From the NCBI GenBank assembly GCA_002104905.1, contig MCFE01000102.1, positions 107,614-171,613 on the forward strand: a stretch of 64,000 nt of DNA, given 5' to 3'. Under the pieces are notes generated by a model that saw nothing but the letters and a program-made list of their open reading frames with translations, was not told the DNA's origin and ran no database searches. A program made the position numbers and the translations under genes. This document shows positions 1 to 64,000 of the stretch, piece after piece (within the stretch, counting starts at the first letter, position 1; each line of letters begins with the position of its first letter). Source of the DNA: Basidiobolus meristosporus CBS 931.73. Lineage: Eukaryota > Fungi > Basidiobolomycota.

Positions 1-420
1 ATCTCATATTCAGTGGGAGTTGTCATCCAGCATAGTCAGAATTAAAGATCTGCTCATTTTGCAGCAGTTATGTGCAATAGTAGATACTTCAGAGGAGCTG
101 TCAATATCTGCTTAAAATATGCCCCAATGAATCCACAACAGGATCTTCTGGAGTACTCTGATGTGGACTATGCAAAAAATCTGGAAGACAGTAGATCCAC
201 AATATTTTACTCCTTCCTTGACTGTAAAGGAGCAATCTCAAGAAATTCAGGAAAGCAACAAAATGTAGCACTTTCCACCACAAAGGCAAAGTATAAGGCA
301 GCCTGTGATGCTACAACAGTGGTGCTGTGGCTAAGAAAGTAAGCCATCAGCTGGAGACAAGATTGAATATCTTAAATCACAATTGGGACTAGTTATTATA
401 AGTATTCAATTAAGTGAGAG
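1..420 (+). mobile_element. Degenerate Ty1/copia RT-RNase H 3' end
   Basis: Translation YSDVDYAKNLEDSRST...CKGAIS.NS.KQQNVALSTTKAKYKAA matches the copia RNase H at 58390-58570. It ends in a purine tract (aagtgagag) just before TGTTG at 421. Confidence 0.85.
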
Positions 421-600
421 TGTTGTAGAATTTGTAATTTGGCCTAAACACTCACCTAACTTAGTTACTCAGATCAATACCTACAAATCTTTACTTAGAA
501 TATTATCACCAGAATATCAGGTACACTAAATATGTGATTTTGATAAGTTGTCCAAGCACTACAAGTGCTTTATATGGGTCTTACTTTAGGGCCAATATTT
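421..600 (+). mobile_element. Diverged copia 3' LTR (right end not defined)
   Basis: Starts TGTTGTA after the PPT. Blocks ctcacctaacttag, ttacttagaatatt, caggtacac and aagttgtccaa are shared with the LTR at 54540. Confidence 0.7.
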
Positions 601-1516
601 AAATATAGTGCCAAATAGTATCAGTGGACCAAGATAGTCCCATGCATCTTTGTGACATGTTACAGACCTCTGCAGCTAGATTCAGAGTGCCACAGGTGTA
701 GAGTACCAAATGCATGTCTTCAGTCCTTCTGTGCTCTTATACATTATGCACATCATAGACCCCCAAAAAAAGATCAAAAAATGGATTTTCTCTGGCACAG
801 TAGGTGAAACACAGGGGCTGCTTGGCATGAAGATGTAGAACTATCTCTCACAATCTGTGGCCAGGTATAGTTCTACTTTGCCTCTCCAGCACATTATGGC
901 ATTATTTGGCACTCATGGCTCAATGTGGCACTATCCAACATAATAAGTCTAATATCTCCAAAACTCTTACAATAGAAAAGCCATGATTTCTAAATGCAAG
1001 TTCAAACCTGTAGTTCCCATATGTGTAGGCTTGTAAGCCTTTTTTGTTGTCACTGATCTTCATTATTGCTGACCAAGTAACACAGTTGGTCAAACAAAGC
1101 TTCCATCAGCTCTTGAGACTGAAGTAAATATGGTGGGCTCTGAGTATTATTTTATGACTAGGAAATCAGTCAATAAGGAGCCATTAACACTGAAGAATTA
1201 AAATGAAGTTGTGAACCATCATGGCTGACATGGTTACTCAGCCAGTTGGCTCAAGTAGGGAAAAACTCACACCTCCGATGTTCTCAACGGTTGTCCATAG
1301 GTCTGTCAAAAAGTTTGATTAGACAATAGAAACTGAGACATCACAAGACAAGGAATTCAATGAAGGGGGACGGGATGCCATGGTTTTAGTGAGCAGGATG
1401 GATGATGAGGTTGGAAAATTTCCATCGATTTCCGGCCACCAATAAATCCGGCTGAATTCAACAGTGGCCGAATAAATTCCCTGGGCAGTACTCCTTTCCA
1501 CCTGACCACCTAGAGC

Positions 1517-3291
1517 ATGCCTGATGAAACGATCACCTTAACACCTTCGGTAATCTCCTCTTTCAAGGTAGCCAGAACGTTTCGGGATGTGACGAGGCCC
1601 ACCACCTCGTTGAGCTTCGATGATCGGGGCGAATTCTGCGTGGTTGCCTCGGCTGATGACAGTATACGCTTATATGATTGCTTGGGAGGAAAGTAAGTGG
1701 CGTTACAGCGTTTCACGAAAGTCCCTCCATCGAAACTTATCCCGCCTCTCTCCCACCATAAGACTTAGCAAGAGCGTTTTCAGTAAACGATACGGGGTTC
1801 ATCTAACTCGATTCACCCACCACCAAAACAACGTGCTTCACTCGTCGACGCGGGAGGAAGGTAAAGATCTTTTTGAGGAAGACTCACTGCACGGTAACTT
1901 ACCAAGAACCCTTACCCTCACCCTAACCCTAGACGCCATCAGGTACCTCTCGTTACACGACAACAAGTACATTAGGTTTTTTCGCGGACACAAGCGTCGG
2001 TAAGGAGCTTTAATTGGAAGAGCGTTCTGGAGTGACCGACCCCGCTTACGCACTTTTTTTCATATCAGAGTGGTAGCGTTAGACATGTGCCCGCTGGACG
2101 ATCAGTTTCTCTCCGGTAGCTTGGATGGCACCGCACGTTTGTGGGACTTACGCACGCAGAATTGCTCGGTCAGTGTCCCCGCCAATAGCTGTTCTTGATC
2201 AACAAGGGGGCTGACTTCTTTCGTCTCTCTAGGGCGTAGTGAAAACAACCGGCCGCCCTTGTGTCGCGTTCGACCCCTCTGGAGTGATCTTTGCCACGGG
2301 CTTGGAATCCTCCACCATCCGACTGTACGATTTAAAGAATTATGACAAGGTAAGTTGGGGTTACCACCCTTTCCACCTCCTTCACACTGTTCGACCATGT
2401 CGTCGACTCACATGAATTCTTTTCTGCAGGGCCCCTTTGCCACATTCCTAACCCAAGAGGTATTGAGCAAAATGAACGGATATACTCCAGCGGAATGGAC
2501 CTCAATCAAGTTTAGCCAGGACGGGGCATTCCTCCTGGTGACCACCACCGGAGATGTTCATTATGTGCTGGATGCCTTCAACGGGGATATCAAACACCAA
2601 TTAACTGGCCATCATCGACTAGGCATTGATGGTGGTGAGGAAGCAGGGTTCAGCCCCGATGGCAAATCCGTCTATTCAGGTATTGTGAATCGTCCACCTC
2701 CCCCCTTCACCACCGCACCTCAATTCCAACTCTTTCTACTTTCAATAGGATCTCACAACGGGGCCATATGCTTCTGGGATCTACAGAACCCTGCGCCGAA
2801 CGGCCGCCCGGCGAAAACCCTGCCCGGCCACGTGGCGCCGGCCAAAGTGGTCGGATTCAACCACCAGTACGCGATGATGGTTTCCGCGGGAATGAACTGT
2901 GAAATGGTAAGTGACGAGACGAAGAGAAGTGAATTGATGTGAAGCGAATCGACCCAAGTTCCCCATCGCTTCCAAGCTATGAAGATTGGATGGTTTTATG
3001 AAGAGTCGTAGAGCAAGCCAGAGGCCAGTCGATTCGTGAATCGACTGGACTTGACCAGGGCAACCGACATTTCATTGAACTCGTATCATACGTCGATTTC
3101 GTCACGGTTACCCCGCGTAATGGTGGCGATCTCTTCAGAAGTGACCTTGATATGATGCTGAAATGAGACAAGCCATCGCTCGTTCCCCTCCCACGTTTTC
3201 CTGAATCCCACTAACTTTCCCCTACTATTCACAGGCTTTCTGGGAACCTGAGATTAGGCCCCTGGGCTTTGGTGATCGTGACCGTAGGTAG
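1517..3291 (+). CDS. SWD2: WD40 protein Swd2/WDR82 (COMPASS/CPF subunit), multi-exon
   Basis: Spliced peptides [22 protein letters not shown]...[48 protein letters not shown] and a final AFWEP exon. GT-AG introns. Confidence 0.9.
2980..3173 (+). ncRNA. Possible structured intronic ncRNA (snoRNA-like) in the last SWD2 intron
   Basis: Intron 2907-3234 is about 4x longer than the other introns. It has a perfect hairpin at 3025-3048, nested stems catttca/tgaaatg and gtatcata/tatgatgc, ATGAAGA and CTGA motifs, and ACA at 3168. Confidence 0.3.
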
Positions 3292-3817
3292 ATGACTTCG
3301 CCACGCCCTCTCCCTCCCCCCTCCAGCCTCCGCACCCAACTAATCGCAATTCTCTCGGAGAATCTGAGCACACCATCTCACATTGGGCATATACCTGATA
3401 CATCTCATAGAAACCTCCTGTATTCATATCTAATAAATCACCCTCGAGGTCACTTGTCGATTAAAGTTAAGCCGGAATGGGACGATGCATTATGGACCAG
3501 GTGAAACCCACGGGTAGCATTGAATCAGCTTGACTCATCCGTAAATGAACACACCATTGGCACGTTGATCCGATATCGATCTGTCAACCCATCCACCATT
3601 TTCACATGGGCCATCATCCGGTGGATTCAGAGAGGGTGGGTGGGTAGATGGGAGGTCGGTTGACCACGATTCCCTTCGGAAGCTTCTTATAGTCCTTAGC
3701 GACCTTCGATTCACCGCAAACCACTACCACTCTGGTCGTTTCCATCCCTTGGCTCAGAGTTCGTTAGGCCAACCAAACTGCGACAGCATTGCTGAACTTC
3801 CTCTTACTGGACACCCC

Positions 3818-5687
3818 ATGCTCCGAAACCCTTTTCCCCTTTCTCTCAAGCCTCTCGCCCGGTCCGCTTTGCGGGCGTCAGGGTCGGGCCGACTAAACGC
3901 CTACCGAAGACAACAGCGAGTCTGCCTCTCCGCGTGTGCCGTCAACAACGTAGGCGGTTCAATTTTGCATCCAACTCACCTTCCCGTCACAGAATCTCAC
4001 CTTGCCAACGTTGAGCTAGAGGCTGAAAGCCCAACCGTCACCGGAGCCGAAACCGAAGCCGGCCTTCTCCAAACACGACGAACGGGTAAGTGCCACGTCG
4101 CGCTCCAAGGCCCCGTTCCTAACCACTGATCACTTGAAACAGGACCTCATCTACGAGGTATTGAGCACTGTACCTAGCCAGCGTGAGGCAAGACACTTCT
4201 TACGTCGGTTCGTGAACAGTCAGGAGGGAGAGGTGAAGAAGAACCAACGGCCGAAGGAGTACGTGGAGTCGCTGCTCTCCCGTGAGAAGGCCAATTTCCT
4301 TGGCCTGATCAAGATACAGCCCCCTTTTACCGAAGGATTGTTTGACACGGTGGCGCCCACCCTGGTCCACCTGAAACGTTTAGGCTTGATGCCGATCGTG
4401 CTGCTAGACCATGACCTCGAGGAGGTCGAACCCTCCGTTCAGCAAGGGGAGCTCGAGAAGCTCGACCACAGAAAGAGACGGGCTCTACAGGAGGCTTTGA
4501 AGCTGGTGGACGCCATCGAACACGCTGGGGGCAGAAGCCGGGTTCTGGACGACCAGGTTTTCTTCCTCAGCCAACGCGGTCAAACACGGTCCAGCGCAGA
4601 CGCCCCTTCCGACATCATGCTCAATCCAAACGACCAGGAGGATTACGTTACGGCCCAGCTGAAGGGGGTGTTCAAATCCTTGGAGATTGGTCAGATCCCA
4701 GTGATCGTCCCCATCGGCACCACCGACACCTCCATCTCCAAACCGGTCAAATCGGACCCTGCCATGATCGCATTGTCCCAGGCGCTGGGGCGGATGCAGA
4801 GCGTGGAGATGGACTCCCATACATCCGTCAAGCTGATGATAATCAATCAAGATGGCGGGATCCCCTCACCACAGCACCACGGTGCCATCGGATTCATCAA
4901 TCTTAAGGACGAATACTCGGAGATCATGGCCAACTTGCAAACAGACTCCACCAATCCATCCAGACGCCATGTCACCACACTAACCATGATCAAACAGAGC
5001 CTGGAGAACCTCCCGGTGGACAGCTCGGCCATCATTGTCCCCGCCAAATCCTCCCGCCTGTTGATCTCGAACTGGATCCGAGACAAGCCGCTCTACTCCG
5101 CCGGTCAGCCCAAGTCCCAGCAGGCGCAGGTGAACTCGAGTGTGATCCGACGCGGGTTCGAGGTGAAGATCTATCGGGGCCTGGAGGGGCTGGACATCGA
5201 GAAATTAAACAACTTGCTGGAGCTGGCCTTTGCGAAGCCGTTGGACAAGAGTGGCTTCTGGAAACGGGTGGAAACATGCCTGTCCTCGGTGATCGTCGCG
5301 GGAGATTACCAGGGAGCGGCCATTGTGACCAACGAGCACCAGACCCATCCGTATTTGGACAAGTTCGCGGTGGATCCGAAGAAGCAGGGTGGCGGGATTG
5401 CCGATATATTGTGGAAGAAGCTGACCTCGGCTTATCCGGAGCTAACCTGGCGGAGCAGAAAGGACAACGGGGTCAACAAATGGTAATCGGCACTTGCATC
5501 CCTGAATGAATACGTGCTCACCATTGAATGATCTAGGTACTTCGAACGCAGCGATGGAAATGTACGAATTCCGGATACCAACTGGGTGCTGTTCTGGTAC
5601 GGAAGAAATGGAATTGACAATTTAGACGAGTATTACAAGATAGCTAAGGAGATTCCACCCTCATTCCACAGTATGAAACACAAATAG
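3818..5687 (+). CDS. ARG2: Mitochondrial N-acetylglutamate synthase
   Basis: Arg/Ser-rich presequence, VLSTVPSQREARHFL, AAK-like domain and C-terminal NAT (DUF619) motifs YLDKFAV...GIADILW...WRSRKDNGVNKWYFERSDG. Two introns. Confidence 0.9.
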
Positions 5688-5915
5688 CATGCAGTACGCG
5701 ATGATGTATTCGTGATACCCAATGTAATGTAATATATATTAGTAAAACCGCCGTCACATGGAATCCCATTGGCCCGTTAGTCATTGCGGAGAAATCCCAG
5801 AATCATCTGTTCGGAACGGCTTGGCAGGTCAATAGGGTGTCGGTAATTGGTGTAGCATGTAGCGATGAGGAGAGAGCTGCTGGATATGAACTGCCTCAAC
5901 ATCCCGATCTAATGA

Positions 5916-5951
5916 ACCGTAATCTACCGTAATCTACCGTAATCTACCGTA
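5916..5951. repeat. 10-bp tandem repeat (aatctaccgt)x3
   Basis: Read directly from the sequence. Confidence 0.9.
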
Positions 5952-6171
5952 GCATATTTCCTGCATCGATTTTCCGCTGGCCATCCGATTTTGGAAACGC
6001 CGGGTGTCCGGCTTTAGAATTCCCTCCAGAGAAAGGGATTTTTTAAGCGGGACTCGGGTTTCACACCGTGTGATTGGTAAGCGACGACCGGACCGACAAT
6101 ATATATACATGTGAAGAGCGCACCAGAGCGACCACTTCAATTGTACAGTTCATATTTTAATTCCCTCCCCA

Positions 6172-6714
6172 ATGGATTTTCGCAAAGTTCGTAGATGGGT
6201 GTCCAACCCCTTCGGTAGCAACCCGGAGAAAAGTCGGTTTTACAAGGCGAGAAGAGCAAATACCGACGAGCGAAGAAGAAACACAATCTGTTTAGATTCC
6301 CGCCCGATCGCTGATCGTGGCTCAGTCGACCTTCCCCGGCCCGCGCCCATCATCATCCCTAATCCCACCCTTATTCCCTTCAACGAGGCAATCAGTCGGT
6401 CCTCGACCTCCTCCAGCCACCAAAGCCCACTGGCTACGCCCACCCCGACCGCCCCACCCAACTCCCCCGTCGACAACCTCGAACACATCTTTCAGCTTCC
6501 CATCTCCAGCCAAAGCCACCTGGAGAACCCCAGCCGTACCCACGGCTACAAAACCAAGTTCTCTGGGAAACTCAAACGCATGAAGGGCATGTTGACGGGT
6601 GATTGGGAGATGCAGCTACGCGGTGAGATGCAGCTTCTGGATGGTGAAGCAGAGATCACCGCATACCGCCTGTTGAAGCATGGATATCAACCTAATGAGA
6701 TCGTCTGCGGATAG
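6172..6714 (+). CDS. Hypothetical 180-aa Ser/Pro-rich protein
   Basis: Single ATG-initiated ORF with protein-like composition. No recognised domain. Confidence 0.55.
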   Translation: MDFRKVRRWVSNPFGSNPEKSRFYKARRANTDERRRNTICLDSRPIADRGSVDLPRPAPIIIPNPTLIPFNEAISRSSTSSSHQSPLATPTPTAPPNSPVDNLEHIFQLPISSQSHLENPSRTHGYKTKFSGKLKRMKGMLTGDWEMQLRGEMQLLDGEAEITAYRLLKHGYQPNEIVCG

Positions 6715-7108
6715 ACAATGAATGGATGGGATCATCGTTGCCGCCTACATCTTCCGTATCATATTCCGTTACTATTACCATTACCATTACCATTACTTTT
6801 ACTACTTCCACTTTAATATAATGTAATCTTCCTCCCACCGCCGACTAATTAGAGCCATTTATTGGAACTTTCTGTGCTGTAATATACGTTGTCATGTATT
6901 GTTTAATTGCTTTCGTCATAGTAGGTAGGCATCACTGAGCCCACTGGAATGTATCTAAATAAAGCACCGATCTATACATACGTCGCGTGGGGAATGGTTT
7001 GGAGGGATCGTTCGTTGCATAGAGAAATAAGGTGGCAAAGTCTATGAGTGGCTGTACAGGAATATTATTAACAGATTGAGTGATGGGTAGGGTTCAGCGG
7101 AAGCGCGG

Positions 7109-9779
7109 TCAACGTCTGGCATTGTAGAGTTGCCACGGCTGGGGTTGGACTTGGGCTTGGGACGGTAAGCCATACTTTGTTGCTTGGATGGTGGTTGGTG
7201 GCATTGGCTGATACTGTACTGGGGCGAAATCTGCGATCTCTTGGGGAGCGAAGAGCGGCAGGTTGCCAGGCACAAACCCTCGTGGCTGTTGCGAGAGATC
7301 GGTTTCTTTTTTGGGCGATAGCGGCAAGGTCAGTGCGGAAGGAACATGGGAACCTTGATTGTTGAGAGCGACTGGGGAGCAAATGTTTCTAGAGTATTCG
7401 CCGACATACTCGTTCCACTCGTCGAAATTAAACGACAGTGGGACGTTCCATATAGGGGCGCCGCTAGTGTGGTCAAGCTGATTCATAAGGTGCTGATTGT
7501 TGACGGTCATCTCGCTTAATGTATTGGAGGGGGCGCTCGGGTCGAAGCCGACATTGGTGATTGTCTCGAAGGCGGCCTGCAATCCGGATAACCTTGTTCC
7601 TTCGATCTGGTTGTAGGCATTCTCCTGAACGAGAGTAGGCTCTAGATGGAGAAGAATTGAGTTGCAAAGTCATATCAGCCAATTCGGATCAATCTCAGTA
7701 CCTTTAACCGTTGGAATATTGGTTTCCTCTTGCTTCAAGCGATCAGCCGTTGGGATGGGGCCTGGGATGTTTGCCGAGCCATGGGGAATGGAATTGGGAA
7801 TAGGGCAAGTCACGTAGCCCAAAGAGGGAGTCTGGTTTGCTGGAAGAGGCCCTTCGCCGGGGTATTTTGGTTGGCTTGCTTTGGCACCTTGCAAATCTGC
7901 ACTTGAATCAAGATCAGAATAAGCGGGATCTTGCTCAATCACTCCTTCCAAGGTGATGTTCCTCGCTATCAAGAGCTCCCTTATAACGATGTAATACTTC
8001 CCAGCGCTGCCCCATCGTTTGCGGATCTTGCTCAGAAGAGACATGTTCTTGGAGAGGTTTTTCTTGGCCAAGCTCTTCAGCTGCTCATCCTTCGTCGTCA
8101 TGTTTGCCAGATGAACGGTGGCAGCAGTAAAGATCGGAAACAACACAAATACCAGGACCTCTTCAAGGCCGGATTCCCCTGAACACATATGGGTGATGGC
8201 GGTTATACTGTTGGCTGACGTGGTACAGATTTGAAGCGATGGATATGGTGTAGCGCACACCTTGGAGTTCGGGTTGGGGATATAGGGCCGATGGAGCAGA
8301 ACAAGAGCGCTGTGGTAGAGAACATGGAGATAAACAATAACATTCGAGGCAGGCTTCTTCCCGTTGAAGTATTGCTGTGGGTTGTACTGGAGGTCGGGCG
8401 GTAGCTCAACAAGCCATTTATGTAAAGCAGAGTCGAGCTCAAGCAGAATCGCCTCACTCTTGAATGGGTTCTGCGTAGGGTGGGTTCGAATGGCATAGAC
8501 ATTGTTCATGATCCGACCGAAGATTTCGTGCAGCTTGATCACCTCCACAAACACATCCATACGGGTGCCGGATTCACACAGCTCCTCAGTGGGTATTTGA
8601 GGGAAGGAGGTGTCGCAATGTCGATCATCGATACACAATGGCCGGCCCATAGAGGCGCTAGCGCTGCGGTCCATCACGTAGCATGACCACCAGGTCCTCT
8701 TTCGCGCTTCCTTTACCGAATCCGACAACGTTTTGATCTGCCACCGATCGGGGTTGCGGTGCAGGCCCAGATCTTCCGCAAGTCGTATGGCCATCCCGCT
8801 ATACACCCAGGATTTCATGCTTCCGTGTGTGATATGGAAGTAGTGCGACAACAAAACCAGGGCCTGAACGTTTTGAAGGGAGGTCACATCATACGACTGA
8901 TCCAGCAATCTCTTGGCTCGTTTGTAGAAGATCTCCGAGCGAGCGTTCTCCTTCTCCAGCCACCGCGCTTCGGACGAGAGGTTCGCAGCCAAGGCAAACA
9001 TGGCGTTAAGCAGCAGTAGGGGAAGCTCCTGTGCGTCGTTTCGGAGCTTCGCCGCGAACTCCTCTTTGTGCAATAACGGGATGATCGGATTAATATGCCT
9101 GAAGTAGATTTCTATCAAATGATCGAACACCGAGGACGATGGCTAAGACGAAAGGATTCAGCTCAGTATCCTTACTGTCGGGTGGGGATTGGGTTAGAGG
9201 CTTCATACGGAACAGGCCATCTTGATATTTGGCACTGTTTTGCAAAAGGTAAAACCCGGAGCTAAAACCCATGTACCGCACCCTTCCTTGGTCTTCTAGA
9301 GTTAGCTGATTCGCCTCGTCGCTCAGTGCCTCCATGACAAGGTCCCAAACGCCTCTGCCTTCGGTGCTGCTGGCACTGGACTTCTCCGACTGGGTGATGG
9401 TTTTCAACCTCTCTTCGTCCCTCTTGCGAAGTTCGTGAAACTCCGAAGGCCTGGCACGACTTGCCAGACGCAAACGAACATCGTCTAAGCCTTCGACCTT
9501 CTGAAGCTCATTCAGAACACATTCAGCAGCGCGTGGGTCGCTCTGGACCAAGCCACTCAGCAGATGTTCTAATCGATGAAGTTTGTTTTCGATGGCTTCT
9601 ATGTATCCTTTTGGAGGGCCTCTCTTCCTGGTTGTTTCCAGATATGTACAGTCGAGGGATAAGGCACCGCAGTTCGAACAGGTGGGCTGTAGGCCATCGC
9701 AGCGGACCTTTTTCCGTCGGCAATTATCACAGGCTTTGCTGACTCGCTGTCGCTTTTGAGCGTCTTCTGGAAAAGACAT
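7109..9779 (-). CDS. Zn(II)2Cys6 transcription factor with fungal-specific TF domain
   Basis: RVSKACDNCRRKKVRCDGLQPTCSNCGALSLDCTY, YFRHINPIIPLLHKEEF and EARKRTWWSCYVMDR. Two introns. Confidence 0.93.
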
Positions 9780-10510
9780 TTCAAAGCTGCTAAACGGACA
9801 ATTTTAGGGATGAGGGGTAGTGTGCTAAGTTCTGGGGAAACCGGTGAAATAGTGGTGGTCTATGAGGAGAGAAAGGGAGCCCACCCATGACCCAATTCGC
9901 TTAAATAAAGCGGATATCAGGATGTGCATGTGGGGATATCCAGTAATACGAAACCGAATCATTTTGGTGCCCATATATACACCCATACATACACCCATAT
10001 ATACACTCATACATACTCACGAGGTCCGACTTACAAATACACTTGATATAGATGGCTCGATTATCGGGGTCTTTCGAATCCTTCTCAGCACATCATGCTT
10101 TGAATGGAGATCTGATTTCACTAATCCCAAGGAAGCTATGTCTGGGATATTTCATGGCCCAACAAGGCAGTTTGGCTTCATCCATCTGCCCTCTATGATG
10201 GAATGCACGTAACACAAGGATGATGAAACCACCTCAGCTTTCCAATAGGATTTGATCATTTGATCTTGCCCACGGGCTAGTGATATTTGCAATTGTGCTG
10301 AGCATGCGAATATTCCCGATGATCCATGCAAGGTCCTATTTGGGCAGTGGACTGTTGAAATGGTTTATTGAGTTGCTAGGTCTATTGAGGGTCTAGGATT
10401 TCCTGGTAACAAGTGGCTAGCGGTTGATGTCCATCCAGGAAACGTAGCGGGAATTGGCATAGCCTGGTTGTGGCCATTAAATATTACAGCAGATATAGAC
10501 ACGCCTCCTC

Positions 10511-12780
10511 TTAATTGTAAAGCGGAGTTGCTGTTCGATGGCTTTGGGCTCTAGAGCCGAGGTTAGATAAGAGACAGTTTTCACAGCAGATTAGGTGGTT
10601 GGTTTCGCTAAACGGCATCTCGGCGCCGATCACCTTTTTACATATTCCACAGAGAAAGCACTGAATGGTGAGTTAGGGTCAAGTGGTTAGAGGGCAAGCA
10701 TGTATCCATCAGTAGTTATCTCACATGTACGAACCCCACAATGATATGTCAAAGGGCCTCGGGTTACATATGGCCCATTGATCTGCTCCTGGCATGCTTC
10801 ACAGAGGGGTCTTTGTACGCACTAGGAACAGTCTTGGTTAGCTTATTCGCGACGTCGCCCGCTGGTGCATCTTACGAACCTGTAAATGATAGGGCGCGCC
10901 ATCCTTGGTTACGAACGCCCCATCCTCGAACTCCTCATAGCACAAAGCGCAAGTAAAGCAAGAAAGGTGATATCTCGAACCGTCGGCCAGTTTCAACCAG
11001 GATTCTCCAATAGCCTTGGCGCACTTGCTGCACCTGTAGGCATTGGATGGATTGGATATAGAGGCGGAGCTTTTCACCTCGGGAGTGCACTATAGATCGG
11101 ATGTTAGCCAGAAAGGGTGGTGGGATCATGGTCGATGGCGTTCGTGCTCTACCTTACGATGATAGAACTTCCCACTGAAATTGATGTACAACCCATCTTC
11201 GAATTCCAAGTTGCACCCTTCACAAACAAAACACTCTGGATGAACAGCCTCTCCTCCAGGCAAGCTGTACCACGAGTTCCGAATTGGATCGCTACATTTC
11301 TGGCAGACTGTTGATTTGGAGATATGACTGCCAACATCCTTCAGCTTAGAGTCGCTTAGGGGTGCTTTGTGTTGGGGTTTGCAAGATGAACCGATGTCAT
11401 GTTCAAGTTTAGAGTCACCTGGAGGGGTTTCGAGCCTGGGTTTTGTACATAAATCGGTATTCCGGTCAAACTTGGTGTCACCTTGGGGTGCTTCATATTT
11501 GGGTTTAGAGGATGAATCAATGCTACGGTCAAACCTAGAGTCGCTTGAGAGTGCTCCGTGCTTGGATTTAGAATGCGAATCGGCATTGTGGTCAACTTTC
11601 AAGTCACTTCGGGGTGCTTGATGTTTGAGTTTCGAGGATGAATCGAAGCTGCGATCAAGCGTAGATTTGCATGTCTGGTTGGCCCGATGCCTTTTGAAGA
11701 AGTCGGATTGCGCAAAGGTACGAGCGATATTGATACTGGTGGAAGCAGCCGGGTATGCCTCCGGCCTTTTGTGGTCGAACAGCGAAGTAACTTTGGAGGC
11801 AACCTGCTGTTCTTGTGTGGGGCCCTGAGAGGGCAGGAATATGGAATGAGGTGAGGATGCAGAATGAAGTGCTTTGAAGGCAGGCGAGGAGCTGTACTCA
11901 TTGGCTGGCGTTTTGTGAGGAATACTGTGCCTCGTGGATGTACTGGAGGTATACTGGTTACGGTAGAAGCGGCCGATCTAATTGTACTGGTTGATTTGCT
12001 AGGAGAAACGCTTGAAGATCGTAAGCCACTCTGTGTTACCTGAGTTGAGGAAAGAGCGGCCTCTCTATGGGGGAAGTTCTGATGTGCGGGCGAGGGACTG
12101 AGGGATTTTGATGGGCTATTTGACATGAGGCTGGAAGGGGTTGTTTTGATAAATCGATACAGTGCCTCTGGCTTTGGTCTTTGTTTGGACTCGGCGGGTT
12201 TGCTGGTTCGCTTTGGGTTGAACCGCATTGTCGATGGAGGGGCAGTTCGAAGTCGTGCGTTTGGTTCTGAATGATTCTCCGAGAATTGACTCAATCGCGA
12301 GGGAGCCGGCGACAAGGAATACAGGGAGCTGGAGGTGGAGCATGTGCTCTCGTGAAAGCCTGATTTCACAAAGCATCCATCACAGCATGGCAGTCCTACC
12401 ATATCTACCAAGGGGTCCTCGATCAACATCCCACAATGACGACATTTCAGGCAGTCCTGATACGAATTTGAGTATTCTGTGGTGGCACGGCTGAAGAGTG
12501 TACCAATGATTGAAACATACTTTGTGCCAAACCTTCCGCTTGTACTGGAACAAAGGGGCCCCCCGTCGACCACACCATGCAGTTGCATTCTTCGCTAATG
12601 ATGATTAAATATGAGAGCCGGCACCTAATCTATTTGGTGGAGGCTGCACCCACCATTGACCCTTTCCATACTCCTGTATGTAGCACTCGTTACACTGTTG
12701 TGGGCCGTATTTTCGACTGTTTAGCAACGGCTCCTGGTACTGCATAATGGTAAGAGTCAATGACAAACGTTCCAAGCTCA
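10511..12780 (-). CDS. Multi-LIM-domain protein (5' end uncertain)
   Basis: Repeated CxxC...HxxCxxCxxC motifs, e.g. CQKCSDPI...HPECFVCEGC, CSKCAKAI...HLSCFTCALC and CEACQEQI...CFLCGICKK. Confidence 0.8.
11342..11656 (-). repeat. Five 63-bp (21-aa) coding repeats inside the LIM gene
   Basis: DRSFDSSSKLKHQAPRSDLKV / DHNADSHSKSKHGALSSDSRF / DRSIDSSSKPKYEAPQGDTKF / DRNTDLCTKPRLETPPGDSKL / EHDIGSSCKPQHKAPLSDSKL. Confidence 0.85.
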
Positions 12781-13975
12781 TGGCAACAGAAATAGTGAAA
12801 TGACTCGGCCCACTTTTTTCAGGTCCACTCCGCAGGCATAACAATCGGTCGTGGGGGCCAGATCGGTGGTGACCATCCGACGGATATTGGACTTCTCCAC
12901 TGGCTTTTTAAACGCGATATCTACATATCTGGGCGGAAGAGTTAACTACCCCTTGTGGGGAAAGCAGGTTCACCATCCGAAGCAAACAAACCTAGAAACC
13001 CAGGGATCTCGACGAGAAGAGGCTTCAGAATGGCCACTGGTCGCTGACTCTATTGGACTTGGTGTGAGTTTCTCTTATTATGTGGGGCCTACTGAAACTA
13101 CTCAAAGTCGAAGGTTACTCTAAACAGAACACGGCATACCAACAATCCTTCCACAACACCGGGGACATTTGTTGAGTTGGGATATTTCACCGCATCTCTG
13201 ACAGAAACCCATTATTCGCCAGTGTACTCTAACGACAGGCGTTAGCAAGGAGCACAAGTTTCTGCGGCTTCAAGCCAAACATACCAGGTTAAGTTTATTT
13301 GGTGGTTACTCAAAGAAGGTTAATATGAAGCTAAGGCCTTTGTAAACAGGTTAAGGGGTTAAGGGCAGGATATTACGATGTGGGAAAAAGGAGCCACTCA
13401 AACTGTTTAATATCAAGGATTGCCGGTCTCAACCACCCCATTGACCATGGCGGACAATTTCCTACATGAAACCACAATCCCACTCATGCCACGGAGATTG
13501 TGCGCACAATGAAGAATTTTCGTGGAGTGGAGCAATTGTTGACCATGAAACGGGACTGGCCACGGTCACAAACGATGCACCCTGGACAATCAAATTGCCC
13601 ATTGTCCCTCCAGATCACCAACATATTCAAACAGCCCAACGATCGTTGGATTAATCGAGTAATGAAGAGCGATGATTAATATTTGTAACGAAAAGTAATG
13701 AATTTATAAAAGCATATTGTCATAAACAGTAGTGTCCATAATGTAGAATTAACGAAATATGTAAATGAAACGAATGTTCAAAACCCGAAAACTGATAAAC
13801 CACGGATGCCCATGATGAATCTAAATAAGACTGATTGAAATTTACACTTGATTGTTTGCTTGATTTTAACTATTGATAGCTTAGTTCAATTAGGAGAGTG
13901 AGATATAGAGTGGATTCGTATAAACAGGTTGTTTTGTCAAGAGCAACCACATGTTAGGAGCGTTGTGTTGCGGGT

Positions 13976-14803
13976 TTACCGTCTGGTCAAAGCGCGATGT
14001 GCCTCTGCAAGTTGGTTCTCAAGATTCTTTATCCGCAATGAATATTCGACTTCCTTAGATTGTGCGTTGGTCTTTTCACTCTCCAGCACCGCCAGCTTCA
14101 TCTGGAGTTTAGAATTGTCTGCTTCTAAATCCGAGACCCGTTTCTCCAATGTTTCCATTTTCTGAACCTTGCGCATGCGCGAACGACGAGCAGCATCGGT
14201 ATTCTTCTTGCGCTTCAACGCCACCGGGTCGAGGCTGTTCTCATCTCCCGAAGTATCCCCGCTATCTCTTCTCTTCGTGGAAGGCGGCGATGATGACGGG
14301 GAATTCGATAGTTTGTTGGACTCTGCTTTGACTCGTATGGGATACAGATGTGGATTCGATGTTGGGTGATTTGAAACAAACGACATGATGTCCTGTGAAT
14401 TGGAATGCTGGCGATTAAGCATCGAGTCTGAATTCCCGGCTACATTGGAGTTGAGATCGGGAAAGAAGTTGAGAGCGCCCATTCCCATTGGACTGTGTAG
14501 ACTATTCAGAACCTGCTGGTCAAAAAGAGGCGCATCCATTACGTTCATACCGTTGCTAGGTAGGTTGCCGGGTATCGGAGATTGCAAACTGAAGTCACCT
14601 ATTGGAGAGGGAGCGGCGGAATTCGAGTGGAACTCGTTAACCCATGAATCGAAAAGTGGGCTGGAGTTCGGTGGGATCAATGGGACGCCGGAGAAATCCT
14701 GATTCAAAGGGCTAAAATCAGGATTGTTTGGCAGGGTTTTTGGCTTTTTTTCGATTACAGAAGGTTTGCGGAAGACTACTTCGGAAGTTGTCGCCGGAGG
14801 CAT
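13976..14803 (-). CDS. bZIP transcription factor, Gcn4/CpcA-like
   Basis: Basic region DPVALKRKKNTDAARRSRMRK followed by a leucine zipper. Intronless. Confidence 0.85.
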   Translation of the reverse strand: MPPATTSEVVFRKPSVIEKKPKTLPNNPDFSPLNQDFSGVPLIPPNSSPLFDSWVNEFHSNSAAPSPIGDFSLQSPIPGNLPSNGMNVMDAPLFDQQVLNSLHSPMGMGALNFFPDLNSNVAGNSDSMLNRQHSNSQDIMSFVSNHPTSNPHLYPIRVKAESNKLSNSPSSSPPSTKRRDSGDTSGDENSLDPVALKRKKNTDAARRSRMRKVQKMETLEKRVSDLEADNSKLQMKLAVLESEKTNAQSKEVEYSLRIKNLENQLAEAHRALTRR

Positions 14804-14855
14804 GTTGAACGATTACGCGAAAAATACAGAAATTAGAGTGGGCTGTGGAGGCTTA

Positions 14856-14894
14856 CTAGATAGAGTGCGTTGGGAAGTGTGGATAGAATGGCAT
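14856..14894 (-). promoter_or_regulatory. Candidate uORF (MPFYPHFPTHSI*) upstream of the bZIP
   Basis: The only upstream ATG seen in about 300 nt of leader. It stops 52 nt before the main ATG. Confidence 0.45.
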
Positions 14895-16570
14895 ATAATA
14901 AGGAGGAATAGTCAGCCTCGAGTAGTAAGGTATATTCGCTACAATGGTCTCGTTGCGTTCTCGGAGTATGAAAAGCTTTCTAGGAATTGAGACAGCCAGC
15001 CTGCTAGAGCTTATAACACAAAAATAGTCACCCAAGTTGACGATAGGCAAAAGGACCACAAGCACAAAAAGTAACACTTTACCGAAGTATCCCTTAATAT
15101 ATTTGTCTGGTCAAATTTTGGGGGAAGAAATGCTGATAGGGACCATCGCAGTGTCCAATCTCCTTCGAATGCTTATCCTTATGACCCAATAAGCATCTCG
15201 TAAGAATTAATAGGGGTTAAAATAGTGACTTTCGAGTAGGCTTTCGTGCGTGCCACAGTCCTAGGAATGGTGAAGGTTGAATGAGTATCTGGGCTGTTCC
15301 CAATACCAATCAGCAAGAGATCAGAGCATGATAACAACTCATCTATCAATCGTGCAAATGATTCGTGTGCATGGAGGGGGCTATGAAACTAAGAAGGAAA
15401 TCCCGATGACAAACACAATTGATGGGATGGTCTGTTGCTGGGAAGGAATATTGCCTTGATCCCCACTCGGCTTAACCCGACCCAATAGGTTCATGGGTTC
15501 CCGAGCCTTGTCTTTCTTTGAATTCCGTTCACTATTGGATCAGTCATGATGACCCCGTATGACTCATAATGAGTCACACTGGGATTGGAGCGATGGTGTG
15601 TTGGAAACGGATTTTGAAAAACACGTGGAGTGTCGCGGCTACTCTCCAAGGTGCGTTTCACAGAAACCCGGATGAATATTTAGCAGCGAATGCTACTTTG
15701 AGTTTTGGCAATGAACACCCGAAATACCTGAGGCAATTTACCCAATTTGAGAAGGTGCCATCTCATGTCGCACGACGAGTAGCAGAGCCAGCGCTATCTT
15801 CCATAAATGAAGGATTTGGCTCTTTTCAAATGCTTGTGACCTTGGTAGAAGATCTCTCTCAGCTTTTTGAGTCGACATGAGGTGCTATATATGGATGAGA
15901 ATGGGAAGAATAGGAAATTGCTCTTTGCTTTTCGTTGTTACCTCCGCATGTGACCATGGTTACGAGATCCCCCTCTCTAAACGCTATTGATGTGGCATTC
16001 ATTTGGGTTTAACTTGGGATCGATAAAGAAGGAAGAGGCTACGTATCGAATGATATTCCTGTATTACTTTAAAGGGACCAATTGCAGCCGAGTTTCTTCG
16101 AGATTCTGGCCAATGGTGGGCCTGGATTATATCATCCTTATCAATCGTTCGATATCCATTAGGCCCGCCAAGAGAAGGCAACCCAAGCGCTTTCGACATG
16201 GCACAAAAGATGCATCACTGGCGCCAGTTTGCTCATTCAAGGGTGGATTATATATTTCTCCGAGGTAGCTCTAGCCTATCCAAGAATGCATCGGGATTTC
16301 TTCGTTCCTGAGAGATTGATCGCTCGCTTTGCTCTATCTATCTTCACAACCATGAAGATTGATTTGCAGTGGAGAAACAATTGGGTTTGGGGAGTAGACC
16401 GTTTCACATTCATAGCACATTTACAGCACATTCACAGCACATTCACAAGCCATGCATAGTGATTTGATTATCTTGCTGACAAAGGGAGAACATATCATAC
16501 AACCCAGATGGGTACTTGATTGGTTTATTGCGGAGATGGCCAGTTGATAAAAGTATCCGGAAGCCAAATA

Positions 16571-19378
16571 TCAGGCTTGTTTTTTCGCACGCACTTTCTC
16601 GATCAAATATTTCACTCGTTGTTTGCACTCCTTCTTGGTCCGACCAACCACTGCTTCGGCAATCTTATCCCATCTTTCGCCTTCACCTTTCCAACTGGGT
16701 GGATAGGCCTGGAGAGCACCCTCAAGTTGCGCCTGCTCTTCAGGTGTCCACAATGCTGGATCGGACTTCGTTGTGGGCTTGGGCTCGACTTCAGGTTTAT
16801 CCTTTGCTTCGATAGGAGGCAAATCACTCTCGTATCTTTGCGAAGGCTCTTCGACAAGTCGCGAATCTTTCTGCTTCTTTTGATACTGTAGCTTCTTTAC
16901 AGCTGTAGAATCCATAGCACTGGTGCCTGGAAAATCACAAAAAGGTCAGAGAGCTGGTGGGTTGTTTTACGGTCGCGGGAGTGTTAACCTTGGCGAACTT
17001 CTTTTGATTTCTTGATAATTTCTTCATTTCTCCTGCGTGGGTGACCAGTATGCACAGAAATGTAGTCACTGATTGTTTCCCACCTAGCAACGGGTGTTAC
17101 ATCTCGCCTGTGAAAGGGGTTCAAAACGCCTAATGAAATACTACCGATTGATGGTTCCACCTGGGAATTTGTTGACTGCTTTAATCAGCAGCGAGATTTC
17201 ATCAACTTCCCAAGGCCGTTCTTTACTATTTCTTGGCTTTGGAGCCGGGTGGGCATCTTGAGGGGTGGAGCTTGAGATCGACTTGATTGTCTCGGGATCT
17301 GTCAAACTTCATTTAGAATCCATCAAAACCGAGAGCAAATCACTTGGGGATGCTTAAGACATACCGGATACTAAATGCACGAACGATGTTCCAGATATGG
17401 CCCCTTGCTCCAGAACAGCTTTGGCCTAAGTGCCAATGCACATTAATCAGCTGCAGGAACACTTGGGTTTCGCTAAATGTACCTGGTTTTGTATGACTTT
17501 TGACATGTCTTCCGGAGTCTGTGATTTTTCCATGGCTCCTCTAAGTGTTTCAAGTTCCTCCAGGCTCAAGTTCTCGAAAAGTGTATCAAGTTCTGAGAGC
17601 ATTATGTCAATTTTATCCACAGGAGGAGTCTGGCTTGAGGGGAACAAATAGTTGTGATCCTATGGCGTGACATAGTTAGCGGATGTTTGCAGCGACTAAC
17701 TAAGATCGGTATAGCACCTTGATGATGTTCTTGATGACCTTTCGCTCGCGTCTGTTAGCTTTCTTTTTAGCTTCGCGTTCTCTTTTCTCCTCTTGTTGCT
17801 AGAAGGCTGGTTAAATCTTTTGCTAAGCTACATCCAAAACATTCTAGCCACAAACTCTGATTTTCTCTTCTTCTGCTTGTTGAAGTTGTTTTTGCTTCTC
17901 GGCCTCCTCTTTCTATGGTGCATTAAGCACACGCGTAAGCAGTCATGCCGATGTTCATTCAACGTGTTGGTCGTACCTTTTTAGCTTCTTCTTCAGCTTG
18001 TTTAGCCGCTTGCTCCCTTGCTATCCTTTTACTCTCCTTAGCTATCCTTTCTTCTTCCTTAAATTTGGTAATTCGTGGATCCAGTTTGAGTGCCTGATCT
18101 ATGATGGGATACATTTTAACTCTTCTGCAAGAGAGTCGCACATTGGATGTTAATCACAAACCAACGAGCTTGCGAAGACGAGCAGTGTCTTCCTTCTTTC
18201 TTCTGGCCCTTTCGGCTTTGTTCTTTTTCTCGATGAATCGCTTGTCGTCACGACTGTCGAGTTTTCGATGTGTTATGGTTGGTGGTGGGGGGGGAGAAGA
18301 TGAGCAACACTTACTTTTCAGCCGTTTCCGAATCTTCTTTATCGAGATACTCGAAAGTTCTCCAGGAGTCGAATTTATACCAAAAGTCGTAAAAGCCTTC
18401 AACGTCTTGACGAGATGAGTCGGTATCTCCCAACAACGGCACAGGCTGGATCTTGGAAAACCTAACAAATACCAGTTGCCCATTAATAAACAAGGATAGA
18501 GAAGCGGCTCGCTTGCTGAATTAGTTGTGATACAAACCTGGACTCTCTCTCGAAAACAGGTCTATAAATCTCATAGAAGTCGCCTTCTTCTTTGTTGCCT
18601 GGAATTGTATCCTCTATCGTAGGATCGACTGAATCATATTGAGCTCTTCGAACTGGATCGCTAAGTACCTCCCATGCTATCAGGGTTGTATTATTAATGT
18701 GGTCATTGGGCAGAGTTGCTGTGTCCTAGGAAGTTACCTTTCTGAATACATTTGAAGAAAGAGTCATCGTTGGCATCGCCACCTGAGGCTTTCTTATCTG
18801 GGTGATGTCTGAGGACTCTTCTGCGGTCTGCAAATAGGGTGTTAACTTTCGATTGAAAGGCTGGGAGATGCTCCTTCAACACCTACGGGCTTTCTTTAAT
18901 TGTTCATAACTCGCCTTGTATCTCAGCTTGCTAATACCCAACACTGCGTAATGATCTTGTTCCTACGTTGTGTAAACAACGTTTAGCAATCCCCCTTCCT
19001 ACGCAAATATTCTCAGCTGATTTTACATACTTTCCAATGTTTAGGATCAAGCTGCAACAGCTCCTCCGTTTCTTGATCCTCCTCTAACGTCAAGTCATCC
19101 TCACTAGTGACTGCCTGTATTTTGGCAGCCTGGATGCGTTCATCTTCAGAAAAAGTTCTACAATGTACTTGTCGACGCGCATAGGCAAGATAGAAACGAC
19201 CCACAGGTTCAATATGTCCTGGAGCAAGTTCTATGCACAATTATCATCAATATCTGCTGAACACACTCTACACAACCAACACCTCGTAGTTACCGGAAAT
19301 GCCTCTATGGATCACGGCGGTGTTCTCTTTATTCCACGAAGTTGGTGGTAATGGGAGTGAAAAATGGGCAATCTTCAT
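16571..19378 (-). CDS. ZUO1: Zuotin/DNAJC2 (J domain, RAC head, two SANT domains)
   Basis: [32 protein letters not shown]...[24 protein letters not shown] and a C-terminal [17 protein letters not shown]...[17 protein letters not shown]. Confidence 0.92.
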
Positions 19379-19630
19379 CTTTGCAATTAGCGATGCTTAC
19401 CAACTGAGCACGTCTCTTGAGCAATGGAACAATTTATTGGTTGGTAATGGCCAAAATATTCACATCCAGTGTCGTTCTGGATGATTCTGTTGAGCATAAA
19501 TCCACAATGCGAAAGAAGAATGAAGATCATCGCATGCATATTGTCAGTTAAAATATGCCAAACGATTAAATTTTAAACGCCAGCAATCATTATTTTACAC
19601 TCTATTTCTGAGGATCGCGATGTACATGTA

Positions 19631-21023
19631 CTAGTTGATCAAATTGACACTCACTATTTCATAGATCATTTGTTCTCGGAATTGATGCATATGCCGTTGA
19701 CTGAATGTCAATGGTGATTTTCGGCTTCTGTATTCTGCGTATTGACATGAAAACACGCCACAGTCATAACTGTTTTCTTGCTCAGGGACATCCTATCGAC
19801 GGAGTTAGCCGGTCAAATCAAAGCTAGTCAGTATGCAGGGCATATATATATGAGGGCATACCTTCGGAGTGTTGAGCGTCCATTCAGATAAATCAAGTTC
19901 GATGCCCTTCTTGGCCTTCGCTTCGTTGCCAAGATATTCTTGCAAGATCTGGGGGATTTTCGGTATCAGCAACGACCGAGAAGGGTGATTGGTAAGTATG
20001 GACGTTACTTGGTGGCATTGGGGGTTGTTTGAGAGCAAGGGGTCGTAATAATCAATTCGTTTTTGCTTGATGTCGATGACTGCACAACACCAATGTGCGC
20101 CCAAATGGATAGGAACAAACACCAGTTCTTTCGCAAACAAATCGATCTGGTGACACGATTAGTTCTTTACACACACTCAAACTATCGGGGGTTGAGTACC
20201 TTGCGAGTCCAGCGCTCTACCTTGGTGTATCCGTACTCTGCCAAGAGCGGATAAAAAAACGTATTGAAAAAGTGAATTGCCGGATATTTCTCGGGCTGGT
20301 TGTTTGCGCGCTCCATAATTAGAGCACCATAGAAATTCACAAGCTAAATGTTGAGAGGGGGGGGGTCAAGTCTGATTACTCTGCCGAATACTCGCAAGCC
20401 GACAGTACCTCATCATTCAGCCAACGGTTATCTCGTAATCGTAATATGTCCTCTCTATGGATGGTCATGTTGAAGGCCTCCACAATGATGTTCTCTTGGG
20501 AACGCAATACTTCCGCAACCTCGAGTGAACTTAGTAGAGATTCCATGTAAACTACTATCAATAATATCATACTTTTTCTATTGCAGATTGCTCAAGTGGC
20601 TTCGGCTCTTTTGCTTTATACTCTGACTTTGCTAAAGCCTTTGTAGTCTTAAAGATTAGTGATTCTGCGCTAGTGGAGAGAAAGAGAATTCAGATAGCGG
20701 AACCTTGGTCTCAGGCGACTCGTTTCTTTCTCAACAATAGAATAGCAATTAGGCCGAATGAGCTTTAAAACAGACTTGTATTTATCTTACAATGATAATT
20801 CCTGAACGAAAGTAGTTAAACTATCCAAATGAGTTTCGAACTCATCCTTTGTGTCTTGCTTGTGGCTCACAGTGCTTCCTTCAGAGTCTTTCTACAGAAA
20901 ATTGATCTGGCCGTTAGAGATATAAAAATACACCGGGTGATGCTGGTATTTCCATCAGTTCCAAGCAATGTTCTACTCGACCTCTACCTCTCTAAATTCT
21001 TTGTCAGTTTCTTGATTCTTCAT
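19631..21023 (-). CDS. ULP1: Ulp1/SENP SUMO protease (start codon uncertain)
   Basis: LRDNRWLNDEV, VHLFNTFFYP, FVPIHLGAHWCCAVID...IDYYD and QENSYDCGVF. The His/Asp/Cys triad is present. Confidence 0.8.
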
Positions 21024-21891
21024 ACTTCCTATTGGAATCCGTCAAGAGGGTGAATACAACCCCATGCCTCAACAAGCGCCACTAAAGCCTTATTACCTAT
21101 TTTTCTATTCTTGGATTTGGCTTAACAGATCTATGTTATTGTATTGCTTTCTGCTCCAGTGTCTTATATATATATATATTGAATTTGAATGAGGCTATGT
21201 TGTCGTTGTCTACTAAAGGCCTCGAGCTAATCATAAAACTAGGCAGTTATTTGATATCCCTACTAGAAAGACCTCACGACACCAAAAAACGCACAAGTCG
21301 CTTTGATCATGTAAGTTAGCTATATACACCTGCAAAGCTTTCTGTCAAGTGATTAATACCTTGCTATGGCAATAAACACGAAGATCCAAGGATAGAGTAT
21401 GATCAGTATCAAGTTTCAGGGAATGTCGATTCCTAACCCTCAAGTTGATCAAGGTGATAAATCTCCCTCACATGCATCGATCCAGCCCAGTTTGTATTGG
21501 CAACTATAGCTGCTGAGAATCGCTGCGCTGCTCATATGATTGGTGGTTTTGAGCCGCAATCTATCATTTGATAGTGAAGATTTGTCTCAGCCTGAATGAA
21601 ATGCTGCGCTAATTTGAGGATTCGACTTAACTTCCACGTTAACTTTAGCTGTCCACCACCCATCGTTTTTTGAGATCTCAGCCAAGGGCATTTCCCACAC
21701 GCAGTATTCGCTTTTGACTTTTAGAAATACTCTAGTTTTAGCCATCTTCTCTTCGTAGAAAAGAACAGAATCTTCCGAAATTTGATTGATCGTCGGTAAA
21801 CATACTCAGTTATAGCAAAGTTTGTTCTGAATTTACTAACATCGGTCCTATTGTTCATGCAGCAAAGTTTAAAATTTTGACAAGTGATAAA

Positions 21892-24367
21892 ATGCAGACA
21901 CCCGATACTACTGGGCAACCCGCCAATTATGACCAATATTATTCTACTGCTAACGCGCAATACTACTCATACTATTACCCTCAACAGTACCCTGGTGCTT
22001 CAGGTACTGAGTACACTGATGCTTCCGGACAATACACTTATCAGAACACTCCCACTACATCCGCCACCACAACAGACCCCTCAACCACTACTAACGCATC
22101 GAACTGCTTGGGTCCAAGGTTCGCATCAAACCTACGAAGGGCAACAATATCTATACCCTACAGATTACTCTCAGTATTATCCTGCCCACACCTATGCACA
22201 GTATCAGGGGGGAGCCACTACCACTTCAGTATACCAGGGCCAAGCCTCTGTTTCATCAACTAAGTCTTCTATTGCATCGGCTTATTCAGGTTCAGCAGCT
22301 AAAACAGCTTCGAGTCCTCCCCCTCCCCCGCCAATGCCACAATCCCCACCGCCACCACCGCCACCAACTTCTCATTCATATGATACCTCCAACCCACCAC
22401 CACCACCACCCAGCTCAGAGCTAAAGCCGTCCTTTTCTGGCAACACAAATAGTACATACTTCAGAGGGAGCACCCAACCAGCGAAAGAGGCATATAAGCC
22501 GGCATACACATCGGTGAAGCCAAAGAAAGCGGCCGTCAACAAAACCAACGTTTTTGAAAGCAAGAAGGCTGATACGAAAAGGTCAGTATTTTGACTACAG
22601 CCACTATCAGATAGAGACTTGTGATATTAATCTATTTCTTCAGTCAAGCTAAAGCAAATCCCTCATCTAGTGAATGGCCTGAAAGTTTAAAGTCAGTCGA
22701 CAAGCCATTTTTCAATAGTTATGTTCATTCTACTAACACCGCTCTTTAATAGGGATTACGTCTCTAGAGTCTTTAGTTCGTGCCCTGCCGGAAAAATCGA
22801 CGCTGTTGAGAAAGACCTGAAGGCCCTCATATCAGATCACTTTCGCCGCGGCGTACTTTGGACCACAGACTGGAGTTCCAAAGCACTTCCCAAGTACACA
22901 ATATTTCGGCTATATAGGATGCAAACTGGGTAGTAACCTTCTCTATTTTCTTGCTAGGGCGTGTCAGACCCCCGAGACATCCAAGAAAAGACCACTGTGA
23001 GTTGATCATTTATACATAGCATCCGGCACCATGCTAACCTTAACCCAGCCACAGTCAGCCATCTTCAACTCCCAACAACAAATCAGACGAACTCAGCAAA
23101 AGAGAAAAGAGACTCAAGAGGTTTCAAACTTCCGAGCCGGCCAAGTTGACAGCTACCCCACCTCCGGTTCCTGTTTATAATAGCGTAAGATTCACTGCTG
23201 CATACCACTAGATGGCGTGTACTGACTCTTGGGATTAGGATGTAATCGACTGGGATGAGTACACAATTGTCGGAACCTGCACCAGTCTAGAGAAGCAATA
23301 TCTGCGTCTCACCTCGGTTCGTGGTAGTCATTGCCGCACTGTGACAGCGTATCTTGCTAACTATTCTCTGCTTTCCTTCAGGCTCCGGATCCTGCCACAG
23401 TACGACCACTTCCTGTCCTCAAAAAAACCCTGGAGCTTTTGAAAAAGAAGTGGAGAGCCGAATCGAACTACACATACATCTGTGATCAGTTCAAGTCACT
23501 TCGCCAAGATCTTACAGTGCGTATTGCTCAAAACCAGACCAACCCTTTGCCTGTATTCACCAGCCCGTTATTAGGTCCAACGCATCAAGAATGATTTCAC
23601 TGTAAAAGTATATGAGCAGCATGCCCGTATTGCTCTAGAAAAGGTGAGCACATTACTTCGCACGGTCGGGCCCGAACCGAAGCTTATCTTTTGGTTGATG
23701 TAGGGCGATCTCGGTGAGTACAATCAGTGCCAAACTCAGTTGAAACAACTTTATGCCTACAACATCCCTGGCCATGTAATGGAGTTTACCGCGTATCGTA
23801 TTTTGTATTTCCTGCACACCCGAAACCAGTCAGGTACTTTCAAATCAATCAGCGACCTCGAGGCTACCCCGTTCTAACTTACAGTCTCTGAGGATAGACA
23901 TTAACTCTATGATGGCTGAATTAACTCCACAGCAAAAGGAGGATTCAGCCGTCAAGCATGCTTTGGAGGTGAAGTCCGCCATTTCCATGACCAACTATCA
24001 TTCATTTTTTAGGCTATATCTCACTGCACCAAACATGGGCGGCTACCTGATGGACCACTTTGCCGAAAGAGAGCGAGTCAATGCACTCAAGATCATGTGT
24101 AAATCGTGAGTTCGGCTTCTTCTTTGCTCTCTGGTCGACCCCAAGCTAATGAAGCGTTCCTTTAGGTACCGGCCAGGTCTTGGGACACAATTCATCACCG
24201 AGGAATTAGGTTTTCTGGAATTGCAGGAGTGCATCACATTCTTGGACTCCTACAAAGTTCCCTACTCCGATGCTGGTAAAACAACGTTAAACACGAAAGC
24301 CGCATATCCCATTTTTGTAGAGGCCTCGAAGAAATTCGGCAAGATCGATATCAAGGGACAGATATAA
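21892..24367 (+). CDS. THP3: SAC3/GANP-domain protein, Thp3/LENG8-like
   Basis: Pro/Tyr/Gln-rich N-terminus, then [63 protein letters not shown] and a C-terminal KIDIKGQI. Confidence 0.88.
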
Positions 24368-25663
24368 GAAGCCGGATAGCAAACAAGTATGTCGTTTTTC
24401 CACACCAACGAGAATATCCTCAGTTGCATTCGCACCCAGCACTGAGCCTGGGTCGTTTCGCTCCGTTTTCTTTGTCGTTCCATTTCCCCATTTCTCGTTT
24501 CCCCGCAATTTGCCCGTAATTCTCCAACCTTTTTTTTAAATATCTTCGAGTATTCGTTTCCCATCGAGAGTTGTGCCCATGTTCAAGTCCACTAACAGCA
24601 TCTCAATCTTCGTCGGATCGCGTACTTCTCAGCAGACCCTGCTGGCCACACTCTCGATGATTCACGTGTTTTATGATTGTGATTAGATTTTTCCGGTTCT
24701 CGTAACTTTCATCCCCTTTTCACACCGATTGTCAGTACGATGCCCTCAGCCCCTGGTACCTCGAACCATTCTTTAAGCTACCGCATTCAAAAGATCCCCG
24801 GCTAGCTTGAAGTAGTACGCAGGATACAATCGAGTCTGAGAGGAAGATGCCGAAACATGCACAATACATAGCTACGAACTAATGGACAATCAAAAACATA
24901 GATCGAACTAATAAATATATTTTGAATAGACACCGTGAGTATTGCTCCAGCGGATAGAATCTCCGCAACAAGTACTGTTTATTTAAACTGGGGGGGGGGA
25001 GTCACTGATTAGCCAACACATAGCTGACTAATAGACCAAGCAGTGTAGGGACTTGTATGGGAGGCAGTAGCTCCCTGTACGATTGGTAATAACTTAGGGA
25101 AAACCTGAGCTTTGACAGTTTTCCACTCGTCTATGGATGGTATTTCAATATACAAAATTGCAGTATGTGAAGTGGAAATTCATTCGGCCTTCCGTTTGAC
25201 ACTAAGTATGGCAGCTCTGTTCTTTTTCGCCGTCTTCTTGTAACGCTCGTAGGAGATCTGGACCACGGAGCCTAAGAAAACCAACGATAGTATGCTAAAG
25301 GCTAGAAGTTTCAACTACATGTTAAGGGTAATTAGGTACAACAATAAGACCTAACGTCTTTCTTTCATGGAGATTTCAACGAAGGGTCCTACCTGGAAGT
25401 TGTAATCAAAATTCACTAGTTCCTCATGGACGTCTACCATGGCGTTTAGTAGTTGTATCACTAAAGATATCAACTAATTGCACTGAACTATTCATACTAG
25501 TTTTCACTCGATCTATCATATATGATATTTGGAATGGATTTTATCCCCAATTCTTGAACGAATCATTGTCGCGTATATCCTTAGCATACAAAATAAACCG
25601 ATTCTAGGTAGAGCTAGTGTAAATGCTCGTATTGTTTACATTTTGGATTATATTTAAATATTA

Positions 25664-25926
25664 GAATATTGGCCGCATGGTTATTCTCAACCGTCAAGAC
25701 GACATAGTCATCTAGAGTACGGAAAGACATAGAATATACGGCCCTCTCCGTCAACAGCCGAACTCCACCCGAAGGGCTTCGCTCAAGGCTGGCAGACGGC
25801 GAATCGCTCGATGATGTGCCGGATAGAAATCTACACCACTGATGGGCGAACTCTCGTGGAAGAGAGCTCTGTGTGCTTCGTAGTACCGATTGAAGGTAGG
25901 CAGATGCCTACAATCCACATCAACTG
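25664..25926 (-). ncRNA. snR30: snR30/U17-like H/ACA snoRNA copy 1 (AUA box)
   Basis: 3' hairpin ggccgt-ATATTCTA...AACCAT-gcggcca-ATA. TATAAAAG begins 33 nt upstream of the conserved 5' end. Confidence 0.78.
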
Positions 25927-25951
25927 AAGACATAGGAGAACTCTGTGGCTC

Positions 25952-25959
25952 CTTTTATA
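25952..25959 (-). promoter_or_regulatory. TATA box, flank type B (also upstream of copies 3, 5, 8, 9)
   Basis: TATAAAAG at a constant 33-nt offset from the module. Confidence 0.7.
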
Positions 25960-26405
25960 CAATCAGCTCCGAACTTTTTTTCAACCTTCAATGAACTCAA
26001 CAACAACAACAAACAATAACAGTCCAATAGCCATCCTAAATTTGGTCAGTGATCGATGTTGGTTAATTACTTACACTTTACGACTTGGAAAGCGCTTTCG
26101 GTTACCCAACGATGCTTATATATGAGCTAATTAAGCTTTGAGACCATAGTCTTTCACTCAGTTACCTAGATTCACCTGTCAATCTCTGATATTTGTCATC
26201 AATATTATATTGAAACATAGAGAGAATTCCACTCCCCAGGGATAAATCAAAGAGGTGTCGCTGAAAGGCAGGTTGTCTCAAAGAGGCTGTCATTCATGTT
26301 TATATATGAATAGATGAAGCTTTGATGCCACGAGCTTTCACGCGAATATTTCCATTCACTTGTCAATTCCCGTTATTTGTTTACAATATCATAATCTAGA
26401 TAGTA

Positions 26406-26668
26406 GAATATTGGCCGCATGGTTATTCTCAACCGTCAAGACGACATAGTCGTCTAGAATACGGAAAGACATAGAATATACGGCCCTCTCCATCAGCAGC
26501 CGAACTTCACCCGAAGGGCTTCGCTCAAGGCTGGCAGACGGTGAATCGCTCGATGATGTGCCGGATAGAAATCTACACCACTGATGGGCGAACTCTCGTG
26601 GAAGAGAGCTCTGTGTGCTTCGTAGTACCGATTGAAGGTAGGCAGATGCCTGCAATCCACATCAACTG
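26406..26668 (-). ncRNA. snR30: snR30/U17-like snoRNA copy 2 (AUA box)
   Basis: Same m1/m2/AUA arrangement. TATAAAAAG at 26701, in a different flank. Confidence 0.78.
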
Positions 26669-26692
26669 GTTGCAAAGAATCACACTGGCTCG

Positions 26693-26701
26693 CTTTTTAT
26701 A
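26693..26701 (-). promoter_or_regulatory. TATA box, flank type C (also upstream of copies 4, 6)
   Basis: TATAAAAAG at the same 33-nt offset, although the intervening sequence is unrelated to flank B. Confidence 0.7.
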
Positions 26702-26896
26702 CCAAAGATTTTTATGTACGCAACTTTGTCATTACCTTCCCCCCGTAAAAGGTTCATTGAGAAAAAAAGAAAAAAAGAGACTAAAATTGTTCAATGTATC
26801 ATTTTTACGTGATTCCACATTCTACAGTCGCTCATGTTAGATCATGTACTGATAAACACTATAAAAAGTTGTAGTTAAGTAAGAGTTCATGTTGGG

Positions 26897-26983
26897 ACTT
26901 ATTGGCTGCATGGTTGTTCTCAACATAGTCATCTAGAATACGGAAATATACAGTCATCTCTATCAACAGCCGCAATTACCCCC
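26897..26983 (-). pseudogene. Degenerate 3' fragment of the snR30-like module
   Basis: tattggctgcatggttgttctcaac..catagtcatctagaatacggaaa..tatac matches the module 3' end with two internal deletions, one of which removes most of m1. Confidence 0.65.
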
Positions 26984-27170
26984 TCCACAAATCTGAAAAT
27001 GTAACACTGGAACACTATGAATGGTGGTAACTGTTGAAAAACCAGGTACAAGAATAGTACCAATCGCTGATAGATAATTTACGCCTGATCGAGTACTGTT
27101 TATTTCAACTAAACCATGTTCAACCACCATTAATGCTTCGTGGACACACGGGCCAGATAACAAGCAACAA

Positions 27171-27569
27171 TCAGCGCTTACATGTAGCTTTCATTCCCTT
27201 ACCAGGCCAACTCTTGCGTTTGGAGTATTTGGGGTCGATCCGGTAAGGAAAGCGGCTCCTAGATGCATGGGGCCATACTTCGTTTCCATTCCTCTTGAGT
27301 TCAGCAAGCACTTTCTCGATCCTCTCTGAATCTCTATCAATCACATAACAGCCAGCATCGGCTGGGCAACCATGTGCAGTCTCAACCAAAAAGATAATGC
27401 TCCCATGAGAGCAGATAGCATTACGACTACCACGTTTAATGATCAAGCCCGGATAATTCTCAGGAGTAAAATCTTCGTTTTCTTGTGGGGCGAAATCACT
27501 CGAGGCAGTCACTGTATCTTTCAACAGAAAGGTGAACAAAGCCACGAGGAAAACGGAAAAGTGATGCAT
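27171..27569 (-). CDS. Small secreted 4-Cys protein, family member S1 (132 aa)
   Basis: Hydrophobic N-terminus. Motifs FTPENYPGLII, AIC.HG, GCY, NGN.VWP and WPGKG..ATC are shared with four paralogues. Confidence 0.85.
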   Translation of the reverse strand: MHHFSVFLVALFTFLLKDTVTASSDFAPQENEDFTPENYPGLIIKRGSRNAICSHGSIIFLVETAHGCPADAGCYVIDRDSERIEKVLAELKRNGNEVWPHASRSRFPYRIDPKYSKRKSWPGKGMKATCKR

Positions 27570-28184
27570 GACACCTGGCTGCCTGATGGTGATCTAGAGC
27601 TTGGGGTGGTTTTATCCTGAACTGGTCCCAGCGTTTCATCGTGCTCACACATGGGGTATCAGCTAGATATCAACTAATCTGAAATGCCAGTGACGTTCCG
27701 CAGGTTTCAAGCGACAATATGACGCATAATCTAGATGATTCAATTCTCTACTCGCCGACTGCAGCGCCTCTTTGTTAGAATGATCACCAGCTTACGTCCT
27801 GTGTAGTTGGGTACTGGTGATATGGTAGTGCTCAACTGTCAAGATACTGTGGTCATCCACCCTGATTTCGCAATGAGAAGGGAATTCAGTACTTTGCTAT
27901 GCTGACTAATCGATGCAGGTATGGTTGGGTTACCCACTACTAAGCAGTCCTAAACCCACTCAGTAGTCAAGTTGAAATTGTGCTTGGAATTGCCACATTG
28001 TTCACTACTAAGATGAGGGTTCCCCAACAACCAAGCTTGCCTATGTAGGAGTGTCCCTCGGCTGATGATGCACTTACCCGAGAAATTGACCCAAGACCCA
28101 TACATTAGAAACGAGTTGGATGGTTTTCGTGGATGTGCTTGCATTTTTGTAGCGTTGTCGAATGATACATTTGTGAGTGTAGGG

Positions 28185-28447
28185 TGTTGTAGACCGCATG
28201 GTTATTCTCAACCGTCAAGACAACATAGTCATCTAGAATACGGAAAGACATAGAATATACGGCCCTCTCCGTCAGCAGCCGAACTCCACCCGAAGGGCTT
28301 CGCTCAAGGCTGGCAGATGGCGAATCGCTCGATGATGTGCCGGATAGAAATCTACACCACTGATGGGCGAACTCTCGTGGAAGAGAGCTCTGTGTGCTTC
28401 GTAGTACCGATTGAAAGTAGGCAGATGCCTACGATCCACATCAACTG
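28185..28447 (-). ncRNA. snR30: snR30/U17-like snoRNA copy 3 (ACA box)
   Basis: ATATTCTA...AACCAT-gcggtct-ACA. TATA at 28480. Confidence 0.82.
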
Positions 28448-28934
28448 AAGACATAGGAGAACTCTGTGACTCCTTTTATACAATCAGCTCCGAACTTTTT
28501 TTCAACCTTCAATGAACTCAATAACAACAACAATAACAATAACAATAACAGTCCAATAGCCATCCTAAATTTGGTCAGTGATCTATGTTGGTTAATTACT
28601 TACACTCCACGACTTGGAAAGCACTTTCGGTTACCCAACGATGCTTATATATGAGCTAATTAAGCTTTGAGACCATAGTCTTTCACTCAGTTACCTAGAT
28701 TCACCTGTCAATCTCTGATATTTGTCATCAATATTATATTGAAACATAGAGAGAATTCCACTCCCCAGGGATAAATCAAAGAGGTGTTGCTGAAAGGCAG
28801 GTTGTCTCAAAGAGGCTGTCATTCATGTTTATATATGAATAGATGAAGCTTTGATGCCACGAGCTTTCACGCGAATATTTCCATTCACTTGCCAATTCCT
28901 GTTATTTGTTTCCAATATCATAATCTAGATAGTA

Positions 28935-29197
28935 GAATATTGGCCGCATGGTTATTCTCAACCGTCAAGACGACATAGTCGTCTAGAATACGGAAAGACA
29001 TAGAATATACGGCCCTCTCCATCAGCAGCCGAACTCCACCCGAAGGGCTTCGCTCAAGGCTGGCAGACGGTGAATCGCTCGATGATGTGCCGGATAGAAA
29101 TCTACACCACTGATGGGCGAACTCTCGTGGAAGAGAGCTCTGTGTGCTTCGTAGTACCGATTGAAAGTAGGCAGATGCCTGCAATCCACATCAACTG
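28935..29197 (-). ncRNA. snR30: snR30/U17-like snoRNA copy 4 (AUA box)
   Basis: Same motifs. TATA at 29230. Confidence 0.78.
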
Positions 29198-29500
29198 GTT
29201 GCAAAGAATCACACTGGCTCACTTTTTATACCAAAGATTTTGGCCCCCACCCCTGTATTATGTACCGTGATTAAACCTGGAAAATCAGCGTTTCGTTCAC
29301 AACGAGACTGTGCAACCATTAAAACTACATATCCGATAAAAAGGATTAGAAGTGCTATGGTGCACTGGTTGGCACAGGCCAGCATGAAAAATACGCTTGA
29401 TTGAGAACTGTTTATTTCAACACCACTATAAGCCAACAAGTGTGACATTTGAACCACCATTCAGGTTTGATGGATGCACGGGCCAGATAACAAGCAACAA

Positions 29501-29901
29501 TCAGTGCTTACATGTAGCTCTCTTTCCTTTACCAGGCCAGCTCTTGCGTTTGGAGTACTTAGGATCGATCCGGTAAGGAAATTCACTTCCAGATGCAAGG
29601 GGCCACACTTTGTTTCCATTCCTCTTGAGCTCAGCAAGCGCTTTTTTCGATCCTCTCAGAATCTTTATCAATCGCATAGCAACCAACATCAGCTGGGCAA
29701 TTAATTACTGTATCTACCAAAAAGACGATGTCCCCATGAGAGCAGATAGCATTGCGACCATCTACTTGGATGATCAAGCCCGGATAATTCTCAGGAGTGA
29801 AAATCATCGTTTTCTTGTGGGGCGAAATCGCTCGAGGCAGTCACTGTATCTTTCAACAGAAAGGTGAACAAAGTCACGATGAAAATGGAAAAGTGATGCA
29901 T
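29501..29901 (-). pseudogene. Secreted family member S2, with two +1 frameshifts in homopolymer runs
   Basis: Colinear with S1 but 2 nt longer. The extra bases lie near 29800 and 29645. This is either a real pseudogene or a sequencing error. Confidence 0.7.
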
Positions 29902-30494
29902 GACACCTGGCTGCCTGATGGTGATCTAGAGCTTGCGGTGGTTTTATCCTGAACTGGTCCTAGCGTTTCATCATGCTTACACATAGAGTATCAGCTCGAC
30001 ATTTGCATAATCTGGATGATTTAATTCTCTATTCAATATGACCAACTTGCTGACTACAGCGCCTCTTTGTTAGAGTGATCACCAACTCACACCTTGTTCA
30101 ATTGGATACTGGTGATCTAATAGTGCTCAACTGTCCAGATACTGGGATCATCTATCTTACTTTTACAATAAGGAGGGAATCCAATGCCTAGCTATGTTGC
30201 TGATTGATGGTGGTATAGGTAATACTAGCTACATGAACATGCACACTACTAAACGGTCTTGAACCCACTCAATACTCGAGCTGAAACGGTGCTAGGAAAT
30301 GTCACACTGCTTAATACTGAGTTGAGGATTCCCCCAACAACCAAACTTGTCTATGTAGGAGTACCCCTCGGCTGATGATGCGCTTACTCGAGAAATTGAC
30401 CCAAGACCCATACATTAGAAACGAGTTGGATGGTTTTCGTGGATGTACTTGCATTTTTGTAGCGTTATCAAATGATATACTAGTGAGTGTACGG

Positions 30495-30757
30495 GGTTGT
30501 AGACCGCATGGTTATTCTCAACCGTCAAGACAACATAGTCGTCTACAGTACGGAAAGACATAGAATATACGGCCCTCTCCATCAACAGCCGAACTCCGCC
30601 TGAAGGGCTTCGCTCAAGGCTGGCAGATGGCGAATCGCTCGATGATGTGCCGGATAGAAATCTACACCACTGATGGGCGAACTCTCGTGGAAGAGAGCTC
30701 TGTGTGCTTCGTAGTACCGATTGAAGGTAGGCAGATGCCTACAATCCACATCAACTG
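30495..30757 (-). ncRNA. snR30: snR30/U17-like snoRNA copy 5 (ACA box)
   Basis: Same motifs. TATA at 30790. Confidence 0.82.
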
Positions 30758-31089
30758 AGGACAAAGGAGAACTCTGTGGCTCCTTTTATACAATCAGCTC
30801 CAAACTTTTTTTCAACCTTGAATGAACTCAACAACAACAACAATAACAGTCTAATAGCCACCCTGGATTTGGTTAGTGATCCCACACTATAACTAGTGCT
30901 ATCTATGAAGAGAGTCTCACACTCCCCAGCGATAAATCAAAGAGGTATTGCTGAAAGGTTGTCTCAAAGAGACTTTCTTTCATATTTATATATGAATAAA
31001 CGAAGCTCTGAAACTATAAGCTTACACCAATTTTGTCTATTCACTTGTCAATTCCCGTTATTTGTTTTCAATAAAATATTTAAGTATTA

Positions 31090-31352
31090 GAATATTGGCC
31101 GCATGGTTATTCTCAACCGTCAAGACGACATAGTCGTCTAGAGTACGGAAAGACATAGAATATACGGCCCTCTCCATCAGCAGCCGAACTCCACCCGAAG
31201 GGCTTCGCTCAAGGCTGGCAGACGGTGAATCGCTCGATGATGTGCCGGATAGAAATCTACACCACTGATGGGCGAACTCTCGTGGAAGAGAGCTCTGTGT
31301 GCTTCGTAGTACCGATTGAAAGTAGGCGGATGCCTGCAATCCACATCAACTG
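31090..31352 (-). ncRNA. snR30: snR30/U17-like snoRNA copy 6 (AUA box)
   Basis: Same motifs. TATA at 31385. Confidence 0.78.
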
Positions 31353-31685
31353 GTTGCAAAGAATCACACTGGCTCACTTTTTATACCAAAGATTTTTGTC
31401 CCTACCCCTGTATTATGTGCCGTGTTTAAGCATGAAAAATTAGCAATTCGTTTTGAGTAATACCACATGCAAAACATCATGGTAACTAGCAACCGTTGAA
31501 AATACAGAGTCACGTATCCCGTGAATTGATTTCAAAGTACTATCGTGCAATGATTAGCATAGATCGACATGGAAGATATGCTTTATTGAGCACTATTTAT
31601 TTCAACACTACCATACTCTAACATGTACAACATTGGAACTACCATTATGGTTTCAAGGACGCATGGATCCGATAATGAGCAACAA

Positions 31686-32081
31686 TCAGTGCTTACATGT
31701 AGCTCTCTTTCCTTTACCAGGCCAACTTTTGCGTTTGGAGTACTTGGGGTTGATTCGGTAAGGAAAGCCTTTCCCAGGTGCGTAGGGCCACACTTTGTTC
31801 CCATTCCTCTTGAGCTCAGCAAGTACTTTTTGGATCTTTTTCGAATCTTTATCAATCGCATAACAGCCAATATCCGTTGGACAATCGTGTACCGTCTCAA
31901 CCAAAAAGATGATATCCCCATGGAAACAGATGGCATTATGACCACTAGTTTCAATGATCAAGCCCGGATAATTTTCAGGAGTGAAAGCATGCTCTTGCTG
32001 ATGGATAACGCTATGGCTACCAAGAGCGATTCCAACGCACGAGGTGTACAGAGTTGCAAGGAAAATAGAGAACTCACGCAT
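31686..32081 (-). CDS. Small secreted protein S3 (131 aa)
   Basis: Signal-peptide-like N-terminus. About 74% identical to S1 over the mature region (manual count 73/99). Confidence 0.85.
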   Translation of the reverse strand: MREFSIFLATLYTSCVGIALGSHSVIHQQEHAFTPENYPGLIIETSGHNAICFHGDIIFLVETVHDCPTDIGCYAIDKDSKKIQKVLAELKRNGNKVWPYAPGKGFPYRINPKYSKRKSWPGKGKRATCKH

Positions 32082-32723
32082 GACACTTGCTCATTGACAA
32101 AGTCTTCCTGGCACTCAACCTACATTTATTAGGAAGTGACCGCATAGTTTCACATTACTCAAACATAAGGTCTCAGTTGAGCATCAATCAATCTACAATG
32201 CCGGTGATCTCCCTCAGGTTTCGAGCTTTCATATGAGATGACAGCTTTGCAAATCCAAATGATTTTAGATTCTCTAATCAGTGTGACCAACTCGCAGACT
32301 ACAGCGCCTCTTTGTTAGAATGATCACCTACTCGCATCTTATGTAGTTAAATACGGATGACATAGTAGTTCTTAACTGTCAAGGTACTGTGGTCATCCAC
32401 CTTGATTTCGCAACGAGAAGGGAATTCAGTACTTTGCTATGCTGCTAATCGATGCAGGTATGGTTGGGTTACCCACTACTAAGCAGTCCTAAACCCACTC
32501 AGTAGTCAAGTTGAAATTGTGCTTGGAATTGCCACATTGTTTACTACTAAGATGAGGGTTCCCCAACAACCAAGCTTGCCTATGTAGGAGTGTCCCTCGG
32601 CTGATGATGCACTTACCCGAGAAATTGACCCAAGACCCATACATTAGAAACGAGTTGGATGGTTTTCGTGGATGTGCTTGCATTTTTGTAGCGTTGTCGA
32701 ATGATACATTAGTGAGTGTAGGG

Positions 32724-32986
32724 TGTTGTAGACCGCATGGTTATTCTCAACCGTCAAGACGACATAGTCATCTAGAATACGGAAAGACATAGAATATACG
32801 GCCCTCTCCATCAACAGCCGAACTCCACCCGAAGGGCTTCGCTCAAGGCTGGCAGATGGCGAATCGCTCGATGATGTGCCGGATAGAAATCTACACCACT
32901 GATGGGCGAACTCTCGTGGAAGAGAGCTCTGTGTGCTTCGTAGTACCGATTGAAAGTAGGCAGATGCCTACGATCCACATCAAATG
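32724..32986 (-). ncRNA. snR30: snR30/U17-like snoRNA copy 7 (ACA box)
   Basis: Same motifs. Its unique upstream flank still has TATATAAAG 32-34 nt away. Confidence 0.82.
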
Positions 32987-33011
32987 ATTCAGAAACTCTC
33001 TCTACCACCTG

Positions 33012-33020
33012 CTTTATATA
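33012..33020 (-). promoter_or_regulatory. TATA box in a third, unique flank
   Basis: TATATAAAG at the same offset as in flanks B and C. Confidence 0.65.
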
Positions 33021-34059
33021 TGGGATTCATTGTACAAATTCGGAAAAAAACAACAATATCAGCAATGACAATAATATTGATCACCAATTAGATTCTCCTA
33101 CCCACATAATGTACGCTGAAAAAAAGCCGCAAGCATCGTTGCTATTCACCCGCTCAAGTCACATTTGAAATAGGCACCGTACCTCATTAATTCCATCACC
33201 ATCACATTGGTATCCATTACGTTTCCCTTTACCAGAACAATTCTTAGGTGGGGAAAATCATTCCAGCATGTGGCCATACGGCCAATATCCGTCAAATTGA
33301 TGGTATCTCGGTAGCAAAAAGTAGCATGGTTTTCTTCACTTTCGGAATTCAGGTCTGGGCGGTCTTCAGCAGCGAACGGATTCACACACAACGAATGTTA
33401 CACTGCTCCCAGCAAGTGAGATGAAGAGCAGTCGGAGTGGCTTAGAATTTCTATAACTTGAGATACCGGCAGTCTATCCGACTCTGGTCTGATCTTTTGA
33501 TTGCACCAGCAGTGTGATATGGATCGAGTATCCTAGAATTCATCTCAGGACAATGTTGAGATATCAGACGCCATTGATAACTCGATACAATCTACCCCAC
33601 ATCTCCCTTGTTGTCGGCGAACTAGAAAAAGAACGATCGACGGGACTAGAAGTCACAAGAGTAATCACAATCAACTTCAAAAACTCGTAGGTGGTTGGAT
33701 CGCTAGTAATTATTGAAGATTGCTGTAGTATGTAGGTTTGGGAGTATTCGGGTATTTACGGAATTATGGCAGAGTCAACAAGCGTGAAGCGGATCTCTTC
33801 TAGTTCTGGAGTGGGAGTGGGGTTCGCCAAGAGAACAATAGATTTATTCGGGCTTTTTGTGGCAGCTTTGTCTCCATAACCAGAATCTTTGGATGTATTG
33901 TAAACCCAAAGTCATCTATGGCCAAATAGGGCATTGATCGGTTAGCGTACCGCATGAAGGTTAACGAGAGCTAGTCAAGTTACGATATGAAGCAGTAACG
34001 ATAGGGATCCTTTATTTCTTATCCAGACTGATATAGGCACTACCCCCTCAACTGACCCT

Positions 34060-36040
34060 TTATTGGATCTTCATCAGATTTGGTACATTCACCACGTATC
34101 CTATCGTTCCGCTGTGATCCTCCTTTTCGATGTTCAAGGTGAATTGCCAGCCGTTTGCGTCGGTAGGATCGATGGAGCACCAATTACGTCGGTTCAAGAT
34201 TTTCTTGAGCATTCTTGATTTCCCGTTGACGTCTTGAGAGAAAAGCTCGATCATCTGTTCTTCCGTGTTCTCGTCAAATTTGTAGGTGGATGAGGAGACA
34301 TGCAGAACGCGCACAACCATATCCGGAGGAGGCCCGTTGACGATCGCCGATGAGATGATTTGCACCATGTAGCGATGATCACGCCCTGGGTCAATGGTCT
34401 GACCTCTAGTGGCAAAGTAGCCGGCTCCGCCTGCATGGACATCCCCGGCCAAAAACGTTACACGAACGTTCTTACTTTGGGCAACCTGCTGCAGGCGTTG
34501 AACGAATATTTGCCGTTCTAGCATGTGAGGCTCGGCGGTCCAATGGTCGGTCAAGTCATCCAGAAGCTCAGGCTCACCAAAGGCGTTCATGACCTGCGGG
34601 AAGGCGCCGGTTTTTTGGAAAAGTGACGAGGCAGAGATTCCTTGTAAGGTGCTTTCGGCGATACTCAGGCGGGGGTAAACAATAGGAACTCCAAAGCCAA
34701 CAATGAGATGTTGGCAGCTAGAGGGGATCTGCGTATTCAAAACATCAAAGATCATATCCCAGGTTTCACGAGAGATGATCTGATGTTTCAATCTCTCAGA
34801 GCGGGTATCAAGTGCAAGCAGACACGTGGTTGGGCCAAGATGCTTGAACATCTGGTAACTGCGATTTCCGAAGTATCCGTGCTTGAATGCAAGTTCTCGG
34901 GTGGTGTGTTGCTGGAACAAGAGGAAATAGTCTATAGCGGTCTTTCCAATGCCTGAAGTAAACCGATTTAGCCGAAGCAGCTTCATCGTAGAGCTACATC
35001 GAAAACGTACCTTGGATAACGGGAGAATTCTGCAAGGAATCGGGATAAGAACCATATCCGTCAAAGATATCATGATCGTCCACAATATAGATGGTAGGAA
35101 TGCAGGCTTGGGCTTCTTTGAAGACGCCGGTATCGAAATTGAGGCAATAATTGTTGAAGTAGAAGCGCTCTACTTCACTAGCCATTGAGCTAGTCCACGG
35201 TGCCTTGTCTCTAGCCGAGCGGTTGGAAATACTTAGCCATCCCACGATCTCGCTGATGGAAGGAAAGACTGCATCACAATAAAGTTGGTCACCGCCACCA
35301 ATCATAGCGTGGTAGGGCTTGCTATTGTGTTGGGCCATCAAATCTCTCCACAGCGGGTCCTTGCCTCCAAACTGCGCCTGGGGATCCTTGATGTCTGCAG
35401 AGAACCCATTACAACTCCAGAATGACATGCGCCATTGCTGGTGGAAGGCGGGGACTGCGAATTTGTAGCTTACTTTGTTCTCAATAGAATAGTTCACCAT
35501 CTTCTCCTGTTGGCCCATCCTCACACGGATATCAAAACGCCAAAAGATATGCGAACCATAGGTATAGAGTCTCTCGCCAGGAATTTGGAAATTGTTTGGG
35601 CCATCTCGAAGATTAAGTGTTGGTGTGCGAAGCCCATTATCGTTCAGAGTGATATACAAGACACTGCCGTACCATACCTGAGAATTCAGATCTACTTCGT
35701 AGAAACGGAGGAATGGCCCAACGTGATCGCCAGGTGGAGCAGGCGGAAAGCCTTCCTTATCACTCTGAGAATCGCCTTCACCTTGACCGGGAATATGGGG
35801 AGTTATTGGTGGTTGAACGGGTATATTGGAGTATCCTTGTCCAAGCTCAGTGTAGCCTCCATAGTTGGGGTTGCCGTTTGAGAATGAGTCCGGAAGAGGG
35901 AACGAATTCCCGGGATGATTGTTGTAGTGACTACCAGAATTCTGAACAGGGTATGGTGGGTGGTTGTTGCCGGTTCCATAATCAGGATACTCATTGGGAT
36001 CTGGCATCCCAAAGCCGGAATGGGAGTTGTAGTGGGACAT
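34060..36040 (-). CDS. PhoD-like metallophosphatase
   Basis: FWSCNGFS, HAMIGGGDQLYCD, VDDHDIFDGYGSY, LDTRSER, DDLTDHW, FLAGDVH and QIISSAIVN. One intron near 34953-35010. Confidence 0.88.
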
Positions 36041-36405
36041 GTGGGGCTACCGGAAGCTGGCGTGAGCAAGGCTGACCGAGAATTTCGCCAAAATAGTTTT
36101 TCACGTCTAGCATAATACCCGGTCATTGTCCCCAAGCATCATTGGCTAATGCGGAATTTGTTTCCCACTAACACAGACCACAAATGCCAAGATCGATGTT
36201 CTCTCCAAAATTCAGGTAACCAACCTGAATCATTGATTTGGAGGAATATCTTAAATTGTGTGACGCCATTCAATCGGCCAGATATCCGATTACTCCATAC
36301 TAAGTTAAGCATCGGATTCAAAGTTAATGAATGTTGATTACAATTGAGGCTTTTCTAACCTAAATTTCTGACGACACATATTGCCTACTAACAACGTCTG
36401 CCAAG

Positions 36406-39400
36406 ATGACCGAAACGAGCACACGGTTTCCGGAACATCCCGCCAAATTGGACTTGTTGGAATTGCAGAGCCTAACAAATCTAGATGACATTCAAGAGGC
36501 CTTAAGACTATTGGATTCCGAAGAAAGTCTAGTAGATTCGGAATTGGACCAGATTCTGGCGTCGAAATCGGAGGTGTACGAGGCGTTGGAAGGCTTGGAT
36601 GTGATCAGGTAATTCGAGCCAGGATAATGCTACAATCACTCTATCCCTAACTCCTCTGGGAATACGCCAATCCTCTAGACCAAAATTAGTGAAGCTCACA
36701 AAACAAACTGAAGACATGGTTGACAATGTCATTAAGACATCATACACTGCAGAGAACATCAGCTACAAAGTTCGCCAACTCGACTTCGAACAGGTCAAGA
36801 GCGGTGGAATTTGCCTCTTCTACTTCCTTACTAAATGCAATATATAGTACGCAGTGAAGGAAGCCATCAAGAAAATAGGCGATACTCAAGAGCTGAAAGT
36901 AACCGTAGGGAGATTTCAAATCCTCTCGGGAGGTTGCTAAATGGTTTTCTCAATTTTCTAGGAATGTATAAGTGGGCTCCACGCAGCCATTGAAACAAAA
37001 GACTACGAGAGCGGAGCTGCATTGATCCGTCGTTATCTCTCGCTAGATCCTCTGATATTCGATGAAGGTTTTGCATACTTTGCCGTAGTGAGTAGCCTTC
37101 CGAATTGCGTATACCCCATTTATCGTTCTCACTAAACTTCAGTCTATCCAAGTCGTCCGAGGAATACGCAGAGAATCCAAGAGAGCTGCTTGAGAACGCC
37201 CGAAATAAGCTCGTCTCCATGGTTGTTGAAGAATTTGAAGCCGCCGTACGCGCAGACAACCAGAAAGATATCGGGCGTTATTTCAAATTGTTCCCAGTGA
37301 TGGGCAAGGAGGAGCAAGGCTTGGATGAATATTCACAATACGTGTGTGGAATCATTTCTAAGCAAGCGCAAGAAAATCTAGCGAAGCCAGGTAACCCGCA
37401 TGAATATCTTTGTCTGGCATTCACATGGTAACCATGGCGATTTCAGTCACCACCGCCACTTTCTTCCCCGATATTCTCATGAACCTTTTTGAGACCATTG
37501 CCATCATTATCGATCAACACACGCCAGTCATTGAGGCACACTACGGCCCAGGTCAAAGTGCTGAGAGTAATCCAAAGATTAGAGCAGGAAGGAATCACTC
37601 GAGGAAGAAGAATCATCGACTCCTTCCGTGAGGAGCGCCAGATATCGCGCAGGGTACGTTCTAAACAACACTGAGAAACCACGGTGTTCAACTTGTAAAC
37701 GGTACAATTTAGATAGCAGAGATCAACTCGTATATCAGCGCCAGTAAAAAGCCACCGAACCCCAACAAAGCCACCGATGTGATACCGGAGCCCAAAACTT
37801 TGGACGTGTTGCTTAACGAGCTCGTGATGATTTGCCAGAGAGTGCATCTTTATCATCGCTTCATGCATTCCAGAGCACAGGTAGGAAGAGGCAGGATCAT
37901 CGAATCTCTTTGTCAACACTAACAAGCTGTGCAGAGTGAAATCAGCATTTTGAGAGCGAAGCATCAAGCGGAGGAGATATTGATTTCGGAGAATATTGAA
38001 GCCTATGATGAGGATGGTCTCTTACTCAACAGTGAACTGAACAAGCTGGTACAAGAGTTGACCGATGATTGCATCACAATGGAGAGCTTCTACTTGAGAC
38101 GGTCCGTTGAAAGAGTAGGTTTTTCGCAGCGCCCACTTTCCATGAATCACCGAAACTTAGAGACGTCATTTAGGCCATCAAGATGGATGAATACGAGAAC
38201 GGCAACCTTACTTCAAGCTCGGTTGATGATGTGTTTTATTTGTTGAAGAAATGCTGCAACCGCACAATTTCCATTTATAATGTCGAGTGCCTCAAGGCTA
38301 TGATCGGGGTGATCAACGACGTGTTGGAAAACAACTATATTGGAGTGTTCCAGAAGAGACTCTCGGGTGGCATCAGCACTGAGGCTCGTGATGAGAATAT
38401 CATTTACATGGTAATTGACGAATGCCGCCTTCCTCACAACAATATGACTAATGGCCTTCCCTAGGTATTGCTGAATGACGTGGACGTTAGTTGCGACTAT
38501 TTGCAGAAGCTTCTGGAGGAAGTCCAAAACGAAGCACTCAAGATAATGTCCGCATTAAAGGATGGCGAGAAGATTACTGTTCAAACTTGTTTAGCTTCGT
38601 TGAACGATCCTGGGGCTCAACTAAAGCAGATTTTACAGGTGCATCTTTTCTTTTGCCTGGTGCATTGGTATCTCCGATTAACCTATGGCAACGTTTATTG
38701 CTCCTAGACAAGCCTAACACAGCTAGCCAACCAACGTGCCAAGCCTAGAGTTCGACCGATATTGCAAGAATCGTACAAGGACGTCAAATATTTGTTAGGT
38801 GAGGAAGAATATGTTGCCTCGGAGAGTGATCAGACCTTTACCAAGAGATTTACTGGCAACTTCGACCGATTCATTGGGATGTTCAAGGTATTTGCCATAT
38901 GCACTAGTACTGCGCTTCCCCTCTCGCTAACGCATTCTTAGCAATACCTCACGGAGAACAACTATAGGCAGCTAATGGCTCATCTGGTCGAGGCATTTGC
39001 ATCTGATTGGGAGCGGATGATAGTTCAATTTAAGTTTACCCAGGTAATAGCTTTAATAGTTGGCCTTATTAGGACATGCACTTATCAAGTCCTCAATGAC
39101 TAGCTGGGCGCACTTCGCTTAGACAAAGACATTCGCACCTTGACCACGTACTTCTCTACAATCTCGGGGCTGACGGTTCGGGACAAATTTACCAGAATCA
39201 ATCAGATCGCTGTGCTACTCAACTTGGACCAGGTCTACGACATCTATGATTATTGGGGAGACAGAGCCTGCCCAGCAACATGGCGGCTCACACAGTCAGA
39301 AGTTCGGAAGATCCTTGGGTTAAGGTTTGTTGATAACTTGCATAATCATGCATGACTTCAGTGACTGACGTTGAGATTCAATAGAACGGATTTCCGCCAC

Positions 39401-39427
39401 GATGACATTGCCAAACTTAAATTCTAG
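36406..39427 (+). CDS. COG4: Conserved oligomeric Golgi complex subunit 4
   Basis: IGRYFKLFPVMGKEEQGLDEYSQYV, MESFYLRRSVE, SSVDDVFYLLKKC and LGALRLDKDIR...RDKFTRINQIAVLLNL...WRLTQSEVRKILGLR. Confidence 0.92.
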
Positions 39428-39659
39428 AAAGTCCAACTGCGCTCCAGTAGGGTACCTCCGAATCCATCGATCCTCCAGTAGGGTAATTTCAAATTCCTTA
39501 AATAAAGAATATTGGCATTGGAGTCGCTCTGGATAGCCAATGAGTGTTGTGATTCAATGGGGTTCGCTCTAAGCACAACGCCCTGTTTCATCCGTCAGTC
39601 ACGTTAATTCAAGAATAAATGGAGCCGAAGCGACGAGGTCAGCTTCAAACCACTTTCCA

Positions 39660-40058
39660 ATGCATTTCTTGATCCCAACTCTCGTGTGTGTGGCTGTCTT
39701 GTCATCAGTAAGCGGCCTTCCGAGCTCCCCGAAGGAAAATCCCTTCACACCGGAGAACTACCCGGGGCTCATCATCAAGGAATACGGAACAACTGCCATC
39801 TGCTATCACGGAGATATTGTCGTCCTGGCGAAAACATCCAGTGAATGCCTGGCCGATGTTGGATGTTACACGCTTGACAGGGACAGAAAACAGATCAAAT
39901 CGGTTCTAGACGATCTCCAAAAGAACGGCAATGAGGTCTGGCCAATGTCACCATGGGGTTCTGACTTTCCCCATCGGGTAGATCCAAAGGGTACTGACCT
40001 CAAGGACTGGCCAGGCAAGGGTGAGCAAGCGACATGTACACATGATCCGAGTGTGTGA
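39660..40058 (+). CDS. Small secreted protein S4 (132 aa)
   Basis: Signal peptide MHFLIPTLVCVAVLSSVSG, with the same family motifs as S1 and S3. Confidence 0.85.
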   Translation: MHFLIPTLVCVAVLSSVSGLPSSPKENPFTPENYPGLIIKEYGTTAICYHGDIVVLAKTSSECLADVGCYTLDRDRKQIKSVLDDLQKNGNEVWPMSPWGSDFPHRVDPKGTDLKDWPGKGEQATCTHDPSV

Positions 40059-40159
40059 CTCGAGAATAAAAAGTTGTTGATTTTGTTGCATGATCTAGTG
40101 TATGTGGTAGTTGGATGGTGTGGGCCAGTGCGCATTGACCAGGCATTCTTAGATCTCTT

Positions 40160-40385
40160 CATCCAGTTTAGAATAACTATCCTAGCTTGTCCATTCAACC
40201 GCCTTGACTAGCATGGGCATGAAGATCATATGTTCTCTGTAGAGCAAGCGCATACACTTAAAACGGCCAGGCCTACAGTACGTAAGAAAGGGCATTCTTC
40301 GTCCCAAGTATTTGGTTCATCGAGTTGGTCAACGGATATATCCCGAACCCCAGTATTGAGTAACCCTTTTGCTCATCCTAGGCCA
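40160..40385 (-). pseudogene. Degenerate copy of the 3' end of the downstream membrane-protein gene
   Basis: Aligns with 41400-41640 (e.g. ttcttcgtccc.agtatt.ggttcatcgagtt.gtcaa..gatatatcccgaa.cccagtattg). Confidence 0.7.
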
Positions 40386-40429
40386 TGTCACAGTGATGGT
40401 CACACATACTTACCACAACCACAATATCT

Positions 40430-40720
40430 AGTTGGGTGCGCTTCACTCAGACAGACATCCGCACCTTGACCACATGCTTCTCTACAATCTCGGGGCTGAC
40501 GGCTCGAGACAATTTTACCAGAATCAATCAGATCGCTGTTCTACTCAACCTGGGCTAGGTTGACAACATCCATGGTTACTGGGGAGACAGAACCTACCCA
40601 GTAACATGGCGACTGACTCAGAAGTCCGAAAGATCCTTGGATATATGTACAATCATGCGTGATTTCGGTGACTGACGTCGGGAAACAATAGAACGGATTT
40701 CCGCCACGATGACATGCTCT
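40430..40720 (+). pseudogene. Degenerate duplicate of the COG4 3' exons
   Basis: Aligns with 39105-39410 and carries an in-frame TAG and indels. Confidence 0.8.
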
Positions 40721-40878
40721 CCAGTAAGGGAATTCCAAATCAAAATTAAACGCTGCCAATGGGTGATGTGGTTCAATGCGGCTCACTTCACAAACAGCGC
40801 CTTGTTTCATCCGTCAGCCGTGTTAATTCAAGAATAAATTGAGGCGAAGCGACGAGGTCAGCTTCAAACCACTTTCCA

Positions 40879-41280
40879 ATGCATTTCTTGATCCCAACCC
40901 TCGTGTATGCGGCTGTCTTGTCATCAGTAAGCGGCCTTCCGAGCTCCCCGAAGGAAAATCCCTTCACACCGGAGAACTACCCGGAGCTCATCATCAAAGT
41001 TACTGATGGTATAACTGCCATCTGCTATCACGGAGATATTGTCGTCCTGGCGAAAACATCCGGTGAATGCCTGGCCGATGTTGGATGTTACACGCTTGAC
41101 AGGGACAGAAAACAAATTAAATCGGTTCTAGACGATCTCCAAAAGAACGGCAATGAGGTCTGGCCAATGTCACCATGGAGTCCCGGCTTCTCCTATCGGG
41201 TGGACCCAAAGAATACTGACCTCAAGGACTGGCCAGGCAAGGGTGAGCAAGCGACATGTACACATGATCCGAGTGTATGA
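40879..41280 (+). CDS. Small secreted protein S5 (133 aa)
   Basis: Near-identical tandem paralogue of S4 (offset 1219 bp). Confidence 0.85.
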   Translation: MHFLIPTLVYAAVLSSVSGLPSSPKENPFTPENYPELIIKVTDGITAICYHGDIVVLAKTSGECLADVGCYTLDRDRKQIKSVLDDLQKNGNEVWPMSPWSPGFSYRVDPKNTDLKDWPGKGEQATCTHDPSV

Positions 41281-41370
41281 CTCGAGAATAAAAAGCTGTT
41301 GATTTTATTGAATGATCTGGTATATGTGGTAGTTGGATGGTGTGGGCCAGTGTGCATTGGCCAGGCAGTT

Positions 41371-43180
41371 TTAAATCTCTTCATCCAGTTTAGAATAGTT
41401 TTCCTGACTCAGCCCTTCAATTGCTTTGGCTTGCATTGGCACAGGGTTTGCTAGAGCATCTTTATGTGTAGATAGCATGTTTTCTTTGTAGAGCAAGTGA
41501 AACATGATGATGGCGCTTACGCTTAAGACGGCCGGGTCTACAGTAGTGAGGATCACATACGAAAGGGGGTTCTTCGTCCCGAGTATTCGGTTCATCGAGT
41601 TAGTCAATAGATATATCCCGAAGCCCAGTATTGCGTAACTCCCCTCCAAAACCACCTACAAATGCCCACCTTAGCTTCATCCTCAGCCTGCGGCTGTGCT
41701 AGAAAACACATACCTCACGCACTCTATCATCGAATGACCCGCATCCTCCTAATCGTGCAAGGAAGTTCCTCGCTTAACAGATTTAATAAGGCCTCCCATT
41801 CGTCATACTGCATCCCATCACCTACCTTGATAGAAACTTAACAACCGGGATATCAGCAGTGTGGTGGATATACCGTGTAAGATAAACAACTGAATATATC
41901 CAACAAGCATTTCATTCTCAAGCAACTCTGCCCCTGTAAGTAGGATACAACTTACGGCCAGACATGAAAGCTCAAATCTCAACGTAAACCCCAAGACCTT
42001 GAAATCCTCATTGGCTAGGTGGCTGGTGATGATTCGCTTCCTGTGTAGTACAGAAGTTAGTCCGGAAAGTCGCTAACTTAAGTTGCGTTATGCCTCCTCA
42101 CCAAGATAGTAACATTAGGGAATTCCCGGCATACCCAAGGATTAATGATATCATTACAATCGACTGATATACGCCTGGATAGCTACGAATAGGTGGAAGC
42201 ACAGCAGATACTGCATCTTGACGTTAGTGTCGACTAGCAATGGTACAGGATGCAAGAGGTCAAACCTAAGAGAAAGGTGCACATGAAAAGACATGCTATC
42301 ACTTTAGTATCGGCACGAGCCCCTTCCCGACGAAATAGTGTGCCCAGTTGTATGAACCCGTAAAAGCCAGACGCTATTTTCTGATGGCACAGTCACGCGT
42401 TATTCAAACTTCAATACCATAAAGGCGTCTTCATGCTTACCATGCCAGCAGAAAACCAAAATTGCGCGATATACAATAGTGATTTGTGTAATTGATTCCA
42501 AACCCCGGGTTCTGAATGAAGAGGTGTTTAGCCTTATGAAAGGGAGGGCCCTGAGAAGATATGCTATGCGAACCTTCCACCACTTGCACGAGGAATGGCT
42601 CGGGTGTGGTTGCTCTGCTTCGCAACTCCACACCCTGCTCCTTGGTAGTTAGAGCCAATTTGATCTCGGTCGGCAAGAGTTTTAATTTACCAAACTCTGT
42701 GAACGGAGTGCTGATTTGTGTTTCGTCGTTCTCTTTGCTCGTGAAAACGACTAGACGAAGAGGGGGTAATTTTGACATAGTAACAAGCTCATCTAAAACA
42801 TCCAGTTGCCTGATCACCTAGGCAATACAGTCAGGTAAGCTCAGTGAACTGACAATTTCTGGTATACCTCATACCTGGCTGAAATATTGGCAGCCAAACT
42901 CCTCTACTTGGGGAAATAGTAGTATGGTACTAAATGTGTTGATTGATAATGTTGTAGGGATCCTGTATGCATCAATGGTAGACTGAGCAAAATTACAGTC
43001 CGTTGCAGTTGGCTTGGGAGCATTTAGTAGCACTCCGGTGATGTTGTAGAAAGGTGTAAGATAGCCATAGAAGCTCTGGGTTGTATAGGATTTTGTAGGG
43101 ACGTCCAAAGGAAGCAGATGCCCCCAAGTCAACGTTATGTAAGCAAGAAATACCACCGTTAGCAATACCCTGGCGAACAT
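41371..43180 (-). CDS. Signal-peptide, multi-pass membrane protein of unknown function
   Basis: N-terminal MFARVLLTVVFLAYITLTWG, an extracellular region ending EPGVWNQL, and several hydrophobic exons. GT-AG introns. Confidence 0.65.
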
Positions 43181-43695
43181 AATAGATTCGATTCTTTAAA
43201 AAGCAGAGAGTAGAAGCCAAGAACCAAACAAATAAGGCCTGGATTTGTCTTTACTTTGGATCGATTCAGTCGTCCAAAAGGGAAAAATCACCAAACCAAG
43301 ATGAAAAGGTGATTCTGTTCTTCCAAAATATAAACTTTCAAGTACTGCATGATGCAGGTGACTCTCGAAGAGTATAGCCTGCTCCCCGCACACTGATTAT
43401 TATTTTTCTCCACAACTGGTGTACACCATAAACAATTCGCACGAGCTCAGCATGGTATTTAGACAATAGATTATGCTTGGTCGCATTTGAATAACAATCC
43501 AAGAAAATTGAAACGCAACCAGGGGCAAGTCACAAACTCCCCACTGCACCAATTTTTTCGCATGATTTGTATCCACATTCTAACCAATTTTCTCGATAAT
43601 TCTCATTCGAGCCTCTCGATAATTCTTACTCGATGCAAACTTTGCTGAAATTCCTTGTATCAACCGCCTCTGGTGGATGGGAATAATCGCCAACA

Positions 43696-44587
43696 ATGTC
43701 GAAAGTTAAGGCATACAGAGTTTCCAACTTTCATCGGGCCCCTCCGACGCCCAAAGGGAAATCCCGGCTACCCTTGGTGGTAGGCGGTCTAGCCGTCTAC
43801 CTGGGTGTTACCTATTTATCCTTCAGCTACTTCAAACTATCCAAGCCTGAAGAAGAGAAAGATGGAATACCAACCCAGAAGGATACTTGCACTTCATTCA
43901 ACTCCACCTACGACCACATAGCGGAAAATTACGACAAGAAAATTGGTATGGACGAAACTCTTATGGGCTTGGGCTTATTAAGACGCTGGCTCATAAAGAA
44001 TGCTAAAGTATTGTACCTTGTTGCTCGAAGCATTTTGGCTCCTGGTACTAATCAAGTTTCCTCTATAGGGGGATGTTTTAGAGGTGTCAGCGGGTACAGG
44101 GCGTAATCTTCCATACTATCGTGAGCAACGGTACGACAACTTGACTCTTACCGATCAGAGTGGACCAATGCTGGACCAGGCAAAAAAGAAAATGAAGGAA
44201 TACTCGGAAAGAGTTGGTGGCACTGAAAAGGTTCACTTTGAGGTCATGAACGTAGAGCAAGCCAAATATCCGGATAACTCCTTTGATACGGTGATCTCTA
44301 CCTTCAGTGTATGCAGTTACGATAATCCTGTTAAAGCACTTAGTGAGATGCAGCGAGTATGTAAACCTGATGGTTACGTCTTACTACTGGAACACGGTCA
44401 GAGCAAGTACAAGTGGCTGAATAACATCTTGGACACTCAAGCCGAAAAGCATGCTTTACAATGGGGATGCTGGTGGAATCGGGATATTATGGGTTTGGTT
44501 TACAAAGCTGGGTTGCAGGTGGTTTATCAATCTAGATGGCATCTCGGCACCACATACTATATTATTGCTAGACCTGCTCCCAACTAG
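43696..44587 (+). CDS. OMS1: Mitochondrial SAM methyltransferase, Oms1-like
   Basis: N-terminal TM segment, YDKKIGMDETLMGLGLLRRWL, VLEVSAGTGRNLPYY and LLEHGQS...WGCWWNRDI. Confidence 0.85.
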
Positions 44588-44900
44588 CTTGCGTATTCCA
44601 TTCAGCAGCATTACACTAACACAAAGAGTCGAATAAATCAAAAGTAATTAGATAATCGACTTATAGCTTCCTTTCTACACGCCCTTTCTATCAATTAAAC
44701 TGCTTTCAAGGCTTGGCGGGCCAATAGCTTGACCATTGATACAGTTATATTACACATAAGAAGTTCATTCTTTACTACCAAAGTGAAAATTATCTTGCCA
44801 AACTTTTCCGTATTACAATATATCCCAGGCTTTTTACGGTCTTCGTGGATGTGCTTGCATTTTTGTAGCGTTATCAAATGATATACTAGTGAGTGTACGG

Positions 44901-45163
44901 GTTTGTAGACCGCATGGTTATTCTCAACCGTCAAGACAACATAGTCGTCTACAGTACGGAAAGACATAGAATATACGGCCCTCTCCGTCAACAGCCGAAC
45001 TCCACCCGAAGGGCTTCGCTCAAGGCTGCCAGATGGCGAATCGCTCGATGATGTGCCGGATAGAAATCTACACCACTGATGGGCGAACTCTCGTGGAAGA
45101 GAGCTCTGTGTGCTTCGTAGTACCGATTGAAAGTAGGCAGATGCCTACAATCCACATCAACTG
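44901..45163 (-). ncRNA. snR30: snR30/U17-like snoRNA copy 8 (ACA box)
   Basis: Same motifs. TATA at 45196. Flanks match those of copy 5. Confidence 0.8.
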
Positions 45164-45498
45164 AGGACAAAGGAGAACTCTGTGACTCCTTTTATACAAT
45201 CAGCTCCAAACTTTTTTTCAACCTTGAATGAACTCAACAACAACAACAACAATAACAGTCTAATAGCCACCCTGGATTTGGTTAGTGATCCCACACTATA
45301 ACTAGTGCTATCGATGAAGAGAGTCTCACACTCCCCAGCGATAAATCAAAGAGGTATTGCTGAAAGGTTGTCTCAAAGAGACTTTCTTTCATATTTATAT
45401 ATGAATAAACGAAGCTCTGAAACTATAAGCTTACACCAATTTTGTCTATTCACTTGTCAATTCCCGTTATTTGATTTCAATAAAATATTCAAGTATTA

Positions 45499-45761
45499 GA
45501 ATATTGGCCGCATGGTTATTCTCAACCGTCAAGACGACATAGTCGTCTAGAGTACGGAAAGACATAGAATATACGGCCCTCTCCATCAACAGCCGAACTC
45601 CACCTGAAGGGCTTCGCTCAAGGCTGGCAGACGGTGAATCGCTCGATGATGTGCCGGATAGAAATCTACACCACTGATGGGCGAACTCTCGTGGAAGAGA
45701 GCTCTGTGTGCTTCGTAGTACCGATTGAAAGTAGGCAGATGCCTACAATCCACATCAACTG
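45499..45761 (-). ncRNA. snR30: snR30/U17-like snoRNA copy 9 (AUA box)
   Basis: Same motifs. TATA at 45794. Confidence 0.78.
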
Positions 45762-46395
45762 AGGACAAAGGAGAACTCTGTGGCTCCTTTTATACAATCA
45801 GCTCTAAACTTTTTTTCAACCTTGAATGAACTCAACAACAACAATAGCAGTCTAGTAGCCACCCAAAATTTGGATAATGTGCTAGACTGAGTTACACCAA
45901 CTATCAAAGCAGGCATTGATATTATGGAAATGTGTCTAAAGAAATGATAAATTGATTACCTACCAATTGAGCGCCAATCTTCCTTTATCATGGGTAGGAA
46001 GAAAAGTACCCTAGCATCAAATGATGACTCGGTATGACCACGTGATTCACTCAACTCTTAAAGTCACCATCAAGCTGAACAATATCATAGTTGCTCTCTT
46101 TTACATCGTTTTTTTCAATTGGAAATGATTGCGCTCGCTGGCGGATTGCGATTTGAGTGATTCGCATGAGAACATAGTGATGTCGTGCAGATACATATAA
46201 AATACGATAAATGGCTTAATTTAGTGGAAATATAATTTCGATATCGATTATATTATTAATTGGTGATCCTAGTGAAAAAAAAGCATTCCACTATGGGTGA
46301 CTACCTCTGTATACGCAATTTCTTTCCTTTCTTTTTTTCCCTTTAGTATCGCTTACTGAGATATTCACCAACACAGTACTCTCCCTCCTTCGGTT

Positions 46396-47225
46396 ATGTC
46401 TACCCCTTACAGTTGTCAGTGGTACTTCAAGAAGGAAGAGCTTGAAAAAACCCCCTCGATTCAGGATGGTATTCCTTTTGAGAAAGAGCTGATCGATAGA
46501 GCCAAAGGCTGCAATTTCATTGTCAGTGTTGGCAGATCTCTGCAGCTCCCTCAATTGACCTTGGCTACTGCAACAACCTTTTTACACAGATTTTACATGC
46601 GCCAATCCTTAAAAGACTATCATTATTACGATATAGGAGCTACCTGTCTCTTCGTCGCTACTAAGGTGGAAGAAACGTTACGGAAGTTAAAAGATCTGAT
46701 CGTCTTCTGCGTCCAAAAAGCTCAAAAAAATGACAAACTTCTGGTGGAAGAGGACTCCAAGGAGTTCAAAAGATGGAGGGAGATGATTCTTTGTAATGAG
46801 GAGATAGTCTTAGAAACTATCAGCTTCGATCTAGCTATTGAGCACCCCTATGTCAGTCTACTACGCTTTGTGAAAGAATTAAAAGGTTCTAAACCTTTAG
46901 CACAGACCGCTTGGGCCTTTCTGAACGACAGCCTTCGGACCACTTTGTGTGTCATCTATCGGCCGCATATAATAGCAGCAGCAGCACTTTACATAGCCTC
47001 AAAATACCTGGATGAGAAGCTGGGAGACCCAGTTGCGGGAAAGCCTTGGTGGGAGGTGGTTGATGCTAGTATTCAAGACATCCAGGATGCCTCTAGTCAA
47101 ATCTTGGATCAGTACCAGCAACTACCAGTTTTGCCGCAATTCAGGTTAGTTTTTGAGGCTTAATGCACTGTTACTTGTAATATGAGTGCTCACTCTTGCT
47201 TATTCGACTTAGATTACCGACATAA
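46396..47225 (+). CDS. Transcriptional cyclin (cyclin K/T, Pch1-like)
   Basis: QWYF...TPSIQDGI..E...RAKGCNFI, LATATTFLHRFYMRQS, LFVATKVEET and FDLAIEHPY. A short last exon is inferred. Confidence 0.88.
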
Positions 47226-47764
47226 GACCAAGCACCTCTAGGGACACTTGGCCGCTCCGTCTAGGTCGTACTGCTTCCATTTTCATTATCTTCAAACTCA
47301 AAAATACCTACACCTATGGCAACCATCAACCCTATGCCTTTTGAACGCGCTGTTTGCTGTTCTTCTTCCCGCACCACAAAACATCACCCCTCTTGTTGTA
47401 AATCCCTTTCTATAAGCACGACTTCACACTACTCTACTTTGACTAAGCTCTGCCTCTCCCTCCCCCTGTCCTTTCACTTACCAGTTCACTCTTGACCAAT
47501 TGCGGTTTGTACTTTGAGCCTTTATTCATTAGAAACATAGTACTGTAGTACTTTCCCCTCACTTCAGTGAATCAGTAGATTCATATTAAATGTATATACG
47601 AAAGAAGGAATCCCAGAATTTTGCGATGGACCATGTGATTATATGCTCTCCAAGGTATAGAATGATTTATATGGACACAACTTTATAAGATTATATATAA
47701 ACAATGCGTATGGGGAGATTCTTTAACAATCAATGTTATCATACTTCCGTGGTGTCGAAAGGGT

Positions 47765-49348
47765 CTAACAGTCAATAGCGTCATACTTACGGAAGAGCCA
47801 GTAGAAAATGATTGTCATGACTCCCATAAGCCCGGTCTGAATACCAAACACATAGACAAAGTTGGGATCGTTACTCCAGATGGCTAGGATCAATCCGATC
47901 AGACTACCACCACAGTTGGTGAACAGGAATAGGGCGGTGACGACCGACTTGAGTTCGGGTGCGGCTTGTCTGAATGCAAATTCCAGTCCAGTTACCGAGG
48001 CGAAAATCTCCGAGATAGCGATGCCGATGAAGGGGATTATTTGCCACCAGATGGTGATGTCATTGACTGGCTGCTCTCCCGCGGGCAAACCACTCAAGTC
48101 GGTGAAGTTGTAGTAAGGGCCGGTCTTGTAGACTTGGTCTTGCAGAATTGTGACGTAAACAAAGGCCAGAGTAGCGATGGTGAAGCCAATGGTAATACGT
48201 GTGATAGGGCCAAGACGACAGCCCATTTTTCTCAAAAGTGGGAAGATAATGGTGTCGAAGATTGGAATGGCCACAACCAAGACAAGACTGTTGATGAGAT
48301 TGAGCTGCTCAGGGCCACTAATGAAGGAGGGGCGTTGCATAGTAAGGCCCATGTTGATGAAGTTATCCGACATGTTGTAGTACAATGCCCAGTAGAATGG
48401 ATAGAACAGGAATACCAAAGATGCGCGAAGGGTCTTCTTCAAATCCTCAACAAAGCTGTCGTCCCATTCAAACCCATCAACCTTGGCGTAGTCCAACCAA
48501 TGCTCAATGGGTCCATTGGTTTTGGCGTTATCAAGAGGAGCCTTGCGGTGAGAGAGAGCATATTTGATGCAGGAGTAGGTTTTTGAGAGGACAGTTCCAG
48601 AGGGAGGCTTGACGTAGTACAGTCTCTTGGCTGAAACAAAGATGACCAAACCCAACACAAACATAATGGCTGGGAGGGAGTAGGCAAGAGGGTAGGATCC
48701 ATAATCATTGGCGACAATGGGGCAGATGAATTGGCCTAGCAAGGCACCACAGTTGATTGCCCAGTAGAAGAAACGGAAGATTCTCTCCACTGTCAGCTGA
48801 GAGTCGATATATACGCCAGGAGTCTTGGTTGGGAAGATTCCCTCTTTGATTTGTTCAGCAGCAAAGGATGAAACATTGGATTTGATACCACCAGTACCAA
48901 AGGAGATGAAGGCATACAAAGCAATAATGAATCCGATGATTCCGAAGCTTCCTTCAAGGGACGAAGGAAGTGCACTGAGTGCTAAGATGATCAGACCGAT
49001 CATGTAAAAGAGAGAAAAGATGACGATTGTCTTGAACTTGCCGACATATCTGTCAGCAACAACAGCGCCGAGGATAGTAGTGAAGTAAGCTAGGAACTGA
49101 AAGCCTCTGTTTACAGCAGTGGCAGTTCCCTTGCTGAAACCAAGCATTTTCAGCATATAGGGCTGGAACATTAGGGAAGCACCGTAGAAGGCAAATCGCT
49201 CACATAGTTCAGTGATGATAATAAACCAGGCAGCAAGCGGAACTTTCCCGGCCACACGTTTCTCTATGTCGTCAGGGTTTGGCTGCTCTTCAATTTTATC
49301 GTCAACATAGTTGACCTCTTTGTCATGATCAGGCTTTTCGTTACTCAT
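47765..49348 (-). CDS. PTR2: POT/PTR proton-dependent oligopeptide transporter
   Basis: ELCERFAFYG, ADRYVGKFKTI, GTGGIKSNVS, FFYWAINCG and GLEFAFRQAAPELKS. Intronless, 527 aa. Confidence 0.93.
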   Translation of the reverse strand: MSNEKPDHDKEVNYVDDKIEEQPNPDDIEKRVAGKVPLAAWFIIITELCERFAFYGASLMFQPYMLKMLGFSKGTATAVNRGFQFLAYFTTILGAVVADRYVGKFKTIVIFSLFYMIGLIILALSALPSSLEGSFGIIGFIIALYAFISFGTGGIKSNVSSFAAEQIKEGIFPTKTPGVYIDSQLTVERIFRFFYWAINCGALLGQFICPIVANDYGSYPLAYSLPAIMFVLGLVIFVSAKRLYYVKPPSGTVLSKTYSCIKYALSHRKAPLDNAKTNGPIEHWLDYAKVDGFEWDDSFVEDLKKTLRASLVFLFYPFYWALYYNMSDNFINMGLTMQRPSFISGPEQLNLINSLVLVVAIPIFDTIIFPLLRKMGCRLGPITRITIGFTIATLAFVYVTILQDQVYKTGPYYNFTDLSGLPAGEQPVNDITIWWQIIPFIGIAISEIFASVTGLEFAFRQAAPELKSVVTALFLFTNCGGSLIGLILAIWSNDPNFVYVFGIQTGLMGVMTIIFYWLFRKYDAIDC

Positions 49349-49941
49349 AGTTGAGTGAGTAGAGTGTATTGTATGAAGCTGAGTACCCAGGGTTCCTTTT
49401 ATAAGCTATTGTGCCAGATTTGGGATTATTTTGTACAACGCGAGATATGTCAGCTCATTAAGCTTGATTTCCCTGAATCAATATAACTAGATCGAGTTAG
49501 ATTAATTCCAAGATAACAGCCTTGATATCCTTCGATCTGTTCGCTCTATGAAAGCCCTAGTGCCAACTGAGCCCAAATGTAGTGCGTCGATCGAGATCAA
49601 GGGGTTGATAAGGGTCACATGGGCGCCTTCAGGATTAAAGGTGGTCAGACACAAGGTTTACTTAGCGCGTGGCAACGTTGCAAATCCAATTTCAAATGAT
49701 ACTTCTTTAGCTTATTTGTCAGTGTGATTCTTAAATGGTAGATCTGGCGTTCAGAACATCACGCTCCGGGCCTAGGTGACGGAAACTAGTTCCGTTGCCA
49801 TTTGGCAGGCTCGAGCTTTGTAAGTATACATGCAATCTGAATGGTGTCTAATCGCAATATGCTACCTTGATCAATTTTGCCGATCCATCTACACGCACAT
49901 TGATTAGTGTATTGCTGTACTGATACTTGTTCACGCGTTTA

Positions 49942-50040
49942 AGGTTGAGCATATACAGGTAGAAGTGCTCTCATTGGAGGTTGAATATATACAGGTAGAA
50001 TTGCCCTCGTCGAAGGTTGAATGTATACAAGTAGAGAGGG
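49942..50040. repeat. About 2.7 degenerate 36-bp tandem repeats
   Basis: gttga..atatacaggtagaa occurs at 49944, 49980 and 50016. Confidence 0.75.
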
Positions 50041-51232
50041 GAACCGAGATGTGTTTTGGAACTTTAAAATGTGTGGCTTCCACTGGTTGGATTTGAATTT
50101 TTTGCAGAACTTGGTAAAAGTAACAAATACGAATGTTTTGAGAAAGGCCCCAGAAAGCTGTGAGCAAAGTTTGGGGTTATTAGTACAACCTTGATTGTTT
50201 CCAGGACTTCTATTAATTTACAGAATTAGGAAATATTCTTTCATCTAAATCCAAATTCACGGGCTAATCCACTATTCCATATATCAACAATTAGTCGATA
50301 TACTAATTAATTGGAACAAAACCGTATTGGAATTCTGCTGATTTTCCTACCATGTTACAATTCAATGGCTTCACATTACAGGCGAAACAACAAAATATTT
50401 TGAAGCTTAATGACAGATTCTGAATATACGGAGCAGAAAAAGCCAACCGCCCGATCCTAATAGATGTCCACTCCCCATGCAAAAACCCTCCTCAGATGGC
50501 GAAACGCAAATACCAAAATACTCACCCCAACCTTGGCACAGCTTCCGGATTTGTTAAACATTCTCATCATTACTTCTACAAAGTTGTACTGAAAGTATAG
50601 ACACATTATTTGAACTCTACAAGTGAAAACCTTGCCTATTGGTATCCAGGCCAACTTGCAACAATCTAGTGGTATACATCCATGATTTTGGCGGGGAACT
50701 CATCGGCTATAAATCTTGCTTCAAACCCCATAATAGCTGCATTGACCATGAGTGCGACTTGTTACTGCAGAATATGGATTCCCCTTTGTAGCTTGATGAG
50801 TGATGATAGAACAAAATTTTTCAGATATATTCTAAAGAGTTTGTCATGGTACTGAGATTGTATGATTGCCCTAAGTATACAAACCATTCTAGTCTTTAAG
50901 GTATTTGTAAGTACCAATCAATTAAATTAGATGCTAGACTCCAAGTACAAAAAAACCCAAGCAAATTGTTTTGAGCAAATAGCATGTGAACAACTAGGTA
51001 CTTATCTGCCACTTCTTGTCGATTTTTTAACATAACTTGTCTCTAATAGCCCGCAATCAGGTGAAGTAAGACTCCGGGACTAATCCAATGCTTAAATCTA
51101 TTATGATAGCACAGAAAATTTGAGCAATGATGGGATGACCCAGTATGTGGAGGCGATAAGTTTACTATTCAATATATGCTCAAGGCTTTTTTTGACATTT
51201 TGTAGTTCACCAGGCCATCTCAACACTGGCAA

Positions 51233-52813
51233 TCATTTATTGAGAGTGTGCTCATAACGAATAATCGAGCCATAGATCACATCGCCTGTTGCTGGTGAGG
51301 TCCACATATATTCCCTTTGGCTATATGTTTTCTTCCAGCCCAGCGGGGTTTCGATGGTGTCGATAATGCACTGGTTATTATAGCTATATATAGATGGATA
51401 CCCCAGCTCGATGAGGTGCTGGTTGTATACACCCGGAATATCCTCGATTCCGATCGTTATCGATTTTGTAGCAACGTCAAACATCTTGAGAAGTGTATGC
51501 TTGAATACAACGTTGTTCAGGAAGTGAAGAGCACCAATACTGACTATATGATCAAACGAATCGTCTGAAAACGTTTGGATGATATGCTGCATAGCACCAA
51601 CATATTTCTTGTGATAGTTGGCCCTTGAAATCATGTTTGGAGACAAATCAACGCCAACCATCTCCGTACGATGGCCAAATTCACCTAGTATCTGCCCAAC
51701 AAGACCAGTACCACAGCCAAGGTCCAATACTCTGCCACCATAGTTATATGTAAGCGCTATGGAGCGGAGGAACTTGGGGATATTGCTGGCATTCACTATG
51801 GCATCGTATTTGTGGGCGATAAGATCGTACTCGCGCGCAACGTCAAAATCTTTCATCTTATTGAGGACCATCTGATCAAAAAGAGCAGCATGTCCACCTT
51901 CGAAATACTCACTAATGATGTGATCGTCTCCAAAGGTATTGCCTACTTGCGAGAAGAAGGCTGGGGTTGGGTTCACCTCCAACACATATATGTTGCCTTC
52001 TCTGTCAACTCGCGTATCTACGCGCGCATATGCGCAGCCATGGACCCCCAGGGAGCTATACGAACCGCATGCCACCTGCCTGATCCTATCTACAAGCTTG
52101 GAAGGCTTACAAGGCTCATATTGGACCTCGCCCTTTTCGATTCCTGAGAATTTTAAATCGAAATGCAGGAATTTTTGCATGTCAGACAGGCTATCCTTGA
52201 ATGTATACTTAATGGGAGTGAGTGCTTCAACTCCGCATCCAGTTTCCACCACAATAGCAGAGTATTCGTCACCAGAAACATATTCTTCTACCAGAACTTC
52301 ACTTTTCGCCAAACCAAGAAGTCTTTCAACTTCAACGCACAACTCGTCAGAGCTTACACACAATGACTTCTCCGTCATGTGTAGGCTTCCGCATGCGTTG
52401 GCAAGCTTCACAATAACGGGGAACTGAAGCTTAGTGGTTGCAGTTGACTCGGATAGAACCTCGTATTTGGGTACTAATATCCCATAGCGCTTAGCTGCCT
52501 TCTTGAAGTCTACTTTGGTCATCGATAAGAATTTGCTGTCGGTTCCAAGAATAGGAACCTTTTTGCCTTCAATATATCGGAGTGCCTCGATCCCAGCTAC
52601 GCTGTCGTACTCTTGTCCCCACAAAAAGCTAAGGAATATATCAAACCCCTCGTTACACGCCTCGTCAAGCTCGGCCTGTGCGTTCTGTTTCGTGATAAAG
52701 CGGAGATAAAACTTGTGGTTATCAATGTATCGCGATGGATCCTGGTACTCGTCATATTCTTGGAATGGTGAATCCGTACCGTCGTATGAGGAAATAAGGA
52801 CGCACACTTTCAT
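51233..52813 (-). CDS. D-Ala-D-Ala-ligase-like ATP-grasp enzyme fused to a class I SAM methyltransferase
   Basis: FPVIVKLANACGS, VLVEEYVSGDEY and YARVDTRVDREGNIYVLEVNPTP (ATP-grasp). VLDLGCGTG, GVDLSPNM and FDHIVSIGALHF (MT). Intronless. Confidence 0.88.
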   Translation of the reverse strand: MKVCVLISSYDGTDSPFQEYDEYQDPSRYIDNHKFYLRFITKQNAQAELDEACNEGFDIFLSFLWGQEYDSVAGIEALRYIEGKKVPILGTDSKFLSMTKVDFKKAAKRYGILVPKYEVLSESTATTKLQFPVIVKLANACGSLHMTEKSLCVSSDELCVEVERLLGLAKSEVLVEEYVSGDEYSAIVVETGCGVEALTPIKYTFKDSLSDMQKFLHFDLKFSGIEKGEVQYEPCKPSKLVDRIRQVACGSYSSLGVHGCAYARVDTRVDREGNIYVLEVNPTPAFFSQVGNTFGDDHIISEYFEGGHAALFDQMVLNKMKDFDVAREYDLIAHKYDAIVNASNIPKFLRSIALTYNYGGRVLDLGCGTGLVGQILGEFGHRTEMVGVDLSPNMISRANYHKKYVGAMQHIIQTFSDDSFDHIVSIGALHFLNNVVFKHTLLKMFDVATKSITIGIEDIPGVYNQHLIELGYPSIYSYNNQCIIDTIETPLGWKKTYSQREYMWTSPATGDVIYGSIIRYEHTLNK

Positions 52814-53725
52814 GGTTTTTTGTGGACTCAATTGCACAACTTTACTTTTTTATATCAGCCGAAATATCTTCCAATACAGAAGCCATGTAACTGTGAAGCT
52901 TGTTTTAGCGATTTAGCCGCTATCTCCTAAGCTTATGGGTTGCTGAGCTAAATATGTTGCGTTTCTAATGTCATCCTCGCTCTTTTCCACGAATCAAATT
53001 TAGTTTTGTCCAGCTTGCATCAGAACCCACACGGCCTGATGGGCATGATATGGACGTGAACTGTGCTAATTAAAGGCCCAGCCTTCACCGAGCACATGTG
53101 CTTCTTTTCCAAACTAATAGCAGTGGTGATCTCTTAGTCTACTCACTACACCAGATCAGTGACTTAATAAAGGGAGTGCCAAAAAGTTTGGTGCCCGGCA
53201 TTGCTTTATGCACTAGCCCAACGCAAAGTAATACAGCAATGGCTGTTCTAGTATAATCATTTCCCAGTATACTGTTCTTTTTGGTTTGCTGGATGTAGAC
53301 TTGTCAGCAACCAATGTATCTGTACCCAAGATATGATCTAATCGGCGTTTTCACCCAACTTGAATGAGTTGTTGTGTAAGGTTGAGTACTGCCGTTGATA
53401 CTTATAAGCTGGAGGTACCCTGGGTAATGCCGTCACTGCAAGGTTTCTTCATTAAATTAGTATTGCATGTTGTGAGTTAATAAGCTAAGATTCTATTTGC
53501 TACCATGAATATAACTCATTAAACAAACCTGACATAATCACAATTGAAGGACCAGTAAACCTAGTTAACTTTTCCTCCTTAGGTTTAACATTTCTAATGC
53601 AATGGGTAATAATACTCAGCTACTGGGGGCTAAGAAAACTACCCTATCTGGAGCAAACCTAGACACTAAGCAGTATTCAAACTCTGCCATGAGATCCTAC
53701 TCAATGGATGCATTTACCCTTAGCC

Positions 53726-54000
53726 TTGGGAGGGGAGGAGGCAGAGTCACCATTATGGTGAAATATTTACTTATGCCAAGTAGTTACAAAAATCACTAAA
53801 GCTAAAAATAAAGAAGCCAGCAAAGGGCTTTATATCTCTTGAATGATTGGTCAAATTCAGGTTTTTGTTGTAGTTAAGAGAAAGTGTAATAAAACTCTTG
53901 AATGGTTTAACTGAACCTAAGGGACAACTAAGTGCAGAGTCTTAGAACTGTCATCAGAGTGGCAGAAGTACTAGCAGAGACTCCGGTCTAATAAGTAGTC
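53726..54000 (-). mobile_element. Degenerate non-LTR element 3' tail (T0)
   Basis: G-rich junction, gtcacc-attat-ggtgaa stem-loop and ataaagaagccag, all shared with tails T1-T5. Confidence 0.55.
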
Positions 54001-54210
54001 AGAGTCTTGGAGATATTGGAGTGATTGGGAGAACAAGTAGATTATGCAGTTTCACTTCATGATTTATTGAATGTCAAAAGGAGTACATTATACTTTTACA
54101 TGATCTTGGCATAAGCGAATACATAAAATAGATTCAGGAAGGTCCCAAGAATATGTGTGCAAAGTTTGGGGCTGGTTGAACAACTTTGAGAATTTTCATA
54201 TTCTGGGTAC
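54001..54210 (-). mobile_element. Partial diverged copia LTR truncated at TTAGGG repeats
   Basis: Matches the reverse complement of the 3' part of the 54540 LTR and is followed immediately by ttagggttaggggg. Confidence 0.75.
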
Positions 54211-54539
54211 TTAGGGTTAGGGGGAGGATAATCACCAAAGGGTGAAATCTTTATTTAAGCCATAAATAAAGAAGCCAGGTTGGAATATGAATACCTGCAA
54301 AGCAGAAAGCCTACAAGATACGCTTGGACTTTGCTGTTTCCCAAATATTCTCAATATCAAAGTCTAGAGGAGAATGTAGCAAGACTGCTTGTTCACTGTA
54401 GTATTTCTTGAGGAAGTTTGTCACTAGGAGGGAAGGAGAGTCTTTCAATAAGCTGATAAATCTTTTCAGGAGTTCTTTTTCCAGAGAGAATGGTACAAAG
54501 AGTGGAATGTCCAAATGCTGTCTGAATATATGCTCTGAG

Positions 54540-57500
54540 TGTTGTAAAAATTAGTATTTCCACCTAAATATTCACCTAACTTAGTCACTTAGATCATCAC
54601 CTTCAAATCCTAGAGAATACTGACCAAATTCCTTGTTGGGATTTACTTAGAATATTTTCACCAAAATACCAGGTACACAGAACATGAAAATTCTCAAAGT
54701 TGTCCAAACAGCCCCAAACTTTGCACACATGTTCTTGGGACCTTCCTTAACCTATTCTACGTGTTTGTAATGCCAAGACCAGGTAAAAGTATAAATACCA
54801 CTTTTACATTCAATAAATCATTAAGTTAAAACCACATAATCTACTTGTTCTCCCAATCACTTCCAATATCTCCAAGACTCTTACAACAGGTTATGAGCCC
54901 CAAGCTGTCACTCTCTGCAATGTCTACTACTGCTATTACTGGAATTTTTCCCTCTGCTGAAAAGTTGGATGGCTCTAACTACCAAGTGTGGAAGGTGAAG
55001 ATGAAGATGCTGCTACAAGAAAGAGGCCTTTGGGATATTGTCATGGGAGAAGAATGCCCTCCTAAAAACGTGGGAGAGGAAGCCTTAAAGTACCAGAAGA
55101 AAGAACAAAGTGCCTTTAACTGCATTTGCCTTAATGTCAAGGACAAATTGCTAATTCAATGCTCAAGAGCAAAAACAGCAAAGAATGCCTGGAAGGCATT
55201 AGAAGACACCTACCAGTCATGTTCAGCTGCCAAGAAAATGTATCTGAGAAGAAAATTCTTTACTACAAAGATGCTGCCAGGAGAAGAAATGAAAAATCTA
55301 ATTAACAGAATTACCCTGCTGGTAGATGAGATGGAATCTGTGGGCATACCAACTACTGATGAGGATGTGATAGTTACCATCCTGAATAGCCTGACAGACA
55401 AGTTTCAGGGCCTTGTATCAGCCCTAGAGTCCAGAACTGAAGATTTGACCTTAAATTACGTATATGGAAGGCTCCTGGATGAAGAATTAAGAAAATCAAG
55501 CACCAATAAGAAGGAAGAAGAAAATGCTTTAATAAGCAATGATAACCAACAAAGGAGGTACCCAAGACCCTACAAAGGCAACAGCAACCTATTTTGCAAC
55601 TACTGCAAAAGGAAAGGACACACATCAGACCGGTGTTTCAAAAAGAGAGATTATCAGCAAAAGAAGCCTGAATATGGAAATGCTGCAACAACTGAAGATA
55701 GACTATTCATATCTGCACTAAATATGACCACAAACAAGGATTCTCAGACGTGGTATATTGACTCTGGAGCTTCTCAACACTTTACACACCAAAAAGAACT
55801 TTTTACCCAATATCAAGAAATTCCAATTAAGAAGGTTTTCATGGGTGACGATAGAACACTTGATGCAGTGGGAGAAGGAACTATCCAAGTAAACCTTAGA
55901 AGCAGTGAAGGAAGCCATACACTGACCTTTAAAAAAGTACTCTATGTACCAGAAATAGCCAAGAACCTACTCTCTGTAAGCAAGGCCACAGCAGAAGGAC
56001 TCAGTTTTAGTTTTGACAATTCTGGATGCAGGATCACTGATCAAAATGGTGCCCATATTGCTTTGGGCATCAGAGATCAGAATCTATACAAGTTGACTTA
56101 TATTCCATCATATCTGGAAGCTGATATAAGTAACTTAAATGAAGAAACACCAATGCTTTGGCACAGGAGATTTGGACACATCAATTTTGATTATTTGCGT
56201 AAAATGATCAAAGATCAGCTAATTTCTGGAGTGAAAATTGATCCCCCAGCTAATTTGGAGCACTGTGAAGCCTGCATATATGGGAAACAAGCCAGACAAC
56301 CGTTCAAGAGCTCTGGGTTAATCAAAACTAAGAAAAAATTAGATCTAATTCACTCAGATCTGTGTGGACCTATGCAAAATTTATCCTTAGGCGGGATGAA
56401 GTATTTAATCACTTTTATTGATGATTATACAAGATACACATGGGTCTACTTCATGGAGAGAAAGGAAGAAGCTCTGTCTAAGCTCAGGGAGTTTAAAGCC
56501 ATGGTGGAGAGAGAAACTGTTGAAAAAATCAAGAAAATACGCTCTGACAATGGTGGAGAATATACCTCAAAACTCTTCATCCACTTCTGCAAAATTCATG
56601 GGATAAAGCAAGAGACTACTGTACCATACTCCCCACTGCAAAATGGAGTAGCAGAACAAGCTAACAGATCAATAATTGATATGGCAAGATCTATGATCCA
56701 TGATCAAAAATTATCCTATGATTTTTGGGTGGAATCAGTTGCCACTGCTGTATATCTTAAAAATAGGAGTTATAACAGAATACTTCATGATTCTACTCCA
56801 TTTGAAGCATGGTATGGATATAGACCAAGTGCAGAACATCTAAGAATATTTGGGTGTACAGCATATGCCAAAAGACTGGCCGGAAATCAGTCATAATTTG
56901 AGCCAAAAAGTTTAAAATGCATATTTTTGGGCTACTGCAATGAGAGTAAGGCATACAGACTCTACAATACCGAAGCAAAGAAGCTGATCAAGTCCAGGGA
57001 TGTGTTGTTTGATGAAAATTCAAAATTTTCACAAAAAATGACATCAGATGATGACAAAAATTTGATTTCAAGTCCACCAATTGTCAGGATTGAATCAGAG
57101 CAAAACAATGAAAATTTTTTCACTCCAGAGGACTCTACAACCGTGGTTCAGCCAGAATCAGTGCCCAGGAATATCCCAGAAGTGATCATTCCAGTATCAA
57201 ATGCCTGGAGATCAAATCGGACAAGAAATAGCCCAAATTACTATATTAATGAGGGTACAAACTTAGCCTATGCCTATTCAGTCCATATTGATGAACCCCA
57301 GACTGTAAAAGAGGCCCTAAATAGCCCTCAGACAAAGTTTTGGAGATCTGCAATGACTGAGGAATATCAGGCCCTGATGGAAAATCAAACTTGGGACTTT
57401 GTCAAATTACCAACCAACCAAAAATCAATTGAATGCAGATGGGTCTTCAAGACAAAATACAAGGCTGATGGTACAATTGAAAGATACAAAGCAAGACTTG

Positions 57501-59222
57501 TAGCCAAAGGATACTCTCAAACAAAAGGACTTGACTATACTGAGACCTTTGCACCGGTAGCCAAGTTTAATTCCATCAGATTAATATTGGCTATTGCAGC
57601 CAAATATAAGTTTTTTATTCATCAAATGGATGTAAAAACTGCATTTTTGAATGGAGAACTTGATGAGGACATGTATATGGACCAGCCTGATGGGTTTGTT
57701 GACCAAGATAACCCCCATTTGGTCTGCAAGCTTAAAAAGTGACTATATGGTCTCAAACAATCACCGAGAGCCTGGAATTGCAAGATAGATTCTTATTTGG
57801 AATCTTTGAGTTTCAAAAGGAGTAATGCTGACTATAGTATATACTATAAGCCAGATAGAGCAAATCCAGTTCTATTAGCTCTATATGTGGATGATCTTAT
57901 TATAGCCGCCAATAACCTAGAAACATTGGAAGAAACTAAATCTAGCCTATCTAAGGAGTTCAAGATGTCTGATTTAGGAGAACTTAGTTACTACTTAGGG
58001 ATTAAGTTCTCCATAGACAGAAGTACCCAGACTATCACCCTAAGCCAATCCAAGTATATTCAAGATATACTAAAGAAGTACCAAATGGAAGACTGTAAAC
58101 CAGCAGCTATCCCAATGGAGACAAACCTTAACTTGGTCAAAACTCAACAAATCAAGAGAGCTTGGTGCCATCTGAAAGCCCTGACTTTCCTTATCAATCT
58201 ATGGTCGGCAGTCTGATGTATATCATGCTTGGAACACGTCCAGATATCTCATATTCAGTGGGAGTTGTCAGCCAACATAATCAGAATTATGGATCTGATC
58301 ATATTGCAGCAGTTAAGCGGATTTTTAGATACCTAAAAGGAACTGCTGATATCTGCTTAAGATACACTTATAAGGATTCAGAACAGGATCTTGTGGGATA
58401 CTCTGATGCTGATTGGGGACAAAATTTGGAAGACAGAAGATCCACCACAGGATACACCTTTCTTTACTGTAAAGGAGCAATTTCATGGAATTCAAGAAAG
58501 CAACCAACCGTAGCACTTTCTACTACAGAGGCAGAGTATATGGCAGCCTGTGAAGCTACAAAAGAAGCAATGTGTTTAAGAAAGCTCTTTGCAGATTTAG
58601 GCCTATGTCAAAAACGCCTATTACTTTATTTCAAGATAATCAAGGATGTATACAATTAGGTAGAAATCCAACTTTTCATGCTAGAGCCAAGCACATAGAT
58701 ATTAGACATCATTTCATACATGAAGCTATAGAGAATAACTTAGTTAGCTTAGTTTACTGTTGTACAGATGAAATGATTGCAGACATATTTACCAAACCAT
58801 TAGCTAGAGACAAGTTTGAATATCTTAGGTCAAAATTAGGACTAGTCAGTATGAACATTTAGCTGAGTGGGAGTGTTGTAAAAATTTGTATTTCCACCTA
58901 AATATTCACCTAACTTAGTCACTTAGATCATCACCTTCAAATCCTAGAGAATACTGACCAAATTCCTTGTCGGGATTTACTTAGAATATTTTCACCAAAA
59001 TACCAGGTACCCAGAACATGAAAATTCTCAAAGTTGTCCAAACAGCCCCAAACTTTGCACACATGTTCTTGGGACCTTCCTTAACCTATTCTACGTGTTT
59101 GTAATGCCAAGACCAGGTAAAAGTATAAATACCACTTTTACATTCAATAAATCATTAAGTGAAAACCACATAATCTACTTGTTCTCCCAATCACTTCCAA
59201 TATCTCCAAGACTCTTACAACA
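54540..59222 (+). mobile_element. Full-length Ty1/copia LTR retrotransposon, disrupted
   Basis: 349-bp LTRs (54540-54888, 58874-59222) with 4 differences seen. TSD CTGAG, PBS ggttatgagccc, PPT gagtgggag. Order is gag-CCHC-PR-IN-RT-RH. Confidence 0.97.
54920..58862 (+). pseudogene. Copia gag-pol with stops and frameshifts
   Basis: KLDGSNYQVW, CNYCKRKGHTSDRC, WYIDSGAS, IHSDLCGP, RYKARLVAKG, LYVDDLII and KHIDIRHHF. Lesions near 56890, 57740, 58145 and 58610. Confidence 0.92.
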
Positions 59223-59592
59223 CTGAGAGCTCCCAATCAAGCATATATTTGACTTCTTCTGTAAAATCTTTTAAAATGTCCATGTTAAGAATAACTTCCA
59301 GGAGATCCCTGGCAATGTACTAAATGCTAATAATCTTAGATATATGAATACCTAGGTCCTTAAAATAGTTTCTTTGCTCTGAAACTGGGAGATAACCAGC
59401 ATTTCTAAATTAGCAAACAGCCCAGTTAGCAGCAGGAGGAGTATCAGGGCTGACAGGGAATCTTCTTCTGGCTTTAGACTGCACTGACTTAGGAGACTGT
59501 CTTGATGGAAGTACAGCTGACTTTGGATGAGGTTGAAGTGCTTGGGAGTAGGTTTAAGTTGGAGTAGCAGGAGCTGCTGGTGGCTGACAGTT

Positions 59593-60120
59593 TTAGGGGG
59601 GAGGAAAGTCACCAAGTGGTGAAATCTTTGTTTACTTATGACAAGTATCTAAAGAAGCCAAGTTAATCTGAAGTAATTCCTAGAAAGCTAGGTCTGAGAG
59701 ATATCTTCCTGGTAAGCCAGGTCTGAGAGTTGAGAAGCTGAGTGGCACTATATTTCCTAGTTAGCTAGGTCTGAGAGAGGTTTCCTGGAAAGCCAGGCAT
59801 GAGAAGTGAGAATCTGAATATATCTGAGCTAAGTTATACTGGCTTGCGGTAGCTGAATTGTGGCCAGAATGGCCAGTAGACTGGGGGAGCTGAGATGAGT
59901 TTCTGGGCAAACACTGGCCAAATTTACTAGGCAAATCAGGCCAATTAGCATTTTAAGGATTTCAGCCAATCAGAGCCTTTACTTTGCCCAATGGTTGATC
60001 AAGCCATCTCCCAATGAGCACACATCAATTTATTGATCAAATTTTGTTGGATCCAGGATTTGAACCCACAACCATGAGTATGGAAGGGTTAGGGATAACC
60101 ACAAGGCTAAGCGTTCTTGG
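59593..60120 (-). mobile_element. tRNA-headed SINE-like element with a telomeric LINE tail (T2)
   Basis: A-box-like TAGCCTTGTGG (60099-60109) and B box GGTTCAAATCC (60056-60066) at tRNA-like spacing. Non-coding body. Shared 3' tail ending CCCCCCCTAA. Confidence 0.7.
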
Positions 60121-60567
60121 TTAGGGGGGAGGAAAGTCACCAAGTGGTGAAATCTTTATTTACTTATGACAAGTATCTAAAGAAGCCAAGTTAATCTGAA
60201 GTAATTCCTAGAAAGCTAGGTCTGAGAGATATCTTCCTGGTAAGCCAGGTCTAAGAGTTGAGAAGCTGAGTGGCACTATATTTCCTAGTTAGCTAGGTCT
60301 GAGAGAGGTTTCCTGGAAAGCCAGGCCTGAGAAGTGAGAATCTTAATATATCTGAGCTAAGTTATACTGGTTTGCGGTAGCTGGATTGTGGCCGAAAAGG
60401 CCAGTAGACTGGGGGAACTGCGATGAATTTCTGGGCGATCACTGGCCAAATTTACTAGGCAAATCTGGTCATTAGCATTTCAAGGATTTCAGCCAATGAG
60501 AGCCTTTACTTTGCCCAATGGTTGATCAAGCCATCTCCCAATGAGCACACATCAATTTATTAATCAC
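60121..60567 (-). mobile_element. Second, 5'-truncated copy of the SINE-like element (T3)
   Basis: Highly similar to 59593-60035 but lacks the tRNA head. Arranged head-to-tail. Confidence 0.75.
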
Positions 60568-61540
60568 TTAGGGGGGGGGGAGACAGTCACCAACAGGTGA
60601 AATCTTTATTTCAGTAGAAACAAAGAAGCCAGCGCTACTGTTGTAGCTTTGATACAAGAGTGTGTAGCTGAGGGGAATTTGTAGGTAAGTTAATAAGAAG
60701 TGATGATAGTTCTTCAGTGCTCAAGACACTGTTCAGTGGGAAGGGGGGTAGCAAGAGAGGTAAGAATGACTTGTGAACAACATTAATGAGGGGAATGTGA
60801 TAAGGATTGATATTCATCATAAAGGGAGTGTGCTGCTGCAGATATTGCTGCCAAAGGTCTGTCAAGTACTTCAGGTAGGCCAGCTTGGGTTTTTCTGACT
60901 GCAGAATAAATTGAGCAAACTTCTTGACTTCAGGATCTCCAAGTATAGTTCTCCAGCAGGAGTCAGGTGTTGTGTGATGTGTTCTGTTCCAGGCCTTAAT
61001 CAGTGGGTTGTTGCAGTTGTGAAGTCTGAGGTATAATCTGGTTCTAAGGTAGAGAAGTCTGATCTTATAGGGCATAAACCCAAAAGCACCAAGAATAGCA
61101 TGTCAGTAGGGGCATTCAGGCAAATGAGGCACCAAGGAGGTAATGCACCATACTGCAAACTTGTCAAGCTTAGTGCAGTCTCTAGAAGTAAGAGAGAGAA
61201 GTGGTAAGCCAAATTCCAGGACAGGGAAGACAAACTGCTTGAGTAGAAGGAGGCAGCTGGGAGCTGAAGTTGTAGGAGGAGTAACAGCCAGTAGCTTGTG
61301 GAATGCCTGTCTTGCAAGGATAATTCTCTTCTTCAGGTGTGCTCCGGAGTCTAGTCCAGTAGGAAGGAAAGGAAAGCCAAGATATGTAGCAGAAACCTGA
61401 CCAGGTAGAGTGGAGTTCTCCAAGCTGATGGGAGAGCCCAAAGGTACTGTCTTTGCAATGGAAAGCTGGATATTATTCTTCTGCAGATACTGGTGGATGG
61501 TCTGGGAGTCTTGTTGCTAATTGGAGGAGGATATTCTGAT
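60568..61540 (-). mobile_element. LINE-type RT 3' fragment with telomeric tail (T4)
   Basis: YLQKNNIQLSIAKT...ATYLGFPF..GLD..AHLKKRI..ARQAF...LLLKQFVFPVLEFG resembles LINE RT domains 6-7 and thumb. One in-frame TGA at 61103. Confidence 0.8.
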
Positions 61541-63574
61541 TGTTGTAAGAGTCTTGGAGATATTGGAAGTGATTTGGGAGAACAAGTAGATTATGTGGTT
61601 TTCACTTAATGATTTATTGAATGTAAAAGTGGTATTTATACTTTTACCTGGTCTTGGCATTACAAACACGTAGAATAGGTTAAGGAAGGTCCCAAGAACA
61701 TGTGTACAAGTTTGGGGCTGTTTGGACAACTTTGAGAATTTTCATGTTCTAGGTACCTGGTATTTTGGTGAAAATATTCTAAGTAAATCCCAACAAGGAA
61801 TTTGGTCAGTATTCTCTAGGATTTGAAGGTGATGATCTAAGTGACTAAGTTAGGTGAATATTTAGGTGGAAAATACAAATTTTTACAACACTCCCACTCA
61901 GCTAAATGTTCATACTGACTAGTCCTAATTTTGACCTAAGATATTCAAACTTGTCTCTAGCTAATGGTTTGGTAAATATGTCTGCAATCATATCATCTGT
62001 AGGACAGTATACTAAGCTAACTAAGTTATTCTCTATAGCTTCACGTATGAAATGATGTCTAATATCTATGTGCTTGGTTCTAGCATGAAAAGTTGGATTT
62101 CTACCTAATTGTATACATCCTTGATTATCTTGAAATAAAGTAATAGGCGTTTTTGACATAGGCCTAAATCTGCAAAGAGCTTTCTTAAACACATTGCTTC
62201 TTTTGTAGCTTCACAGGCTGCCATATACTCTGCCTCTGTAGTAGAAAATGCTACGGTTGGTTGCTTTCTTGAATTCCATGAAATTGCTCCTTTACAGTAA
62301 ACAAAGGTGTATCCTGTGGTGGATCTTCTGTCTTCCAAATTTTGTCCCCAATCAGCATCAGAGTATCCCACAAGATCCTGTTCTGAATCCTTATAAGTGT
62401 ATCTTAAGCAGATATCAGCAGTTCCTTTTAGGTATCTAAAAATCCGCTTAACTGCTGCAATATGATCAGATCCATAATTCTGATTATGTTGGCTGACAAC
62501 TCCCACTGAATATGAGATATCTGGACGTGTTCCAAGCATGATATACATCAGACTGCCGACCATAGATTGATAAGGAAAGTCAGGGCTTTCAGATGGCACC
62601 AAGCTCTCTTGATTTGGTTGAGTTTTGACCAAGTTAAGGTTAGTCTCCATTGGGGTAGCTGCCGGTTTACAGTCTTCCATTTTGTACTTCTTTAGTATAT
62701 CTTGAATATACTTGGATTGGCTCAGGGTAATAGTCTGGGTACTTCTGTCTATGGAGAACTTAATCCCTAAGTAGTAACTGAGTTCTCCTAGATCGGACAT
62801 CTTGAACTCCTCAGATAGGCTGGATTTAGTCTCTTCCAATGTTTCTAGGTTATTGGCGGCTATAATAAGATCATCCACATATAGAGCTAATAGAACTGGA
62901 TTTGCTCTATCTGGCTTATAGTATATACTATAGTCAGCATTACTCCTTTTGAAACTCAAAGATTCCAAATAAGAGTCTATCTTGCAATTCCAGGCTCTTG
63001 GTGATTGTTTGAGACCATATAGTGACTTTTTAAGCTTGCAGACCAAATGGGGGTTATCTTGGTCAACAAACCCATCAGGCTGGTCCATATACATGTCCTC
63101 ATCAAGTTCTCCATTCAAAAATGCAGTTTTTACATCCATTTGATGAATAAAAAACTTATATTTGGCTGCAATAGCCAATATTAATCTGATGGAATTAAAC
63201 TTGGCTACCGGTGCAAAGGTCTCAGTATAGTCAAGTCCTTTTGTTTGAGAGTATCCTTTGGCTACAAGTCTTGCTTTGTATCTTTCAATTGTACCATCAG
63301 CCTTGTATTTTGTCTTGAAGACCCATCTGCATCCAATTGATTTTTGGATGATTGGTAAATTGACTAAGTCCCATGTTTGATTTTCCATCAGGGCCTGATA
63401 TTCCTCAGTCATTGCAGATCTCCAAAACTTTGTCTGAGGGCTATTTAGGGCCTCTTTTACAGTCTGGGGTTCATCAATATGGACTGAATAGGCATAGGCT
63501 AAGTTTGTACCCTCATTAATATAGTAATTTGGGCTATTTCTTGTCCGATTTGATCTCCGGGCATTTGATACTGG
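61541..63574 (-). mobile_element. 5'-truncated copia element of the same family (RT-RH plus 3' LTR)
   Basis: LTR at 61541-61890, PPT and an intact 435-aa RT frame. Broken at 63574, where telomeric/LINE sequence starts. Confidence 0.95.
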
Positions 63575-63779
63575 AGGGTTAGGGGAGGGAAAGTCACCAA
63601 GGTAGGTGAAATCTTTATTTGATTTCAGACAAGTCTAACTACAAATAAAGAAGCCAGGTAGGAATAGAAGATTCCCCAAGTAAATACTAAGTTGAATATG
63701 AATAAATCTAAGCTAAAGTTAAGGCAGTATCCCAGAGTACACTGGAGTTCAGGTTCATGGTGGAGTGAAGTAGATAAGC
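63575..63779 (-). mobile_element. Short non-LTR 3' tail (T5) capped by the telomere
   Basis: agggttagggg-agggaaagtcacc-aaggta-ggtgaaatctttattt...ataaagaagccagg. Confidence 0.75.
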
Positions 63780-64000
63780 TTAGGGTTAGGGTAGGGTTAG
63801 GGTTAGGGTTAGGGTTAGGGTTAGGGTTAGGGTTAGGGTTAGGGTAGGGTTAGGGTTAGGGTTAGGGTTAGGGTTAGGGTTAGGGTTAGGGTTAGGGTTA
63901 GGGTTAGGGTTAGGGTTAGGGTTAGGGTTAGGGTTAGGGTTAGGGTTAGGGTTAGGGTTAGGGTTAGGGTTAGGGTTAGGGTTAGGGTTAGGGTTAGGGT
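63780..64000 (+). repeat. Telomeric (TTAGGG)n tract
   Basis: 221 bp running to the window edge, with two TAGGG variant units in the proximal part. Confidence 0.98.

Follow-up and report, generated by a model that had tools for sequence, protein, structure and literature searches.

An unusually amplified array of putative snR30/U17 snoRNA genes in the fungus Basidiobolus meristosporus

The snR30/U17 molecule is a small nucleolar RNA required for making 18S ribosomal RNA. In budding yeast it is encoded by one independent RNA polymerase II gene and comprises a 5' hairpin, an H box, an internal hairpin, a 3' hairpin and an ACA box, with the recognition motifs m1 and m2 presented 7 nt ahead of ACA by the basal strands of the 3' pocket (PMC7601244, PMC2664660). 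The m1/m2 element is required exactly 7 nt upstream of ACA (PMC2664660), and AUA is an accepted variant of the ACA box (PMC6984369). Both motifs are listed as nearly invariant, m2 being AAACCAU in every species shown (PMC7601244, Table 1), and the one reported departure in m1 is that of Trypanosoma brucei snR30, where pairing is kept by a compensatory change in rm1 of the 18S rRNA (PMC2664660). The RNA is 606 nt long in Saccharomyces cerevisiae and, as U17, 325 nt in Schizosaccharomyces pombe (PMC7601244, PMC2664660). Vertebrate U17 is multi-copy, with two copies in human U17HG and one in each of six Xenopus RPS8 introns (PMC7601244). Afu-309 of Aspergillus fumigatus is a 320-nt RNA confirmed by Northern blot (PMC2377427).

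The window considered here is a 64,000-nt stretch of the B. meristosporus CBS 931.73 genome (contig MCFE01000102.1, positions 107,614 to 171,613). Between its positions 25664 and 45761 lie nine modules of 263 nt, all on the minus strand, each spanning from the first conserved base to 3 nt beyond ACA or AUA, and their bodies are 95.7-99.2% identical. The sequence-only reading had described a nine-fold, little-substituted module of snR30/U17 type; the copies stand where it placed them, and the strings it quoted (GGCCGT, ATATTCTA, the upper stem, AACCAT and both tails) are each present, with GCGGTCT-ACA in four copies (c3, c5, c7, c8) and GCGGCCA-ATA in five (c1, c2, c4, c6, c9). A composite pattern of the m1-like 8-mer, 40-60 nt, UAACCAUGCGG and the ACA/AUA tail was found nine times, against 0.00 expected from 100 shuffles. 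The genes, with their scores against the two Rfam models discussed below, are as follows.

25664-25926, minus strand: snR30-like gene c1, flank type 1, AUA tail; Afu_309 26.6 bits (E 3e-4), SNORA73 18.0 bits; nhmmer E 6e-104
26406-26668, minus strand: snR30-like gene c2, flank type 2, AUA tail; Afu_309 28.4 bits (E 8.6e-5); alignment A2
28185-28447, minus strand: snR30-like gene c3, flank type 1, ACA tail; Afu_309 19.6 bits, SNORA73 17.4 bits; alignment A2
28935-29197, minus strand: snR30-like gene c4, flank type 2, AUA tail; Afu_309 28.3 bits (E 9.7e-5)
30495-30757, minus strand: snR30-like gene c5, flank type 1, ACA tail; Afu_309 20.4 bits, SNORA73 18.4 bits with the alignment reaching ACA; folded
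31090-31352, minus strand: snR30-like gene c6, flank type 2, AUA tail; Afu_309 27.9 bits (E 1.3e-4)
32724-32986, minus strand: snR30-like gene c7, flank type 3, ACA tail; Afu_309 24.0 bits, SNORA73 18.3 bits
44901-45163, minus strand: snR30-like gene c8, flank type 1, ACA tail; Afu_309 19.5 bits, SNORA73 17.7 bits
45499-45761, minus strand: snR30-like gene c9, flank type 1, AUA tail; Afu_309 27.9 bits (E 5.5e-6), SNORA73 18.7 bits

Word depth in DNA runs was approximately 180-260 over unique spacers, 380 over a spacer occurring twice in the window and several-fold higher in the module bins. Contigs built from these runs pass the 3' ends of modules into differing flanks, including one that crosses the 3' end of c1 into unique flank, and this agreement supports separate copies, the runs behind the depth and contig support being possibly the same ones used for the assembly.

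Family identity was addressed with the covariance models of Rfam, in which the modules reached the gathering threshold of none of 4227 families. At relaxed thresholds, the only families with E below 1 were RF01512 (Afu_309) and SNORA73/U17 (RF00045), and both match all nine copies. The Afu_309 match is full length (model positions 1-322) at 19.5-28.4 bits against a gathering score of 48 (E 5.5e-6 to 0.04), while SNORA73 gives about 17.4-18.7 bits, far under its gathering score of 74; the E-values are small for the stretch searched, despite the sub-gathering bit scores. The earlier expectation of an snR30/U17 covariance-model match therefore failed at the gathering score, where there is literally no Rfam hit, but held below it. 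As gathering scores are not reached, the identification rests on sub-threshold matches, although such a score is a curation threshold set for other lineages rather than a biological feature. In the alignments, m1, m2, the 7-nt spacer and ACA line up with the model in three of the four displayed copies for Afu_309 and in the c5 and c9 matches for SNORA73, the latter alignment spanning the lower stem, m1, pocket, m2, lower stem, 7-nt spacer and ACA. Since the Afu_309 consensus contains AUAUUCC, AAACCAUG and ACA, that is, m1, m2 and the terminal box, Afu_309 is read here as the snR30 of Aspergillus (Pezizomycotina). With both snR30-type models matching every copy and a fold that gives the expected domains, the snR30/U17 identity is supported, and the modules are a real, unusually amplified and slightly altered member of this well-known family.

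In the minimum-free-energy and consensus folds, a 7-bp helix closes the 5' domain; a hinge, the internal and 3' hairpins and a single-stranded tail follow, and the z-score is only -2.6. Substitutions in stems of the consensus fold mostly preserve pairing through G-U wobble; the nine-copy alignment contains no compensatory pairs, the copies being too similar to show any. The 3' hairpin has the snR30 layout of a lower stem, m1-like AUAUUCUA, m2-like UAACCAU, a 7-nt spacer and ACA (four copies) or AUA (five), and the predicted cost of keeping m1, m2 and ACA unpaired is only 2.4 kcal/mol. The spacer, GCGGUCU or GCGGCCA, has the required length, with m2 extending to RNA position 250 and ACA beginning at 258; ACA or AUA occupies the aligned tail position and conservation stops about 3 nt further on. 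In all nine copies the m1-like AUAUUCUAU directly follows the lower stem, in the right position and one base short of canonical AUAUUCCUA; the SNORA73 alignment puts a 1-nt deletion in the CC of m1, in keeping with the m1 variant lacking one C proposed from the letters. The m2-like UAACCAU is likewise at its expected place in every copy and matches canonical AAACCAU at six of seven bases, a departure that the sequence-only reading had missed. Its candidate H box, ACATCA, is present and invariant at RNA positions 110-115; ACAUCA is the only perfect ANANNA, and it is part of the helix predicted to close the 5' domain, on its 3' strand, from which release costs 2.8-3.7 kcal/mol. The hinge proper carries GAGCGA, which resembles the U17 consensus AGAGCA but does not fit ANANNA.

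A TATA box (TATAAA) lies 33 nt ahead of the first conserved base of each module, an offset that is constant across three unrelated upstream flanks, and in the type-2 copies a conserved island begins some 12 nt upstream of this box and ends just beyond the RNA. The positions below for c2 to c9 are derived from the offsets.

25952-25959, minus strand: TATA box of c1 (TATAAAAG), starting 33 nt ahead of the first conserved base
26694-26701, minus strand: TATA box of c2
28473-28480, minus strand: TATA box of c3
29223-29230, minus strand: TATA box of c4
30783-30790, minus strand: TATA box of c5
31378-31385, minus strand: TATA box of c6
33013-33020, minus strand: TATA box of c7
45189-45196, minus strand: TATA box of c8
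45787-45794, minus strand: TATA box of c9

These fixed-offset boxes lend indirect support to independent transcription, as had been suggested, and each gene would possess a minimal RNA polymerase II promoter with its TATA box some 30 nt before the start of conservation. Taken with reasonable confidence from sequence evidence, the nine modules are probably functional, independently transcribed snR30/U17 box H/ACA snoRNA genes of this fungus.

Among known systems, the best Rfam match over a whole model, Afu_309, is also intergenic, stand-alone and compact (approximately 320 nt, against 263 nt for the modules). The two have in common the helix that closes the 5' domain, a conserved AUUUC, a GCCUUGA...CCC..GGUG core in the internal hairpin, and a 3' hairpin that carries m1 and m2 together with a GCCA-ACA tail. 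The modules differ in a shorter 5' domain, where 20-22 nt replace a 65-67-nt model insert, a partly missing internal hairpin, an m1 without one C and an m2 that starts with U; moreover, Afu-309 has one genomic location in A. fumigatus, and was described without snR30 annotation in the original paper (PMC2377427), compared to nine copies here. Yeast snR30 is transcribed from its own RNA polymerase II gene, as proposed here, and shares the order of domains and the placement of m1/m2 in the 3' pocket described above (PMC7601244, PMC2664660). The Basidiobolus RNA would be much shorter than that of S. cerevisiae, with nine genes instead of one (PMC7601244), m1 as AUAUUCUA(U) instead of AUAUUCCUA, UAACCAU instead of AAACCAU, and AUA in five copies. 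Vertebrate U17 (SNORA73), at approximately 205-220 nt, is of similar size, and its 3' hairpin aligns through m1, pocket, m2, spacer and ACA; it is intronic and processed from a host transcript, however, whereas each copy here has its own TATA promoter.

By homology with the yeast work, the predicted RNA, about 263 nt long and made up of a multi-branched 5' domain, a hinge and the internal and 3' hairpins, with its end 3 nt after ACA/AUA, would assemble with Cbf5, Nop10, Nhp2 and Gar1. The m1-like UAUUCU and m2-like AACCA, on the basal strands of the 3'-hairpin pocket, would pair with rm1 and rm2 in expansion segment 6 (ES6) of the pre-18S rRNA, and this pairing would keep the ES6 region immature during folding of the platform subdomain and enable the A0/A1/A2 cleavages. 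The window contains no rDNA; relative to rm1 (GGAAUA) and rm2 (UGGUUU, deduced from PMC2664660) in their canonical form, which may not be the sequences of this organism's 18S, the predicted pairing comprises five Watson-Crick pairs and one G-U pair with rm1 and five Watson-Crick pairs with rm2; one Watson-Crick pair per helix would be lost relative to the canonical arrangement.

The array arose by tandem duplication of a unit of approximately 2.3 kb, in which a small secreted-protein gene accompanies two snR30 genes; one further pair is dispersed. Identity between repeat units is 93-100% for the modules, about 70-93% for the adjoining protein gene and 3-55% for the spacers, and the spacers between copies are unalignable. 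Sequence exchange among copies has occurred: c9 is a mosaic, c6-like in its 3' half and downstream flank and c5/c8-like on its 5' side (variant table; repeat family D6, 99%), and the four-gamete test fails for 35 of 66 site pairs, a sign of gene conversion. The 20 variable body sites all lie outside m1, m2, the pocket and alignment columns 37-130. Three decayed partial copies, unmentioned in the sequence-only reading, lie within the array.

26898-26976, minus strand: decayed partial copy, 3' hairpin only, with the rest of m1 and one upper-stem strand deleted; nhmmer E 8.8e-13, model positions 167-266; alignment A3
27822-27860, minus strand: possible older, strongly decayed 3'-hairpin remnant; nhmmer E 0.06, alone not significant; parallels the 32360 fragment at the same position in another repeat unit
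32360-32415, minus strand: possible older, strongly decayed 3'-hairpin remnant; nhmmer E 0.4; alignment A3

These fragments show the fate of unconstrained copies. In a relative that is 85-95% alike (about 10% diverged; run X4), only the modules and the downstream flank of c1 align, and the depth of the module pieces is 1-4.4 times that of a 19.6-kb contig; the modules are multi-copy in that genome, with c1 at the same position. Unalignable spacers, decayed fragments in the array and conservation of the modules alone in the relative together mark the nine copies as maintained. Purifying selection and gene conversion would hold the copies alike, and those escaping both would decay quickly.

Other readings of these modules differ in how much of this they can accommodate. 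That the repeated open frames of 88-93 aa constitute a small protein-coding gene draws on the one sense frame that stays open across the module, and is extremely unlikely: the frames begin with TTG, no ATG start is present, they are listed over three copies only (c2, c4, c6), a Pfam search gave no match at E up to 0.1, and conservation ends at RNA-type boundaries. A mobile or retroposed snoRNA-derived element (SINE-like or a snoRNA retrogene) spread through the region would explain a short, RNA-like module with sharp boundaries and many copies, and retroelements are nearby in the window; yet the 3' flanks are without poly(A) tails or A-rich ends, the TATA promoter is outside the conserved RNA, in the flanks, and the single orientation and the larger duplicated flanks, shared in whole or in part, are those of segmental duplication, so that this origin is highly improbable. 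Somewhat less improbable, though still unlikely, is that an essential snR30 gene resides elsewhere and the nine copies are young, mostly silent or redundant duplicates carried along by amplification of the secreted-protein cluster and heading to decay. The tandemly duplicating, repeat-rich setting with its decayed fragments would suit such passengers, as would AUA in place of ACA in five of nine copies and the non-canonical m1 and m2 in all nine. Against this, the RNA and TATA box are still 96-100% identical where flanks have diverged past alignment, a contrast that calls for selection or conversion acting on the gene specifically; the recognition motifs and pocket are free of variable sites; and the relative has kept the module in multiple copies, with the c1 position shared.

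About equally doubtful is a diverged paralogue, an snR30-derived H/ACA RNA with a new pairing register or target that would act beside a canonical snR30 encoded elsewhere. Both motifs are off-canon in all nine copies and invariant among them, and a possible target would be an AGAAUA-type near-repeat just downstream of rm1, allowed by the fungal 18S primer CATGGAATAATRRAATAGGA; if RR is AG in this 18S, as may be read from the primer sequence, UAUUCUAU with AUAGAAUA would form eight Watson-Crick pairs. However, the 7-nt spacing, pocket geometry and flanking pocket sequence are still those of U17 and Afu_309, the changes cost just one terminal pair per helix with the m1 G-U wobble still possible, and moving the register would leave a shorter rRNA connecting helix, the one forming the three-way junction of the yeast structure (PMC12095548). 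Within the preferred reading of the modules as functional snR30/U17 genes, T. brucei snR30 is a precedent for motif drift, although its m2 is unchanged where here m1 and m2 are each altered at one position, and compensation is documented in its 18S. It is a tentative suggestion, and a rather unlikely one, that the m1/m2 changes reflect co-evolution with an altered ES6 or a shifted GGAAUA/AGAAUA register, either of which would make the array a lineage-specific snR30 variant. Co-evolution with ES6, if true, would be the second documented case after T. brucei, with m2 also involved, and a lineage-specific variant would be an array with ACA and AUA tail forms, perhaps alongside canonical copies elsewhere in the genome.

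The repeated modules on the minus strand are best read as new, strongly amplified fungal members of the known snR30/U17 family. A direct-repeat search of the window recovers a nine-member family within 24-47 kb, and the outermost coordinates of the sequence-only reading, 25664 and 45761, match this family exactly. Minus-strand alignment shows the copies (c1 to c9, numbered by rising coordinate) to be sharply bounded, with a conserved block that opens with CAG/CAT-TTGATGTGG and extends a few bases beyond an ACA/ATA tail; each copy is 263 nt long, measured from the first conserved base through the third nucleotide after ACA/AUA. The module bodies are 95.7-99.2% identical, and their composite motif occurs nine times against zero expected. 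The tail reads GCGGTCT-ACA in c3, c5, c7 and c8, and GCGGCCA-ATA in c1, c2, c4, c6 and c9. A profile search found no further intact copy and returned the following remnants:

26898-26976, clear decayed partial copy
27822-27860, weak, older remnant
32360-32415, weak, older remnant

Rfam, to which the sequence-only reading had referred the question of identity, returns no match anywhere in the window at gathering thresholds, but snR30-type matches emerge when E-value thresholds are applied to short stretches. In this relaxed search, Afu_309 (RF01512) matches all nine copies over the whole model (19.5-28.4 bits; E 5.5e-6 to 0.04, varying with the copy and the length searched), SNORA73/U17 (RF00045) matches all nine more weakly (17.4-18.7 bits), and no other Rfam family reaches an E-value below 1 for any copy. 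The SNORA73 alignment spans the lower stem of the 3' hairpin, the recognition motif m1, the pocket sequence, the base of the upper stem, the second motif m2 and the returning lower stem, and in an ACA copy it extends through the 7-nt spacer and the ACA. It places a one-base deletion in the CC, in agreement with the earlier description of an m1 variant one C short. Over its full length, the SNORA73 alignment does not locate the H box, since the 5' domain is collapsed in it. The printed consensus of Afu_309, typed in Rfam as 'sRNA' only, also shows the lower stem, and its last hairpin bears AUAUUCC in the 5' strand and AAACCAUG in the 3' strand, with ACA after it. Given m1, m2 and ACA in this consensus, the family is read as a filamentous-fungal snR30; RF01512 looks like the Aspergillus orthologue of snR30 and might be placed in the snR30/U17 clan. 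Afu-309 was described as an intergenic RNA of A. fumigatus with a 318-nt cDNA and a 320-nt Northern band, conserved in other Aspergilli and left by its discoverers without annotation (PMC2377427).

Other accounts of the modules were weighed against this identity. A protein-coding reading of their open reading frames was rejected, as these have neither an ATG start nor a Pfam match at E up to 0.1, and so was a retroposon reading, as the TATA boxes lie in the flanks and the copies share larger duplicated flanks. The sequence-only reading had allowed for an assembly artefact. Two DNA runs of this organism, which may be the source of the assembly, give unique spacers a word depth of ~180-260 and a spacer of repeat family D6 that occurs twice in the window (30811-31114) one of ~380, while module-bearing bins lie several-fold above the spacers, summed contig depth not being equivalent to copy number. 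Separate contigs cross the module 3' ends into different flanks, and together with depth this supports distinct copies rather than an artefact. When metagenome contigs were scanned for relatives by the m1...m2 pattern, 23 loci came up, all without lower stem and ACA; many resemble bacterial RBS-ATG contexts, and the loci were read as chance matches.

Single-sequence and consensus folds predict a multi-branched 5' domain with a 7-bp closing helix, followed by a short hinge, an internal hairpin, the 3' hairpin and a free tail. The lower stem of the 3' hairpin is predicted to comprise 6 bp (GGCCGU with GCGGUC or GCGGCC), which RNAalifold lengthens into the pocket, and the upper stem 4 + 7 bp; keeping m1, m2 and the tail unpaired carries an energy penalty of 2.4 kcal/mol. 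With m2 ending at position 250 and ACA starting at 258, the copies display the 7-nt spacing described by Fayet-Lebaron et al. as invariant and functionally important (PMC2664660). Stem substitutions mostly preserve pairing through G-U wobble, and since no pair is changed on both sides, the copies yield no covariation evidence. The candidate H box proposed earlier, ACATCA, is the only perfect ANANNA (positions 110-115), but it is predicted to pair within the closing helix, on its 3' strand; the hinge reads GAGCGA, similar to the U17 consensus AGAGCA. Directly past the lower stem, the AUA-type copies (c1, with its tail at 25664-25680, and c2, c4, c6 and c9) carry GGCC-A-ATATTCTA, a duplicate of the m1 8-mer in the 5'-strand GGCC-GT-ATATTCTA, so the predicted mature 3' end would hold a second AUAUUC, which may be the trace of a rearrangement via the near-palindromic stem.

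In yeast, m1 and m2 of snR30 pair with rm1 and rm2 in expansion segment 6 (ES6) of the 18S rRNA, making a three-way junction with an immature rRNA helix, and until release snR30 acts, together with Utp23, Krr1 and Kri1, as a chaperone of the platform subdomain (PMC2664660, PMC7601244, PMC12095548). By homology, this mechanism would carry over to the nine copies. UAUUCU could form five Watson-Crick pairs and one G-U with the canonical GGAAUA, and AACCA could pair with UGGUU. Short of compensating changes in the 18S, each snR30-ES6 helix would then lack one distal Watson-Crick pair. A primer sequence in wide use for fungi, CATGGAATAATRRAATAGGA, places a near-repeat directly after rm1 that, if RR = AG, is perfectly complementary to UAUUCUAU; a shifted pairing register is therefore conceivable, but the junction geometry makes it less likely.

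Several features of the array offer evidence, at the level of sequence, that the nine copies are maintained genes and not debris. TATAAA begins 32-33 nt ahead of the first conserved base in every copy, an offset kept across three types of upstream flank that are otherwise unrelated. When the three full repeat units are aligned, identity is 93-100% in the modules, ~70-93% in the neighbouring small protein gene and 3-55% in the spacers, and in copies with the second flank type (c2, c4 and c6) the conserved island starts ~12 nt ahead of the TATA box and stops just beyond the RNA. The body has 20 variable positions, and m1, m2, the strands of the pocket and columns 37-130 of the alignment are free of them; copy-specific variants occur at columns 131, 134, 177 and 181 and in the tail. 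Of 66 informative site pairs, 35 fail the four-gamete test, and c9 combines c6-like with c5/c8-like parts, so sequence is exchanged among the copies. The fragment at 26898-26976, in which the remainder of m1 and one half of the upper stem are gone, illustrates the decay of an unconstrained copy within the array. In contigs from a DNA run of a diverged relative (85-95% alike), only the modules and the downstream flank of c1 align; a 19.6-kb contig terminates within the c1 orthologue, and module pieces reach a word depth of 27-114, compared with 25.8 for the contig itself. The relative thus appears to have conserved the family, in several copies.

Budding-yeast snR30 is described as one independent gene, whereas nine are present here, and vertebrate U17 is intronic, human U17HG holding two copies and Xenopus RPS8 a single copy in each of its six introns (PMC7601244). 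Among fungi, snoRNA paralogues are known in some species (PMC5824354). At least nine maintained and individually promoted copies indicate that an snR30 gene can amplify and homogenise like rDNA or vertebrate snoRNA families. Of specialist interest are the ACA and AUA tails side by side and the fixed deviations in both recognition motifs, m1 and m2 being regarded as almost invariant (PMC7601244); these one-base changes constitute a natural test of tolerated variation in the snR30-ES6 helix. With default thresholds Rfam misses such genes, and an annotation might list them as spurious ORFs instead.

Read along the minus strand, the array consists of c7, a small secreted-protein gene, c6, c5, a degenerate protein gene, c4, c3, a protein gene, c2 and c1, in tandem units of ~2.3 kb with two snR30 genes each; c9 and c8 form a dispersed pair at 44.9-45.8 kb. 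The interleaved protein genes, which diverge much faster than the snR30 genes, belong to a family of ~132 aa:

27171-27569, minus strand, family member
around 29450-29900, degenerate copy
31686-32081, minus strand, family member
39660-40058, plus strand, family member
40879-41280, plus strand, family member

These proteins share an N-terminal hydrophobic leader and a conserved core, FTPENYPGLII...C.HG.I...C..D.GCY, and the three members scanned (27171, 31686 and 39660) have no Pfam match at E up to 0.1. The two plus-strand secreted-protein paralogues are borne by a separate tandem duplication at 39127-41307 (period ~1.22 kb; repeat families D8, D9 and D11, 87-94% identical).

Elsewhere in the window, a PhoD-related phosphatase (34060-36040, minus strand) lies in two overlapping ORFs, 34060-35085 and 34994-36040, split by either an intron or a frameshift, and a single ORF at 51233-52837 (minus strand) fuses ATP-grasp (D-Ala-D-Ala-ligase-like) and class I methyltransferase domains. 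The right end is rich in repeats, and Copia-type retrotransposon pieces at 54845-57742 (plus strand) and 62105-63412 (minus strand) comprise gag, integrase and, on the opposite strand, an RVT_2 reverse transcriptase. The window also encodes a Zn2Cys6-type 'Fungal_trans' transcription-factor domain and a PTR2 transporter.
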